A DNA stretch of 63,127 nt, counting the filler, from Lenisia limosa (lineage: Eukaryota > Protista > Breviatea), in the NCBI GenBank assembly GCA_001655205.1. It is 16 parts of 16 records of this genome, joined end to end, with 100 filler letters (N's around TTAATTAATTAA, not from the genome) between each part and the next. Parts side by side here need not be neighbours in the genome. Positions count along the whole stretch, not along the records: positions 1 to 19,667 come from LPNZ01005968.1; positions 19,768 to 23,049 come from LPNZ01009359.1; positions 23,150 to 26,222 come from LPNZ01005213.1; positions 26,323 to 27,671 come from LPNZ01002737.1; positions 27,772 to 29,942 come from LPNZ01011185.1; positions 30,043 to 35,293 come from LPNZ01001697.1; positions 35,394 to 37,138 come from LPNZ01000364.1; positions 37,239 to 40,531 come from LPNZ01005370.1; 8 more parts are not named here. The stretch is one strand, 5' to 3'. Below are positions 1-63,127 of this stretch, piece after piece. The first letter of the stretch is position 1; every line of letters begins with the position of its first letter. A program made the position numbers and the translations under genes. The notes under the pieces are model-generated. The model was not told the DNA's origin and did no database searches. It worked only from the letters and a program-made list of their open reading frames with translations.

Positions 1-13
1 GGGGGGGGGGGGA

Positions 14-1388
14 TACAGAGTATTGGAGGATGGGGCATTGTTGACAGTATGGAGGGCTCACTTTGTACAGAAGCCAGCATACCACCTTCTCTCCTCACGT
101 CCTCCCCACCGCCCTTTTCCCCAAGAGATCTGGTAAGCTGTTTTGATGAGTGGCCTCATACTGAGCAGCCCCATTTTCATAACTTAACGTGGTTGGTTGA
201 AATTTCCACCTTCGACTTGTCCTTTTTTATCGAAGATATCATATATATGGTAAAACATCATGTATTACCAATTCATAAGATGAACTTGTCATGTGAAGCA
301 TCGGTTTAACACTATTGCTCCCCGTTTTCACTTTCTAGCCCATTTTGGCAAACATGGATATCAAGTCATCAAAAGACCCCCTCAAAAAATCAAAAGTTTG
401 AGACGGTTTTCTGTGCATTATAGTATATGATATATACATGTATATCGATATATGTATGCAGATATATTTATCTTTTTCAATAAATTCAGTATTTTGAGAA
501 AACCCTCATTTGTGTATCAAAAAGGTCCCTGATAATAATAATCTATTTTTATCATTATATGTTGCAACTCTATTTTGATCCCCCTATCAACATGGTATAA
601 TTCCGCAGACACGACGATCGAGGTGGCAGCTTGGTGTGAGGTCTAAACGAACCCCGGAGGAAATCATGTCAGAAGTGTACAAAGTTCTCATGGGTGGGCC
701 TGCGGGGGGGGGGGGGGNNNNNNNNNNNNNNNNNNNNNNNNNNNNNNNNNNNNNNNNNNNNNNNNNNNNNNNNNNNNNNNNNNNNNNNNNNNNNNNNNNN
801 NNNNNNNNNNNNNNNNNNNNNNNNNNNNNNNNNNNNNNNNNNNNNNNNNNNNNNNNNNNNNNNNNNNNNNNNNNNNNNNNNNNNNNNNNNNNNNNNNNNN
901 NNNNNNNNNNNNNNNNNNNNNNNNCAGTGGAAGATCATGCATCCATACCATCTTCGCGTCATTATGCCCATTCCCCCTGGTATGTAAAATCTGTGCAATA
1001 GTTATGGGTTGAAGTTGGTATATTGTGCCTTTTCGTGTCGTATCATACAGTGACCGTGAATTGTCGTGACTAGTGTAGTATTTTACTTTTTATCTCTTGG
1101 AAACATTTTTTTCGCTAACTTGTTAAGGCTCAACGCAAGGCGACCGCACTTGTAAACTGTCAGTCTTAGTGTACAAGCTGGACGAACGTAGACACCTAGT
1201 GGATTTCAAAAAGGTAGCAAGGTTTCCATTTAGTACTCTGTATACAAATATGCTTCTATCTAAAATGATTTTTTGTGACGATAGATCTTATGCATCCTTC
1301 TTACGTATTTTTACTTTGCCAGATTGAAGGAAGCCCGTTTTCGTTCTTTGACTGTTGCATTGCCCTTGTAGAAACAATGGCACTCTAG
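14..1388 (+). CDS. SNF1: AMPK/SNF1 catalytic alpha subunit, C-terminal part (about 6 exons, 5'-partial)
   Basis: Manually spliced exons read TRRSRWQLGVRSKRTPEEIMSEVYKVLM / QWKIMHPYHLRV / CKLSVLVYKLDERRHLVDFKK / IEGSPFSFFDCCIALVETMAL*, matching the AMPK-alpha/SnRK1 C-terminal domain; stop TAG 1386-1388. Confidence 0.85.
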
Positions 1389-2038
1389 AGTTAGGTCTTT
1401 GTAGGTTTTTTTTTCTGTTTCCTGTCTAATGTTATTTCCTCCTTCGACAAACATTTTTTTCTTTTTTGTGACTCTTTTCCCAAGGCAATTGACAAACCCA
1501 ATTGTACATACACATGTATATCATATCAGTATTTAAGGGTTGAAAGTGCAGCTCGATCAACCATACTCTCAACGACCTGTTCGAAAGGAATGCTCGTGTG
1601 TTCTAGAGAGGGCGTGTAAATAGCCAGGAAAAAGCGTGATTGGTTGGACAGTTGAGTTATATTTGAAATTGAAAGGGGCACATGTGTACCTTTTAGGCAT
1701 TTAGGTATGCGTATTTACAATTTCCTCAAGAACCAACCTTGATTTTCCCAAAAATTGATGTAGTGTGTAGGAGGTTTAGGTTTTAGGGTTCAGGCCTGGG
1801 TTGAGCAATGGTTTAGGCAGGGAGCAGTGCCCTAGGCAGGCTGCAAACATGGGGTTGAGATATGATTGATTGAGGCTCTCCCGAGGATCCATTACTAGAG
1901 CGGTCCGGGGGAAATACACCCCGGACAGAAATTTGCTGGTCCAAATTATACAGTTCAGTTCATTTGCTATTTAACTTATTTTTTTCGGTGAATCGTTGTT
2001 CTGCCAAACAAACGAACTGTAGAACCGTGTCTGCCAAA

Positions 2039-4174
2039 ATGGGTAAGCAATCATAGCAAAATAGCGCTGCTACTATTTTTGACGTCATAAATTAACAATT
2101 GTAGCTGGTGGAGTTTTAGAATATGTCCGTCCGTTTGCCTCTGTGCTTCCTGGTGTTAAAAAGCCAGAGAAAGAGGTGAGTCAAATTAATCTATAGTTTT
2201 TTAATAATTCTCTTGGTCCTTCTTTGGCGTTCCAAGTCTTTGTGTCCTCTAATTGTCTAATAACTTGTTTAGATCTCACTTAAAGACAAAATCATTTGGT
2301 CTTTGGTGATTCTTGCTGTTTACCTTGTTTGCTGTCAAGTTCCTCTCTGGGGTAAGCAATTGATAGCTTTCTTCAGCAAATGTTTGATTTTTTTTGGAAT
2401 CTAAGATTTTCCTGTTTTAGTGATTAATTTTTGGGACGAGTTTTGATGATTATTGCAAAGTAGTTATTCTAATGATCCTTTTAGGAGCTTTCCCCAGTGA
2501 GTCTTCCGATCCTCTCTATGTTATGCGTCTCATCATGGCTTCCAACCGTGGTACTCTCATGGAACTCGGTATCTCGCCTATCATCACTTCTGGTGAGCGA
2601 TTTAGGGAAGATTTCTTTTTGGTGAATCTTTTCACTAAATAACTAACATCTGTTTAGGTATGATTGTCCAACTTCTGACTGGTGCTGGCTTCCTTAGTGT
2701 TGACCAAAGTAACCCTGATGATCAAATGCTCTTCTCTGCTGCTCAAAAGCTTTTGGGAATGGTCATTGCTCTCGTTCAGGCTGTTGCTTACGTGTACTCT
2801 GGAATGTACGGTGCCATCAGCTCTTTCGCCGCTGTCATGATTGTTGTTCAACTAGTTGCTTGCTCTGTTCTTGTTATGCTTCTCGATGAGGTTCTTTCTG
2901 AAGGCTACGGTATCACTGGTGGTACTACTCTCTTCATTGCTACCAACATTTGCGAGACCGTCTTCTGGAAGTCCTTCTCCCCTAGCACTATCAACCGTGG
3001 ACGTGGTATGTGTAACACGATTTGAAATATTGATCTAATTTTTTTTCAGGAACTGAGTTCGAAGGCGCCGTTGTTGCTCTCTTCCATCTCCTTCTTACCC
3101 GTAGCGATAAGGTTCGTGCCCTCAAGGAAGCTTTCTACCGTGAAGGACTCCCCAACATCACCAACCTCCTCGCCACTGTCCTTGTCTTTGTGATCGTTGT
3201 CTACTTCCAAGTAAGCTTCACCTTAAGTTTCTTCCTATTACAGACTACTTGTAGTTTTATCCAAACGAATATATTCTTATCCATTTTAGGGATTCCGTGT
3301 TGATCTCCCCGTCAAGTCAGCCCGTGCCCGTGGATACCGCGCTACCTACCCTATCCGTCTTTTCTACACTAGCAACATGCCTATCATCCTGCAGTCCGCT
3401 CTTGTTTCCAACATCCTCTTCATCTCTCAACTCCTCTTCCGTAACTTTGAGGCCTTCTCCCCTGTCGGTCTTTTCGGCTCATGGTTGGATACTGGTGAGT
3501 TGGTTTATCAATCCTCCCCTCCCTTCCCCTTTGAAAATGATTGAATATCATCTTTTTTAGGCCGTGGACACATGATTCCCGTCGGTGGCCTTGCCTACTA
3601 CATGTCTCCCCCCATGAACTTTGCCGAGGTCGCGGAAGACCCCATCCATGCTATTCTTTACGGTTTGAGAGATGGAATGACTTCTATCTATCTTTCTTTT
3701 TTGGTTCCGTTCTCACCTCTTAGTTATCTTCATGCTTGCTTCTTGCGCTCTCTTCTCACGTCTTTGGATCAACCTCTCTGGTTCTTCTCCCCATGATGTT
3801 GCCCGTCAGCTCCGTGACCAACAGGTTTGCAACACCCGCTTTTTTTTTTTTTTTTTGANNNNNNNNNNNNNNNNNNNNNNNNNNNNNNNNNNNNNNNNNN
3901 NNNNNNNNNNNNNNNNNNNNNNNNNNNNNNNNNNNNNNNNNNNNNNNNNNNNNNNNNNNNNNNNNNNNNNNNNNNNNNNNNNNNNNNNNNNNNNNNNNNN
4001 NNNNNNNNNNNCGGTGGTCTCTGCATTGCTGCCCTGTCTATCTCCGCTGACTTCCTCGGCGCTATTGGCTCCGGTACCGGTATCCTCCTCGCTGTCACTT
4101 CCATCTACCAGATGTACGAGACTGTCCGCAAGGAAGCCCGCGAACAAGGAAGCATCTGGAGCATCCTCCAGTAA
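2039..4174 (+). CDS. SEC61A: Protein transport protein Sec61 alpha (at least 9 short introns, one N gap)
   Basis: Exons give [138 protein letters not shown]; stop TAA 4172-4174. Confidence 0.97.
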
Positions 4175-4381
4175 CTTTTTTTTTAATACAGTACTTACTA
4201 TTTATTCCTTGAGTTTATTTTCAATACCCGTTTGTTAAGAAACAACGAGAAATATTTCCACCTTAAATTTTCTCCCTATTGTAATAGAAATCAGACTGAT
4301 ACACACAAACTGCAAACCACCATTTGGAAATTATTATTAAATAATGCATCAAAAAAAATAGGGAAATGAAGGGTTGGTTGT

Positions 4382-5842
4382 CTAGCAGACTTGGTTCATG
4401 ATCTCACCCTTGAAGAAAGCGACAGCCTGGTTGGCGGAAGCAATTCCGGCGTTGCTGTTGGCCTCAGCAGTCTGGGCACCGCACTTCTTGGCAGTGAAGA
4501 AGACCTTGTCGGCAACCTACAATTGTGAAACACAAGTTGAAATTAATATTCTTTTTGACTGAACAGTAGGCCTCATTCACACGTACCTCAGTCTCGAAAG
4601 CCTCGCGGGTCTTGGGGGCAACGTCAGCAACATAGTAAAGGTTCTTAGCCTTAAGAGCCTAGGGAGGTGAAAATGAAAAACAGGCGCTGCCACTACATGT
4701 TATCCAAATTAGACAGGCCAACCAACCTCAAGAAGGTCAGCCTCGTTGACAACATCGGGACGGGCAGTGTTGATGAGAACAGCCTGAAAAGATGAGCAAT
4801 GTCTAAATTGGAATTATATGAACAAAAGAAAAAAAAAAGGAGGGGGGCGAAATATTGCACCCACCTTGTTCTTGCAGAGGTCAAGCATGGCCTTGTTGAC
4901 GGAGCCCTTGGTCTCTACAAATATGATCAACCGAAAAACACAAGGAAATACAGATTTAATGAAAAATCCCAGTGGTGGAAGACATGTAACACAGTTTTAA
5001 TGAATAGAAAAAAAAACCATACCAGCAGTGGAAGGCATGTTGAGGGAAACGAAGTCGGATTGCTTGTAGACCTCAGCAACCTCAGCGACGTACTCGACAC
5101 CAGCGGGCTCGAGGAGAGCCTTGGAGGCAGAGTTGGGACGGACGTAGGCAACAACCTGAGGTCAGACCCGTTCATATGATATGGATCACAAAAGTTGCGA
5201 CTAACCTTCATGCCGAAGCCCTTGGCGATGGTAGCCATGCAGCGAGCAACGTGGCCAAAAGCAATGAGACCAAGAGTCTTGCCCCTGAGAGATTAGATTG
5301 GGGGAAAAGATGAGTACATATTAGGAAGATAAAAACCTTTCTCACTTGAGCTCGAAGCCAGCCTTTCCAGTGTACTTGGCACGGCAGACGTTGAGCATCA
5401 TGCCGAAAGCAAGCTCAGCGACAGCGTTGGAATTCTGTCCGGGAGTGTTCTGAACGCAGATAGCCTTCTTGACCTGCAATACCCAGTAAAAACGTGTTCT
5501 TTTTCAAAATGGTCAGAGAGAAGGCACACAACCATTGCATACGGGGCCAACAACGTTGTCAGTACCAGCACCAGCACGGATGACGAGCTTGAGGTTCTTG
5601 CCAGCAGCATGGACCTCCTCGTCAACCTAATATATGAGAAAAATAGCTTAGAACGCGCAACAAACCTTGTCAGAACGGATGATCATTCCATCAACATCAG
5701 CGACGGCAGCAAGGAGCTCAGACTTCTCCTTGTAGTTCTCAAGAAGCTTAGCCTCGACACCACCCTCCTTCATGATGGCAACCATGTCGTCGCGAGCAGC
5801 GGCGGAGAAAGGCTTCTCAGTGGCAATAAGAACAACGGGCAT
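4382..5842 (-). CDS. serA: D-3-phosphoglycerate dehydrogenase, short type III with Lys in place of the catalytic His (about 8 introns)
   Basis: MPVVLIATEKPFS...GMIIRSDK, LKLVIRAGAGTDNV, QNTPGQNSNAVAELAFGMM, GKTLGLIAFGHVA, INTARPDVV, FFTAKKCGAQTAEANSNAGIASANQAVAFF*; no ACT domain. Confidence 0.9.
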
Positions 5843-5902
5843 ATTAACTAATATCAAGTCCAAAAGGGGCTCGTTTTAAAAAAAATTTGCTAAAAAGATG
5901 AA

Positions 5903-5925
5903 TTCTAGAACATTCTAGAATATTC
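5903..5925. promoter_or_regulatory. Candidate heat-shock element (five alternating nGAAn units) in the divergent PGDH/carboxypeptidase promoter
   Basis: TTCtaGAAcaTTCtaGAAtaTTC, about 60 nt upstream of the PGDH ATG. Confidence 0.6.
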
Positions 5926-6140
5926 GTTACGGTTGCCGACGTCATCGAACACTCTGGTACTTTCCAGAAAGCCTACGCCGCCGAACTCTTTGCCAAATTT
6001 TCTGTTTTCCTTTGTTCTTTCTTTGTTCTTTCTGCCTCTCTGCCGCCACCCCTTAGAATTATATTTATTTAGATTTAATTTAGTTTAGAGCTTTTTGAAC
6101 TTCGAAGTGCGTTTTAGTTTTTGTTGATTGATCAGAAACA

Positions 6141-9100
6141 ATGAAGTGGTCTTTCCTAGCCCTGGCACTATGCCTTGCCCTTCACGTGTTATCAGCCTAC
6201 GGCCTTGGTAGCGACACCCATTTTGTCTCTTCGTTACCTGGCGTTGTTGGAGGGGTTTCTATTTCTATCCGTCCGGTTTTTTCCGCTCAATTAACAACAA
6301 TTTTTTATTTCCACATATACTTTTTCAATACAGGAATTCTTCATTGATCGTTTTTTGAGGCTTTACTACCTTCGCACACAATAGAGTTGGTTTTGAGGTT
6401 ATTCCATTAATTCCCATTTTTCACGTTTTACCCCCCCCCCCCCNNNNNNNNNNNNNNNNNNNNNNNNNNNNNNNNNNNNNNNNNNNNNNNNNNNNNNNNN
6501 NNNNNNNNNNNNNNNNNNNNNNNNNNNNNNNNNGCGATCTCAACATCCGGGCCGGTCACATTGCGTTTGATGCCGATAATGACAGCAAGGCGTTTTATCT
6601 CATGTCCGACATGTCACAAGATGCCAAGTCCCCGTTCGTTATTTGGCTTAACGGTACGATTACTGCTTCCTAAGGCCAGAGTATCGATATTTATGGTGGA
6701 AAATTGCCCTTGGTACCGTTGCACCAAGGTACGAACGATCCAGAAAGGATTTTCTGACTCTTATTTGCCTTTTTAACCAAAGGATATCTCGATATCTCAA
6801 CTTTATCGCACTTTTTCGGTTGTAAATAAACCTACTCACCATTCAGGAGGACCAGGAGCCTCATCAATGCTTGGAGCGTTTACTGAGAATGGCCCTCTGA
6901 CTTTCTCTGGTGATGGCAAATTGGAGCGGTCCGAAACCTCATGGAGTAAGAAGGTGAGACCCCATGATTGCTTACGTTTCTTTTTTTTACAAAAAAAAAT
7001 GCACACCAGATTAACCAAAGTTACTTTTCACGTATTTACACCGCCTACTTAGAGTGTTGTACAGGCAAAATCCTACCCCATCAGTCTTATCTAACTTCCT
7101 AGGCATGTGTGGTGTGGATTGACCAGCCAGTCACCGTTGGCTACTCAACCACCAGCGGACCAGTGCCGAAAACACGGGAGGAGCAAACCCATAAACTTCT
7201 GATGATCGTCACTCAGTTCTACAAGATGTACCCAAGCCTGCTCAGTCGTGAACTTTTCATCTTCGGTTTGCATCCCGTTGTGTTCTTTTTGAGAGCCCAT
7301 AGAATCAAGGGGAGGAGGGGGGGGAAGTCGCTTTCTTTTTTGTCCAATAATCCAAGGAGGCAATAATCACCCTTATTAACATTATTATTTTCACTTCTAC
7401 TTTCGTTTTAACACCCAGGTGAGTCATATGGTGGCACTTACGTCCCTTACCTTGCTGAAGCCATTACCGACGCCATGAGCATGTTGGTGGTATTGTAATA
7501 TTGTGACAAGATGATGGTCTGTCATGATGGCACATTTTTAATCCAAAAGGTTCTCCGCATTCGTGTGATGAGGTGGCAAGAGTTGGAAATCATTCTCTTC
7601 ATATGATATAATAGGGGCTTCTCACAACCATCATCAAGAACTTATCCCCCTCCCAGTGACCAGTTCCCAAAGGTCAACTTTGGTGGAATTGCTATTGGAG
7701 ACGGCTGGTTCCACCCCATTCGTCAGGTCCCGAGTTACCCTCAATATGCGTGGGAGGTTTTTTTTTTTCAATTATTAACAATAGTATCTATTCCTATTTT
7801 AGTCATTATATGATCCATTTGAGTGTCATTTCTTTGAATAGTTCAATGGTGTTGGAACAATAAAAATCCCAAGCAAAATGCAAAAATAATAAAAGTGTTC
7901 AAATCGAGTTTTGTAGTGGTATCATTCGCCAATTATCAGTCTCTTCATTTACGGCCACAGCTACGGAACTGGCCTCATTGACCGCAATCAATACACCAAG
8001 TCCATGGACTGGGTTTCCGAGTTCAACCATCAGGTACGCGGCTGTTTTATTAGAAAGCTATTTGAGATCAAGACTCATTATTGTGTTCGAGTGTTTTCTA
8101 TGATTCTCATTTTGCCTCAGATAAGAGTGGATTTATTTTTGACACGTCTAGCTCCGAGTCAGCAATATGACTGCAGCCAGCGCTGCCATCAATGACCTCC
8201 AGGTACCGCAGTTTAAACGGATTATATCATTATCATATAGTATTTCGTATTATTGACGGATAATCACTGATTTAGACGTACATTTTGGATAAGGCTGGAA
8301 AGGTGTCCATTGACAACATTCTCTCCGATTCAATTTTCGAATACATCATGGTTCTTATCCAAGTTGGAGGGCAGGGGGGCGACAGCAGCTTGGTCTCTCG
8401 TTTAAGCCCTTCCCTTTTGTCCATTTTGTTTGCACCCCCACAAATTTCTTTCTTTTAACCCCCCTCCCCCAGCTTGGTAAGTATCTGAACCAGCCAGAGG
8501 TGCAAGACGCCCTCCATGTTCCTGGAGTGCACTTTAACTCGCTCTCCGATGACGTGTCAACAGCTATGGCGGGTGAACAGCCCAAGTCCTCTCTTTGTTG
8601 GGGGCGAAGGGATTGAACTGTTTTTTTATATATACTATGTGCTATTGCGTTTGTTTTGCTTTTATCCTGTTCTAACAATTTTAGTCAAATATGAGGCCCT
8701 CTTTGCTAAGCAGTTACCTATTGTGTTCTACACCGGCAATATGGACATGGTAGGGTTGTGGGTGTTTCGAGGATTGAGGAAATGGTGTTTTTTGTGTTTC
8801 ATCTACAACATGCTTTTTTTCTTATTCCACTTACACCACCAGAACTGCAATCATCTTGGAGTCTCCGAAGCTCTTGCTGATATGTCTATTGGAAGTGCAA
8901 TTGAAGCTGTGGGTAACCAAGCGGGGGAACCTCACGGGTCCAATCGGGTTGTGCTTTGTTTCTTATTCTCTCATCTTTCTTGAACTTGTTTTTGGATGTT
9001 GGGTTGAAGAATTAACAGATGTTGAGCCGCGGGGTGGGGGGTTAAGTATTAAGGAAGAACGAGACAATCGTTTGAAAACAACAAAACAAAACCGGACGAG

Positions 9101-9773
9101 GTGCTTTTGAAGCAACGCATCCCATCACTTCGAGAAAGGGAATATTTATATGAAACAAACAGATCCCAACACCCAACACCCCCAGGATTCTTCTTATCCC
9201 CCCCCCCTAGGCTGAGCGTAAGGTTTGGCATGTTGGAGATGATAAGGGTGCCGCTGGCTACTACAAGTGCTACCAAAACCTCAGCAATATCGGTATGAAA
9301 TTCCCTTGAGCTTCTACAGTGTCAAGATGAATATCGATATTTACTATCAATTGTTATTTCTTCGCATGAAAGTACACTTTGTTTTTTTTTTTTGTTTTTT
9401 TTTTGTNNNNNNNNNNNNNNNNNNNNNNNNNNNNNNNNNNNNNNNNNNNNNNNNNNNNNNNNNNNNTTATTGTCTGTTTGGACTTATTTCTGGTATGTTG
9501 AATTTACGATTTCAGTTGTGCGCTCAGCAGGCCATGAGGCCCCTCGTTATGAGCCCGACAGGTGTTTCGACCTTTTCGATAAAATCATCTCCAATGGTTG
9601 GGGGCGGGGAGGCTATTTGTGAATGGGGTCTTCAACGGACTATTTAAATATTCAGAGCTGCCTGGTTTTTGAAAAGTCTAATCTTTTAATACCAGTCTTC
9701 TTGGACCTTTGCAAAAGACTTTATTCTGCATCATTCTTCTCACCTTTTAGGTGGGGTGCCATTCGAGTGTTAG
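6141..9773 (+). CDS. Serine carboxypeptidase, peptidase family S10, with signal peptide
   Basis: N-terminal hydrophobic MKWSFLALALCLALHVLS; motifs [66 protein letters not shown]. Probable last exon 9751-9773 (GGVPFEC*); the alternative unspliced end is 9622. Confidence 0.92.
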
Positions 9774-10118
9774 TTTTGTAGACACTAAATACAATTTGTT
9801 TTTGGGGACATGTGGTTTTCTTTGAAACTTCCTCTCTTCACTATTGCCTAAGAAATTGTCTAGTACCTCCAAACCTGGTAATAACCTCTGATAAAGCTGT
9901 TTAAAGCCGAGTTGGCCGAACAATTAAGCTGAGTCAGTACCTGCTAATTAGGGCTTCACGGTTGAAAAAGACTGAATATCAACTGAAGTGAAGCCCTACT
10001 GCTAATCCTTATTCCGTTGACGTATCCGATTCTGAGACAAATAACAGGGAACTACATCGTGCAACAAAACCAATAGAAAACGGGAAAACCAAAAGAATAA
10101 CAACTACACCCAGATAAC

Positions 10119-13100
10119 TTAAACCTCACGTGCTCTCCTTGCCTGTGCTGGCGGCGCATAGGTGTAGCCCTCAATACTGAAGGTCTTGTCAAGACTGTCC
10201 GTGATGGGATCGAGAGTAGGCTCTAACGACAGAAACTCAGCATCGAAGCAGGACACGTCATGGTCTGATGCGTTATACCAGGGCTTCGAATAATGATAGT
10301 GCCATTATGGCAGGGCTTATAATAATGTTGCCATAATGTCAGGGCTTATATAAAATAATAATGATGCTGCCATTATGGCAGGGCTTATATTATAATAATG
10401 ATGTTGTTATTATGTCAGCGCTTATAATAATGATGTTGTCATAGAATAATAATGATTAATAATGATAGCGCCATAATATAATGATGTTGGCGTTCGTTGC
10501 CTATTCGTATCCTCAGGATTCTTACCCCCCACTATTCTTGACCTTCGGCTTCCAGGGAGCCTCCATGCCCTTAGCCTCAAGAAGAGCCCAGTCGATGCTC
10601 TTGAAGAACGCGTGGCCCTTGAGTTCGTCCACGCCGGCCTCGCGACATCCTAGCCGTGTTGAGGGGTTACGGTCCAGCAGCTGGGAGGTGACGCGGTATA
10701 CATATAGAGATATATTGCAGCTAGGGCTGCACTTCAGTTCAAAAAAAAGACTGAACTTCTCGATAAATTCTCGAAAATTGTAGATATTGTACAGGTAATT
10801 TTCGAACCGAAGTGAAGTCCTACATATGCCCAATTGATTCTTCATATGAGGAAAAAGGAGACACAGTCCCAGCCCACCCCCTTGAGAAGAGACACAGCGT
10901 CTTTGGACATTGAGGGGGGGAAGTAGATCTGAGTTAGTTAATATCTAAGACCAGAAACAATACACTAAGGTTTTCCTTCAGTAACAAAAACTATAGACAG
11001 TGTGTTTTGCTTATTAAAATTTATCCAAAAATAAGGAAATGCACCCCCCCACAAAAGCATTGATTATTGTGACNNNNNNNNNNNNNNNNNNNNNNNNNNN
11101 NNNNNNNNNNNNNNNNNNNNNNNNNNNNNNNNNNNNNNNNNNNNNNGTGGAAGGGCACATCTCCAACCATCATCTCGTATAGGCAAACACCGAGAGACCT
11201 GTGTGATAAGATATTATCATGAGGCAAACACCGAGAGACAGGTGTGATACGTTACTATCTCACAGAGGCAAACAAGTTATTATGGGGGCAGTCATCCGTG
11301 TTTCTGTTCGGTTTTGTCTTTTCTTGCTCAACAATGTTTATTTGTCGCTTTAAACAACTTCCAATTTGTGTTTGAGTAAAGTGAGACTTTCATCTGAACC
11401 AAAACAAATCAGCTCTGCATTGGCATTATGGCCAATCTCTATTTGCTTCCCTTCGCTCCCCTATTGTTTGAAAAGGGCCATTGGGTATCGATTATATGTT
11501 TTCCGTGAAAATGATTTTGTGCCTACTCCCAACAGCCAACCAGAAGTCACACGATCTTGCATAGGGCTGGTGCAGGATAACCTCGGGGGAGACCTAGGAC
11601 ATAAATGAGTTTAGGGGGAAATGCAATGTAAAAATGATAAATAAAAAAAGGGACTACACTCCACAGAAAACCACAAAACCAAGATATTAGCCCCAATAGG
11701 ATCAACATCAAATTCGACAACTACATTGACCAGTTAGCTATTCCCATTAGTATCACGGGGGAGGTGGCATTGAGGGGTCGCGATGCATGCCGATCCAAAA
11801 AGACCGACCCAATATTGTGGAGGAAATTCAGTCTCAGGGAAGTCTCAGAGACAAGTCACCAAAAGCTGCCATGCTTACATATTCAGAAGTTCCGCAGATC
11901 GTAGCGGTGGTAGCGTCCTTAGTGAGTCCCTGTTTGCACATGCCGAAGTCTGTCAAGTGCACGAAACCTAACATTCGTCACTCACGATAAGGGGGAAACA
12001 AAATGGGAGCGCCAAGGTATCAACTCAGATATCCTTGAATTAAGTTATTCAATACACATACCATCACAATCGAACAGCATGTTCTCGGGTTTAAGGTCTC
12101 GATAGATGACACCATGCTGGTGCAGATGGGCCTAGATAATCATGAGAGGTAAAAAATAACTAATTATCTAGGTTTTATAGAATCCAGTTTTGTTTTATTG
12201 AACTGACAAGTGAAGCTCAATAATTTGAAATATTGAGGCACTTTGATTACTACTTATTGTCCATAGGATCACGTTAATAAGAGATATTGATTATAGAATA
12301 ATAATAATCCTTTGCCTACAAGAGCTGAAATGATGCAGGCACCATAGAATCGCGTGCGACCTGAAAGTGAACTTTTACGTGCTGTGAATAGGAAGAAAGT
12401 ATCGCTGAAACAAAGAAAGTAACATGTAAAGGGAAGACCTTTTTATCATTAACCAACATGATGTCAAGATGATCTTAACACAATATGTCACCATACTCAC
12501 TTTCTCCGAAGCCCTTCTCCGATCCAAGGTAGTGGAACAAATCACCACCGTTGACGAAATCTGAGGAGTTACCCAGGCTTAAAGTTATCCCATATTGCCA
12601 CTAACCATTACATAAAATGTTACACTTTTTTATTCAGTTTACACCGGCGAAGGCTTCCGCAAATAAAACCTGGAATATATATAAAGAACCTCCATATGAT
12701 CTATTGATACAATTTGTACATTTCCATGTACAGTGACCGGGATAAGTCTTGACCGATTTTCCTGGGAAATCACACAGCAAATCGGTCACTTATCCCGGTC
12801 ACTATATACTATATAATATCTACCACAGTCGTTGAGTGAACCCAAAAAAGTCAGAATTTCTCATATCATATTCATAATAGATATTGCCCCGTGGTTCCAG
12901 ACCAAAGGGCCCCACCAGCCCACCAAGAACGAGCATGAGCCTGTCCCTGGTTTGGAAGGCGTAGTGCAGGTTGACAAGGAAGGGGTGGCTGACTGCCTCA
13001 AGAACTTGTCGTTCAGATGTCACCCATCGTTCCTCTCCTGGAGGATCAATACATGCCAAGGTTTCAAATCTAAGGATTATAACTAGAGCCTCACTTCGGT

Positions 13101-15066
13101 TCGAAAAATGACTGAATTTCTCCAAAAAACCTCGAAAACTATCGATATTTAACCAAAAAATTTCACACCGAAGTGAAGCCCTAATTATTGTGGTCATCGG
13201 GTTACAGATCTAAGGATTGTGGAGCGGGGGGAGGGAAATAAAGGGCCGTGTTTTCCACTGGAAACTTTTGATCAGGGGACATGGTTATCGTAGCACGAGC
13301 AGAGCCTAGACACACCTCTTTTGATGATATGTGCTTTGAGAATGGTCTTGAGTGCATAGTACTGTCCATTGTCCTTCTTGCGCACCATGAAAACCTGAAA
13401 AATAACAAAAAATGAGTACAACAAAAGATTAGGGGAAAACCAGCAGAACAGTGTCGCATGGGATGTACTCAGTGCAAGAAACAAAAAGAATAATTTACCC
13501 TGTCTACTGATCTGGAAAAAAACAAGATCTCAAGCCAACTATAAGAAGGCTTTCTACCCCCCAAAAAAAAGAGACCGCAAGGCTAGTTCATAACAACAAA
13601 CAGACAGATGCAACAATCAGAGAAATCGGTCACCCGCGGGAGTGGTTCAAACCTTTCCAACAGAGCCGCGACCAACAACATGAAGCAAGTCGAAGTCATC
13701 AAGTGTTACCTGTTGGTGGGGTGAAGGAAATTCGATTAAGAACATTGGCGTAAAGGTACAACTAATCATGAAGCGACAATTCTAAAACTTAAACAATAAA
13801 TTAAAGTGAGTACATAGGGGCATAGTAATAACATGAATATGGGGGGGNNNNNNNNNNNNNNNNNNNNNNNNNNNNNNNNNNNNNNNNNNNNNNNNNNNNN
13901 NNNNNNNNNATTGAGCATGCAAGCGTTCTGCATGTATTTTTAGGAGCACTATTAATGTCACCCAAGTCATGTAAGAAGAAAGCAACTCTAGAAATGTCTT
14001 TCAAAGACAATGAAAGGCACATTACCTTTACCCACCTCTTCCTTGGCTACATTAAGGGTCCTACACACGCTGTCGAAATCTAGGAAATAAGAAGAGAAGG
14101 AAGCCAAGTTGAGAATGTTTGAAGAGCGAAGTTGTGCGAGATGACGACCAAGCTGAAAAGCACCGTAACTGTAGTGCGAACTCGATAAAAACGGTTTTTA
14201 AGTCCCCAAACAATCATACCGGTCATTCTTGACAACCAACACCCTCGTTCACACTTACCAGGGGAGAAGTCCTTTTTGGGGGAGGAGTCTACAGGGGGGG
14301 AGAAGGTCGAACTGAACAGTTCGTCTGATTTGATGACCGCAGATTTGCAGCAGTGCTTGAAAAAGGCTATAGAAAGTGACGAAGGGATGGAAGCATAACA
14401 TGAAACATGACCCGGAAAAATAAATGTGAAACAACGCCCAATTAAATGGCCTTTTTTGAAGAAATTACCCACCAGTGAGTGCATCAGTGAAGGATTTGAG
14501 CCAAAGAATGCCAATAGTTTTTCCATCCTGCGGAAGGGGAGGGATTTGGGCAGTAGGATACTTAGCAACAAGCTAAAAAAAATCATTAGATTCACATTCC
14601 ACTTCTAAACACACCTTCTCATACACAGCTCTGATGTCCCTGTTGTGCTTTTTGAGCGTAAAGCAACTGGAAGTTTCTTCATAGCCAAATTCAATCACAA
14701 AACGAATCTAAATCAGGGTGAATCCCAATAAAACAAGAGACATCGGGCTAATATGAAGAATTTGAGACGGAATGCAGCGTTTTTTGGCTGGTTTCAATTT
14801 TATATTACTAAAACATACAGCAGAAGGCTCCAGGGAGAGCCCAGCATCCTTGTCTAGGTCAACTCGCACAAACCTAAGCAAGTAAGCAAATCTATTTGCG
14901 GCAATATATCTTACTTCAGCTTAGAAGGATCCATATTATAACCTTTTAAACAGATTTACAAGTAGTGGTATTAGTTTTCCCGTTCCGAGAACGCCTTTTG
15001 CCTCTCTGCCTGAATAGCTTGCTTTTATAAAAAAAAAAAAGACAAGCTTCACGTTGGTTACCTCAT
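10119..15066 (-). CDS. AGC-family Ser/Thr kinase (Akt/SGK/S6K-like); N-terminal exons uncertain
   Basis: Exons: [131 protein letters not shown]; stop at 10119-10121. Confidence 0.9.
10285..10480. repeat. Degenerate intronic tandem repeat (GCCATTATGGCAGGGCTTATAATAATG-like units)
   Basis: About 4-5 imperfect units in the last AGC kinase intron. Confidence 0.7.
10724..10820. mobile_element. MITE-like family A copy (about 97 bp, TA-flanked) in AGC kinase intron
   Basis: ta|GGGCTgCACTTCaGTTCaAAAA...TTTTCGAACCGAAGTGAAGtCC|ta; long terminal inverted repeats. Confidence 0.8.
12731..12804. mobile_element. Tc1/mariner-like MITE family B copy (about 75 bp)
   Basis: ta|CAGTGACCGGGATAAGTCTTGACCGATTT...AAATCGGTCACTTATCCCGGTCACTa|ta. 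Confidence 0.8.
13086..13181. mobile_element. MITE-like family A copy in AGC kinase intron
   Basis: Same TIRs and TA flanks as 10724-10820. Confidence 0.8.
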
Positions 15067-15173
15067 GTTCTGGAAAAAAAGCCTAAATAGAAATGAACTG
15101 AACTTTCCGACTTCCGTCTTTTTATATTGGCAAATGTGGTTTTCGGTTTGTGAGTGTGTTGGCTAGGTTAGTC

Positions 15174-18100
15174 ATGACAACAGATTCAATGCAAGAGCCC
15201 AAAGCAGTTTCAAAGCAATGGAAGAAGCTCCCTTCGTCCTTCGATAAGCATGAAATTCCTGTCCATGAATGGGTTTCTGGTTCCCCGATTGCATCAATCA
15301 TGTTCATTCATGGGCTAGGTTTGTGAAGGTCTCTTATATTTGTGATAAAATGTGGAGGTAATATGGCTTTATATTCAAAATACTCTGTTCTTGTTGTTGT
15401 ACCCCGAAGCCCTTTCCCATTTCTCATTTGTCATAGTTGAATTGAGGTTATCCTAAATGTCATCCCTTTTAATTACCCCTATAGGAGAGCATGTCATGCG
15501 TTACGATGACTTCTTCAGCCAGCTTGCTGATTGCGGTTTCTCAGGTCGGATGGCTTCTCAGAAGATCAGCTTATTGTGTTCAAAATCCTGCTAAATACTG
15601 GACACTTGGAGGGAGTAAAACATATATCTATATATGATATGTGTTTTCCCATGGGGAGGGGGGGTCGCGCCAGCGACCGAAAAATATACACACAATATAT
15701 TCACAATATATACACCCATAGGGCATGGTGATATTATATACTATATTTAAGATTTTAATTCTGATGTAAATGAGAGTTCACCTGCAGTTTTTAAACTATA
15801 TTCGTGAAATTACTGATTTCCCATCGGTTATGGACAATAATATCGAAAATACTAAGAACAAGTTTGAATATCGATATTATTATTTAAAAAATTGAATGAA
15901 AAAACAAAGATTTGTAAGGAGAACTCATATCATATCACTTTCAGATCATTTTCAGTCGAATTAACATTTCCATGCAGTGATATGATACCTCATATCCACC
16001 CGTTTGATAATTTACCAACAAGTCTCAATGATACTTTGATACAAACGGGATAAACCTTTGGGCTATCTCCGTTCATCATTTTGACTCATAAGTCGGTCAA
16101 ATGAATATCACGTGGATATGGGTCAACATATTCAATCGCTTCAAATGGGCTGTTTTGTTCAGCCACCCGACTCATTGTACAGTGTACGGACCAGACCATC
16201 GAGGTCATGGAACAGCTTGTGAGCCAAAGAAGTTTGGAGTGGCATCATGGCCCGGCGTGGTGAGTGACATCGTCACTGTCGCCAAAGATGTATGTTTCTT
16301 ATTACATGTATACGACTACTATGATGGTATATTCTTAGAATATTGGAGTAATAAATCGGGAGGGAAGGTATGGGAGAGCGGCGATGGAATATCAATTGCT
16401 TACACTCCTTTTCGTAAAAGGAGAGTAAGAAGATTTGATCAATTGGTTGATTATGACATTAAACTGAATTGCTTTCTGATGGTCTTTGTACCTTTATTAT
16501 GGGAATCCAACCCTTTAGCTTCCGGAAGACAAGCCCATTATCTTTTACGGACACTCGATGGGTGGATGTCTTCTCCTTGAGATTATGAGAAAAGTTTGAA
16601 AGGGGTTTGTAATTGAATTGATGTTTCACATCGGTTCTTATGAAATTTTTTCGATTTTCAAATTCAAGAATGTAACTTTGAGGAAGAAATAATCTCCAAA
16701 TGATGACTCACCTCACGCAGAATCTCTTCCCAATGGCCATTTACGGTGCCCTTGTTTCAGCCCCTTTCATTGAAGCCACACACCCCCTTCCAGGATTTAA
16801 AGTAGGCTGACGTAGCTACAGCGAATTGTAAATAAGCTTCGAAATGGGTAAATCAAGAACAGTCTGTAATATTATAACATTTACAGGTTTTTATGGGCAA
16901 AGTCTTGGGGACACTTCTCCCCAATGTTGCAATGGAAAAGTTGGTTTTTCTTTAACCTTGGGTATTTTCATTTTGATCACCGTCGTGGGAGAGAAAAACG
17001 GATATATTGGCATCATATCAAAATAAAAAGAGATCCCCCCCTTCTATTTTTGGTGAAGTTTTTAATGTGTGCCAATTGATTGACTACGCAGCGAGCTAAA
17101 ACCTGAGCAGCTCTCTCGCGATGTCGCAGTTCAGAAGGCTGTTGTTGATGACCCTTTGTGTCACACCAAAGTATGCTAAGAGGCATGCAGAAGGCTATGT
17201 GGACTTCAATTTTAATCAACGAGCTGCTGTTTACGTCTTCGACCATAATTTTAGGAAGAAAAATACAAACAATACACCTTCTGGACAGACATCTATGGTT
17301 TTTTTTAAGAGAAATAATATTCTCGTTTCTGTACGTTATGGACGAAGTTACATGTACTAGTAGTACATATTATGATAAGTTTCCTCTTCGTTTACCCTTC
17401 AGATTTCTCTAGGTTTTGGCAAGGCGTTCCTTGCATCAGCAAACGATACAAAAGTTGGACTGGGTTTTGAGCTGAGTTGTTTCTTTCTTGAATCTCACAA
17501 CTACTCTAATCTTCTTTGGTTTATTCATACTTCCATTGTTTTTTCTTCCTTTGAGCATATCATATTTTATCATATATACGTAGCAAACGCTGGCTATAAG
17601 CCACTCATGATGAGGCATATTAGTTCCTACTGTGTTGTAGAATTATTTTTTTATTGTTGTAATTTTTCTGACTGAGAAGACCTGGAGTCCGTCTGCCTTG
17701 GAATATCCAGTCCACTTCCTCCATGGTTCTAAGGACGAGATCTGCAGTCCCACAGCTTCCAAAGAGGTGTGAATCTGCCAGAGGTGTATATTTAATTTTG
17801 TTCAATGAAATTGCACGAACTATATGGGATGATGACTTTGGTCTCCGCTAGAAAAATTTGGGAAAGATCTGACCATTTAGCTCTTTGACAAGATCCAAAG
17901 TGATAAAACTTACAAGCTATATGAAGAGATGTTCCATGAGTGTCATTTTGACACTGAAAAACAGATGGTATGGGCATCATGGGCAAGTATCTGAATTATT
18001 CCAATTGCGTGACATATATAATGTTTATTGGACAATTTTACTACGATTGATTCACTGAATATGACNNNNNNNNNNNNNNNNNNNNNNNNNNNNNNNNNNN

Positions 18101-18380
18101 NNNNNNNNNNNNNNNNNNNNNNNNNNNNNNNNNNNNNNNNNNNNNNNNNNNNNNNNNAAAGTTTTTGGAAGAGAAGAAGAAGGAAGAAGAAAAGGAGGAA
18201 GATAAGGAAGAGAAGAAGGAAGAGGAAACAATAGAAGAAGAGAAGGAAGAAGAGAAGGAGCAGAAGAAGGAGCAGAAGAAGGAAGAGGAAAAGGTTGAAG
18301 AAGAGAAGATTGAAGAGAAAGTTGAAGAAAAGATTGAAGAAGAGAAGGAAGAAGAAAAGGAGAAAGAGTCAGACAGCTAG
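15174..18380 (+). CDS. Alpha/beta hydrolase, monoglyceride lipase/lysophospholipase-like, with Glu/Lys-rich C-terminal tail
   Basis: FIHGLGEHVMRY, GPDHRGHG, IFYGHSMG (nucleophile), HGSKDEIC (Asp), YEEMFHE (His). The join to the acidic last exon crosses an N gap. Confidence 0.85.
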
Positions 18381-18559
18381 TATTTATTCACCATTTTGCA
18401 TTTTCACTGATATTTAATATTTAGAAACTCTCAATGAATTGTCTAAAATACCATACATAAATACGCCTATAAAGACCCACACAGAGGGAGAAACACCAAA
18501 CCATTGATATCAGAATACACACGATCAATACATACTAACACAAGGTCAGACACCCACTG

Positions 18560-19550
18560 TCGACTGTGTAATCTCAGAGCAGACTGAGAACTGCGGCCTT
18601 GGCTTACCCTGTATTATCAATTCAGGCTCAGGTGAACATACAAGAACATATAGTAGATGTGATAGTACACAACATTTGATCATCATGAGCTTTACCATTA
18701 TACCACCAGATGAATATCGATAGATATTGAAATAGGATATTAATCCCCATTTATTCGGTTCGTAGTAGCTTTACGTCAATATTCATCAAAATTTCCTTCA
18801 TTTTACTCCCCCCCCCCCCCTTCNNNNNNNNNNNNNNNNNNNNNNNNNNNNNNNNNNNNNNNNNNNNNNNNNNNNNNNNNNNNNNNNNNNNNNNNNNNAT
18901 AGACTTGGCAGCGGCAGGGTAGAATTGATCATGGTGTTTGACGAAGGACCATCCATTGACATCAATAACTGCAAAGGACCCGTCCTGAGGGGGGTAAATT
19001 GGAAAATTTATGTCACAAAAACAAAAAAGCTGAAAACACACAAGGGTTGAAAATAACAAAACAAAGCACAGTCCAGTCGCTTCTGCGGCAACGCATCCCA
19101 TCAGTAAAATGAAGGAAATTCATGAAACAACAACACCTGATGAATTTTGGTGTAAAGGTTCTTAACCAAAAATGGACAAAAAAAAAGGGGGGGGGGGAGG
19201 ATTTGGATAAGAATATTGCTGTATCGGTACATCAGAACCGACTCGACAACAATACACACCTTTCGTCTCAGAAGGTCGAGTCCACACACCCATTGGTCAA
19301 AAACGCTCGCGGTTCTCACTGCTGCTTTCATTTCGTCTGAAAGGTCAAATGACGCAATGCCCGTATATTATATCTTTTCAACCAGACTTTTTAAGCAAAG
19401 CCCCAACAAAACACTTAGCAACCCCGTACCAGGCGTGAGTTTGATGGCGCTCCGGATTTCATGGTGGTTCTTGTCCCGCATCACAATGCCGTCAACGGTG
19501 GGGGGTCGCCGGGCCTCCGCATGTACCAGGTTTGGTCCGGCCACGTACAC
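18560..19550 (-). CDS. VIP1: VIP1/PPIP5K-type ATP-grasp inositol pyrophosphate kinase domain (5'-partial at contig end)
   Basis: Spliced: VYVAGPNLVHAEARRPPTVDGIVMRDKNHHEIRSAIKLT..AVRTASVFDQWVCGLDLLRRKDGSFAVIDVNGWSFVK, collinear with the PPIP5K signature VYTVGPDYAHAEARKSP..DG.V.RD..G.E.RY..CGFDLLR..CDVNGFSFVK. Confidence 0.85.
18985..19170 (-). repeat. Acceptor-forming repeat: family D (19170-19103) followed by family C (19102-18985) ending at the AG of a VIP1 intron
   Basis: Minus strand reads ..AATTTCCTTCATTTTACT-GATGGGATGCGTTGCCGCAGAAGCGACTGG...CATAAAATTTTCCAATTTACCCCCCTCAG|exon. Confidence 0.75.
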
Positions 19551-19667
19551 CTGTGGCGTGAGAGGAATATGTAAGTAATGTGCACTATTTGTGTAAACAC
19601 GATAGTTATATAGTACCCTCAGGCCTCCTTAACCGCTTAACCCAGCCCGATTCAACACACATGTCAC

Positions 19668-19768
19668 NNNNNNNNNNNNNNNNNNNNNNNNNNNNNNNNN
19701 NNNNNNNNNNNTTAATTAATTAANNNNNNNNNNNNNNNNNNNNNNNNNNNNNNNNNNNNNNNNNNNNT
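19668..19768. other. Artificial contig spacer N-TTAATTAATTAA-N (first of 15; others at 23094, 26268, 27716, 29987, 35338, 37183, 40576, 49709, 51065, 53925, 56014, 58147, 59618, 61828)
   Basis: Identical 12-mer with stops in all six frames, embedded in N runs; genes are truncated at these points. Confidence 0.97.
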
Positions 19769-19779
19769 TCCTTGGTTTA

Positions 19780-20452
19780 CCCCCCAGATTTGACGACATT
19801 CCGGTGACGTCATCGCCGCCGTCGCAAACGCAGCATAACGACAAGCTCTTCTGGAACGGAACGGAGATCATTGAAAAGGAGGATGCTGAGCTACTTCTGG
19901 ACCATGGGTGGGTGGGTAATAAATATGATAAATTTGTTTTTCTTTGAAGTCATGAAAGGCCTTCAAAAACCACATTGTACAATTAACCTTCAATGTACAC
20001 GAAGCCATATATTAACACCTTCCAACAACTAATTAATTATATATTTTTTTGTTTTTATTGTTTTCTTAAATTAAAAGCCTTCAAAAACCACTTCGTACAC
20101 ACTTTTATTAGTAATACCCTTCAACAACTATTTAATTGTATGATAATAAGAATATTATTTAGTGCAAAAGGATCTTCTCTTTTTGCTGATTGTTGTTTTT
20201 GAATCCATTAACCTCCTATTAATCTGTATAATACTTATTTATTTGCTCCTTTTAAAATGTGATACAAAAAAAAAGTGTTGCTTTTTTTTTGAATCTATCA
20301 ACCGCATTCAGTAACCACAATAAATTATGTTACCTTTTTTGATAAATGTCTTCCATTAACCCCTCCAGCAACGATGCCCAGCTGGAAATGGCCTCGGAAT
20401 TCGACTCGCTTGAAGGCGGCCTCGAAGATGACGTTCCCATTGACATCTCCTA
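19780..20452 (+). CDS. 3' end of an unidentified gene (two candidate exons)
   Basis: AG/GT-bounded open frames FDDIPVTSSPPSQTQHNDKLFWNGTEIIEKEDAELLLDH and NDAQLEMASEFDSLEGGLEDDVPIDIS*; no family recognised. Confidence 0.35.
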
Positions 20453-21474
20453 GTCGTCTATGGTCTTTTATTTAATTCAGATATCATTGGTGAATTGGAT
20501 TGTTTCTGACAAATTGATTCATGATATTTCATGAATGGCATACTATGCATATCCTAGTTTAGTAAATCTCCCCGTCGAAAAGAACTTGTTCTAAACATCT
20601 CCCAGCCTATATTTTGTTTCATGAGATCATGCGGGGGAAGTGAAGGTCACATGGAAAGCTCGGAGATGAGCGCTATTTTTTTTGCTTTTGCAGGCCGGGG
20701 CCCTCACGCCCAACCCTTCCCCTCTTAGATCATAATGATAAACGTAATTTGTGACATCTTATTATTTGGGAATTCTAAATATCTTTGAATAGAAAATTTC
20801 ATTGAGTTCCGTTTTCACACTTCCCAAATCGATGCGACGTAGTGATACGCCTTGTCATTGGTACGTACTGTTGTGTTTTTGTTAATCGTTTATAAATCAC
20901 TTGGAGAACCTTTCTTTGACGCAGGCAGCAACAAACCAAAGAGTTAAATTTAGACAAACTGTGACAAAACAGATACATCTTTGATAATCCGTCGACCATG
21001 ATGCTCCTAAAACGGTCATTGACACTTAATATACTGCAATGAGAAATTAAAACATTAGTTTGTACATATCTGACAGAAGCCGTCCGTACACACCAATCAT
21101 TTGCCTTAGAACTCTGTACACACAGTTTTTGCATGCCTCCCCCTAATAGGTATACCATACGCCACGAATAAACGGTTGTGACCCTGTCCCTCCCTTCAAT
21201 ATCACCGTTCTCTCATCAACCTGCTACTCTTCACCCCCCCCCCCCCCCCCCCNNNNNNNNNNNNNNNNNNNNNNNNNNNNNNNNNNNNNNNNNNNNNNNN
21301 NNNNNNNNNNNNNNNNNNNNNNNNNNNNNNNNNNNNNNNNNNNNNNNNNNNNNNNNNNNNNNCCATGGAATTTTATGGAAATTTGAAGTATTTATGGGAT
21401 TCTCAAATAATATAAGGGAATCCCAAATCGATGCGCGGTAGTAATGTATAATTCTCAGCGACCCCCTCTCCCAC

Positions 21475-21604
21475 CTAGTACACGTTGACGTTCTGGTTGT
21501 AAGCCTCGTATTGTTGATGACTCTGTTTGGTAACGGTCGGCTTGACTCTTCGCACCGCGGACTGGAAGTCGGCTACATTCACTGGTCTGGGGAGAAAAGG
21601 AGTT

Positions 21605-21640
<36 letters not shown>

Positions 21641-22929
21641 NNNNNNNNNNNNNNNNNNNNNNNNNNNNNNNNNNNNNNNNNNNNNNNNNNNNNNNNNNNN
21701 NNNNNNNNNNNNNNNNNNNNNNNNNNNNNNNNNNNNNNNNNNNNNNNNNNNNAAAAAAAGCCCAAAATCAATCTGTTGGCTGTCATTGCGTAATACAAGA
21801 GAATAGGAGTTTACATTGAGGAGTCACCAAAAATCAAGATATCGCAAGGCTTCTCCCAGGCCCAGAAAATGACCGAATGTCTCGATTTCGATAGTTTAGC
21901 TACTGACCGGGATAAAAATCCAGACATCCATGTCAGGACTTATCCCTGGGTTATACACTGTCCACGATAAGTCCTGATATGACAGAAGAAAAAGCCCGAT
22001 AGTCTTATCATGACTTTTATCGTTATTTCGTACCAGAGCGAGGCCTCCTAATATCACCTTGGATTCACTTCAGTAAAAAACCCCAGAATTTGTCGAAAAA
22101 TACTCAAAAACTATTGATATTTTCCTGTTTTCTTCTGTGCAACACAATACCTACCTGATCTGATCGGGTCGTGCTGTAGCCACGCCCGCTCCCAGGGCTC
22201 TGATAGGGGCAATTGCTGCCTCCTTACACACTAGCGTCAAGTCTGCGCAGGAATATGTCTGTGGGGGGGGGGGGAGGAATAAAATTGGAAAATTTATGAA
22301 ACAAAAAAAAAAACCAAATCAAATCTGTTGTTGCCTGACAACACACAAGGGTTGATAACAACAAAACACACAAAGACCAGGTCAATCGCTTCTGCGGCAC
22401 AGCATCCCATCGGGGAGGGGGAAGGATGATGACATAGGTTCTTAAGGAAGTTCAGACACCCACGTTTGTCAGTTTAGCGACCTTGGTGATATCGGACGAC
22501 GGGAGTTGAATACCACTGTATTGTAAAAATGGCAAAGTTGATGAAACAAGTAAAAAAAAAGAAGTCCATATTCAAATCTGTTGGCAAGCAAAACACGAAG
22601 GTTGAAAGTGGAACGAAGGAAATTTCAATGGAGAATATTGGTGATCACGAACCAAGAACTACATCAATCAAATCAATTAATCAAAAAAAGACAAATATTA
22701 CCCTGTGGGTGAAAATGGAAAATTTATGAAACAAAACAAAAAAACACCCACAGCATCAAGTAGAAATCAAACCCCCAAAATCAACTCGTTAACTCATATA
22801 CATCACTTGTATTTTCGAACCGAAGTGAAGCCCTTGAGACAAGAATGTAAAGTCAACCCCATACTTCTTCCGCATTGTCTTTTCAACAAGGTGGAATCGA
22901 GCCTCTTCATCAGGGAGAGGAATGTAAAC
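21475..22929 (-). CDS. AAA+ ATPase C-terminus, spastin/fidgetin/katanin clade (5'-partial)
   Basis: VYIPLPDEEARFHLV / KVAKLTNTYSCADLTLVCKEAAIAPIR / PVNVADFQSAVRRVKPTV..YEAYN..*. Confidence 0.85.
22259..22411 (-). repeat. Full-length family C copy ending at the AG of an AAA ATPase intron
   Basis: GATGGGATGCTGTGCCGCAGAAGCGATTG...GTTGTTATCAACCCTTGTGTGTTGTCAGGCAAC...TTTCATAAATTTTCCAATTTTATTCCTCCCCCCCCCCCACAG|exon. Confidence 0.8.
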
Positions 22930-23285
22930 CTGTATCTCAGTAAGAAGCTTGTCATCATCTTGCTCCAAATAAAGCAGTCAAATAACAACAACAACAACTG
23001 CAGCACCGTCCTCTCTCAATAAAACATTCAAAAAAAAAAAAAAAAAAAANNNNNNNNNNNNNNNNNNNNNNNNNNNNNNNNNNNNNNNNNNNNTTAATTA
23101 ATTAANNNNNNNNNNNNNNNNNNNNNNNNNNNNNNNNNNNNNNNNNNNNGGGGGGGGGTAGAAATACTCTTCATGGGGTGTGATGGGTAAGATAAGAAGG
23201 TAGAATTGCGGACATAGTGCTGAAGGTGTCAGAACTTACCTTGCCCTGTTGATTTAATAAATTTTCCATTTTTGTACGCTGGAGT

Positions 23286-23451
23286 AATGGGATGCGGTGC
23301 TTCAGAAGCGACTGGCCTCGGCTTTTGTTTATTTTGTTGTTCTCAACCCTCGTGTTGCCAGCCAATAGAATTGATTTGGGCTTTTTTTTTTCTCATAAAG
23401 TCTTCATTTTATCTCTCCACCCCAAAGAGATATTCTCACCCCCCCCCCCAG
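23286..23451 (+). repeat. Family C copy at acceptor in SK-like gene
   Basis: ATGGGATGCGGTGCTTCAGAAGCGACTGG...CAACCCTCGTGTTGCCAGCCAATAGAATTGATTTGGGC...CCCCCCCCCCCAG|. Confidence 0.75.
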
Positions 23452-25741
23452 GTGGNNNNNNNNNNNNNNNNNNNNNNNNNNNNNNNNNNNNNNNNNNNNN
23501 NNNNNNNNNNNNNNNNNNNNNNNNNNNNNNNNNNNNNTATCTTGGCAGCCGCACTCACCGCTGTTGTGACTCGAGATATGGTTCTCAACCAACAGCAGGC
23601 ATATGTGGTAGGATTAGGGCTTTACTTCGGTTCGAAAAAAGACTGAATGTCTTGATAAATCCTCATCATAATTACTTCTTCTTTTGCCCAGTAACATACT
23701 CATTGCCCCCAGACTCAAGTGCAACTCGACCAAAGAGACTACGAAATGGAGAGGAGCCTTGCTGCCACCCTCATCCAGACGGTCTACAGGAACAACAAAA
23801 TCATTTTGCGGTCGAAGGTTTGTGTTTGGTTGTTTTATCAGCTCATGTTTGGGCAGTTTTTACTGCTTCTTTCTTAGGCAAATGATTGAATGAATTGTGG
23901 ACGGCTTCGGCCAGATACAACCCTATTTTTTATTTATCATTGCTATGTAATACTACAATACTATTCTCCCTTGGTGGACGTCTTTGGCCTGAAACTTCTC
24001 TGTGGTGAAGAGAATTCCATAAGCAATAATATACCAGCCTGCCTCTCAACATCTCAGAAAGTCTCAAAGTCCTTGCGGAAGGAAATGAATCGAAAAAGGG
24101 TGACTATTATTCTGAATCTTCGCGCCATTCGATTGCGTCGACGCCAACGAGTTTGTGGCGTTTTGTCTGAACCTGGACTTTGTTGTTGTGTTTTATCCAA
24201 TGCTCGTGTTGTAATTGCATGATGCTCAGTTTTTGTTTCTTATTTCTATACAAACACATAGTTTAATACCATGTCTCCTATAAGCGTGATGATATGGGTT
24301 GGCCAGATACTACCTGTTCTCATCTTTGTTGAGTCATCATTACTTACGTTTTACCTCGCAGGAAATGGGATCTGTTGACCCGGTGTTGGACAAGCTTCTC
24401 AAAATCGAAAGAGTAGGAGGGTTTTGTTTTCAAGGTGTTCCTTTATTCTTCTTGATGTGGAAGGCTTCATTTCATGATTTTTCTTTTTTTCTTTTTTTCT
24501 TTTCACATTTTGGGGGAATGTTTTCTGGATGTCTAGACCTCTTTACCAGTTGAAATTGTCTTTAGAGATGGTAAATTATTATCACTGATTAATATTATAT
24601 AATATCTATGGTAAGTAAATCTCCACTTTTTATTTATTTCTCATCTTCACATGAGCATTTTTGATAAAACTCGATTGATACTCCTCTTGTCTGATATTTA
24701 TCAAACTCGTTTCAGATTTCTGATCGTTGTCTGTTACTCTTCTCTTTGTCTTTTACTCTTATGTTTGCCTACATCTCTTTGTCCTTTACTCTTATGTTTG
24801 CCTACATCTCTTTGTCTTTTACTCTTATGTTTGCCTATATCTTTTTGTCTTTTACTCCTATCTTTGTCTCATATATGTAACTCCTTTGGTATTCTTCTGA
24901 TAAATACTCCTTAAATACTTATTATCTGATATGTATGGGATACTCTTCTGGCATTTGTCTGATACTTCCATAACGTTAGTAGTGCTATGTGCAGTTAATT
25001 TTTTTAAAAGAAAATAATTGACAAAATTTGAAAATGTCTGAAATTGAGTTTACATTACAATATATCTCACTTCAAATTATGAAATTATTATTCAATTCTC
25101 TACATGTTAATCTGATCCTTCTATCAGCCGGATTTCTACCCAAATTCGTGAATACATTGTAATTTGGCCATTGAGTAGTTCCCAGGTCCTATTTCTCTCA
25201 CACCATATCTCACATTTATCAGGTCAACGCTCGGCTTGAGCAATCAATGACTCGAATGTCTGACGAAATGCGAATAGTCAGGGAGCAGAATAGGGTGAGC
25301 GAAGGGTNNNNNNNNNNNNNNNNNNNNNNNNNNNNNNNNNNNNNNNNNNNNNNNNNNNNNNNNNNNNNNNNNNNNNNNNNNNNNNNNNNNNNNNNNNNNN
25401 NNNNNNNNNNNNNNNNNNNNNNNNNNNNNNNNNNNNNNNNNNNNNNNNNNAGAATTGAATAATATACGCTCACGGCAAAGATGACGTGTGTTATTATTTT
25501 TATTATTATATTGTATGCTGGGGAGGCACGCAGAAAGCTGTGTGCATAGGCAAATGATTGGGTGAATTAATAATATGCATAACAATATCTCTTATCAGAG
25601 TGACGGTGTGGACGGCTTCGGCCAGATACATCTTTATTTCTCATTGCTGTATATGATATATATTATTATTATTATTGTGGTTGACTTGTGTAGGAGCTTC
25701 TTCTGAAGCTTGAGAAAATAGACCTTCGAATGCCTTTCTAG
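23452..25741 (+). CDS. SK/KCNN-like potassium channel C-terminal region (end of S6, calmodulin-binding region, coiled coil), partial
   Basis: ILAAALTAVVTRDMVLNQQQAYVTQVQLDQRDYEMERSLAATLIQTVYR resembles SK [33 protein letters not shown]; later exons are coiled-coil-like; stop TAG 25739-25741. Confidence 0.55.
24741..24870. repeat. 33-bp intronic minisatellite, about 3.5 copies
   Basis: Unit TCTCTTTGTCTTTTACTCTTATGTTTGCCTACA. Confidence 0.85.
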
Positions 25742-26339
25742 CCTGCACTAATTTATCAATGGAACTTGTATCATCAGTTGGGTGTCTTAATAAATATTTG
25801 GCCTTTACAACTTGAATCCCAAAAAGAAAATTATTCACAAATTATTTGCTACTTTAATCAATTTTCACAAGCGAACTACTATAATATGATTGTATTCTGA
25901 GAAATTCATTATTTTTCTTCATAAAAACGAGCAAAAGATCAGTCAGTGCGCCGCGAGTGGGTAATCTGAAGAAAGAGAATCTCATCTTTGACAAACATAC
26001 ACCCCCATTGTATCACCCAAACTCCACCATGATTGTGAAACAGAATAGTAGTAGTACATAAAACATGGAAGAAAGAGCTAAAATCGTCTTGTTGTCGACT
26101 TTTTGTTTCGAGAAGGCCCAGCCCGCGGCTTTCGAGACTTCTTCTGTGATTTATCTGGGGTGGTAAGTAAGAAGAATATATCATTTCAAGAATATCGAGG
26201 AATAAGGAAGTGGGGGGGGGGGNNNNNNNNNNNNNNNNNNNNNNNNNNNNNNNNNNNNNNNNNNNNTTAATTAATTAANNNNNNNNNNNNNNNNNNNNNN
26301 NNNNNNNNNNNNNNNNNNNNNNCTCCCCCCCCCCCCCAG

Positions 26340-27545
26340 GCGTACACTGGAGGTATATCTGAGGTTGCTCTTGAGTACAGTGCTGGAGCAAAGGCATATT
26401 TCAACGAGGTTGGGTGGGTTACCAGGTACTTACTATAAACTATTGTTGGACGTTGCAGCCACTCCGGTTTTTCCATCACATTAACTTTTTAAAACATCAT
26501 CTTGAACTCACCCTTCCCCCCATGTGTGGTATCAGCAATCAGAGTTGATTTTTGGGCTTTTTGTTTTATAAATTTTCCTTCGTTTTATGAGTGGAGTTGA
26601 TTTTGGGCTTTTTCCAATTTTACAAAAATTTCCTTCGTTTTACCCCCCCCCCCCCNNNNNNNNNNNNNNNNNNNNNNNNNNNNNNNNNNNNNNNNNNNNN
26701 NNNNNNNNNNNNNNNNNNNNNNNNNNNNNNNNNNNNNNNNNNNNNNNNNNNNNNNNNNNNNNNNNNNNNNNNNNNNNNNNNNNNNNNNNNNNNNNNNNNN
26801 NNNNNNNNNNNNNNNNNNNNAAAGCGGCGATCAAACTAATACTGGCGGACTGCAGGTTTGCGTGAAGTGAGGTGATGGATTTTTTTGTAGTTGAAACGAA
26901 GATTATAAAGATCCGTCGGTTATCTCTACACAAAAACACCATAATAAAGAGCTGGAGGTGTAATAGATGATTGGTAAGGTGGAGCAATGATGATGATTAT
27001 TATTGTTACTGTGTTGGAGTGATTTACAACAAACCTGCTCCCTAGTGTTGGTTGTGGTTTGAAACCACTTTTATTAATATTATAACCCCCCATCACCCAC
27101 CGCGACTGGCTTGGGCTTTTTGTTTGTTATTATTAACCCTCGTGTGTTGTCAGCCTACAGAGTTGATTCTGGGCTCCCTCCCCCCCATAAATTTTCCAAT
27201 TTTAAATCCATTAGGACCATTTCCTCAACGAATTGGAGAACGCCTTTGTCATCTTCAATGTACATGGGTCTTCAATTACTGCTAAAGTTGGAGGGGGGAC
27301 GAGGTACTCCAATAATAGCTTAGTATCTTTACGCCAATATTCTTCATCGAAATTTTCTTCGTTTACCCCTGCTTCCCCCAACATTCTTGTTTAAACATAC
27401 TTACGCCAGGTACTTGAACACGAACACGAGGACTCCGAAGACGTCCACCTTATCCAGCTTCCCTCCGACGCCTGTTCTTGTCCTGTGTGCGACAGTCACA
27501 ATTCGATCTTTGATCTTGGCACCCCGCTGGAGTACGAATTTGAAG
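26340..27545 (+). CDS. Internal exons of an unidentified gene
   Basis: AG/GT-bounded frames AYTGGISEVALEYSAGAKAYFNE, DHFLNELENAFVIFN, VLEHEHEDSEDVHLIQLPSDACSCPVCDSHNSIFDLGTPLEYEFE. Confidence 0.4.
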
Positions 27546-28768
27546 TAGGGGAGGGGAGAATTGTATTTGTAACGTTCTTCATCGAAATTTTCTTCGTTGA
27601 CGGTGTGATAGTGCGGTGCCTCAGAAGCGACTGGGTTTTGTTTGCTTTGTTGTTATCAATCCTCGTGTGTTNNNNNNNNNNNNNNNNNNNNNNNNNNNNN
27701 NNNNNNNNNNNNNNNTTAATTAATTAANNNNNNNNNNNNNNNNNNNNNNNNNNNNNNNNNNNNNNNNNNNNGCGAGACCCAAATGCGGCTCGGAGGCGCT
27801 GCTAAGGCTGTGACAAGGTGGGAGGGAGGTGAGATATAAAAAAGTTGATTTTGGGCTTTTCTTCTTCTTCGTCTTCGTCTTCGTCTTCTTGCGCACAAAT
27901 TTCCTATCTTCCTTCTATGTGATCTTTTTTCATAAATATTCCAATCCCCTCCCCCAGAGCCACGGATGACTTAGTTGAAGCCGCTCGTCAAGCCGCAGTT
28001 ATGGACGCGGGTGGAGAGNNNNNNNNNNNNNNNNNNNNNNNNNNNNNNNNNNNNNNNNNNNNNNNNNNNNNNNNNNNNNNNNNNNNNNNNNNNNNNNNNN
28101 NNNNNNNNNNNNNNNNNNNNNNNNNNNNNNNNNNNNNNNNNNNNNNNNNNNNNNNNNNNNNNNNNNNNCAAGAATTCAAGTCAACGCATCACAGTGATGT
28201 ATTCCATGCTCTGGAATCTGGAATAGTCTTGACCGATTTTCTATATGGTTTCCCAATGATAATCGGACAAGATTTATTCCGGTCACTGTAGCTGTACATG
28301 TTTTAGAACCTTGGCCTTGCGATGATGATAGATATGTATGACGCTGAAACCTAAAACATTCCCTATTTTTGTTTTGTTAGTATCAACCATTTTGTGTTGT
28401 CAGCAAATTTTGTTTCATAAATATCCTTCATTTTACCCCCCCCCCCCCCNNNNNNNNNNNNNNNNNNNNNNNNNNNNNNNNNNNNNNNNNNNNNNNNNNN
28501 NNNNNNNNNNNNNNNNNNNNNNNNNNNNNNNNNNNNNNNNNNNNNNNNNNNNNNNNNNNNNNNNNNNNNNNNNNNNNNNNNNNNNNNNNNNNNNNNNNNN
28601 NNNNNNNNNNNNNNNNNNNNNNNNNNTACTTTTGTGTTTTTGTTTGTGGGGGGATTTCATATTTCTTGTGGTCAACCAACATGCTTATCATTCGAAACCT
28701 CCACCATCGGCCTTAAATTCACTCCGCCCATATGCCTTCGTGTTATTCAATATTTAAGAAGCGTGATG

Positions 28769-29000
28769 GTGTGGACGACTTCGGTCAGATACAAAGTTGT
28801 TTTATTTATCATTGCTCTATATAATCTATTATCTCTTATGAGCGCGGTGTGCATGGCTTCGACCAGATACCACCCTTTTATTTTCTATATTCCCCCGAAC
28901 TTTCACGGGACTTTTTACCCCCGTCTATTCCCCCTATTTATTTTATATAAAGCTATGAGAAATATAAAAAAAAAAGTTGTATCTGACCGAAGCCGTCCAG
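28769..29000. mobile_element. Family E element with inverted ends
   Basis: TGGACGaCTTCGGTCAGATACAA at 28769 and its reverse complement TTGTATCTGACCGAAGCCGTCCA ending near 29000, with a third internal copy near 28845. Confidence 0.6.
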
Positions 29001-30894
29001 AACAATTTATTTTATGGTCATGGTTTTATAACTTTTTTAATCCTCCCATCTTACCCTGCCAGTCTCGCCGTGCTATGACGGACGTTCACAAGTCCAAATA
29101 CAAGAAATAATCTGGACGCTTCATCCTGGGTTTGTAGTTTTGTGGTTTATGTTTAGCTCTATATTATGTTTATTTTCAACGTGTCTGGAGTGAGTGAGTG
29201 AGAGAGGGAGGGGAGTGACTCATCATGGGATTTTTGTTTTGTGGTTTATACTTAGCTCTTTGTGCATAGAGGAGGGGGAGAGCTTTTTTTTGAAACCAAT
29301 CTGTACTCCTATAGGTTTAGTTTAGTTATCAAATAGTTAGGTGTGATGATCTCATGGTATTAGAAGAGAGAGAGAGGGGAGGGGGGGGGGGCTGAGAGTT
29401 GGTATTATCGTATTTGACGATTTTAAAAAAAGACATAAACGAGCAAGTCAATATGAAGTGATCTGGTTTCTTTCCTGGGGGATTTAAACAATTATGTTTC
29501 GCAGCCAAGACAGGGCCGAAAGAACCACCTTGTTGTGCTCATAAAAAAGAGATTCAATTTCATATTTCGTACTTATGACCAGTAAAACGGAAAAACCTAA
29601 GAACAGAAGAAGCAGTGAATATCTATTCACTTCACCCATGGCATAAGAGCAGATTGCAGGATTGGAAGATTCCTAAAGTTTGAATGGCGCAATCGACTTT
29701 AAATAACAGAAGAGATGGGAAGAAAGGTGTACTTTCCTGTCCCCTTGCACCCCATAAGAACGACAAGACGGTTTGACTCGAGAGCAATGCTTGTTTTCTT
29801 CAGGTATTAGAAACGAATATTTTGATCTGCTCAATCTTCTTGTATAACAATGAGTTGTGACTGTGCCACGAAATGACTATATTTTGATTTAATACTTATA
29901 ATATATATCTATATCAATGAGAAATAAAAATAAAGATGTTTCNNNNNNNNNNNNNNNNNNNNNNNNNNNNNNNNNNNNNNNNNNNNTTAATTAATTAANN
30001 NNNNNNNNNNNNNNNNNNNNNNNNNNNNNNNNNNNNNNNNNNAATTTAAGTTCGCATTCGTGTTTAAGAATTTACTTAAAATCTCTATACCGGAACGGTC
30101 TCTGAGGGGGTGGGATTCGTTTGGATTTAGGTGGTGGGGTAGAGTTACGTGTAACTATTTTTTGAAGAAAATAATTGCCAATATTTGAAATTAAAGCGTC
30201 TGAAATGGAGTTCAAGTTACAATATGTCCCAGTTCAAAATTCAAAATTAATTCTTCAATTAATTGCACGTAGTCCTGGGGTTTGGAATGGTGGGGAGTGT
30301 GGGGTGAGGGGGATGTCAACTGTGAAAGAATGTATCATAAACACAGATTTTATCACACATCATTCTGGTTCCAATTTATGTTGATCTAAAATGTGCATTA
30401 TCCTGAGGCCTTGCTATTTACATTTCACTTAACATAAAATTTTTTTGATATACCGATATGAAATACAGAGTTAAGATGTATTTAAAAATTTTATAATAAT
30501 TTTTACTAGATCGAACTTTTTTTTTGATATTTCTAATCTCTATTTTTCATATGATATATCTAACAGAATAAGTAGCTAGACATGAATTATAATTTTTACA
30601 AGTTGTACATCTAATATAATAATTGCTCTAAGATCGAATAAATTAGATATTGATTTGCATTTGGATATGAGCATCTAACATGATTATTGTTCAAATAGAA
30701 TAAATATTTGTACATATCACATTTTTAATGGCTCTATTATCGAAATTTTATCATGCATGTTGTATTGATCATATCTAACCGAATAATTGCTCTTAGATCG
30801 AATGCAAAGCCACGGGAGCAGTTACAATGGCAGATACCTACAGCAGCACAGCTGTGGCCTCAAGCTTTGTCAGTGGTATGTTGTGTTGGGTTGA

Positions 30895-30991
30895 GGGCTT
30901 CACTTCGGTTTGAAAAAAGACTCTTGTTTTCGATAAATCGTCGAAAATTATCGATATTTTGGCGGTCTTTTTTCGAACAGAAGTGAAGCCC
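30895..30991. mobile_element. MITE-like family A copy
   Basis: GGGCTTCACTTCGGTTtGAAAAAAGAC...GTCTTTTTTCGAACaGAAGTGAAGCCC. Confidence 0.8.
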
Positions 30992-31645
30992 ACGTTGGGC
31001 TATTTAAGTGACACAACCTTGTTTTATTTCTTGTCGCTATATGTTGTTCGCCATGTGTAATTGTCAATTGTCAGGAATTTGGTCTGGCTGTACTTTTCTA
31101 AATAGACCATGGTTAATGATGGTGTATTGAGCTCACGNNNNNNNNNNNNNNNNNNNNNNNNNNNNNNNNNNNNNNNNNNNNNNNNNNNNNNNNNNNNNNN
31201 NNNNNNNNNNNNNNNNNNNNNNNNNNNNNNNNNNNNNNNNNNNNNNNNNNNNNNNNNNNNNNNNNNNNNNNNNNNNNNNNNNNNNNNNNNNNNNNNNNNN
31301 NNNNNNNNNNNNNNNNNNNNNNNNNNNNNTGACACGGAAATTGAACTATTTTTAGTCAATCGTGTCAGGACTTCTCGCGGTCAGTGTATATCTGTAGTGC
31401 TTCTCTGCAATCTAAAATTAAACTGAATCTCTTGATTAACTCGGTTTCTGATAATATTTCCTGAAATGCCTTTGAGAATTTGTTTTCTGCTATAACTGAA
31501 AACTATTCATCAATTAAACCATATTCTCACAAATATATTTAGCGAATAGCAAATCAAATTCACGCCCATTTAGCGTCATTCGAAAGCGGAGTTGCCAAAA
31601 TGAGAGACATCCCAACCTACACCCCGACAGCTCTTGGAAATACTG

Positions 31646-31700
31646 CTAGTAACTGGGGGGTCGATAGTAACTGGGGGGGTCGCTAGTAACTGGGGGTCGA
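31646..31700. repeat. Three copies of an 18-bp G-run repeat
   Basis: CTAGTAACTGGGGGGTCG x3. Confidence 0.85.
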
Positions 31701-32217
31701 TTTTTTTTGTATTGGACAATATGCTGTCAATTGTATTTCTTAAATCTACAGTTTAACCGCTCTTCCTCCTAGTAAATTGAGATTTTACCAGGCTTTTTGA
31801 CCGCAAGTGTTAGTCATTTTTTTGAGCATAGCTACGAAACCGTCAGTAACACATATTCAGTGACCGGGATAAGTCTTTACCGATCCCAAGGAAAAAGGTC
31901 GAGACTTATCCCGGGTACTGGTAACATATAGTGCTATATGGAGGTATGGGGGTCCGACTATTTCCCAAGCTATATTTTCATATAAGTAGTACACTTGTCC
32001 AATTCTCAAACAAAAACATGCTTATGTAGATTAATGAACTGTGAAGCATTCTTTGTCAGCCAGCGCAAGGCGTTTTCAAAACGTATCATCAATCATTATT
32101 TTTCAGGACTTTGATTTTGCAGTGAAGATTTGGTCGGACCTATCTACGATAATACTTCACCTCCATTATATAGTACATACTATATAGCGAATGTTTGAAG
32201 AGTTATAGAGGTTTAGG

Positions 32218-33650
32218 TGAATGTGACTAACTCATCAGGTCAGGACCAATTTGTTACTGGTAGTTGGAACAGCTTTACTACCGAGGTGGGCGGCCCATTG
32301 GTTTCTGATTTGGATCCGATTGTTTTTATTGGGGCTCCGTGCAATTAATTGAAAAAATAATTCCAAAATTTTAAGTGCGACATATTGTATGAAAACTCAA
32401 TTTCTGACACTTTAATTGCTAATTTTGTCAATAAATTTCTTCAAAAAATTAATTGCACTGAGCCCTAATTGTAAATACTATATCCAAGTATATATATATT
32501 CATATTTAATTTTAGCTTTTCTAACACCGCCCCCCTCAAGGAACCTTCTCTCATAATTTGCACGGCCAGTGTACAACATACCAACTCTTTTATCACATCA
32601 TCTGTCGATATTGACGGTGAGAGGGGGGGGGGCAATATCATTTCCTCTCTTAAAAATAAGTTGCACAATATCATTTCTTAAAAAAGTTTCACGCAAACAG
32701 ACTTCAGGCATGTCTATGGACAACACTTTGACTCGCACCCCACATTTGATGCCCCACAACTCCTCTTCAAAAGAGTCATGCGTACGTGGTGTGTTGTACC
32801 GAAGCTCTTAGAATGCTGACAGTTGTCATGAATATCCGATCATAATTTTTTTTAACTACTTTTCAAGAATGTAACTCGTATATTTTATTAATAAGTACTT
32901 TTATTTCAGTAAATCTAAATCTCACGCATTTCTCTCCGTTACGTTTATATTTGTCCTTCTGAGCCGGTTTTTGGAAATATCATCTGTCAAAGAACAACAA
33001 TTATGTTTTCATGTTAACCAAAATCTTAGTTAACTCAAGTCAAAGATAGTAAAAAATATTACATTTTTATGCTGTTATATTTATATGCTATGGATTGTGA
33101 GAAGAGTGGTATTTATCTATTTTCTAATCAATCATTTAGAGGGGACCCACATGACGAGGCTATATACTGGAATCGGGTATGTTGTGGGGCTTATCTCCGT
33201 TTTCTTATGTTTCCCTAGATTTATTTATTTTCTTGTTAACTCACCCCACCCCCCAGGTCAGGAACCGAATCCAGGATCTCAGGCAGAATCCAGGCAGCGT
33301 CTGTACCCGTGAAGGGCATCCGAACTCTGGAGTGAGGGCGGGATAGGACTCTGGAGTGAGGCGGGATGGGACTCTGGAGTGAGGGCGGAATGGGACTCTG
33401 GAGAGAGGGCGGGATGGGAGAAAAGAATTTGCATATCTCTAACCGCGAGAAGTCCTGATACGAATGTTATCGTTAGCCAACCCAATCAGGATTTATCTCG
33501 GTCACTGTATATAATGCCAGGACGCTTATGTAGATCGTGGCAGGGTTATCGCAGACAGTTTGTATCATATGTACAAATCTTACGGACAGTTTGTTTCTTT
33601 TTTTACTTTATAGTATTGCTGGAACTACGCAAACGAGTCTTGACACAGGG
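32218..33650 (+). CDS. Internal exons of an unidentified gene
   Basis: Short AG/GT-bounded GC-richer segments (VNVTNSSGQDQFVTGSWNSFTTE; DFRHVYGQHFDSHPTFDAPQLLFKRVM; RGDPHDEAIYWNR) separated by MITE-bearing introns; frames not fully resolved. Confidence 0.35.
32332..32465. mobile_element. MITE-like family F copy (about 134 bp)
   Basis: GGGCTCcGTGCAATTAATT...AATTAATTGCACtGAGCCC|ta; partial relatives at 24985-25075, 30150-30275, 34008-34086, 51414-51490, 57145-57200. Confidence 0.7.
33324..33419. repeat. 24-bp tandem repeat x4
   Basis: ACTCTGGAGTGAGGGCGGGAT(A/G)GG. Confidence 0.85.
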
Positions 33651-33673
33651 TATGTGGTGTTTTAATGTAGTTA

Positions 33674-33771
33674 AAGCTTCACTTCGGTTCAAAAAACTGA
33701 ATTTCTCGATAAATTCTCGAAAACTAACGATATTTTCCAGATTTTTTTTTTTTCAAACCGAAGTGAAGCCC
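33674..33771. mobile_element. MITE-like family A copy
   Basis: GCTTCACTTCGGTTCAAAAAACTGAATTTCTCGATAAAT...AACCGAAGTGAAGCCC|ta. Confidence 0.8.
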
Positions 33772-36346
33772 TAAATGTCGTCAATGCTGAAAAAAGTGAT
33801 ACATAATCCCCCTATGTCATAAATGTAGAGATTGGAATAAAACAAGGTGGTATTTGACCAAAGCCGTCTACAATCAGGATTAAAGAGATAGTGGATAAGA
33901 GTATAAGAATAATAAGTTACCCAATTATTCTTTATGTACCTATAAGGATTAGAATAGCAAAAGCTTGTATAAATTAAATACATGTAGCTTGTATAAATAC
34001 ATATTGTCATGGGAACCCCATTTCAGACACTTTAATTTCAAATTTTGTCAATTAATTTCTTCAAAAATTAACTACACGATGCCCTAAAAAAATAAAACAG
34101 ATTCCCCCCTCTTTTCGGTTCGATAAAAGTATCGAAATTAAATGCATATATTTTGGAATTGTAAACGGGCTCGTCAAAAAATACTATGGTGGTTTTACGG
34201 CAATAGTTAAATCATAAACTGAAATATAATATTTATTTTTTTTATTTTAATGAACACCAAAACAAAACAAGAAAAAGGAAAGTTTTTGCAACCGGAAGCA
34301 GTTTCTAAAAATTTCAGTCCATTTTTTAAACAAGCCCAGAAGTAAACCTCTCATTTAAACTTTGCGCCATCCTCACTAACCAGAGCTACATTCCTCTCCG
34401 CCCCACTTTCAATGAATGGAGAAACTGTTTTAGTGTCCGTGTCAGCTGGCTACAAGTCCTCATCAAATCACCTTCCTATTGTCTTCAAGCTCAAAGTGAG
34501 GACTGAATCTTCGCATAAACTGACCGCCATAAGTTCTAACATGGATATTTTTTTTGTGAAAAGAATGGAACAAAGAGAACGTGTCAAACTTTTTGCCTTC
34601 ACTGTATTAATTAATTGGGTGCAATTGTAACATGAACCCCTTCTCAGACTCTTTAATTCCAACAATAGCCTCACAAATAAAGTACAGGTCCTAATATTAT
34701 TGTTTCATCTCCGTCACTTCTTTCTAGGTGTTGACACTTTGATTGTGAATGTATGTACGCTGATAAACATCAAATACCACGATTTAATGAAAGTTGTCCT
34801 CGGATGTTACTTATACTGTTAATTTTGCCATCAGGAAAAGTATATGGTTTTGTTATTAAGTTAATTCTTGAAATATTTTCCTTTGTATTAATTGACGATC
34901 ATAGTGGGGCAGTCTGGTCTTAGCCACACATACTGTTTCAATTGGGGCACTTTCGGAGGACTGTGTCATCAATTTCGAATGGTGAGCTCCCAGATCAAGT
35001 TCCACAGCTTCCTCGTAACAAAAGTGATTGACAGTTGGATTGACTTTAAGATCTTAACGTTCGCTTCCAAAAGACTAACAAAATATCGATATTTTTCGAG
35101 GATTCATCGAGAATTCAATCTTTTTTGGAACCGAAAGTGAAGCTCTATTTTGAACTCACCCAGAGCTTCAATAATATCCCCAGGGTGCAAATTGCTCTGT
35201 TGTATTTAATGTTACTATTTTTTACTGCATTCAGGGTTGGCAGTTTGGTTGGTGACGAAACATTGACTGTCTATGGCAAAGGCACGAATGTATNNNNNNN
35301 NNNNNNNNNNNNNNNNNNNNNNNNNNNNNNNNNNNNNTTAATTAATTAANNNNNNNNNNNNNNNNNNNNNNNNNNNNNNNNNNNNNNNNNNNNGTCCATG
35401 ATGGGCGGTTTTGCAAAGCCTTATGAATGGCTTGTTGTTACCAGAAAGTTTTCTAGGATAAGTGGATTGTATAGTAATGTAATATTCCAGAAAGATTGCA
35501 TTTTTGGACTTGGCCTCAGGGTCTCCGAGAGGAACGTTTGTCTCCGTTCCGCCTGTCACCCCCATGACTTTGCTCTTGCATTCTCAGCTGGAAGTGAAGT
35601 GGCGACGATTTCACCTTTTGGCCGTATGTTTTTCAATAATTTTGGGAAATAACTGCCTTATTATATAATTCCCAGGCCAAGGGCAGTAATGAATGGAGTG
35701 ACAACTGTGTTTTCCCATAAACAGCATAGTGTAACAAAGAAAATGAATATGATATGCTGTGTTATTGTTATTTTTGAGTACTCAGTTTATTTTAGGAATT
35801 AGATTTATGTATATAGGTACTTCCGAGTGTCAACATACTGATATGCTACGTGATCTGCTAGGCTCAACCGGTTTCACCCATAACCCGTCATTGGCTGAAG
35901 AGCCTGCGTCAAGGCGTGTTGTGGTCAGTCCATCATATTGATGTAAAAACCTCTTGTCTTTTTAACAAGGTTAGATCTCAGAAGTGAAACAGTTAGTCGA
36001 GGTAGCTGCCTTCTTCCCTGCACCAGGTTTGTGAGTTGCAGTTCATAATATACATACCCTTATTTGGATGTCAACATAACATATGTGTCTGAAAACGAAA
36101 TAACTACACAAATAAACGTATTTCTGCTACGTCACTTTTTTATTCTTATTCAACCCCTTTATAAAGTTGACTCAATAGAGTTGATTTATCTTTTATCAAA
36201 CAGGCTCCGTAGAACCCGCCCTTCCTGTCATCGTCCGAAAATCGAAATCAGGTTGGCTATTTTTACTGACTTAACCTCCTAACTTTTTGAACTTTTGTCT
36301 TAGAGTTCTCTTTTCCCCCTGGCTCCTTTCAGACGAGGAGAGTATA

Positions 36347-36424
36347 CTGTGACGGGGATAAGTCTTGACCGATTTACAATGGATTATCCTCATGAAAATC
36401 GGTCAAAACTTATCCTGGTCACTA
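36347..36424. mobile_element. MITE family B copy
   Basis: ta|CtGTGACgGGGATAAGTCTTGACCGATTT...AAATCGGTCAAAACTTATCCtGGTCACT. Confidence 0.8.
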
Positions 36425-37489
36425 CTATGATGCAATCCATTGCCAAACCACCCATATAACAACATGCATTCATGTAATTGACATGCAAACAAACCTTGGT
36501 GCAATGTAATATGAATAGATTATCTATCGCAATACATCAATGGTTTATCGAGAAATCCAGTCATTTTCTGGATCATAGTGAAGCCCTATTTACTCTAAGA
36601 TGCCTGAAATGAAGCTCTTGCTACGGTACATACGTCATTATTGACATATCTAGGATCCACACCAGTCTGAAGAAAGTGTTCCTTTTTGCCAGTATGGGTA
36701 TTAACAAATTCGCGAAAGTATGTGGCGGCGTTGTATGTTAAGAATGAAATAAAAGGTATATGATATAATATAGTATATAAATATTATTTTACTACATGTA
36801 TGCACGTATATATCGATATTATATGATATATAATTATATATATACTATATGATATCTATTATCTTATCAGATATCATATATGTTTATACTAGTATTATTA
36901 AAAAAAAAAAATATATATATATATATGTATATCGATATATTTCGATAGTTTACCAATCTTTTTCGGACCGGAGTGAAACCCTAATTGCATATAGTATATA
37001 TTGTATGTGGGTGGCTGGCCTCGGCCTGATACCATAACCAATATCGATATCCTTATTAACCGTTGGCGGCTTCGGCCTGATACTTCCTCGTTTTTATCTC
37101 ACTAACCCTGCAGGCTCGGCAATGAAGCTTTACAGCCANNNNNNNNNNNNNNNNNNNNNNNNNNNNNNNNNNNNNNNNNNNNTTAATTAATTAANNNNNN
37201 NNNNNNNNNNNNNNNNNNNNNNNNNNNNNNNNNNNNNNCACAAAATCAACTCTGCTGCAATATTTTAACAAACAGTTTGGAAAAATAAAGCAAAATAAGT
37301 GGTAAGAAATACAAACAAGCAGAAGAAAACAAAAACAAAATAACAGCCATTTTGCACTGAATCATACATGTGTAAGTGTTTATAATTCATATTTCTCATA
37401 ATGGTGTGACGAAAGTGTTATAGCAAATCCCATTATATGACTGAAGGGATTGAGTGGGGGAGTAGGGAATGTTGAATGATAATCACACA

Positions 37490-39950
37490 CCTTTTCTTTC
37501 TCACTTGAGGTAATTTCGGAAACTTCAGACTTTAAAACATCTAAACAATCAGAATTATACTGTGACATCTCAGGATATATTTGGTCGCGACTCAATTCAA
37601 ACCCCAAAAAGCCGAGCTTTATACTCATTCCCCCAAGCTGTTTGCCCTTCAAACTTTCCTGTTCTTCTTGTTGATGAAGTTTCTCCTTCTGAAGTTTATA
37701 AACGATTAAAACAAAACAAGCTGTGGACAAAAGGTAATAATAGTATGCCAGATACAACCTTGTTCTTATTTCTCACTGATAGTAAAATTTCACTCAATCA
37801 TTTTTCATTTGCCTTATTTTGTGCACACGTAATATGCAGCAAAATAAGAAACACAATTCCCCCACCTCTTCTTCTATTCGTTGTTCCTCCATCTGACGGT
37901 CCAATTCGGCCTGTTCAGCGGCCTTCTCTTTTGCCCTCTCCCGTCCAGGCCAGACAGGACCTGTTGGTGATGAACACAGGAGTATATCATATAATTTACT
38001 ACGTCTAGAGACGAGAAACACAGCTAGTAGTATCTGGCCAAAGAAGTCTACATCATCATGATTAGTATACTTCCATTGAGATAATATATTAACATATGAT
38101 ATGATATAGAAATGTGAAATTTTAACCTGCTTATTGAAATAGCAGATGAAAGAAGGACTGTTGATTAGTGATAGGACAGCTTAAAAAAGGAGAGGAAAGG
38201 GAAAACGTAATTCTACATCTTCCTTTCAATCTGTATTATTTAACTTCAATTCTTCTATTAATATCAGGATTTATCGAGAAATTCAGACTTTTTCGAACCG
38301 AAGTGAAGCCCTTATTGCAACCCATTAATATCCCATAACCCCCCCCCCTCTTTCGTATAACTCNNNNNNNNNNNNNNNNNNNNNNNNNNNNNNNNNNNNN
38401 NNNNNNNNNNNNNNNNNNNNNNNNNNNNNNNNNNNNNNNNNNNNNNNNNNNNNNNNNNNNNNNNNNNNNNNNNNNNNNNNNNNNNNNNNNNNNNNNNNNN
38501 NNNNNNNNNNNNNNNNNNNNNNNNNNNNNNNNNNNNNNNCAACAGGTAAAAGAGTATCAGAAACTGTTGATCCTAGTTTCAATAGAGACTTTACTGGAAT
38601 AACAAGAATGTGTTTCGTTGTTCTAAAGCTAGGTGGAGAAAACAGGCAATCCCCACCCACCGCCAAAACAGTTTTATCCGAGACAACAATCTCCTCCCTC
38701 CGGGATTCCTTTGGGGTCCGGGCCGGTTTAAGGCCTCGCCGCGTGCTTTTCCCGTCCTTTTTCGCTTGTTTCTCCTTGGGATCCTTTCTCAAGGGCTTGT
38801 CGGGGGCGGCGGTCGCGGGTTTATCGACNNNNNNNNNNNNNNNNNNNNNNNNNNNNNNNNNNNNNNNNNNNNNNNNNNNNNNNNNNNNNNNNNNNNNNNN
38901 NNNNNNNNNNNNNNNNNNNNNNNNNNNNNNNNNNNNNNNNNNNNNNNNNNNNNNNNNNNNNNNNNNNNNNNNNNNNNNNNNNNNNNNNNNNNNNCAAATA
39001 AAGCGCCAGTCGCTCCCATCACTCCAGCGGTAAAATTGGAAAATTAATGAAGCTGCCCTCCCCCCCATGAATCATCTGTGTTGGCTCCGCATTTGAAAAA
39101 CAGTCGCAGGTGGGAAATGTCACCGAATTGTGAAGGTATGATGTATTTCTATAGCATATATAGCTTCCATAGTATATATATGCCCATACCACGGTGCTTC
39201 CTCTTATAACTAGGGTGTCACTTCGGTACGAAAAAGACCGGTAAAATATCGATAGTTTTCGAGGATTTATCGAGATTTTCAGTCTTAAGCCCTACGTATA
39301 ACTACCCATGTTTACCTTGATATTCAATAGTTGAAGCAGATATACAGTGACCTGGATAAGTCTTGACCGATTTTCCTTGGGAAATCATGGTAAATTGGTC
39401 AAGACTTATCCCAGCCACGTATTTTAAACTTACCCCGTCATACCTTTTTTTCAGGCTCGGATACCTCAACGGATTTCTCGAAGATCCTGGGGTTGCGTAC
39501 ACCCCATGAAGAGCCTTCAGGAAGGGCTGGCTTCTCCGCCTTGGTCGTGATTTTGGTTAAGTAACACATACATGTACATGCATACAACATAAAATTTGAT
39601 GCATTATCATTATATGATGCAGAAGAAATAAAATAAAAATAAAAATAAAAAAACAACGTAGTATCTGGCAGAAGCAAATGCATATCGTATATTAGTACGC
39701 CAACCGATTGGGTTTCGGTTTCAGTTGCTGCGGGATCTTTTTGGATCTTCTTGCTCTTCATCTTCTCTTCCTTTCTCTTCTCTTCCTTTCGCTCTTCCCT
39801 CTTCCTTTTCTCCTCACGTTTTCTCTTCTCGTTCGCCCGTCTTAGCTCTTGCTCCTCCCTCTTCATCTGGTCGATTCTCCTTGCCTCCTCCTTCTTACGG
39901 GTGATTTCAGCTTGTTTTGCTTCCTCACGTTTGCTCTCAACCTTATAAGT
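37490..39950 (-). CDS. Lys/Glu/Arg-rich coiled-coil protein of unknown function (partial)
   Basis: Several exons with charged low-complexity frames (KREEQELRRANEKRKREE; DKPLRKDPKEKQAKK; RERAKEKAAEQAELDRQMEEQRIEEE) bounded by splice sites. Confidence 0.55.
39345..39419. mobile_element. MITE family B copy
   Basis: ta|CAGTGACCtGGATAAGTCTTGACCGATTT...TTGGTCAAGACTTATCCCAGCCAC. Confidence 0.8.
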
Positions 39951-39974
39951 AAGCGATGATTTACCCCAATATTA

Positions 39975-40233
39975 GGGCTTCCCTACAGTCCCAAAAAAGA
40001 CCGAATTTTTCGATAAATCCTCGATAAATATCGATATTTAAACGGTCTTTTTCGGACCGCAGCGAAGGTCTACCCCATTTTACAACATGACAATCTCCTA
40101 CCCCTCCTTCTCACCCCCTCCCCTCTTCACTATAATTTGAGCTTCACTTCGGTTCGAAAAAAGACTGAATTTCTCGATAAATCTTCGAAAACTATCGATA
40201 CTTTACCAGATTTTTTGAACCGAAGTGGAGCCC
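39975..40233. mobile_element. Two adjacent family A copies (A2 subtype 39975-40070, A1 subtype 40139-40233)
   Basis: A2 TIR GGGCTTCCCTACaGTCC; A1 TIR GCTTCACTTCGGTTCG; shared core GACTGAATTTCTCGATAAATC.TCGA.AA.TATCGATA. Confidence 0.8.
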
Positions 40234-40389
40234 TAACTATAACCCCCCCCCCCAACCTTGGCATTTGCTGCCATTCTCTTCTGACNNNNNNNNNNNNNNN
40301 NNNNNNNNNNNNNNNNNNNNNNNNNNNNNNNNNCATTCACTTGCGGCGGCTGATAGGAGTCAGTAATGGAGGAGATTAGGTATTAAGAG

Positions 40390-40530
40390 ATGGTGATGAT
40401 GACGACGATGATGGTGGTGATGATGGTGATGGTGATACTGACGATGATGGTGATACTGACGATGATGATGGTGATGATGATGATGGCGATAGTGATGATA
40501 CTGATGATGATGATGGCGATAGTGATGATA
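40390..40530. repeat. GAT-rich trinucleotide repeat (poly-Asp if coding)
   Basis: Imperfect (GAT/GGT/GAC)n tract at a contig end. Confidence 0.75.
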
Positions 40531-41206
40531 CNNNNNNNNNNNNNNNNNNNNNNNNNNNNNNNNNNNNNNNNNNNNTTAATTAATTAANNNNNNNNNNNNN
40601 NNNNNNNNNNNNNNNNNNNNNNNNNNNNNNNTCAACCACAGCATATCGTGGTAATACAGAGGATTTTGGCGTTAAGTAAAGACAGTCATTTCGAATCGCA
40701 ACAGCAGCTGACTTCACAGAGAGCCGCCTTCTTCCCGAGTTTATCTCCGAAGAAGTGTACAGCAAAAAGGCTGGCGTGATCACCGCCGAATCAGTGGGAG
40801 AGGGCTTCTAGGGGCTGAGGGCATACATATGATATTCTGGGCTGTTTTATGTGGACAGAGGTGGGGNNNNNNNNNNNNNNNNNNNNNNNNNNNNNNNNNN
40901 NNNNNNNNNNNNNNNNNNNNNNNNNNNNNNNNNNNNNNNNNNNNNNNNNNNNNNNNNNNNNNNNNNNNNNNNNNNNNNNNNNNNNNNNNNNNNNNNNNNN
41001 NNNNNNNNNNNNNNNNNNNNNNNNNNNNNNNNNNNNNNNNNNNNNNNNNNNNNNNNNNNNNTTTTGTTTCATTTTTCAATTTTTCTCCGTTAAAGTTGAG
41101 GATACTCTAGAATGCCTGATGAATTAATGTGTACTAAAAGAGCATATTTTGTTTGATGCATTTCTTGTCCACACCTCAATAACCCTTGTCCAATAACCCT
41201 TGGCAG

Positions 41207-41614
41207 GCTGAGCGCAAGGAGAGACTTGCGCGTTCACTGGAGGAGAGAAAGCAGAAGGAGGAGGAAGATAGGGCAGCCAAGAAGAAGGCATTTGAGGAGA
41301 AGAAGAGGCTGAGACTCGAGAAATTACGTATGCGGGGGGTGATCTGGTGTTATCATTTTATCGAATCGAATGCACGTGAAACATTGTCTTATTGCGGATT
41401 CATCCAGTATTATCTTGCTTTTGCGGATTCACCCAGTATTATTTTGCTTTTTTTTTTTTTTAGTTTTTTAACTCTTGCTTACCATTCAGAACAAGCCAAG
41501 AAAGAGGAAGAAGAGAAGAGGCAGCGTATTGAGAAGCTGTACAAACGCACAACAACTCGTCCCTCAATCTTCTACCTTCCCCACAAACCCTTCGTTGCTA
41601 AAATCGACCTCTAA
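41207..41614 (+). CDS. Acinus/pinin-like protein C-terminus with RNPS1-SAP18-binding (RSB) motif
   Basis: Last exon IEKLYKRTTTRPSIFYLPHKP resembles the Acinus RSB motif LDDLFRKTKAAPCIYWLP; preceded by a charged coiled-coil exon; stop TAA at 41612-41614. Confidence 0.65.
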   Translation, partial: AERKERLARSLEERKQKEEEDRAAKKKAFEEKKRLRLEKLRMRGVIWCYHFIESNARETLSYCGFIQYYLAFADSPSIILLFFFFSFLTLAYHSEQAKKEEEEKRQRIEKLYKRTTTRPSIFYLPHKPFVAKIDL

Positions 41615-42365
41615 TCACATTTCGTTACCCCCCCCCCCGCCTTTTGTTTTAATATATATTGTTTCACACATGTTAGAACTTGGAAGTACGTGTGTATTGT
41701 TTGTATATAATAATAATTTCAACATGTTACCAAATGTCAAATAATCAAGTAAAGACAAAAACAAAACAAAAAGCAGCACAATACAATTTCATCGTGAGAA
41801 ATATAGAATCACTCCTCGGGCGAGATGCGGTTTATGTTTGAAACTATTTTATGTTACTTACAAGCACCTACATCTATGTTCCCAATGGTACATTCACAAT
41901 TATGAATTTATTTTTACATTTCACCAATAGTCACGATCTGGATATCTATGATCGAAGTAGTCCTCCCTATCACAATAATGACGAATGTTGCTGCTTGAAA
42001 CCTGGAAAAATAACTGTACTCAAGGAATATTATGGTAAAAGTGCCGAGAAATGCACCTGGTTACCCAACTAACAGCATCTGGTTCAACTAAAATTTATAT
42101 CACAAGGGCTATATGTTCTTAAAACTCTTCCTACTTGTACATATACTATATATAACAAAAGGCTTATCAAAAGTCCACTCTTTGTAGGAGTAGTCGGTAC
42201 ATTTCATCAGCAATAAGCCCAACACCCAACACAAGTCAGTAACTGATCTGCAGGATCTTGTTCTTGTTGAAAAATTCTTCCTTGTTGTGTTCAGGTTGTG
42301 TTTTTGGCATCTGGTCACCCCAACACAGATAGAAAAATGCACCTGGAGATCTCCTGATCCCTAAG

Positions 42366-45300
42366 TTACTTCTGGGTGTGAAAAAGGCCATGTTGGGGTA
42401 ACCAGGTACACATAGTTGGGGTAACCAAGTGCTCATCCCAAAAGTCCCAGTTTACATGCACTGGTGGTGGCGCTTCATTCTCTTCGGCGCCATTGTCATC
42501 AGCGCCTAACTCAATACATAGTTCAGTGACAATTGAGTTCCCTTGTCGTCGTGCTAAGGAACATGCTGTTCGTTGATTCTGTGAGTATAAGGAAAAAGCT
42601 TCAATTAGTTTGACGTTATCACATTTGCAGCACAGATGGACAGGGAACAAAATCAAATATCAACATACTGCAGACATTATCCTTGGTATTAATATCAATG
42701 CCTTGTTCCACGAAGTACTTCAGCATATCAGAGTGGTTACTTACAGCAGCAACATGTATCAAAGAGCGCCCCTAAACGGATAAAAAAAGAAAGCAAAAAT
42801 GACTCCTAAAAGTGGAGTAAACTATATTATTTCTCTGTATAATATTATTACAATTGAGTTTACCAGTACATTTAAATGAGATTATATTACATGCAATATC
42901 ATTTTGTAATATGCAATGTTGGACATTATACTCTGACATATGAGTATCACTTCTCAGTATTCAGTGAGGGGATTCAGATAACAGTGATTATTCAGATCCT
43001 CTCTGGAACCCATTATTCATCACAATCCGGCCATATAAACCAGTTCTATTGACAATGGACGGTCAATAGTAAATGTTTCGAGATGTACCTTTTTGTCCTT
43101 GACATTGATGTCCATTCGACGTTGTTCTATAAGGTATCTGATCATCTCTAGATTGTTTCCTTCCGCTGCACCGAATAGAAGGGTCGATTGTAACTTGAAT
43201 ATAAGTCTATGAAGGAAGAGGTGAGCCCACTTGATTGTCATTTGCATTGATATTCGCACCAAAACGTTCCATTAAGTACTCAAGCATTTCGAGGGCTCCA
43301 TCTTTTTCCACTGCGCCTTTTTCAACAACAAAAGGTAATAAAGATGGCTAAAGAGTTAACTTTGTATGTTAGAATTCCAAGCTCAAATTTCTCAAATGAG
43401 AACAAGTTGTTGAAATAATAAATGAAAATTAATAGTTAATCAATCAAACATATGATATGTACACATACAAGTATCCAACAAAACATTGTGCAAGTTAAGA
43501 TTGCATTCCTCCCACTATGACTTCAGAAATGAATTCCATTCCTGCGCACTCCACTATGTACTTCATCAGTGCAGCTTTTCCGCTTCTTGCCAGATGTTTA
43601 AAGAGTAATTTGGTTTCATTCTTGGGGTGAAATATCAACAAATTTACCTTATTCTTCCAATTAATCGACAAGCCAGCATGTTCAATCAGATACTTCAAGA
43701 TCTCAAGGTTGCTTTTTTGAACAACAGTGACGAGGGTGGACTATACAAATGAGACACTAATAAGACTAAGAGAAAAATGCGCATTAGATAGTATAAGTAT
43801 AATGTGAATAACCTTTCATGTTTACGTAATGATGTACTTCAAGTCCCAAATACCCTCATGTTTCGAACTTGTCCACCGTTTTGGAGCAAAAATTTGACAA
43901 GCTTCAAACTGCCGTAAGCAATAGCTTTTTCGATAAATTGATCATTCTTTGAAGGCTATATGATATTAGGATGATTTCATAGAACATGTCAAGCATATGA
44001 TTGTTTACTCTCTTATTGCATACCAATATTTTAAGCTCAGTTTTGATGGTATGACTGGCATCAATCAGTAACTCGGCCATTTTGCAACTTCTCTGTTTGC
44101 TTCATTCAATGGCTGCCCTCCACTCTACAAGATGAATCAACTGTTATTTTGATACATGGACGATCATAATAACTATGATACCAAGTTAGAGCGGCGTTGA
44201 TGGTTTAGTGTGCGACTTCAGTTCACAATACGATTTATTATATGCATAGGATATCATGACCGATTTTTGAGTCGAAATGATGGAACAAAGATAACATGAG
44301 GGTTAATCTCTGATACTTCTCCCTCAACTATCATTCATGGATATGGGGTCGTGGAAAATGATTGTTCACACGTATAAACGCCGCGCAAGTGATATGATGA
44401 ATGTGGAATTCTTGTTTCCTCACAAAATTGAATCAAAACACCCACTTTGAGAGTTTTTGGAGTCAGTTGAACGATTCTACGTTCAAAATTGACATCATTG
44501 ATCTTCTCAAAGAGTTGACACTGTATTATTTAATAAAAGTAATAAATCTAAGATATCTGCTAATATTTTTGAAATGCAATAGATACCTCATCCCCTCTAC
44601 CAATGAACTAAATCCAATTTCATCAGAATCATAAGCCTGCAGAAGGAACCTCTTATTCAGATCTGCAAAATTTACAATGTTGGTCTCAACTGCTCTCCAG
44701 AATTTATCTGAAAACATATATGCCTAAGGAGTCAACTTTCAAATTCTAACAGTCAATTTGTTGTCGTTCATTTGAAGACCAGCACTCATGATATCGGCAA
44801 CAAATTTGTAATTCTTGGCTGTCAGAGCAGAGTACGTGAAAGTAGCCAAGGTATGGTTTGTCTGGAGGGTAGTTACGCGGGATATATTTTCAAAATGTTT
44901 TTATTCGAAACAAACCTCAAATTTTGAAACTTGATGAACTAGTTTCATGACCATTGAATTGTCATCAAAGTAGGATTTCTGAGAGAAATACTTGATAACT
45001 TCGAGTAACTAAATGTATTATTTATCACGGTATTTAAATAAAAACATACCTCCTGTTCGTTTTTGGCTAATCTAGGGTGACAAAGTACCATGAACTTTTT
45101 GACCCGAGTTTTTCTGGCCAAGTGGATCTGAAAATGTGAGAAAGTGTATTACCCATTTTGGGAACTGTCAAGTACTTTTCACTTTAATCTACAACCGTTA
45201 TATGGTATAAATGGTATAATTCAACAAAAAAATTACCTTTCCGCCTCATCAGAGATGGAATCACTTTCCGCCCCACCAATTCATCAGAGATAGGTATCAC

Positions 45301-47688
45301 TTTGAGAACGCTCGTAATCGCATCATTTGAACATCTGTCAAGAACCTAGGTAATAAAATTCAACCGTTGTCACAATGAACAGTCAAAGTTGATAATTATT
45401 GGTTCTAGACACTAATAAGGTGGAATCACTGTTTGCGACATTTAAGTCGGTTAAATTTTAATTTTGGGTGTCAATAAAAATGAAAACAAATCATAATAAA
45501 CAATAAAAAAATTCTACCTGTTGACACAGGTGACTTTCCCAGTCCATGTTATTGTACTGCCAAGCCCACGGAGAAGAGTTTTTCGTTATCAAATAACAAG
45601 TTCATCAAACAAAGCAAATCTCCTTGTTCTGCTTTAGAGACGCCCTCATCAATAGAGTTTGCAGATTCAAGAATCTGGAGGAATACCGTTTCTCCATTGA
45701 GAGACTCAACTGTTGCCTAGATTATTATGTTACTATTGCCGTGGGTATTATTCAGAAAGGTGTCGAATAAACCGAAGATGATGTAATCACAAACTACCGT
45801 TGAATCGACTGTGGCTCCGTGGGACTTGACAATAAACTTGACTCTATCGGATGGAAGATCTATGGAAGTTAATCAAATCGTACAGTGATATATTGACACG
45901 TTACCAACTTTTACACAGTGACATCATAAATGACCTGTCCTACCATTCTTATTATCCGATAGTACCAAAAAACAAGCTTTGAAGATGGTTTCACTGGGCT
46001 CAATCTAATGATAACCAATCATATGAAAAATGCTAAAATTTAATCCAGGAGCTAGGAGAATACAGTAAATACAAATCTTCTTTGATAATTTACACACTTA
46101 CCTTAATTTCCTTGGGCACAGGTAAAATAATTACAGTGACATTGACTTTGAGCTGTTTCAAAATCTTCCCCGAATTGTACACCTCTTTTTATCTAACACA
46201 AGATGTGGTCTTCAACTTTCGCCCAATAATTTTCACTGTAACTCTACGGGAGCCAAGCCATTTGATAAACTAAGGGCCTCGATATTAATGTGTTGACTCC
46301 ACAAACCTTCACGTTGTACTCCCCCTTGGCCATGGTTTTGAAGACAACTCTTACTAAATCTTTGCTTATCTGCAATTGGTGAATTACCAAGGTAGATGAT
46401 AAGATAATGGAAAGGATAATTGAGGTAATGTCAAAAATGTGTACCTTTTCTTGGGATTGTGGGGTGTCTTTGGGTTGTTCAGACATTTGGGGAGGGATTT
46501 GAGGGTGGTTTGTCATCGGGCCCTTCGACACGGAACAGAATTGCGGAGTCAAATCTCGAAGATTTTCAGGAGAGACTACGAATTCAGAAGTTTGAAGGTA
46601 ACAAGATATCACAGTGGAACATTTGAAGGTAACAGTGGAACATTTGAAGGTAACAGGATATCCCAGTGGAACATTTGAAGGTAACAGTGGAACATTTGAA
46701 GGTAAAGGATATCCCAGTGGAACATTTGAAGGTAACAGGATATCCCAGTGGAACAGTTAAAGGTAACAGTGGAACATTTGAAGGTAACAGGATATCCCAG
46801 TGGAACATTTGAAGGTAACAGTGGAACATTTGAAGGTAAAGGATATCCCAGTGGAACATTTGAAGGTAACAGTGGACATAAAAATATTTCCTAGATGAAG
46901 TAGTCAATGATGGAGGGGCTGAATAAGTATCCACAACCTTACATTTGGCTTCAGTTTTGTTAAAGTAAAGAAATACCGGCATTGTGTCGTGATTGAAGGA
47001 TGACAAAAGAGACCGGCCATTCAGCAAGTGGTTGTTGTAGGATATGAACTGTAAAGTAAAATAGAGCCAGAAACTCTCCTCGAATGTTACGCTATTACGC
47101 TTATTATCTATCTCACAACATTTGAATATTTAACACATACCAAGTTCTCTCTCTGAATTCCTGTGACAGCTTCCACCTGAGTGATGAACTCATCAATGTC
47201 AGGAAATGCGACAGGATCTGTATAGTGAAACGTAACCGGATTTATCATAGGTTTTCCTCGAGTCGATCATGGTTGAACCATATTCACTTATGATATGATC
47301 ATACAATATGACAGATGAAGTCGAACTGAAGAAGTGCGATGACCGCCAAGAGATGTGTCGGTTAATTATCATACGAGTGGATTGAGGCAATTTATCACTT
47401 TGTGTATTGTTTACACTTGCAAAAATGACTTAAAAAGATATATCATTTGAAGGACTTTTGAGTAGAGATTTCGAAAGACAATATCACAAAAGAATTATAC
47501 CAAATGTCAGGGTAGAAATGATGAACAACATTGGTTGGACAGGTGCCAAAAGTAGCAAGACCGCTCCAACTTTCTCCATCAATTAAAGGCTTTTGGATCG
47601 AGATTTTGGCCTCAGAGACGATAGGTGGGGAGTAAGATGCTTCACCCACCAGCACAAAGGGACGAGTCGCCATCTTGTTGACCTGCAT
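42366..47688 (-). CDS. Multi-exon protein: filamin-like Ig segment, BTB/BACK-like region, C-terminal ankyrin repeats (possibly degenerate)
   Basis: Ankyrin exons LLFGAAEGNNLEMIRYLIEQRRMDINVKDK, LIHVAAVSNHSDMLKYFVEQGIDINTKD, AIAYGSLKLVKFLLQNGG; VVFKTMAKGEYNVKVCG is filamin-like. The BTB/BACK assignment and start are tentative. Confidence 0.6.
46590..46876. repeat. Two-unit minisatellite (21 and 31 bp units) in intron of the ankyrin gene
   Basis: GAACATTTGAAGGTAACAGTG and GAACATTTGAAGGTAACAGGATATCCCAGTG interspersed, about 10 units. Confidence 0.9.
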
Positions 47689-48346
47689 GTTTCAGCTTAA
47701 ATTTGTGACACAGTTCAAGCAATGGTAATAGACTATTTAAGAATTATTCTTGATTGATTGACTGCATGCGCTTGTCATCACCCACCGTCACTCCTTCGCA
47801 ATTAGCAATAGCAGTAGTTCACGTTACAATCAATATTGAAGGTGAAGTTACTCGAATCCTTGATCCAATGTAATTGACAAATCGATTTGTTTTTCTGTTT
47901 TTTTTGAACGTTACTTATTTCAAAACAAGTTGATGGTTGATGGAAATAAAGGCAAAGCAGGTAAAGCAGCATAATGGGAGTCTATAACTACCGATCTAAG
48001 ATCTAGAGATGAATCCAAAGAGCCAACCAAGCCAACCTCCCAGCCTCCCAGTAGTTTGTTTTGTAGTTTTTTTCATTTTTTTCAGTTTTTTAATCATTTT
48101 CATTACCACGCTTAGCAATAAAAAGAGAAAAGATCGTTAAAAAACAATCAATCGTTGACAAAGTGCTTTTTGTCTTGTGAATCGCTTCTATTGTTCTTAA
48201 ACACTCATAACAAGCCTATAATTCCTTACTTAGCGTGAATACACCGGCAGCTGTAGCCATAATTGGCAGAAGTCTGCCGATCTTCTTCCACCCATTGGCC
48301 CACTTCTCTTTCTGTGTGTGCCTCCCTCCGTATTATCTTATAACAG

Positions 48347-49553
48347 ATGAATACAATGGAATCCGGTGAGATTGTGCTCTTCCGAGTAGACGGGATGACT
48401 TGCCAAGGATGTGTCAAGAAGATCACAAATGGTAGGCTCCTTGGAATAAGTGAGTTTATTCTTGCTACCATGTTCTGCGCAGTTATTTATTTGCATACAG
48501 TTTTGATATTCCCCGTTTTCTTTATTGTTTGCCGGGAATTTCATATTCAATGATATGTTGGCGTCATCATATGTTATTTGCTGACGGACTGGACTGTTTT
48601 TTTCTTCATCTCTCTCTCTATTTTCTTCATTAATATGGAATATTTCATTATAGTTTTCCTATTTTGCTAATATTATTACGATTTCAATTGTGTCACTTAG
48701 TGTTACCTGTTGTTTATTCTAGTTAGTAGTATAGGAAATCTTGAAGTACATTACTTGCTGAATTATCACCTTCATACCACATACATATGATATATTGCAA
48801 GTTTGGTGGGAGAGTTTTATTGAGAAATATTGTACATTCAGATTGTTATTACATGCAGCCATCAACGGTGTGGAAGGAGCCGAGGCGATAGAGGTCAACA
48901 AAGACACGTCATGCGCCACCGTACGTCTGCAGCCGGGGGTGTGTGGCTCCCTCGTGATACAGGCGGTTGTTGATGCCGGTAAAGCCGCTGCCAAGTGGAC
49001 GGACCAGGATGAACTGGGTGCTCAAACTGAAGGTGTGGAAGGTTGGTGGTGGTCTCAGACTGGGGAAATGCTCTTTTACAGTTTTTTTTTAATGATTCAC
49101 ATGTTAATGTGTGTGTATCAATATTGCATTACAGCAGGCAATTGTGTTCACATTTTTAAACTACAGGTTTTGTATTCAAGCATTTTCTGTTTAATCTTTT
49201 TCCAGCAGCCAGCCCCCGGGAGGCGAGAGAAGTCAAGTTCCGTGTTGATGGGATGACCTGCATGGGCTGTGTGAAGAAAGTCACTGATGGTATGATGATT
49301 AGAAATGAGATAGTATAATCATTTCTCTCTTATGATCACTAGTTGAACAACATTTTTAAATTAATCCAACCCAATGCAGCCATCAACGATGTGGAAGGAG
49401 CCGAGGCGATAGAGGTCAACAAAGACACGTCATGCGCCACCGTACGTCTGCAGCCGGGGGTGTGTGGCTCCCTCGTGATACAGGCGGTTGTTGATGCCGG
49501 TAAAGCCGCTGCCAAGTGGACGGACCAGGATGAACTGGGTGCTCAAACTGAAG
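48347..49553 (+). CDS. Tandem heavy-metal-associated (HMA) domain protein: copper chaperone or N-terminus of a P1B ATPase (3'-partial)
   Basis: Two metal-binding motifs FRVDGMTCQGCVKKI and FRVDGMTCMGCVKKV, each followed by an exon AIN(G/D)VEGAEAIEVNKDTSCATV..VVDAG. Confidence 0.85.
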
Positions 49554-49789
49554 GTGTGGAAGGTTGGTGGTGGTCTCAGACTGGGGAAATGCTCTTTTAC
49601 AGTTTTTTTTTTTAATGATTCACATGTTAATGTGTGTGTATCAATATTGCATTACAGCAGGCAANNNNNNNNNNNNNNNNNNNNNNNNNNNNNNNNNNNN
49701 NNNNNNNNTTAATTAATTAANNNNNNNNNNNNNNNNNNNNNNNNNNNNNNNNNNNNNNNNNNNNACATGCAAAATTAAAATCTAAACCT

Positions 49790-50750
49790 AAACACGAACA
49801 CCAGCGAAGGTCGAAAACTGATCTGCAAGGAAAGCAGCCGCCTTCTGCTTTTCTGCCATATCGTCCTCGTAGCTCGTTTCAACTGATAAAATAAAGGGAT
49901 GTGGGAGGGGGGTGGGGGCTAAAAAAGGTGAAAGTTGTTTCAACTAGATGAAACTCAAAAAGTTGGAGTATTGTTTCCTAATAGCCATGAAAAGACGANN
50001 NNNNNNNNNNNNNNNNNNNNNNNNNNNNNNNNNNNNNNNNNNNNNNNNNNNNNNNNNNNNNNNNNNNNNNNNNNNNNNNNNNNNNNNNNNNNNNNNNNNN
50101 NNNNNNNNNNNNNNNNNNNNNNNNNNNNNNNNNNNNTCTATGATCCTAGTTTCAATAGAGACTTTACTGCAAAAAAAAGGATGTGATCAAAGACATAATA
50201 TGAGAGAGGCGAATTGAGAAGAATAAGATATAAAAGCAAAGCAAGAAAACAAAAAACATGATGACACTAATAATGTGATTTTTAAAAAATAGGTCCCACC
50301 CCCTCCAGGTCACGTCGCTCTCTAGTATGAGCACATCGATTCTGTTCCATTTGTTCCTCTCTATCTGTCGCCGGTCCCCATTCTACGCCTCTTTCAAAAC
50401 TCAAGTAAGCAATCTCTACTGTACAGTATCAGCATCCAATGTCACCTCATACCATACTCCGAAGTTTCATTCAGAGGCGCGGAAGTGGGGGGTGGAACAG
50501 GGTGACCATGTTGGTCAACGTGCGTATAATACGTGGCGTGAGTGAAGGCGCGAGCACGTCGCGCCATTTTGCGTTCTTCTCGTCTCCGCGCCTCTTTTCG
50601 CCTCTGCTCTTCCAGAAGGCGAACGGTGTCCTGGGCAGAGGCCACCAATGACGTCACGGCCTGGCGCTCCTCGGATAAGACTGTTCTTCGGGCTCTGAGG
50701 AGGTCACGTGGCCACTCTTGATTCAGAAATAGGTCGGGGAAAGGCACCAT
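49790..50750 (-). CDS. Unidentified charged protein (partial)
   Basis: 102-aa ORF 50442-50750 plus in-phase downstream exons (VEIAYLSFERGVEWGPA..; ETSYEDDMAEKQKAAAFLADQF). Confidence 0.45.
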
Positions 50751-51313
50751 TCAGGCTATGATCCTCAACTATTCATAAATATTTCATACAATGTGCAATT
50801 ATGGGTTAAAGAGAATGGTTGGATGTTAGTTGAACAATTGATAAATACAACACACCATGATGAATTATAAGGCTTAATCATGATCTAGTATGTGGGTGCA
50901 TATATAAACTTAGATGGATCATCAAATGCCAAAAGAGCAAGACACCATTTCCCAGCCACCTATCGTCTTCATCCCTCCTTCTTCGATACTCATCTTCGTC
51001 CCTTCGACGACGATTATCCTNNNNNNNNNNNNNNNNNNNNNNNNNNNNNNNNNNNNNNNNNNNNTTAATTAATTAANNNNNNNNNNNNNNNNNNNNNNNN
51101 NNNNNNNNNNNNNNNNNNNNTGACCGATTTGCTATGATTTCCCAAGTAACATTGGTCAAGACTTACCTGGTCACTGGATAGGACAGAAATGGATCAAACA
51201 GCGAGAGGGGGGGAAGATTATGTGTGTGTGTGTGGGCTCTTCAAAAGGTCCTTTTTTTATCAAAGAAATTCATTCAATCTGTCCGAAAAGTATTCCTCAC
51301 CCCTCCCCCCCAG

Positions 51314-53316
51314 ACATCCGAAGCGCCCACCACAGACTCCCGAGCTGCCATTTTGGCTCAGGCAATCTCTTCAAAAGACAAGAACCTTCTCGGTATGCCT
51401 GGACCTCCTTGAGGACTATGCAATTAATTGGAGAATTAATTTTGAATTTTGAACTGGGACATAATTACATGGTACATTTATAAAATTTCCCTTTACTCCC
51501 CCAGAATACTGCCTGCACATCAAGGACCCTATTGTCATCGCACAATCCGTGAAGGGCCTCGAGCCCAAGCTTGCAAATATGCTTCTTTCTGTGGGCTGTG
51601 GAAGGTTGTATGGAAAAGCATCGACCGCTGAAAAATAATTAAAAAGGCGCAAGACTTTACACATGCCCCCCATGCCCCACAGTATTATCTGATAATATCA
51701 CAATTGTGTTTCCCAAGATTTTGTTTTATGTTTGTCGATATATACTAATCAACCCTCCGTGTGTTGTCAGCCAACAGAGTTGATTTAGTTTNNNNNNNNN
51801 NNNNNNNNNNNNNNNNNNNNNNNNNNNNNNNNNNNNNNNNNNNNNNNNNNNNNNNNNNNNNNNNNNNNNNNNNNNNNNNNNNNNNNNNNNNNNNNNNNNN
51901 NNNNNNNNNNNNNNNNNNNNNNNNNNNNNNNACCTTCTAGTTCCCTGGATGCGGGCGATTATCACCATCCACGCTCCGAGCCTCATGACGTATCCCGACA
52001 CAGCCCGTCGACTCAGCCATTTGTCCGAGGTTATTGAGGCTCGCCTGTCGTCGCATAAGAACTTAACTAAGCTCAGCGGCCGCATGGACCTTCTCATGAG
52101 CCAGGTAGGGGGTTTGAACACATGCATAAATGGCATACAGTGATCGGGCTAAGTCTTGACCGATTTGCTCTGTGATTCACAAGGAAAATCGGTCAAGACT
52201 TTTCCTGGTTTCTGTATATGTTGGCGTAATTATTGCACCCCTCGATTTTTTTTTTTTTTTTTNNNNNNNNNNNNNNNNNNNNNNNNNNNNNNNNNNNNNN
52301 NNNNNNNNNNNNNNNNNNNNNNNNNNNNNNNNNNNNNNNNNNNNNNNNNNNNNNNNNNNNNNNNNNNNNNNNNNNGAGCAGGAAGCGCCAGAGAAACGCT
52401 GAAAGAGGTGAGGAGGGGGCTGGCTTTTGTAATGGAGCTTCACTTTCTGTTTCAAATTCTCAATAAATCAGGGAAAATATCGATATTATACACGTCTTTT
52501 GGAACCAAATTGAACAGGGATTTGTCTTATGTCTGACCCAAAATAGCCCAGGCAAAGAAGGCACGTAAAGAGTCTGAGTCTGACAGCGAGGAGGATGAAG
52601 GTATGATGATTATATTGTAATGGGGATGACAATGATGAACGTTTATTAGGATGATGAAGTTGTGGAATGATATTGGTTTTGTGGTAGTATATACAATATG
52701 AGGATGATAAGAAAGATATTTATCGAAAGTGAATCCCTAAATAGCACAATCCAGAGATGTTACATTCTTTTGCATTCCCTTTGCTTGGATTCTCACACCT
52801 TCAGATTTGGACCCTGACCAATGGGTAGATGATGAGGAGGGTAAGAGGGGGGGGGGNNNNNNNNNNNNNNNNNNNNNNNNNNNNNNNNNNNNNNNNNNNN
52901 NNNNNNNNNNNNNNNNNNNNNNNNNNNNNNNNNNNNNNNNNNNNNNNNNNNNNNNNNNNNNNNNNNNNNNNNNNNNNNNNNNNNNNNNNNNNNNNNNNNN
53001 NNNNNNNNNNNNNNNNNNNNNNNNNNNNNNNNNNNNNNNNNNNNNNNNNNNNNNNNNNNNNNNNNNNNNNNNNNNNNNNNNNNNNNNNNNNNCTGACGAG
53101 CAGGGTCTTGAAATGGACAGTGAGGATGAGGAGGAAGAAGGAGAAGAAGGAGAGGAGGAGGAAGATGCTGAAGTGGATGCCGAGTCAGAGGAATCGGAAG
53201 AAAGTGAGCAATCGGGCAGCGAATCGGAAGAAGAAGCACCAAAAAAGAAGGAAGAGGTTGAGGAAGAAGAGGAGAGTGATAGTGATGAGGAGGAGGAAGA
53301 GGAAGAGGCAGAGTAG
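51314..53316 (+). CDS. WDR43: U3 snoRNP protein UTP5/WDR43, Utp12 domain and acidic tail (5'-partial)
   Basis: SRAAILAQAISSKDKNLLEYCL..IAQSVKGL / WMRAIITIHAPSLMTYPD..LSEVIEARLSSHKNLTKLSGRMDLLMSQ followed by a long Glu/Asp tail, as in WDR43. Confidence 0.85.
52138..52214. mobile_element. MITE family B copy in UTP5 intron
   Basis: ta|CAGTGAtCGGGcTAAGTCTTGACCGATTT...AATCGGTCAAGACTTTTCCTGGTTtCTG|ta. Confidence 0.8.
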
Positions 53317-53980
53317 GGAGATGGTGATAATTAGGTAATTCTATTCGTGTTTCTTGTATTCTTATTTGCTGTGTTGTCTTGTGAAATGCATGCATACTTC
53401 AATCTATCCTAGGGTAATCACTACCACTGTCCGAAAAAGAATATCTTTGAATTCAGTGCTTTTTGGGACCGTGGGAGGAAGCCCAGTTAATATGCTCGTC
53501 ATTGCCAGCTAAACTGACTACTTGTAAACTTGCACTACTACACCCTCCCCCCTCCCTAGGAAACCAGGAGGAAGTTTGCAAATTCGAACAATTTGTTACG
53601 CTTATATGATTTCCCCGGTCCAATCGTGGAACAAGTCCAAGTCTTTGCCATGAAGGGCCCGGCTCGGGGTATTATATGATGAACACATCGAAAAAAGGAT
53701 CTATGATGATCTACTCCAGCCGTTCCGTTTCTTCCGTTTTGCCCGTTTTTCTGTCAGTTTTATTACTCCTTTTCTTTAACTTTTTGGAACTTTGGAACAG
53801 TTGGAACAGAAAACACAGAAGGAGCTGATTGCCGAATTTCCTTTCATGCTTGACAGATGATTGCCAAACTTCCTTTCATGNNNNNNNNNNNNNNNNNNNN
53901 NNNNNNNNNNNNNNNNNNNNNNNNTTAATTAATTAANNNNNNNNNNNNNNNNNNNNNNNNNNNNNNNNNNNNNNNNNNNN

Positions 53981-55949
53981 ATACTTCTCCGGGTCTTGTA
54001 CTCCTGGACCACCTTCTTGATATTGTCAACGAAGCCATCCTAGAGAAGTGTGAGGATTAACAATGACTGCCTTTATAGCCGACGATCGTTTTACGTTGGA
54101 GAGTTTTTTGAAATATGAAAGAATATTACAACTCCATATCATATCATGTTATTGTAAACCTGCCTATCATCCCATATGAGAAGTGTTTCACGTCGGTTCG
54201 AAAAAAGACTGAATTTCTTGATAAATCATCGAAAACTATCGATATTTACCTTTTCGAACCAAAGCCCTACATATGAGCCAAAGAGGAATGATCCACTCAT
54301 AATAACAAAGAAGAAAGTGCCAGGACCAGGGTGCTTACGGGGTACTTCCACTCGATAATCTCTGATGTAGCTTCAGACATTTCAATGTTCAGGTTGAGCT
54401 GGGGGGGNNNNNNNNNNNNNNNNNNNNNNNNNNNNNNNNNNNNNNNNNNNNNNNNNNNNNNNNNNNNNNNNNNNNNNNNNNNNNNNNNNNNNNNNNNNNN
54501 NNNNNNNNNNNNNNNNATCATATCCTTAAACAGGAACCCTAGTCCAAGAGTACCTGGAGCAAGTCGAGGTCCTTTGCTGACAGGTGGCGGTTCAAGGCAG
54601 CCTAAAATCGTAAACCCAGTCTTTAGTACCCTTCTTCGTTTATATTCCACATTACCTCTCGTTCAACAAATACAAAGAAAATATATTTCATGAGCAAGCA
54701 ATGCAGGAATGAAGGCAAGTCCCAGCCCAATCCCTTTCTACCTGTGCGGCACTGATGTTCTTAAGAGTCCCATCGGAGAGACATGTACTGATGGCCTGGG
54801 GGGAGGGGGGGAGTAAACGAAGGAGATTTCAATGAAAAATATTGGCGTGAAGGTACTAATCACGAACCCAAAAGATGAAAAAGCGAATTACCTGAAACAC
54901 CGAGGCAAAAAAAAAGAACAGAAAGGATCATACATAACGCCAAAAACTGAATTGAGGTAGTTCTTCTCACCTGCATAGTTTCGTTGAGAGTGTGAAGGTT
55001 CTGTTCAACAGCCACCAAGTAACGGGCTGAGGGAGGGCTCACCATCATCTGAAAGGGGTGACCAGGTAATAGGTAGGGATGGGGAGGGGCGGAGTAAAAA
55101 TTTATGAAACTCTGTTGGCTGACAACACATGAGGGTCGATAACAACANNNNNNNNNNNNNNNNNNNNNNNNNNNNNNNNNNNNNNNNNNNNNNNNNNNNN
55201 NNNNNNNNNNNNNNNNNNNNNNNNNNNNNNNNNNNNNNNNNNNNNNNNNNNNNNNNNNNNNNNNNAAAATGCCCAATAACCCCCCACTTCGACAGCGATT
55301 GAAGCGAGGTCCTGCACGTGGATAGTAGGCAGCAGGTTCTCACCCTTGCCAACGACAGCTAGCGGAAGGTTGGTTGAAGTCCATGCAGACTGTAACGTAA
55401 GTGTTTCCCCAAGAAAGTTCTGAAGAGGAGAATCATCAAGTTCTTTTGTCATATAAAGAGAATCTGGTTGGAAGAAAACTAAATATCTTGCAAGTACCTC
55501 TTCGGACCATGGAACAATAAACTAAAAGCAGCCCATCCCACCTTGAAGTAATGATGAAAAAGTTCTTCTCCAAGGCCATATGTAATGCCCCCAGCACAGA
55601 TTCGGGTTTTCTGACCCATGCCCTTACCCCCAGCCTTCATGGCGAGCTACATTGTGTTAATAATGTAATCTCGTCAAGTCATGTACTTTCCTATGTAAAT
55701 AATTTTGATGCTAGTAGACCAACTAATTCGTTATTTAAAACCAATTCTTCCGAATATTGTTGGTCCTAACTAGGGCTTCCCTACGGTCCCAAATAAGACT
55801 GAATTTCTCCGATAAATTCTCGATAAATATCGATATTTAGTCTTTTTCGAACCGTAGTGAAGCCCTAGTCCCAACAGACCAACATCCCCAGTCCACCTTC
55901 TCGACCTGGATGAGCTCCTTGAAATGGGGGTGCGTACAGCGGCGTTTGA
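53981..55949 (-). CDS. AK7: Adenylate kinase 7 (axonemal), N-terminal part, truncated at both contig ends
   Basis: LSEEDFKRRCTHPHFKELIQVEK / ICAGGITYGLGEELFHHYFKSAW..LAVVGKGENLLPTIHVQDLA / YLVAVEQNLHTL / GFVDNIKKVVQEYK. Confidence 0.85.
54797..54868 (-). repeat. Family D copy ending at the AG of an AK7 intron
   Basis: TTCGTGATTAGTACCTTCACGCCAATATTTTTCATTGAAATCTCCTTCGTTTACTCCCCCCCTCCCCCCAG|exon. Confidence 0.75.
55773..55865. mobile_element. MITE-like family A copy (A1/A2 hybrid ends) in AK7 intron
   Basis: ta|GGGCTTCCCTACGGTCC...GAACCGTAGTGAAGCCC|ta. Confidence 0.85.
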
Positions 55950-56176
55950 AGTCCTCCTCCGACAGAGCCNNNNNNNNNNNNNNNNNNNNNNNNNNNNNNN
56001 NNNNNNNNNNNNNTTAATTAATTAANNNNNNNNNNNNNNNNNNNNNNNNNNNNNNNNNNNNNNNNNNNNTGCTACCATCTGTTTTACTACTCCCCCGTAC
56101 AAGCCATTGACCTAAGTGGAGTAGAGATATTACATCATCTATACTCCTCCTAGCACTACCCCCCCCCCCATACAAG

Positions 56177-57420
56177 ATAGACTCAGCAATGACGGCGTTG
56201 ACGGGTTCATTTCCATGGAGGCTACGATCGAATCTAACTTGATTGTTTCAACTGCCTCATCTCCAATCTTGTGGGAGGGGGGAGTAAAACGAAGGAAAGT
56301 TCGATGAAGAATATTGGCGTAAAGGTGCTAATCACGAACCGAAGAATCTGAAACTCCAAACAAACAAAAACAAAAAAACAAGCAATAACAAATATGAGCA
56401 ACCAACGCTAAAACTAGACAAAAGCCAGATGACAAAAAACACAAACACAAAAACAAGCCCGCGCCACGCCAGCCTTTGAAATAGTCCCACCACCGCTCGA
56501 TCACCCAAACGTGTAAACATGGAAAACTTATGAAACAAAAAAGTACCAGTTACATATAGGGAGAGCTAGAGACACCTTTCTATACCTTCCCATTCCTCTT
56601 CCCTTGGGCTTCACTTCGGTTCAAAAAAAAAGACTGAATTTCTCAATAGATCCTCGAAAATTATCGATATTTTAACGGTCTTTTTCGAACCGAAGTGAAG
56701 CACTAACCATTTCCATTCTCCCTTTCACCCCCTCTTCTACTTCCCTCTCCCCAGCTTACAGCAAAGTTGAAGAGATACAGGCAAGGCTCTGCCGTGGCTA
56801 TTGCAACAAAAGACGAAGAATAGGGCGATAAGGCAAGAGCCGTGATGGGTTGTTGGTTAAGACCTTCGATGGTGTAGATGGGATGGGACTGGGGGGGGGG
56901 GGGGNNNNNNNNNNNNNNNNNNNNNNNNNNNNNNNNNNNNNNNNNNNNNNNNNNNNNNNNNNNNNNNNNNNNNNNNNNNNNNNNNNNNNNNNNNNNNNNN
57001 NNNNNNNNNNTGTTGGTTGACAACACACGAGGGTTGAAAACAACAAAACAAATATCCAATTACACAACCCAGAGTGAACGCGTAAAAGTGAATCAGTTTT
57101 ACCTCAAAGCTATAAAGAAACTTTTTGCTTCTAAAACGCAGGTAATTAACTGACTCCGTGTTATTAATTGGGAAATTAATTTTGAATTTTGCCATATTGT
57201 AGATAGAACCCCTTCAGACAATTTTTAAATTACAATTTTATCCAATAATTGCTTCAATATATACTGTAACAGGGATAAGTCTTGACCGATTTCCTTAAAG
57301 ATATCCCAAGAAAAGTCACTGTGCACGTGGTCCTACAATTAACACAAGACCGGAACACCTACCTCAAGAGTGTGGAAAAATGCTGCGTTACCATCGTTGT
57401 CAGCAGCAACAAATATGGTC
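56177..57420 (-). CDS. WD40-repeat protein fragment, possibly dynein-2 intermediate chain (WDR34-like)
   Basis: TIFVAADNDGNAAFFHTLESHPIYTIEGLNQQPITALALSPYSSSFVAIATAEPCLYLFNF has WD-repeat spacing; subfamily is a guess. Confidence 0.5.
56272..56340 (-). repeat. Family D copy at acceptor in WD40 gene
   Basis: TTCGTGATTAGCACCTTTACGCCAATATTCTTCATCGAACTTTCCTTCGTTTTACTCCCCCCTCCCACAAG|exon. Confidence 0.75.
56606..56703. mobile_element. MITE-like family A copy in WD40 gene intron
   Basis: GGGCTTCACTTCGGTTC...GAACCGAAGTGAAGCaC|ta. Confidence 0.8.
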
Positions 57421-57507
57421 TTAGAATGGGGAATAAACCTGGGGGGGGGGGGAGTTACTTGAAACGGAACACAAGGATTCACTTGGCTAAAACGATCGGT
57501 AAATCAT

Positions 57508-57575
57508 CAACATGCATCCAAGATAAACTTCAACATGCATCCAGGATAAACTTCAACACGCATCCAGGATGAACA
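57508..57575. repeat. 23-bp tandem repeat x3
   Basis: CAACATGCATCCA(A/G)GATAAACTT. Confidence 0.8.
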
Positions 57576-58559
57576 TCGACAGAGATCGAGGAGTTATCGA
57601 AAAATCCAGTCTTTTTCTGAGAGAAACGAAACATAATACGTTACCCTTTGTGTAACAGTTCACAAGTATACCTCATCCAGAAGAAAAGGAGCAACATGCA
57701 AGGAAGAAATGGCTTCTCTACCTCACACCGATGCCCAATCCCCCTCCCCTGTCACACAAAATATAATAACATACATAGCCCTCTCCTCTCGTACTGTGCA
57801 CATGCTACTGAGGAATTGAACAAGTGGACGCGAGAAACAAGAGCCTCTTCCATTGCATCTATAATAACAGCTAAATTGTCAGGATTGATGTTAAATCGAT
57901 AATAACAGCTAATAGTGTTAATTAAATCTATTATCACAGCTAAATTGTATTGCTAAAATTGATAGTTTTTGAATCTTTTGGCTAAATTATCATGATTGGT
58001 ATTGAACAGAATAATACACAGCAAAATTATCAGGATTTGTGTTGAATCTATAATCACGGCTAAATTGCCATGATTTGTGTTATGGCATTGAATATATAAT
58101 AACAGCTAAATTGTCATGATTNNNNNNNNNNNNNNNNNNNNNNNNNNNNNNNNNNNNNNNNNNNNTTAATTAATTAANNNNNNNNNNNNNNNNNNNNNNN
58201 NNNNNNNNNNNNNNNNNNNNNAGAATTAGGGCTTTTGTTCGGTTCAGGAAAATATCGATAGTTTTCGACTTATCGAGGCAAGTTTTTTTCGAACCGAAGT
58301 GAAGCCCTTGGTAGAATGAACAAAACAAAACAAAACAAAAACCAGCGTGCAGGAAAAAGACCTTGAGATTCCCATTTAGGTCACAAAACAAAAACCAGAT
58401 CTGCTACGTGCAGGAAAAAGACCTTGAGATTCCCATTTAGGTCAACCCCCCCCCCCCCCNNNNNNNNNNNNNNNNNNNNNNNNNNNNNNNNNNNNNNNNN
58501 NNNNNNNNNNNNNNNNNNNNNNNNNNNNNNNNNNNNNNNNNNNNNNNNNNNNNNNNNAA

Positions 58560-59572
58560 CGTTAGTCTCGAGCTTGTGGAACTGCTTGTCGCTGTGGTAT
58601 GAGAGGAAAAAGGATAAGAGTGAAGGTGTGAGAGGAAAAAGGATAAGAATGAAGGTGTGGTGAAGGTGTGAGGGGATGTGCCAACTGCGGAGAGTGAAGT
58701 ATGTAGTAAAATTAGATGTAAAGTAAATGTATGGCAAAAGTAGGTAAAACATAGGGAAAACTTGAAACAATGAGAAGTCTCATACCACCACTTGCTGTTC
58801 TGGTGCGCCAACCCCGCATACACCACAATATTACCCTGCTGATTGGGCGTGCGGATAGCCTTCTCCTTGCCTGATAAGATGGTGCAGATTACAGCGTTGG
58901 CAGCCTCGGCATTTTCCTCATTGAGAAGGGGGAGTTGCTGAAGGAGGTCAGAAATGTGCGTGGTAATAGGGGCCTCATTCTTGTTCAAAGATATGATACG
59001 CCTATACGGTCCGAAAAAGACCGTCAAAATCTCTATATTTATCGAGGTTTTATCGACAAATTCAGTCTTTTTTGGGAGTCAGAAAAGTGTGTGATGTTTA
59101 TTTGTTTCCCTATGCTATTTAATGACTACATATTGTGATATTATTATTGCTCTAGATTTATGGTACCCTATGATATTTTTGATAACAAGATACCATTTCA
59201 CTTAAAAGCAGCTTACTCGGGTCTTGAGGGCCTTTTGAAGGACAGAAGTCAACTTCTGGTCCAGGCTCTGATAAGGGTAACAAAAGCTACAGTATCGATA
59301 TAATGATAAAGGTTAATAAAATTAAATATGATTGAGCAAAAAAAAAAAGGATGATTGAGATTAAAGACTTGGGTAAGGCTCAAATCAAGGTAAACAATCA
59401 TGGAGATGATTGAGATGAAAGACTTGGGTTAATTAATTAATTAAGGTAAACAATCATGGAGATGATATGGAAATAAAAGTAAACAATCGTAGCCCCACGC
59501 TAAATCTGTCGATGTTTTTGACGACACGAAGGGTACGCAGGATGCCTTCCATGATCTTCACAACAAGTGGAG
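58560..59572 (-). CDS. Internal exons of an unidentified helical protein
   Basis: SPLVVKIMEGILRTLRVVKNIDRFS / SLDQKLTSVLQKALKTR / DLLQQLPLLNEENAEAANAVICTILSGKEKAIR. Confidence 0.45.
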
Positions 59573-59688
59573 ANNNNNNNNNNNNNNNNNNNNNNNNNNN
59601 NNNNNNNNNNNNNNNNNTTAATTAATTAANNNNNNNNNNNNNNNNNNNNNNNNNNNNNNNNNNNNNNNNNNNNCCCCCCCCCCCGCAG

Positions 59689-61713
59689 CCCCCCACACAG
59701 GCCCCTCCTATTTGGGCGAAAACGTTTCCCTGGCTGAAGTTGAAATGATGCTCCGTAAGGTTGCTAATGCGTTGCTGCTTGAAGCGAAGGTGGGGGCATA
59801 TCATGACGTAATACTGATACAAGCTGGTACAAGCCCTAAATTACTGCTGAATCCCAAACATTCTGCTTGTATCTCAGCCCTCGTAATAATGAGGTCCCCT
59901 TGTATTAATTGATTCAATATATTCCTCAACTCCCTTTATAATGGTTTAAACCGTGATTAGTACCACCTTCACGCCAACATTCTTCTCTTTGTTTTACTCC
60001 CCCTTAGGCTGCCAATGACAACAGCGAAAAGGAGGCTGCAGTGGTTTTCCATAGAGAAGTGAAAGGGATCGAACATACTCAGATGCTTACATTAGCTACA
60101 CATATGGCAGTTCAATTACATTAGCTACATTACTCACATCTGGCAGTTCAAGAAGACGAAGGCGCTGGTGGAGGAAATCGAGGGTATTCTAAAGAAGCAC
60201 CCCCATGCTCGAGCAAAGTTGGTTATGTTATATGATAGTCATTAGATAGTATACCTACGAACCCAAAAAAAAGACTGTATCTCTCGATAAATCCTCGATA
60301 AATATCGATATTTTACCGTCTTTTCAGACCGTAGGGAAGCCGTGTTCATACATATGATATGTAATCATACTTTATATTGTATCATACTAAGTCCCAACAC
60401 GATTGACTCAAGATAAATCTCATCGTCCGTTTCGAGACTTTTTGCGGTCAGTGTACATGCACATAAACTGTGATTGAGGGCACTTCCCTCTTAGTAAAGT
60501 TGTTTTCTGGATTGTGGAAGCGACTGGTCTCGGCTTTGTTTGTTTTGTTTTTATCAGCTTTCGTGTGTTTTCAACCAAGAGAGTTTATTTCGTTTCATAA
60601 TTTAACTCCCGCCTTACGGTTTAGCACGAAAGCTGCCGAAGTGAAACATGAAATTCCGCTTATCCTAAGGCATATTGCTGAAAACGAGGTCAAAATAACC
60701 CTTGTCAAGGCCAAGCATCTCAGGAACTGTGGGGTGAACATATTATGACTTAGCTTGATTGAACGTTTCATTGTCAATTTGGCTTTTTGATATTTCAACA
60801 ATCAGCATCACCACCACCCAACATGATATTAACAATAACCCACAGCACTTAATAAATGATATTAACCCCCGTACGCTGAAGTGATAGGATGCGGTGCTGT
60901 AGAAGCGACTGGCCTGGCCTTTGTTTGTTTTGTTGTTGTGTGCTGTCGGCCAACGGAGTTGATTTTGGGTTTTTTTGTTTTATAAATTGTCCGATTTTAC
61001 CCCCCCCCCCCCNNNNNNNNNNNNNNNNNNNNNNNNNNNNNNNNNNNNNNNNNNNNNNNNNNNNNNNNNNNNNNNNNNNNNNNNNNNNNNNNNNNNNNNN
61101 NNNNNNNNNNNNNNNNNNNNNNNNNACAGAGCCGCAAACTGGCGCCACCGCCACCTTCAAATCAGGCGACCAGGGTGGGTAACCGGGCGGTATTAGGGGG
61201 GGGGGGTAATTATACGGTTTTACTTCTGTTCGAAAATAGACTGATTTCTCGAGGAATCCACTGTAAATATCGATATTTTAGCAGGTCTTTCTGGGACTAC
61301 TGGGGGTACCTGTTGGGTGGTTGCATTATGCCCTGTCTTATTACCGCAGATATTAATGACGAAATCACGGTCAAGGCTGAGCGAAAGAAGAGCCTTGCCA
61401 GAGTGCTAGAGAAGAAGGTGGGATAAGAATAGAATTCAGAAAAATGATTATTCCCTGCGGTCCCGAAAAAGACTGAATATCTCGATAAATCCTCGATAAC
61501 AAGTCGGATATATCTCCGATCTTTTTTTGACCGTAGGGAAGGCCTAATTGTTAAAGATAAAAAAGCCCCATCAAATATCATATCACGCCCTAGGCTCTGA
61601 AGATCGAAATGATGAAACCTGGCGGATTCCTGCGGTCCGCGGCCGTAATGGCCACTGCGGAGGTCAAGCTCCTACCCTTGTTACGCCAAATGACACTCGA
61701 GGCCAACGCCGAC
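59689..61713 (+). CDS. CC2D1/Lgd-like protein, helical region and C2 domain (partial)
   Basis: ITVKAERKKSLARVLEKKALKIEMMKPGGFLRSAAVMATAEVKLLPL matches the CC2D1 C2 pattern F...I.R..R.F.R.IQ.KGIKFE..HKGG.F..D..LGTA..KL..L. Confidence 0.7.
60882..61012 (+). repeat. Family C copy at acceptor in CC2D1-like gene
   Basis: GATAGGATGCGGTGCTGTAGAAGCGACTGG...GCCAACGGAGTTGATTTTGGG...ATAAATTGTCCGATTTTACCCCCCCCCCCC, then N gap and exon. Confidence 0.75.
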
Positions 61714-61927
61714 GTAAGCTCTGGGAGGGGGGTGAGGGGGGGTTAGCCACTCAATAGCCCCAAATATATGGGTATACGTGGGGNNNNNNNNNNNNNNNNN
61801 NNNNNNNNNNNNNNNNNNNNNNNNNNNTTAATTAATTAANNNNNNNNNNNNNNNNNNNNNNNNNNNNNNNNNNNNNNNNNNNNGCTTTTTTGTTTCATAA
61901 ATTTTCGAAATTTACCCCCCCCCCCAG

Positions 61928-62012
61928 ATAGCCTCCATTTTCCAGACGTTTGCCCGAGGTCTTATGGGGCTTCATAGGAGGGCTGGTGTTGTGCATGGAC
62001 AACTTCAGCTTG
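61928..62012 (+). CDS. Single exon resembling kinase subdomain VIa/VIb (possible pseudokinase)
   Basis: IASIFQTFARGLMGLHRRAGVVHGQLQL: the LH..GVVH pattern is followed by GQLQ rather than RDLK. Confidence 0.35.
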
Positions 62013-63127
62013 GTGGGGGGGGGATTTAAATTGATAGTGTTGTACTATATCTCTTATGCGCGATGGTGTATATTTATAGTGTAAATGTAACTAATTATAA
62101 GATCATATACTACTACATATACGCAAACATATGTTTATAGTGACTATCGTAGACAATATTAATGCATGTGGAGATCTTATGTTATGCAGCTTGAATATAG
62201 TGAATGGGTCCAGTGAAACAATTAAAGCAGTGTCAATGCAGCCTGACATTGGAAGATCGAAAAAATAATTGCTGTCCAATTCCGGCCGTGCGGACAAGGG
62301 GTACATGATAGAAGCGAAGATAAGGAGGAAAGTAGCCACAATGGTGCTTAGCTGATTCTGAAAGTGTCAGTAATGACGTCATCAACAGTACTTCATTTGA
62401 ACCTGGATAACATCCGATTGCTAAGATAAATTGATTAAATCAGTCATGTTGACTATGGGGCTTCATAGGAGAGCCAACTGTAGCTTGGGGTGTAACAATA
62501 TAAATGTGTCTGAATAGTTTATGAACTTACAAAGACACTCTTGGCATACAACCGTAGAATAGAATGTGTTTTGAACAAAATTGTCCAATATTGAAATGAA
62601 CTGAACTGAGCTTGAATGACCTTCTAGATGATCTGGTTATGACAAGTGGGAGATGGGTTCTCATATCACCTGGTACTGCAACTAAGTCAGGAGGACTGGT
62701 ATGCTGGCTTTTTCTTTCGATTTCCTTCATATAAGTTTTCCAAATTAGTTTCACATTCAATACTGACTACATTCCACTTAGGCATCGATAAGAGTTCTGG
62801 GCTTGTTTCTCACTTCTCAGCTCACTCGGTCTCACATTAGTATAATCCAATATCTCTTATTAGCATTTTAAAGTTAGCGACATCGACCAGGCCGCCTATT
62901 TGTATGATATAAGTTCACATATCTACCGATGATATAATCTTGGGACAGGTTCTTTTCTTTTTTGTTTATGGTATCCTACGTGTTTATTTGTTTCCCTGGA
63001 TTCCTACAGCATCCTACCATTCCTATCGCTTTTTTTTTTTTTTTTGACGTTTTATTTGTTATTTCAACAGCAATTCGCATATCAACATATAATTCACATC
63101 TTCCAGCTCCCCCCTCTGCCAATTCTC

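Follow-up and report, generated by a model that had tools for sequence, protein, structure and literature searches.

Families C and D: short repeats at the 3′ ends of spliced introns in Lenisia limosa

What are the short repeats that recur at the 3′ ends of introns in unrelated genes of Lenisia limosa, and did they make these introns or arrive in them? The window, meaning the whole stretch of DNA analysed, comprises 63,127 nt in 16 joined records of assembly GCA_001655205.1. A first-pass annotation had described two dispersed families, C and D, and proposed that they either created their host introns and then decayed, or targeted acceptors already in place. C and D appear here as short non-coding repeats at the 3′ ends of spliced introns, which they probably reached by secondary, targeted insertion into the acceptors of existing introns, with takeover of the branch point.

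Two repeat families with a common end

Family C is about 140 nt long and family D about 80 nt, with copies 84–95% like their family consensus. Both have one common TTTAC-poly-C end, about 25 nt of their 3′ ends being alike, and full-length C runs from a donor-like GTACGC head to TTTAC and a C-run. Profile HMMs were trained on 15 C and 9 D window segments, the training copies matching by construction; clear window copies score 9–128 bits, compared with 5.2 (C) and 6.4 (D) for the best of ten shuffles. In a held-out test at 8 bits or more, 13 matches were found in 7 of 63 contigs of another assembly (G001). Twelve are C/D copies in six eukaryotic-looking contigs (L006–L009, L033, L040), with the same pattern as the window copies; a 25-nt match in a bacterial contig of G001 was taken as false. 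These scores and held-out matches bear out the claim of repeat families with a common terminus. The genome-wide mapping proposed at that stage was carried out over the window and the 63 contigs, where the bias in orientation and position is kept.

Sites occur about once per 2.3 kb of window. In the DNA run, depth reaches 1554 in the bin 18369–19024 versus about 36 elsewhere, which indicates many other copies and gives no copy number; none of the 15 joints listed, among 117 in this run, lies at a C/D acceptor. A pattern scan of viral contigs gave no match to C or D, and two matches in metagenome contigs (28 nt, without C body) were rejected. The sites in the window are as follows (coordinates, strand, description).

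6379..6443, plus: 3′ part of a C, poly-C at its end, in the first intron of peptidase S10; AG masked
9072..9169, minus: antisense stack of C terminus and C head without its 3′ half, peptidase S10 intron 9034–9210
13710..13790, minus: D, with 11 nt between its end and a protein kinase exon's acceptor
18751..18822, plus: antisense D in the last VIP1 intron, C-run facing the donor side; donor in gap 18824–18898
18985..19168, minus: stack of D and near-full C, ending at the acceptor of the Vip1/PPIP5K exon
21753..21785, minus: C fragment cut by an N gap; intact host branch motif and AG further downstream (21587)
22259..22411, minus: near-full C, end of FIGNL1-like intron 22463–22259
22516..22739, minus: stack of C terminus (AG looks unused), D and 5′-truncated C, FIGNL1-like intron 22864–22516
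23253..23451, plus: stack of C terminus and full-length C with GTACGC head, then host-like CTCAC-C10-AG
26519..26655, plus: two 5′-truncated C with D-type ends, after host CTCAC and C-run; AG hidden
26856..27214, plus: candidate whole-C intron; frame-inferred C-head-like donor, C positions 35–139 ending at the AG
27321..27409, plus: D; host-like CTTAC and AG 43 nt downstream
27575..27671, plus: stack of D end and C head, cut by a scaffold gap
27838..27957, plus: decayed C 3′ part with a microsatellite within, AG at its end
28363..28449, plus: 5′-truncated C with poly-C end; AG hidden
38995..39086, minus: stack of C terminus and C head, cut by an N gap
51748..51791, plus: central C segment truncated by an N gap; Utp12-family exon downstream
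54796..54880, minus: D, ending at the AG of intron 54970–54796
55049..55147, minus: 3′ part of a C, followed by a host-like motif and, 45 nt on, by the first AG
56268..56542, minus: C terminus (56513–56542) and full D (56284–56355), intron 56759–56268
56889..57052, minus: C middle part, N gap, C14 run, AG
59952..60007, plus: D, end of intron 59790–60007; AG used (RNA joint, depth 2.3, one contig)
60517..60624, plus: C, end of intron 60218–60624; AG used (RNA joint, depth 17.4)
60871..61012, plus: full-length C, GTACGC head to TTTAC-poly-C end, inside the intron with donor 60729; AG in N gap
61886..61927, plus: C terminus, C-run and putative acceptor AG, after a scaffold gap

Terminal inverted repeats are absent, the two consensus sequences holding only short internal palindromes, and no unusual fold was detected (C z +1.3, D z −0.35 versus 200 shuffles). 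No Pol III A/B box was found by pattern in C or D, the tRNA search found none, and none of seven weak Rfam matches overlaps them; an identity as intronic snoRNA or structured RNA found neither an Rfam match nor box motifs with a fold. No autonomous partner was found in the small part of the genome searched. Reverse transcriptase matches in G001 number only two, and the one examined is of bacterial group II intron type, without the C/D 3′ end.

Among the host genes, the labels VIP1 and UTP5 (Utp12 family) are supported. The AAA gene, earlier named spastin, is instead fidgetin-like-1-like; its spliced model aligns with P0122 over both joints, with one 2-residue gap, and its exon protein search returned three relatives, its own spliced protein being absent. 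Two C/D genes likewise yielded no spliced protein of their own. The labels SK, AK7, WD40 and CC2D1 belong to exon pieces without Pfam support; for the AK7-labelled exon the Atlas leads are epimerase-like, all below 0.9, and the best match of a held-out exon on L007 is a GalNAc kinase at E=1.3.

Orientation, splicing and the branch-point slot

The copies are sense to the host gene at 23 of 25 hand-grouped window sites (p=2e-5), and at 10 of 12 (p=0.04) where the strand is set by Pfam, PDB or RNA. The strand bias described earlier thus holds, with the same two antisense sites. Seventeen sense coordinates had been placed at or near an acceptor AG. An adjacent AG is visible at twelve (18985, 22259, 22516, 23451, 27214, 27409, 54796, 56268, 56889, 60007, 60624 and 61927); at 55080 the first AG is 45 nt off, at 55049; at the other four (26656, 28449, 51791, 61012) it is masked by N, as the first-pass annotation had said of some acceptors. 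Further copies lie at 6379, 13723, 19104, 21753, 22612, 22709, 27575/27605, 27925, 39030 and 56513. A distance of about 40 nt from the AG, as used there, does not set C and D apart: in 5 of 7 introns checked, the palindromic MITEs of family A end 32–52 nt from it. The discriminating position is an element end inside the last 20 nt or so of the intron.

RNA covers three C/D introns of one gene in one run (59674–61783), and all three are cleanly spliced. Both visible AGs adjoining a copy, one D and one C, are used, as the annotation expected. The joint 60728 to 61126 spans the full C at 60871, 35 letters of exon lying unseen in the gap; the outer host donor 60729 is used and the inner GT of the element at 60871 is not. 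In the RNA-covered introns it is thus the C/D-adjoining AG and the host donor that serve. RNA that exits at 61713 does not resume at 61928, and the gap in the former intron model 61714–61927 holds another exon. An RNA contig from another locus, with a loose end at 60887, gives one more junction of element end, C-run and head.

Some 10 nt before their AG, host introns have a YTNAY resembling a branch point; among the 46 introns without C/D it is present at −16 to −6 in 36 (mean of shuffles 17, maximum 30). The element end occupies this slot in 17 of 23 hand-classified copies that are last in their stack and have a visible AG (window 10/14, held-out 7/9), while random tolerated insertion is expected to fill 5–12% (p=1e-6 at an assumed 25%, 1e-3 at 40%). 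A C-run of at least four precedes the AG in 11 of 15 C/D introns versus 7 of 46 others, a count that contradicts the idea of poly-C as the usual intron ending in this organism. Of the acceptor that the repeats were said to supply, the branch point and C-tract are thus supported. The AG itself is probably the host's: the letters between element end and AG vary among sites, and a host-like branch motif with AG persists downstream at 23451, 27409 and 55049. The branch motif is retained at similar rates in inner and last copies (9/13 versus 21/27, p=0.7; 22 if a one-base misplacement is mended), which gives no evidence of selection on it.

Origin of the copies

The copies share a fixed 3′ boundary, vary in where they begin on the 5′ side, and are stacked at one spot. 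Both ends can be seen in 30 C copies, of which 20 retain only the 3′ end and two only the 5′ end (p=1e-4). Ten of 45 visible 5′ junctions follow another C/D end; of the remaining 35, seven follow a C-rich tract, compared with 3.1% of control intron positions (p=1e-4), and 28 lack a C-rich flank on that side. Each stack seems to record separate events, since the partners are each other's closest ends in none of nine pairs. Rolling-circle replication of a single lariat or circular template was rejected as a general source of stacks, the junctions being different and the partners not closest; the junction 23273/23274 fits lariat read-through and is a lead. The rule looks like C-run first and acceptor second, because the held-out copies L008 and L009:3168 lie at C-runs without adjacent AG and the antisense D at 18751 abuts a donor-side G-run. 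For the antisense copy 9072..9169, whose shortened end is 31 nt from the donor G-run, such a link is weak because the copy has lost its end.

Did C and D enter exons as whole introns? Their unique 5′ parts would then be older copies in decay or sequence inserted later, and younger copies would have stacked onto earlier ones. C does have the shape of a whole intron. All three full-length C heads start exactly at GTAYG and are the top three of 9749 GT sites, but all three are inside host introns, and RNA passes over the inner GT. In 17 of 18 C/D introns the donor is unlike either head (C scores at most 2.5 versus 23–25 for real heads; p=0.14 and 0.73 versus other introns); the set includes the donor of the 61927 copy, which is also kept in the copy counts. 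The exception, donor 26856, ranks fifth of the 9749 for C-head likeness and has a CAG/G junction; this post hoc candidate, of which 0.01–0.02 are expected among 18, suggests that intron 26856–27214 may be a whole C, with about 220 unrelated nt separating donor and C part. Exon junctions hold no duplication: repeats are 0–4 nt in ten introns (mean 1.7 versus 2.0 nt in controls), in a set from which 61714–61927 and a second intron with N were excluded, and in which two donors were amended. Target-site duplications, proposed earlier as a check, are none beyond chance (27 copies, flank permutation p=0.31). The available text of PMC3609843 has fungal introner-like elements (ILEs) shortening with decay, whereas C/D introns exceed the element length. 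Relic-looking ends in some introns counted as non-C/D (8472, 20368) speak for such an origin: many acceptors may be old element ends. Intron creation followed by decay, the first of the two origins originally proposed, is thus unsupported at most sites, and we consider it improbable as the general origin.

Copying at the DNA level seems similarly improbable. A different intron end in poly-C would serve as template for the repair or conversion of breaks in G/C-runs, and a few ends would spread by homology without RNA or retro-enzyme. The lack of target duplication, the partner enzyme not found in the small part of the genome searched, stacking onto older ends, and C bodies with D-type ends at 26519, 26594 and 28363 all agree with it. 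Template copying of free length should however sometimes pass GTAYG, so the sharp stop of similarity there in all three full-length copies counts against it, as does self-BLAST, which found no dispersed flanks upstream.

Least probable of all is random insertion of a short element with selection purging all but acceptor-harmless copies (the antisense end, a G-run and GTAAAA, is a strong false donor, and a mid-intron sense copy a false acceptor): host introns are short, family-A MITEs also end close to the AG, and in mammals selection rather than targeting is held to shape transposable-element position near exons (available text of PMC3088655), but that selection depletes elements near exons whereas C/D ends accumulate in the slot under the strongest constraint, stacking and C-rich 5′ flanks are left unexplained, and the asymmetric control family F has 11 window matches, six plus and five minus, with a single one ending close to a branch-like motif and AG.

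Targeting of existing acceptors, the second origin proposed, is supported by the branch-slot and C-run counts. With the repeats taken out, three of nine introns have a host part of 52–81 nt, as long as an intron free of repeats (median 66), and two have one of only 19–22 nt; in FIGNL1-like intron 22463–22259 it is about 53 nt, with a C-run at its end. Secondary insertion probably took place in the C-rich acceptor region of introns already having their own donor, and the TTTAC-poly-C end probably became the new branch point and pyrimidine tract. The moving unit could be an RNA shaped like a whole intron, with the donor-like GTACGC at one end and TTTAC-Cn at the other; a reverse transcriptase of other origin would copy it, the pairing of its poly-C end to a genomic G-run providing the priming site. 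Such priming would account for the constant 3′ end, the variable 5′ ends, the single orientation to C-runs and the repeated insertion at older ends; granted secondary insertion, we rate this RNA route at slightly under even chances. It is conceivable, if on balance unlikely, that C and D began as excised spliceosomal introns and became mobile RNAs, which home to acceptors by poly-C pairing, replace branch point and pyrimidine tract genome-wide, and sometimes insert into an exon as an entire new intron (26856–27214).

Known systems and significance

Among SINE-type retroposons, antisense Alu is a donor of pyrimidine tracts, and SIRE of Trypanosoma cruzi a donor of trans-splice acceptors. C and D resemble SINEs in their fixed 3′ end with homopolymer tail and 5′ truncation (C: 20 versus 2 of 30), in two bodies with one 3′ end, and in contributing 3′ splice signals. 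They differ by a poly-C instead of a poly-A tail, no Pol III boxes and no target duplications, and by being constitutive acceptors of many cis-introns, whereas SINEs are exonised occasionally. The acceptor role of SIRE is not stated in the available text of PMC4006747.

Introners, in the available sections of Gozashti et al. 2025 (PMC12130899), are mostly non-autonomous, some deriving from non-LTR elements, and are spliced from exons with similarity along the whole intron. Like C and D, they are repeated non-coding families tied to splice signals in unrelated genes, but their similarity reaches both exon–intron boundaries, unlike C/D introns (17/18 donors). The same sections describe a filter against similarity due to secondary insertion into existing introns, so C and D would be discarded by such a scan. 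Introners or MITEs of the inverted-repeat type have terminal inverted repeats and a target-site duplication that provides one of the splice sites, and C and D show neither. Fungal ILEs and spliceosomal retrohoming, as far as PMC3609843 and PMC10996645 are available, share a size below 200 nt, an intron-like shape and no transposon hallmarks; the ILEs are always sense, and an RNA route is proposed. Of the full set of intron signals in an ILE (donor, branch motif, pyrimidine tract and AG), full-length C has a donor-like head, TTTAC and a C-run. ILEs are however whole new introns with stable folds, whereas C (z +1.3) sits in host acceptors. Stwintrons (available text of PMC12403724) are likewise intron-like units lodged within the splice element of a second intron, in families without target duplications; they need two successive splicing steps, whereas C/D RNA shows a single step from the outer donor in mature RNA, and most C/D copies have no donor of their own.

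The literature search, in which subscription papers and supplements were thinly covered, retrieved no repeat family described at the acceptors of existing cis-introns. Repeats are usually kept out of the interval between branch point and AG; C and D concentrate there, and seem to have altered the look of the acceptors (poly-C in 11/15 versus 7/46 introns). If confirmed, this would be a mobile element that rewrites the 3′ splice signals of existing introns without intron gain, and acceptors would be its safe landing site. It would also offer a tractable test of RNA-mediated intron movement, with both intron ends in the unit and hundreds of junctions readable. Were the mobile-intron reading true, one family would link RNA intron transposition with wholesale rewriting of 3′ splice signals, in a class which introner scans, from the available account, filter out.

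Families C and D and the sequences that carry them

With 40% GC and 5019 N, the window consists of draft scaffold sequence from a protist rich in introns. Its Sec61-alpha exon is 100% identical to a EukProt transcript; the next relative, at 65%, belongs to what we take from its accession prefix to be a breviate transcriptome. The sequence is present in one study's DNA run (X1) and poly-A RNA run (X2), each as contigs. Self-BLAST of the window groups 21 segments as C or D and sets them apart from families A, B and E, which are palindromic and MITE-like, and from the asymmetric family F. HMMs trained on the window copies score well above shuffled controls. A motif scan located C in contigs binned within a bacterial genome record, G001, and the HMMs gave 12 held-out C/D matches in 6 eukaryotic-looking contigs among 63 taken from this record. 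C and D are real families, as proposed in the first-pass annotation. Contig L006 likely comes from the same species as the window, or a close one, because it additionally holds families A, B, E and F.

Identity to the consensus is 84-95% for near-full C and 87-95% for D, and the two have a 3' end of about 25 nt in common. No terminal inverted repeats, Pol III boxes, unusual fold, or Rfam or tRNA match was found in either family. The copies are clumped: they cluster densely between 18 and 28.5 kb and between 51 and 62 kb, whereas the roughly 22 kb of mid-window (29500-51700) has a single site, and Sec61-alpha and a dehydrogenase gene (2593-5665), with 13 short introns, have none in those introns.

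Contigs L006-L009, L033, L040, L043 and L054 carry Lenisia limosa repeats and have low coding density, yet are binned in G001; judging from these sequences, the bacterial record is contaminated by contigs with protist repeats. In L009, a gene fragment is also duplicated in inverted orientation over 232 nt (1-232 and 6214-6445, 99% complementary). A 290-nt near-identical tandem duplicate of an exon and intron start in the window (48853-49141 and 49374-49664) is either a recent duplication or an assembly artefact.

Position at splice acceptors

The annotated strand bias holds: 23/25 C/D sites, grouped by hand, are sense to the host gene, as are 10 of the 12 where strand is independently fixed, whereas control family F has 6 plus and 5 minus copies, of which one ends near an acceptor. 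RNA on 59674-61783 covers six joints and three C/D introns of one gene. It uses the AG after a D (60007) and that after a C (60624), and for the intron that contains a full-length C (60871) the donor used is the host's, at 60729. Elsewhere in the window, seven joined gene pieces stay in frame with the adjacent AGs, and a FIGNL1-like model aligns to a relative through both C-bearing joints. An AG directly follows the C-run behind a C/D end in 7/8 window cases (other C-runs, 30/120), and in 6/10 held-out cases (other C-runs, 14/75). The claimed acceptor proximity holds, but its 40-nt limit was too loose, since family-A MITEs in short introns also fall within it.

Family A comprises 24 segments, inside short introns (13076-13188, 40131-40242 and 22 more), and DNA-run depth is 1032-7784 in bins with families A and B, versus about 36. 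Two C/D introns on the minus strand contain, at 22704 and at 54890, an AG with a donor-like GTAAT directly behind it or one base further on, and the frames fit skipping of this internal AG-GTAAT, which is either a relic acceptor or a recursive splice site.

Intron creation or a filled putative branch-point slot

Introners are defined by similarity to both boundaries, secondary insertions being filtered out (PMC12130899). Donors are unlike a C or D head in 17/18 C/D introns, all three full-length C heads are internal to introns and preceded by a C-run or an older end, and no exon-junction duplication was found at C/D introns. After repeat subtraction, the host intron is of normal size in 3/9 cases, longer in 4/9 and very short in 2/9. 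A host-like motif and AG persist downstream at 23451, 27409 and 55049, an arrangement that the first-pass annotation had itself placed against its proposal. For the most part, C and D do not behave as introners; a possible exception, noted post hoc, is 26856-27214, where the frame-inferred donor resembles a C head. On the features tested, they also differ from TIR introners, classical SINEs and stwintrons (PMC12403724), and resemble fungal ILEs only in part.

The reference for host introns was 46 curated introns without C/D, 16 RNA-defined and 30 from homology or frame. In 36 of these, a YTNAY falls between -16 and -6, usually at -9 or -10 (shuffle mean 17), and on established U2 intron biology this motif is likely the branch point. 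The common C/D end, TTTAC followed by C's, fits this motif and occupies the putative slot in 10/14 window and 7/9 held-out copies, counting by hand only the copy nearest a visible AG in each stack; random insertion at tolerated sites would give 5-12%. Last-in-stack copies retain the motif no better than inner ones. A poly-C tract, found in 11/15 C/D introns versus 7/46 others, marks C/D introns and is not a general host tract. Of the annotation's two branches, the targeting of existing acceptors, with TTTAC and C-tract in the slot, is supported, and intron creation is not supported for most sites.

Some window acceptors that score under the HMM threshold resemble worn C/D ends (8440-8472, 20340-20368, 51480-51504), and the families may have shaped more acceptors than counted. 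G-rich intron starts pair better with their own C-rich ends than with those of other introns (duplex energy permutation, p=0.006, 56 curated introns window-wide; p=0.008 in the 46 non-C/D introns; p=0.014 permuted within genes), and this pairing may form an end-closing stem. A rough cross-tabulation of G-runs and C-runs showed no significant association (p=0.16).

Probable movement of the copies

Of 30 C copies, 20 retain the 3' end but are truncated at the 5' end, and 2 show the reverse. Visible 5' junctions lie on another C/D end in 10/45 cases, and 7/35 of the others on a C-rich tract (3.1% by chance); unstacked copies mostly lack a C-rich flank. Stack partners are as different as random ends, so the same spot was struck repeatedly. 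In two held-out copies the terminal C-run has no AG next to it, and an antisense D adjoins a donor-side G-run, which suggests that the poly-C end directs targeting, acceptors being the commonest tolerated target. All three full-length C copies start exactly at a donor-like GTAYG, and GTACG or GTATG starts 10/46 host introns, which argues that the full-length unit is shaped like an excised intron. Our preferred route, which we only infer, would be that such an RNA is reverse transcribed, primed at a genomic G-run. RNA-based intron movement has been proposed for whole new introns (PMC10996645 and PMC3609843). Target-site duplications, which the annotation had suggested looking for, were not found among C/D copies, nor was a partner enzyme for their mobility in the small part of the genome that was searched.

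In mammals, transposable elements are depleted near exons through selection (PMC3088655), which makes the enrichment of C/D there unusual; selection surely shaped the surviving copies too. A literature search of limited coverage returned no description matching C/D. The families are likely 3'-anchored, retroposon-like elements that give existing introns a putative branch point and pyrimidine tract.
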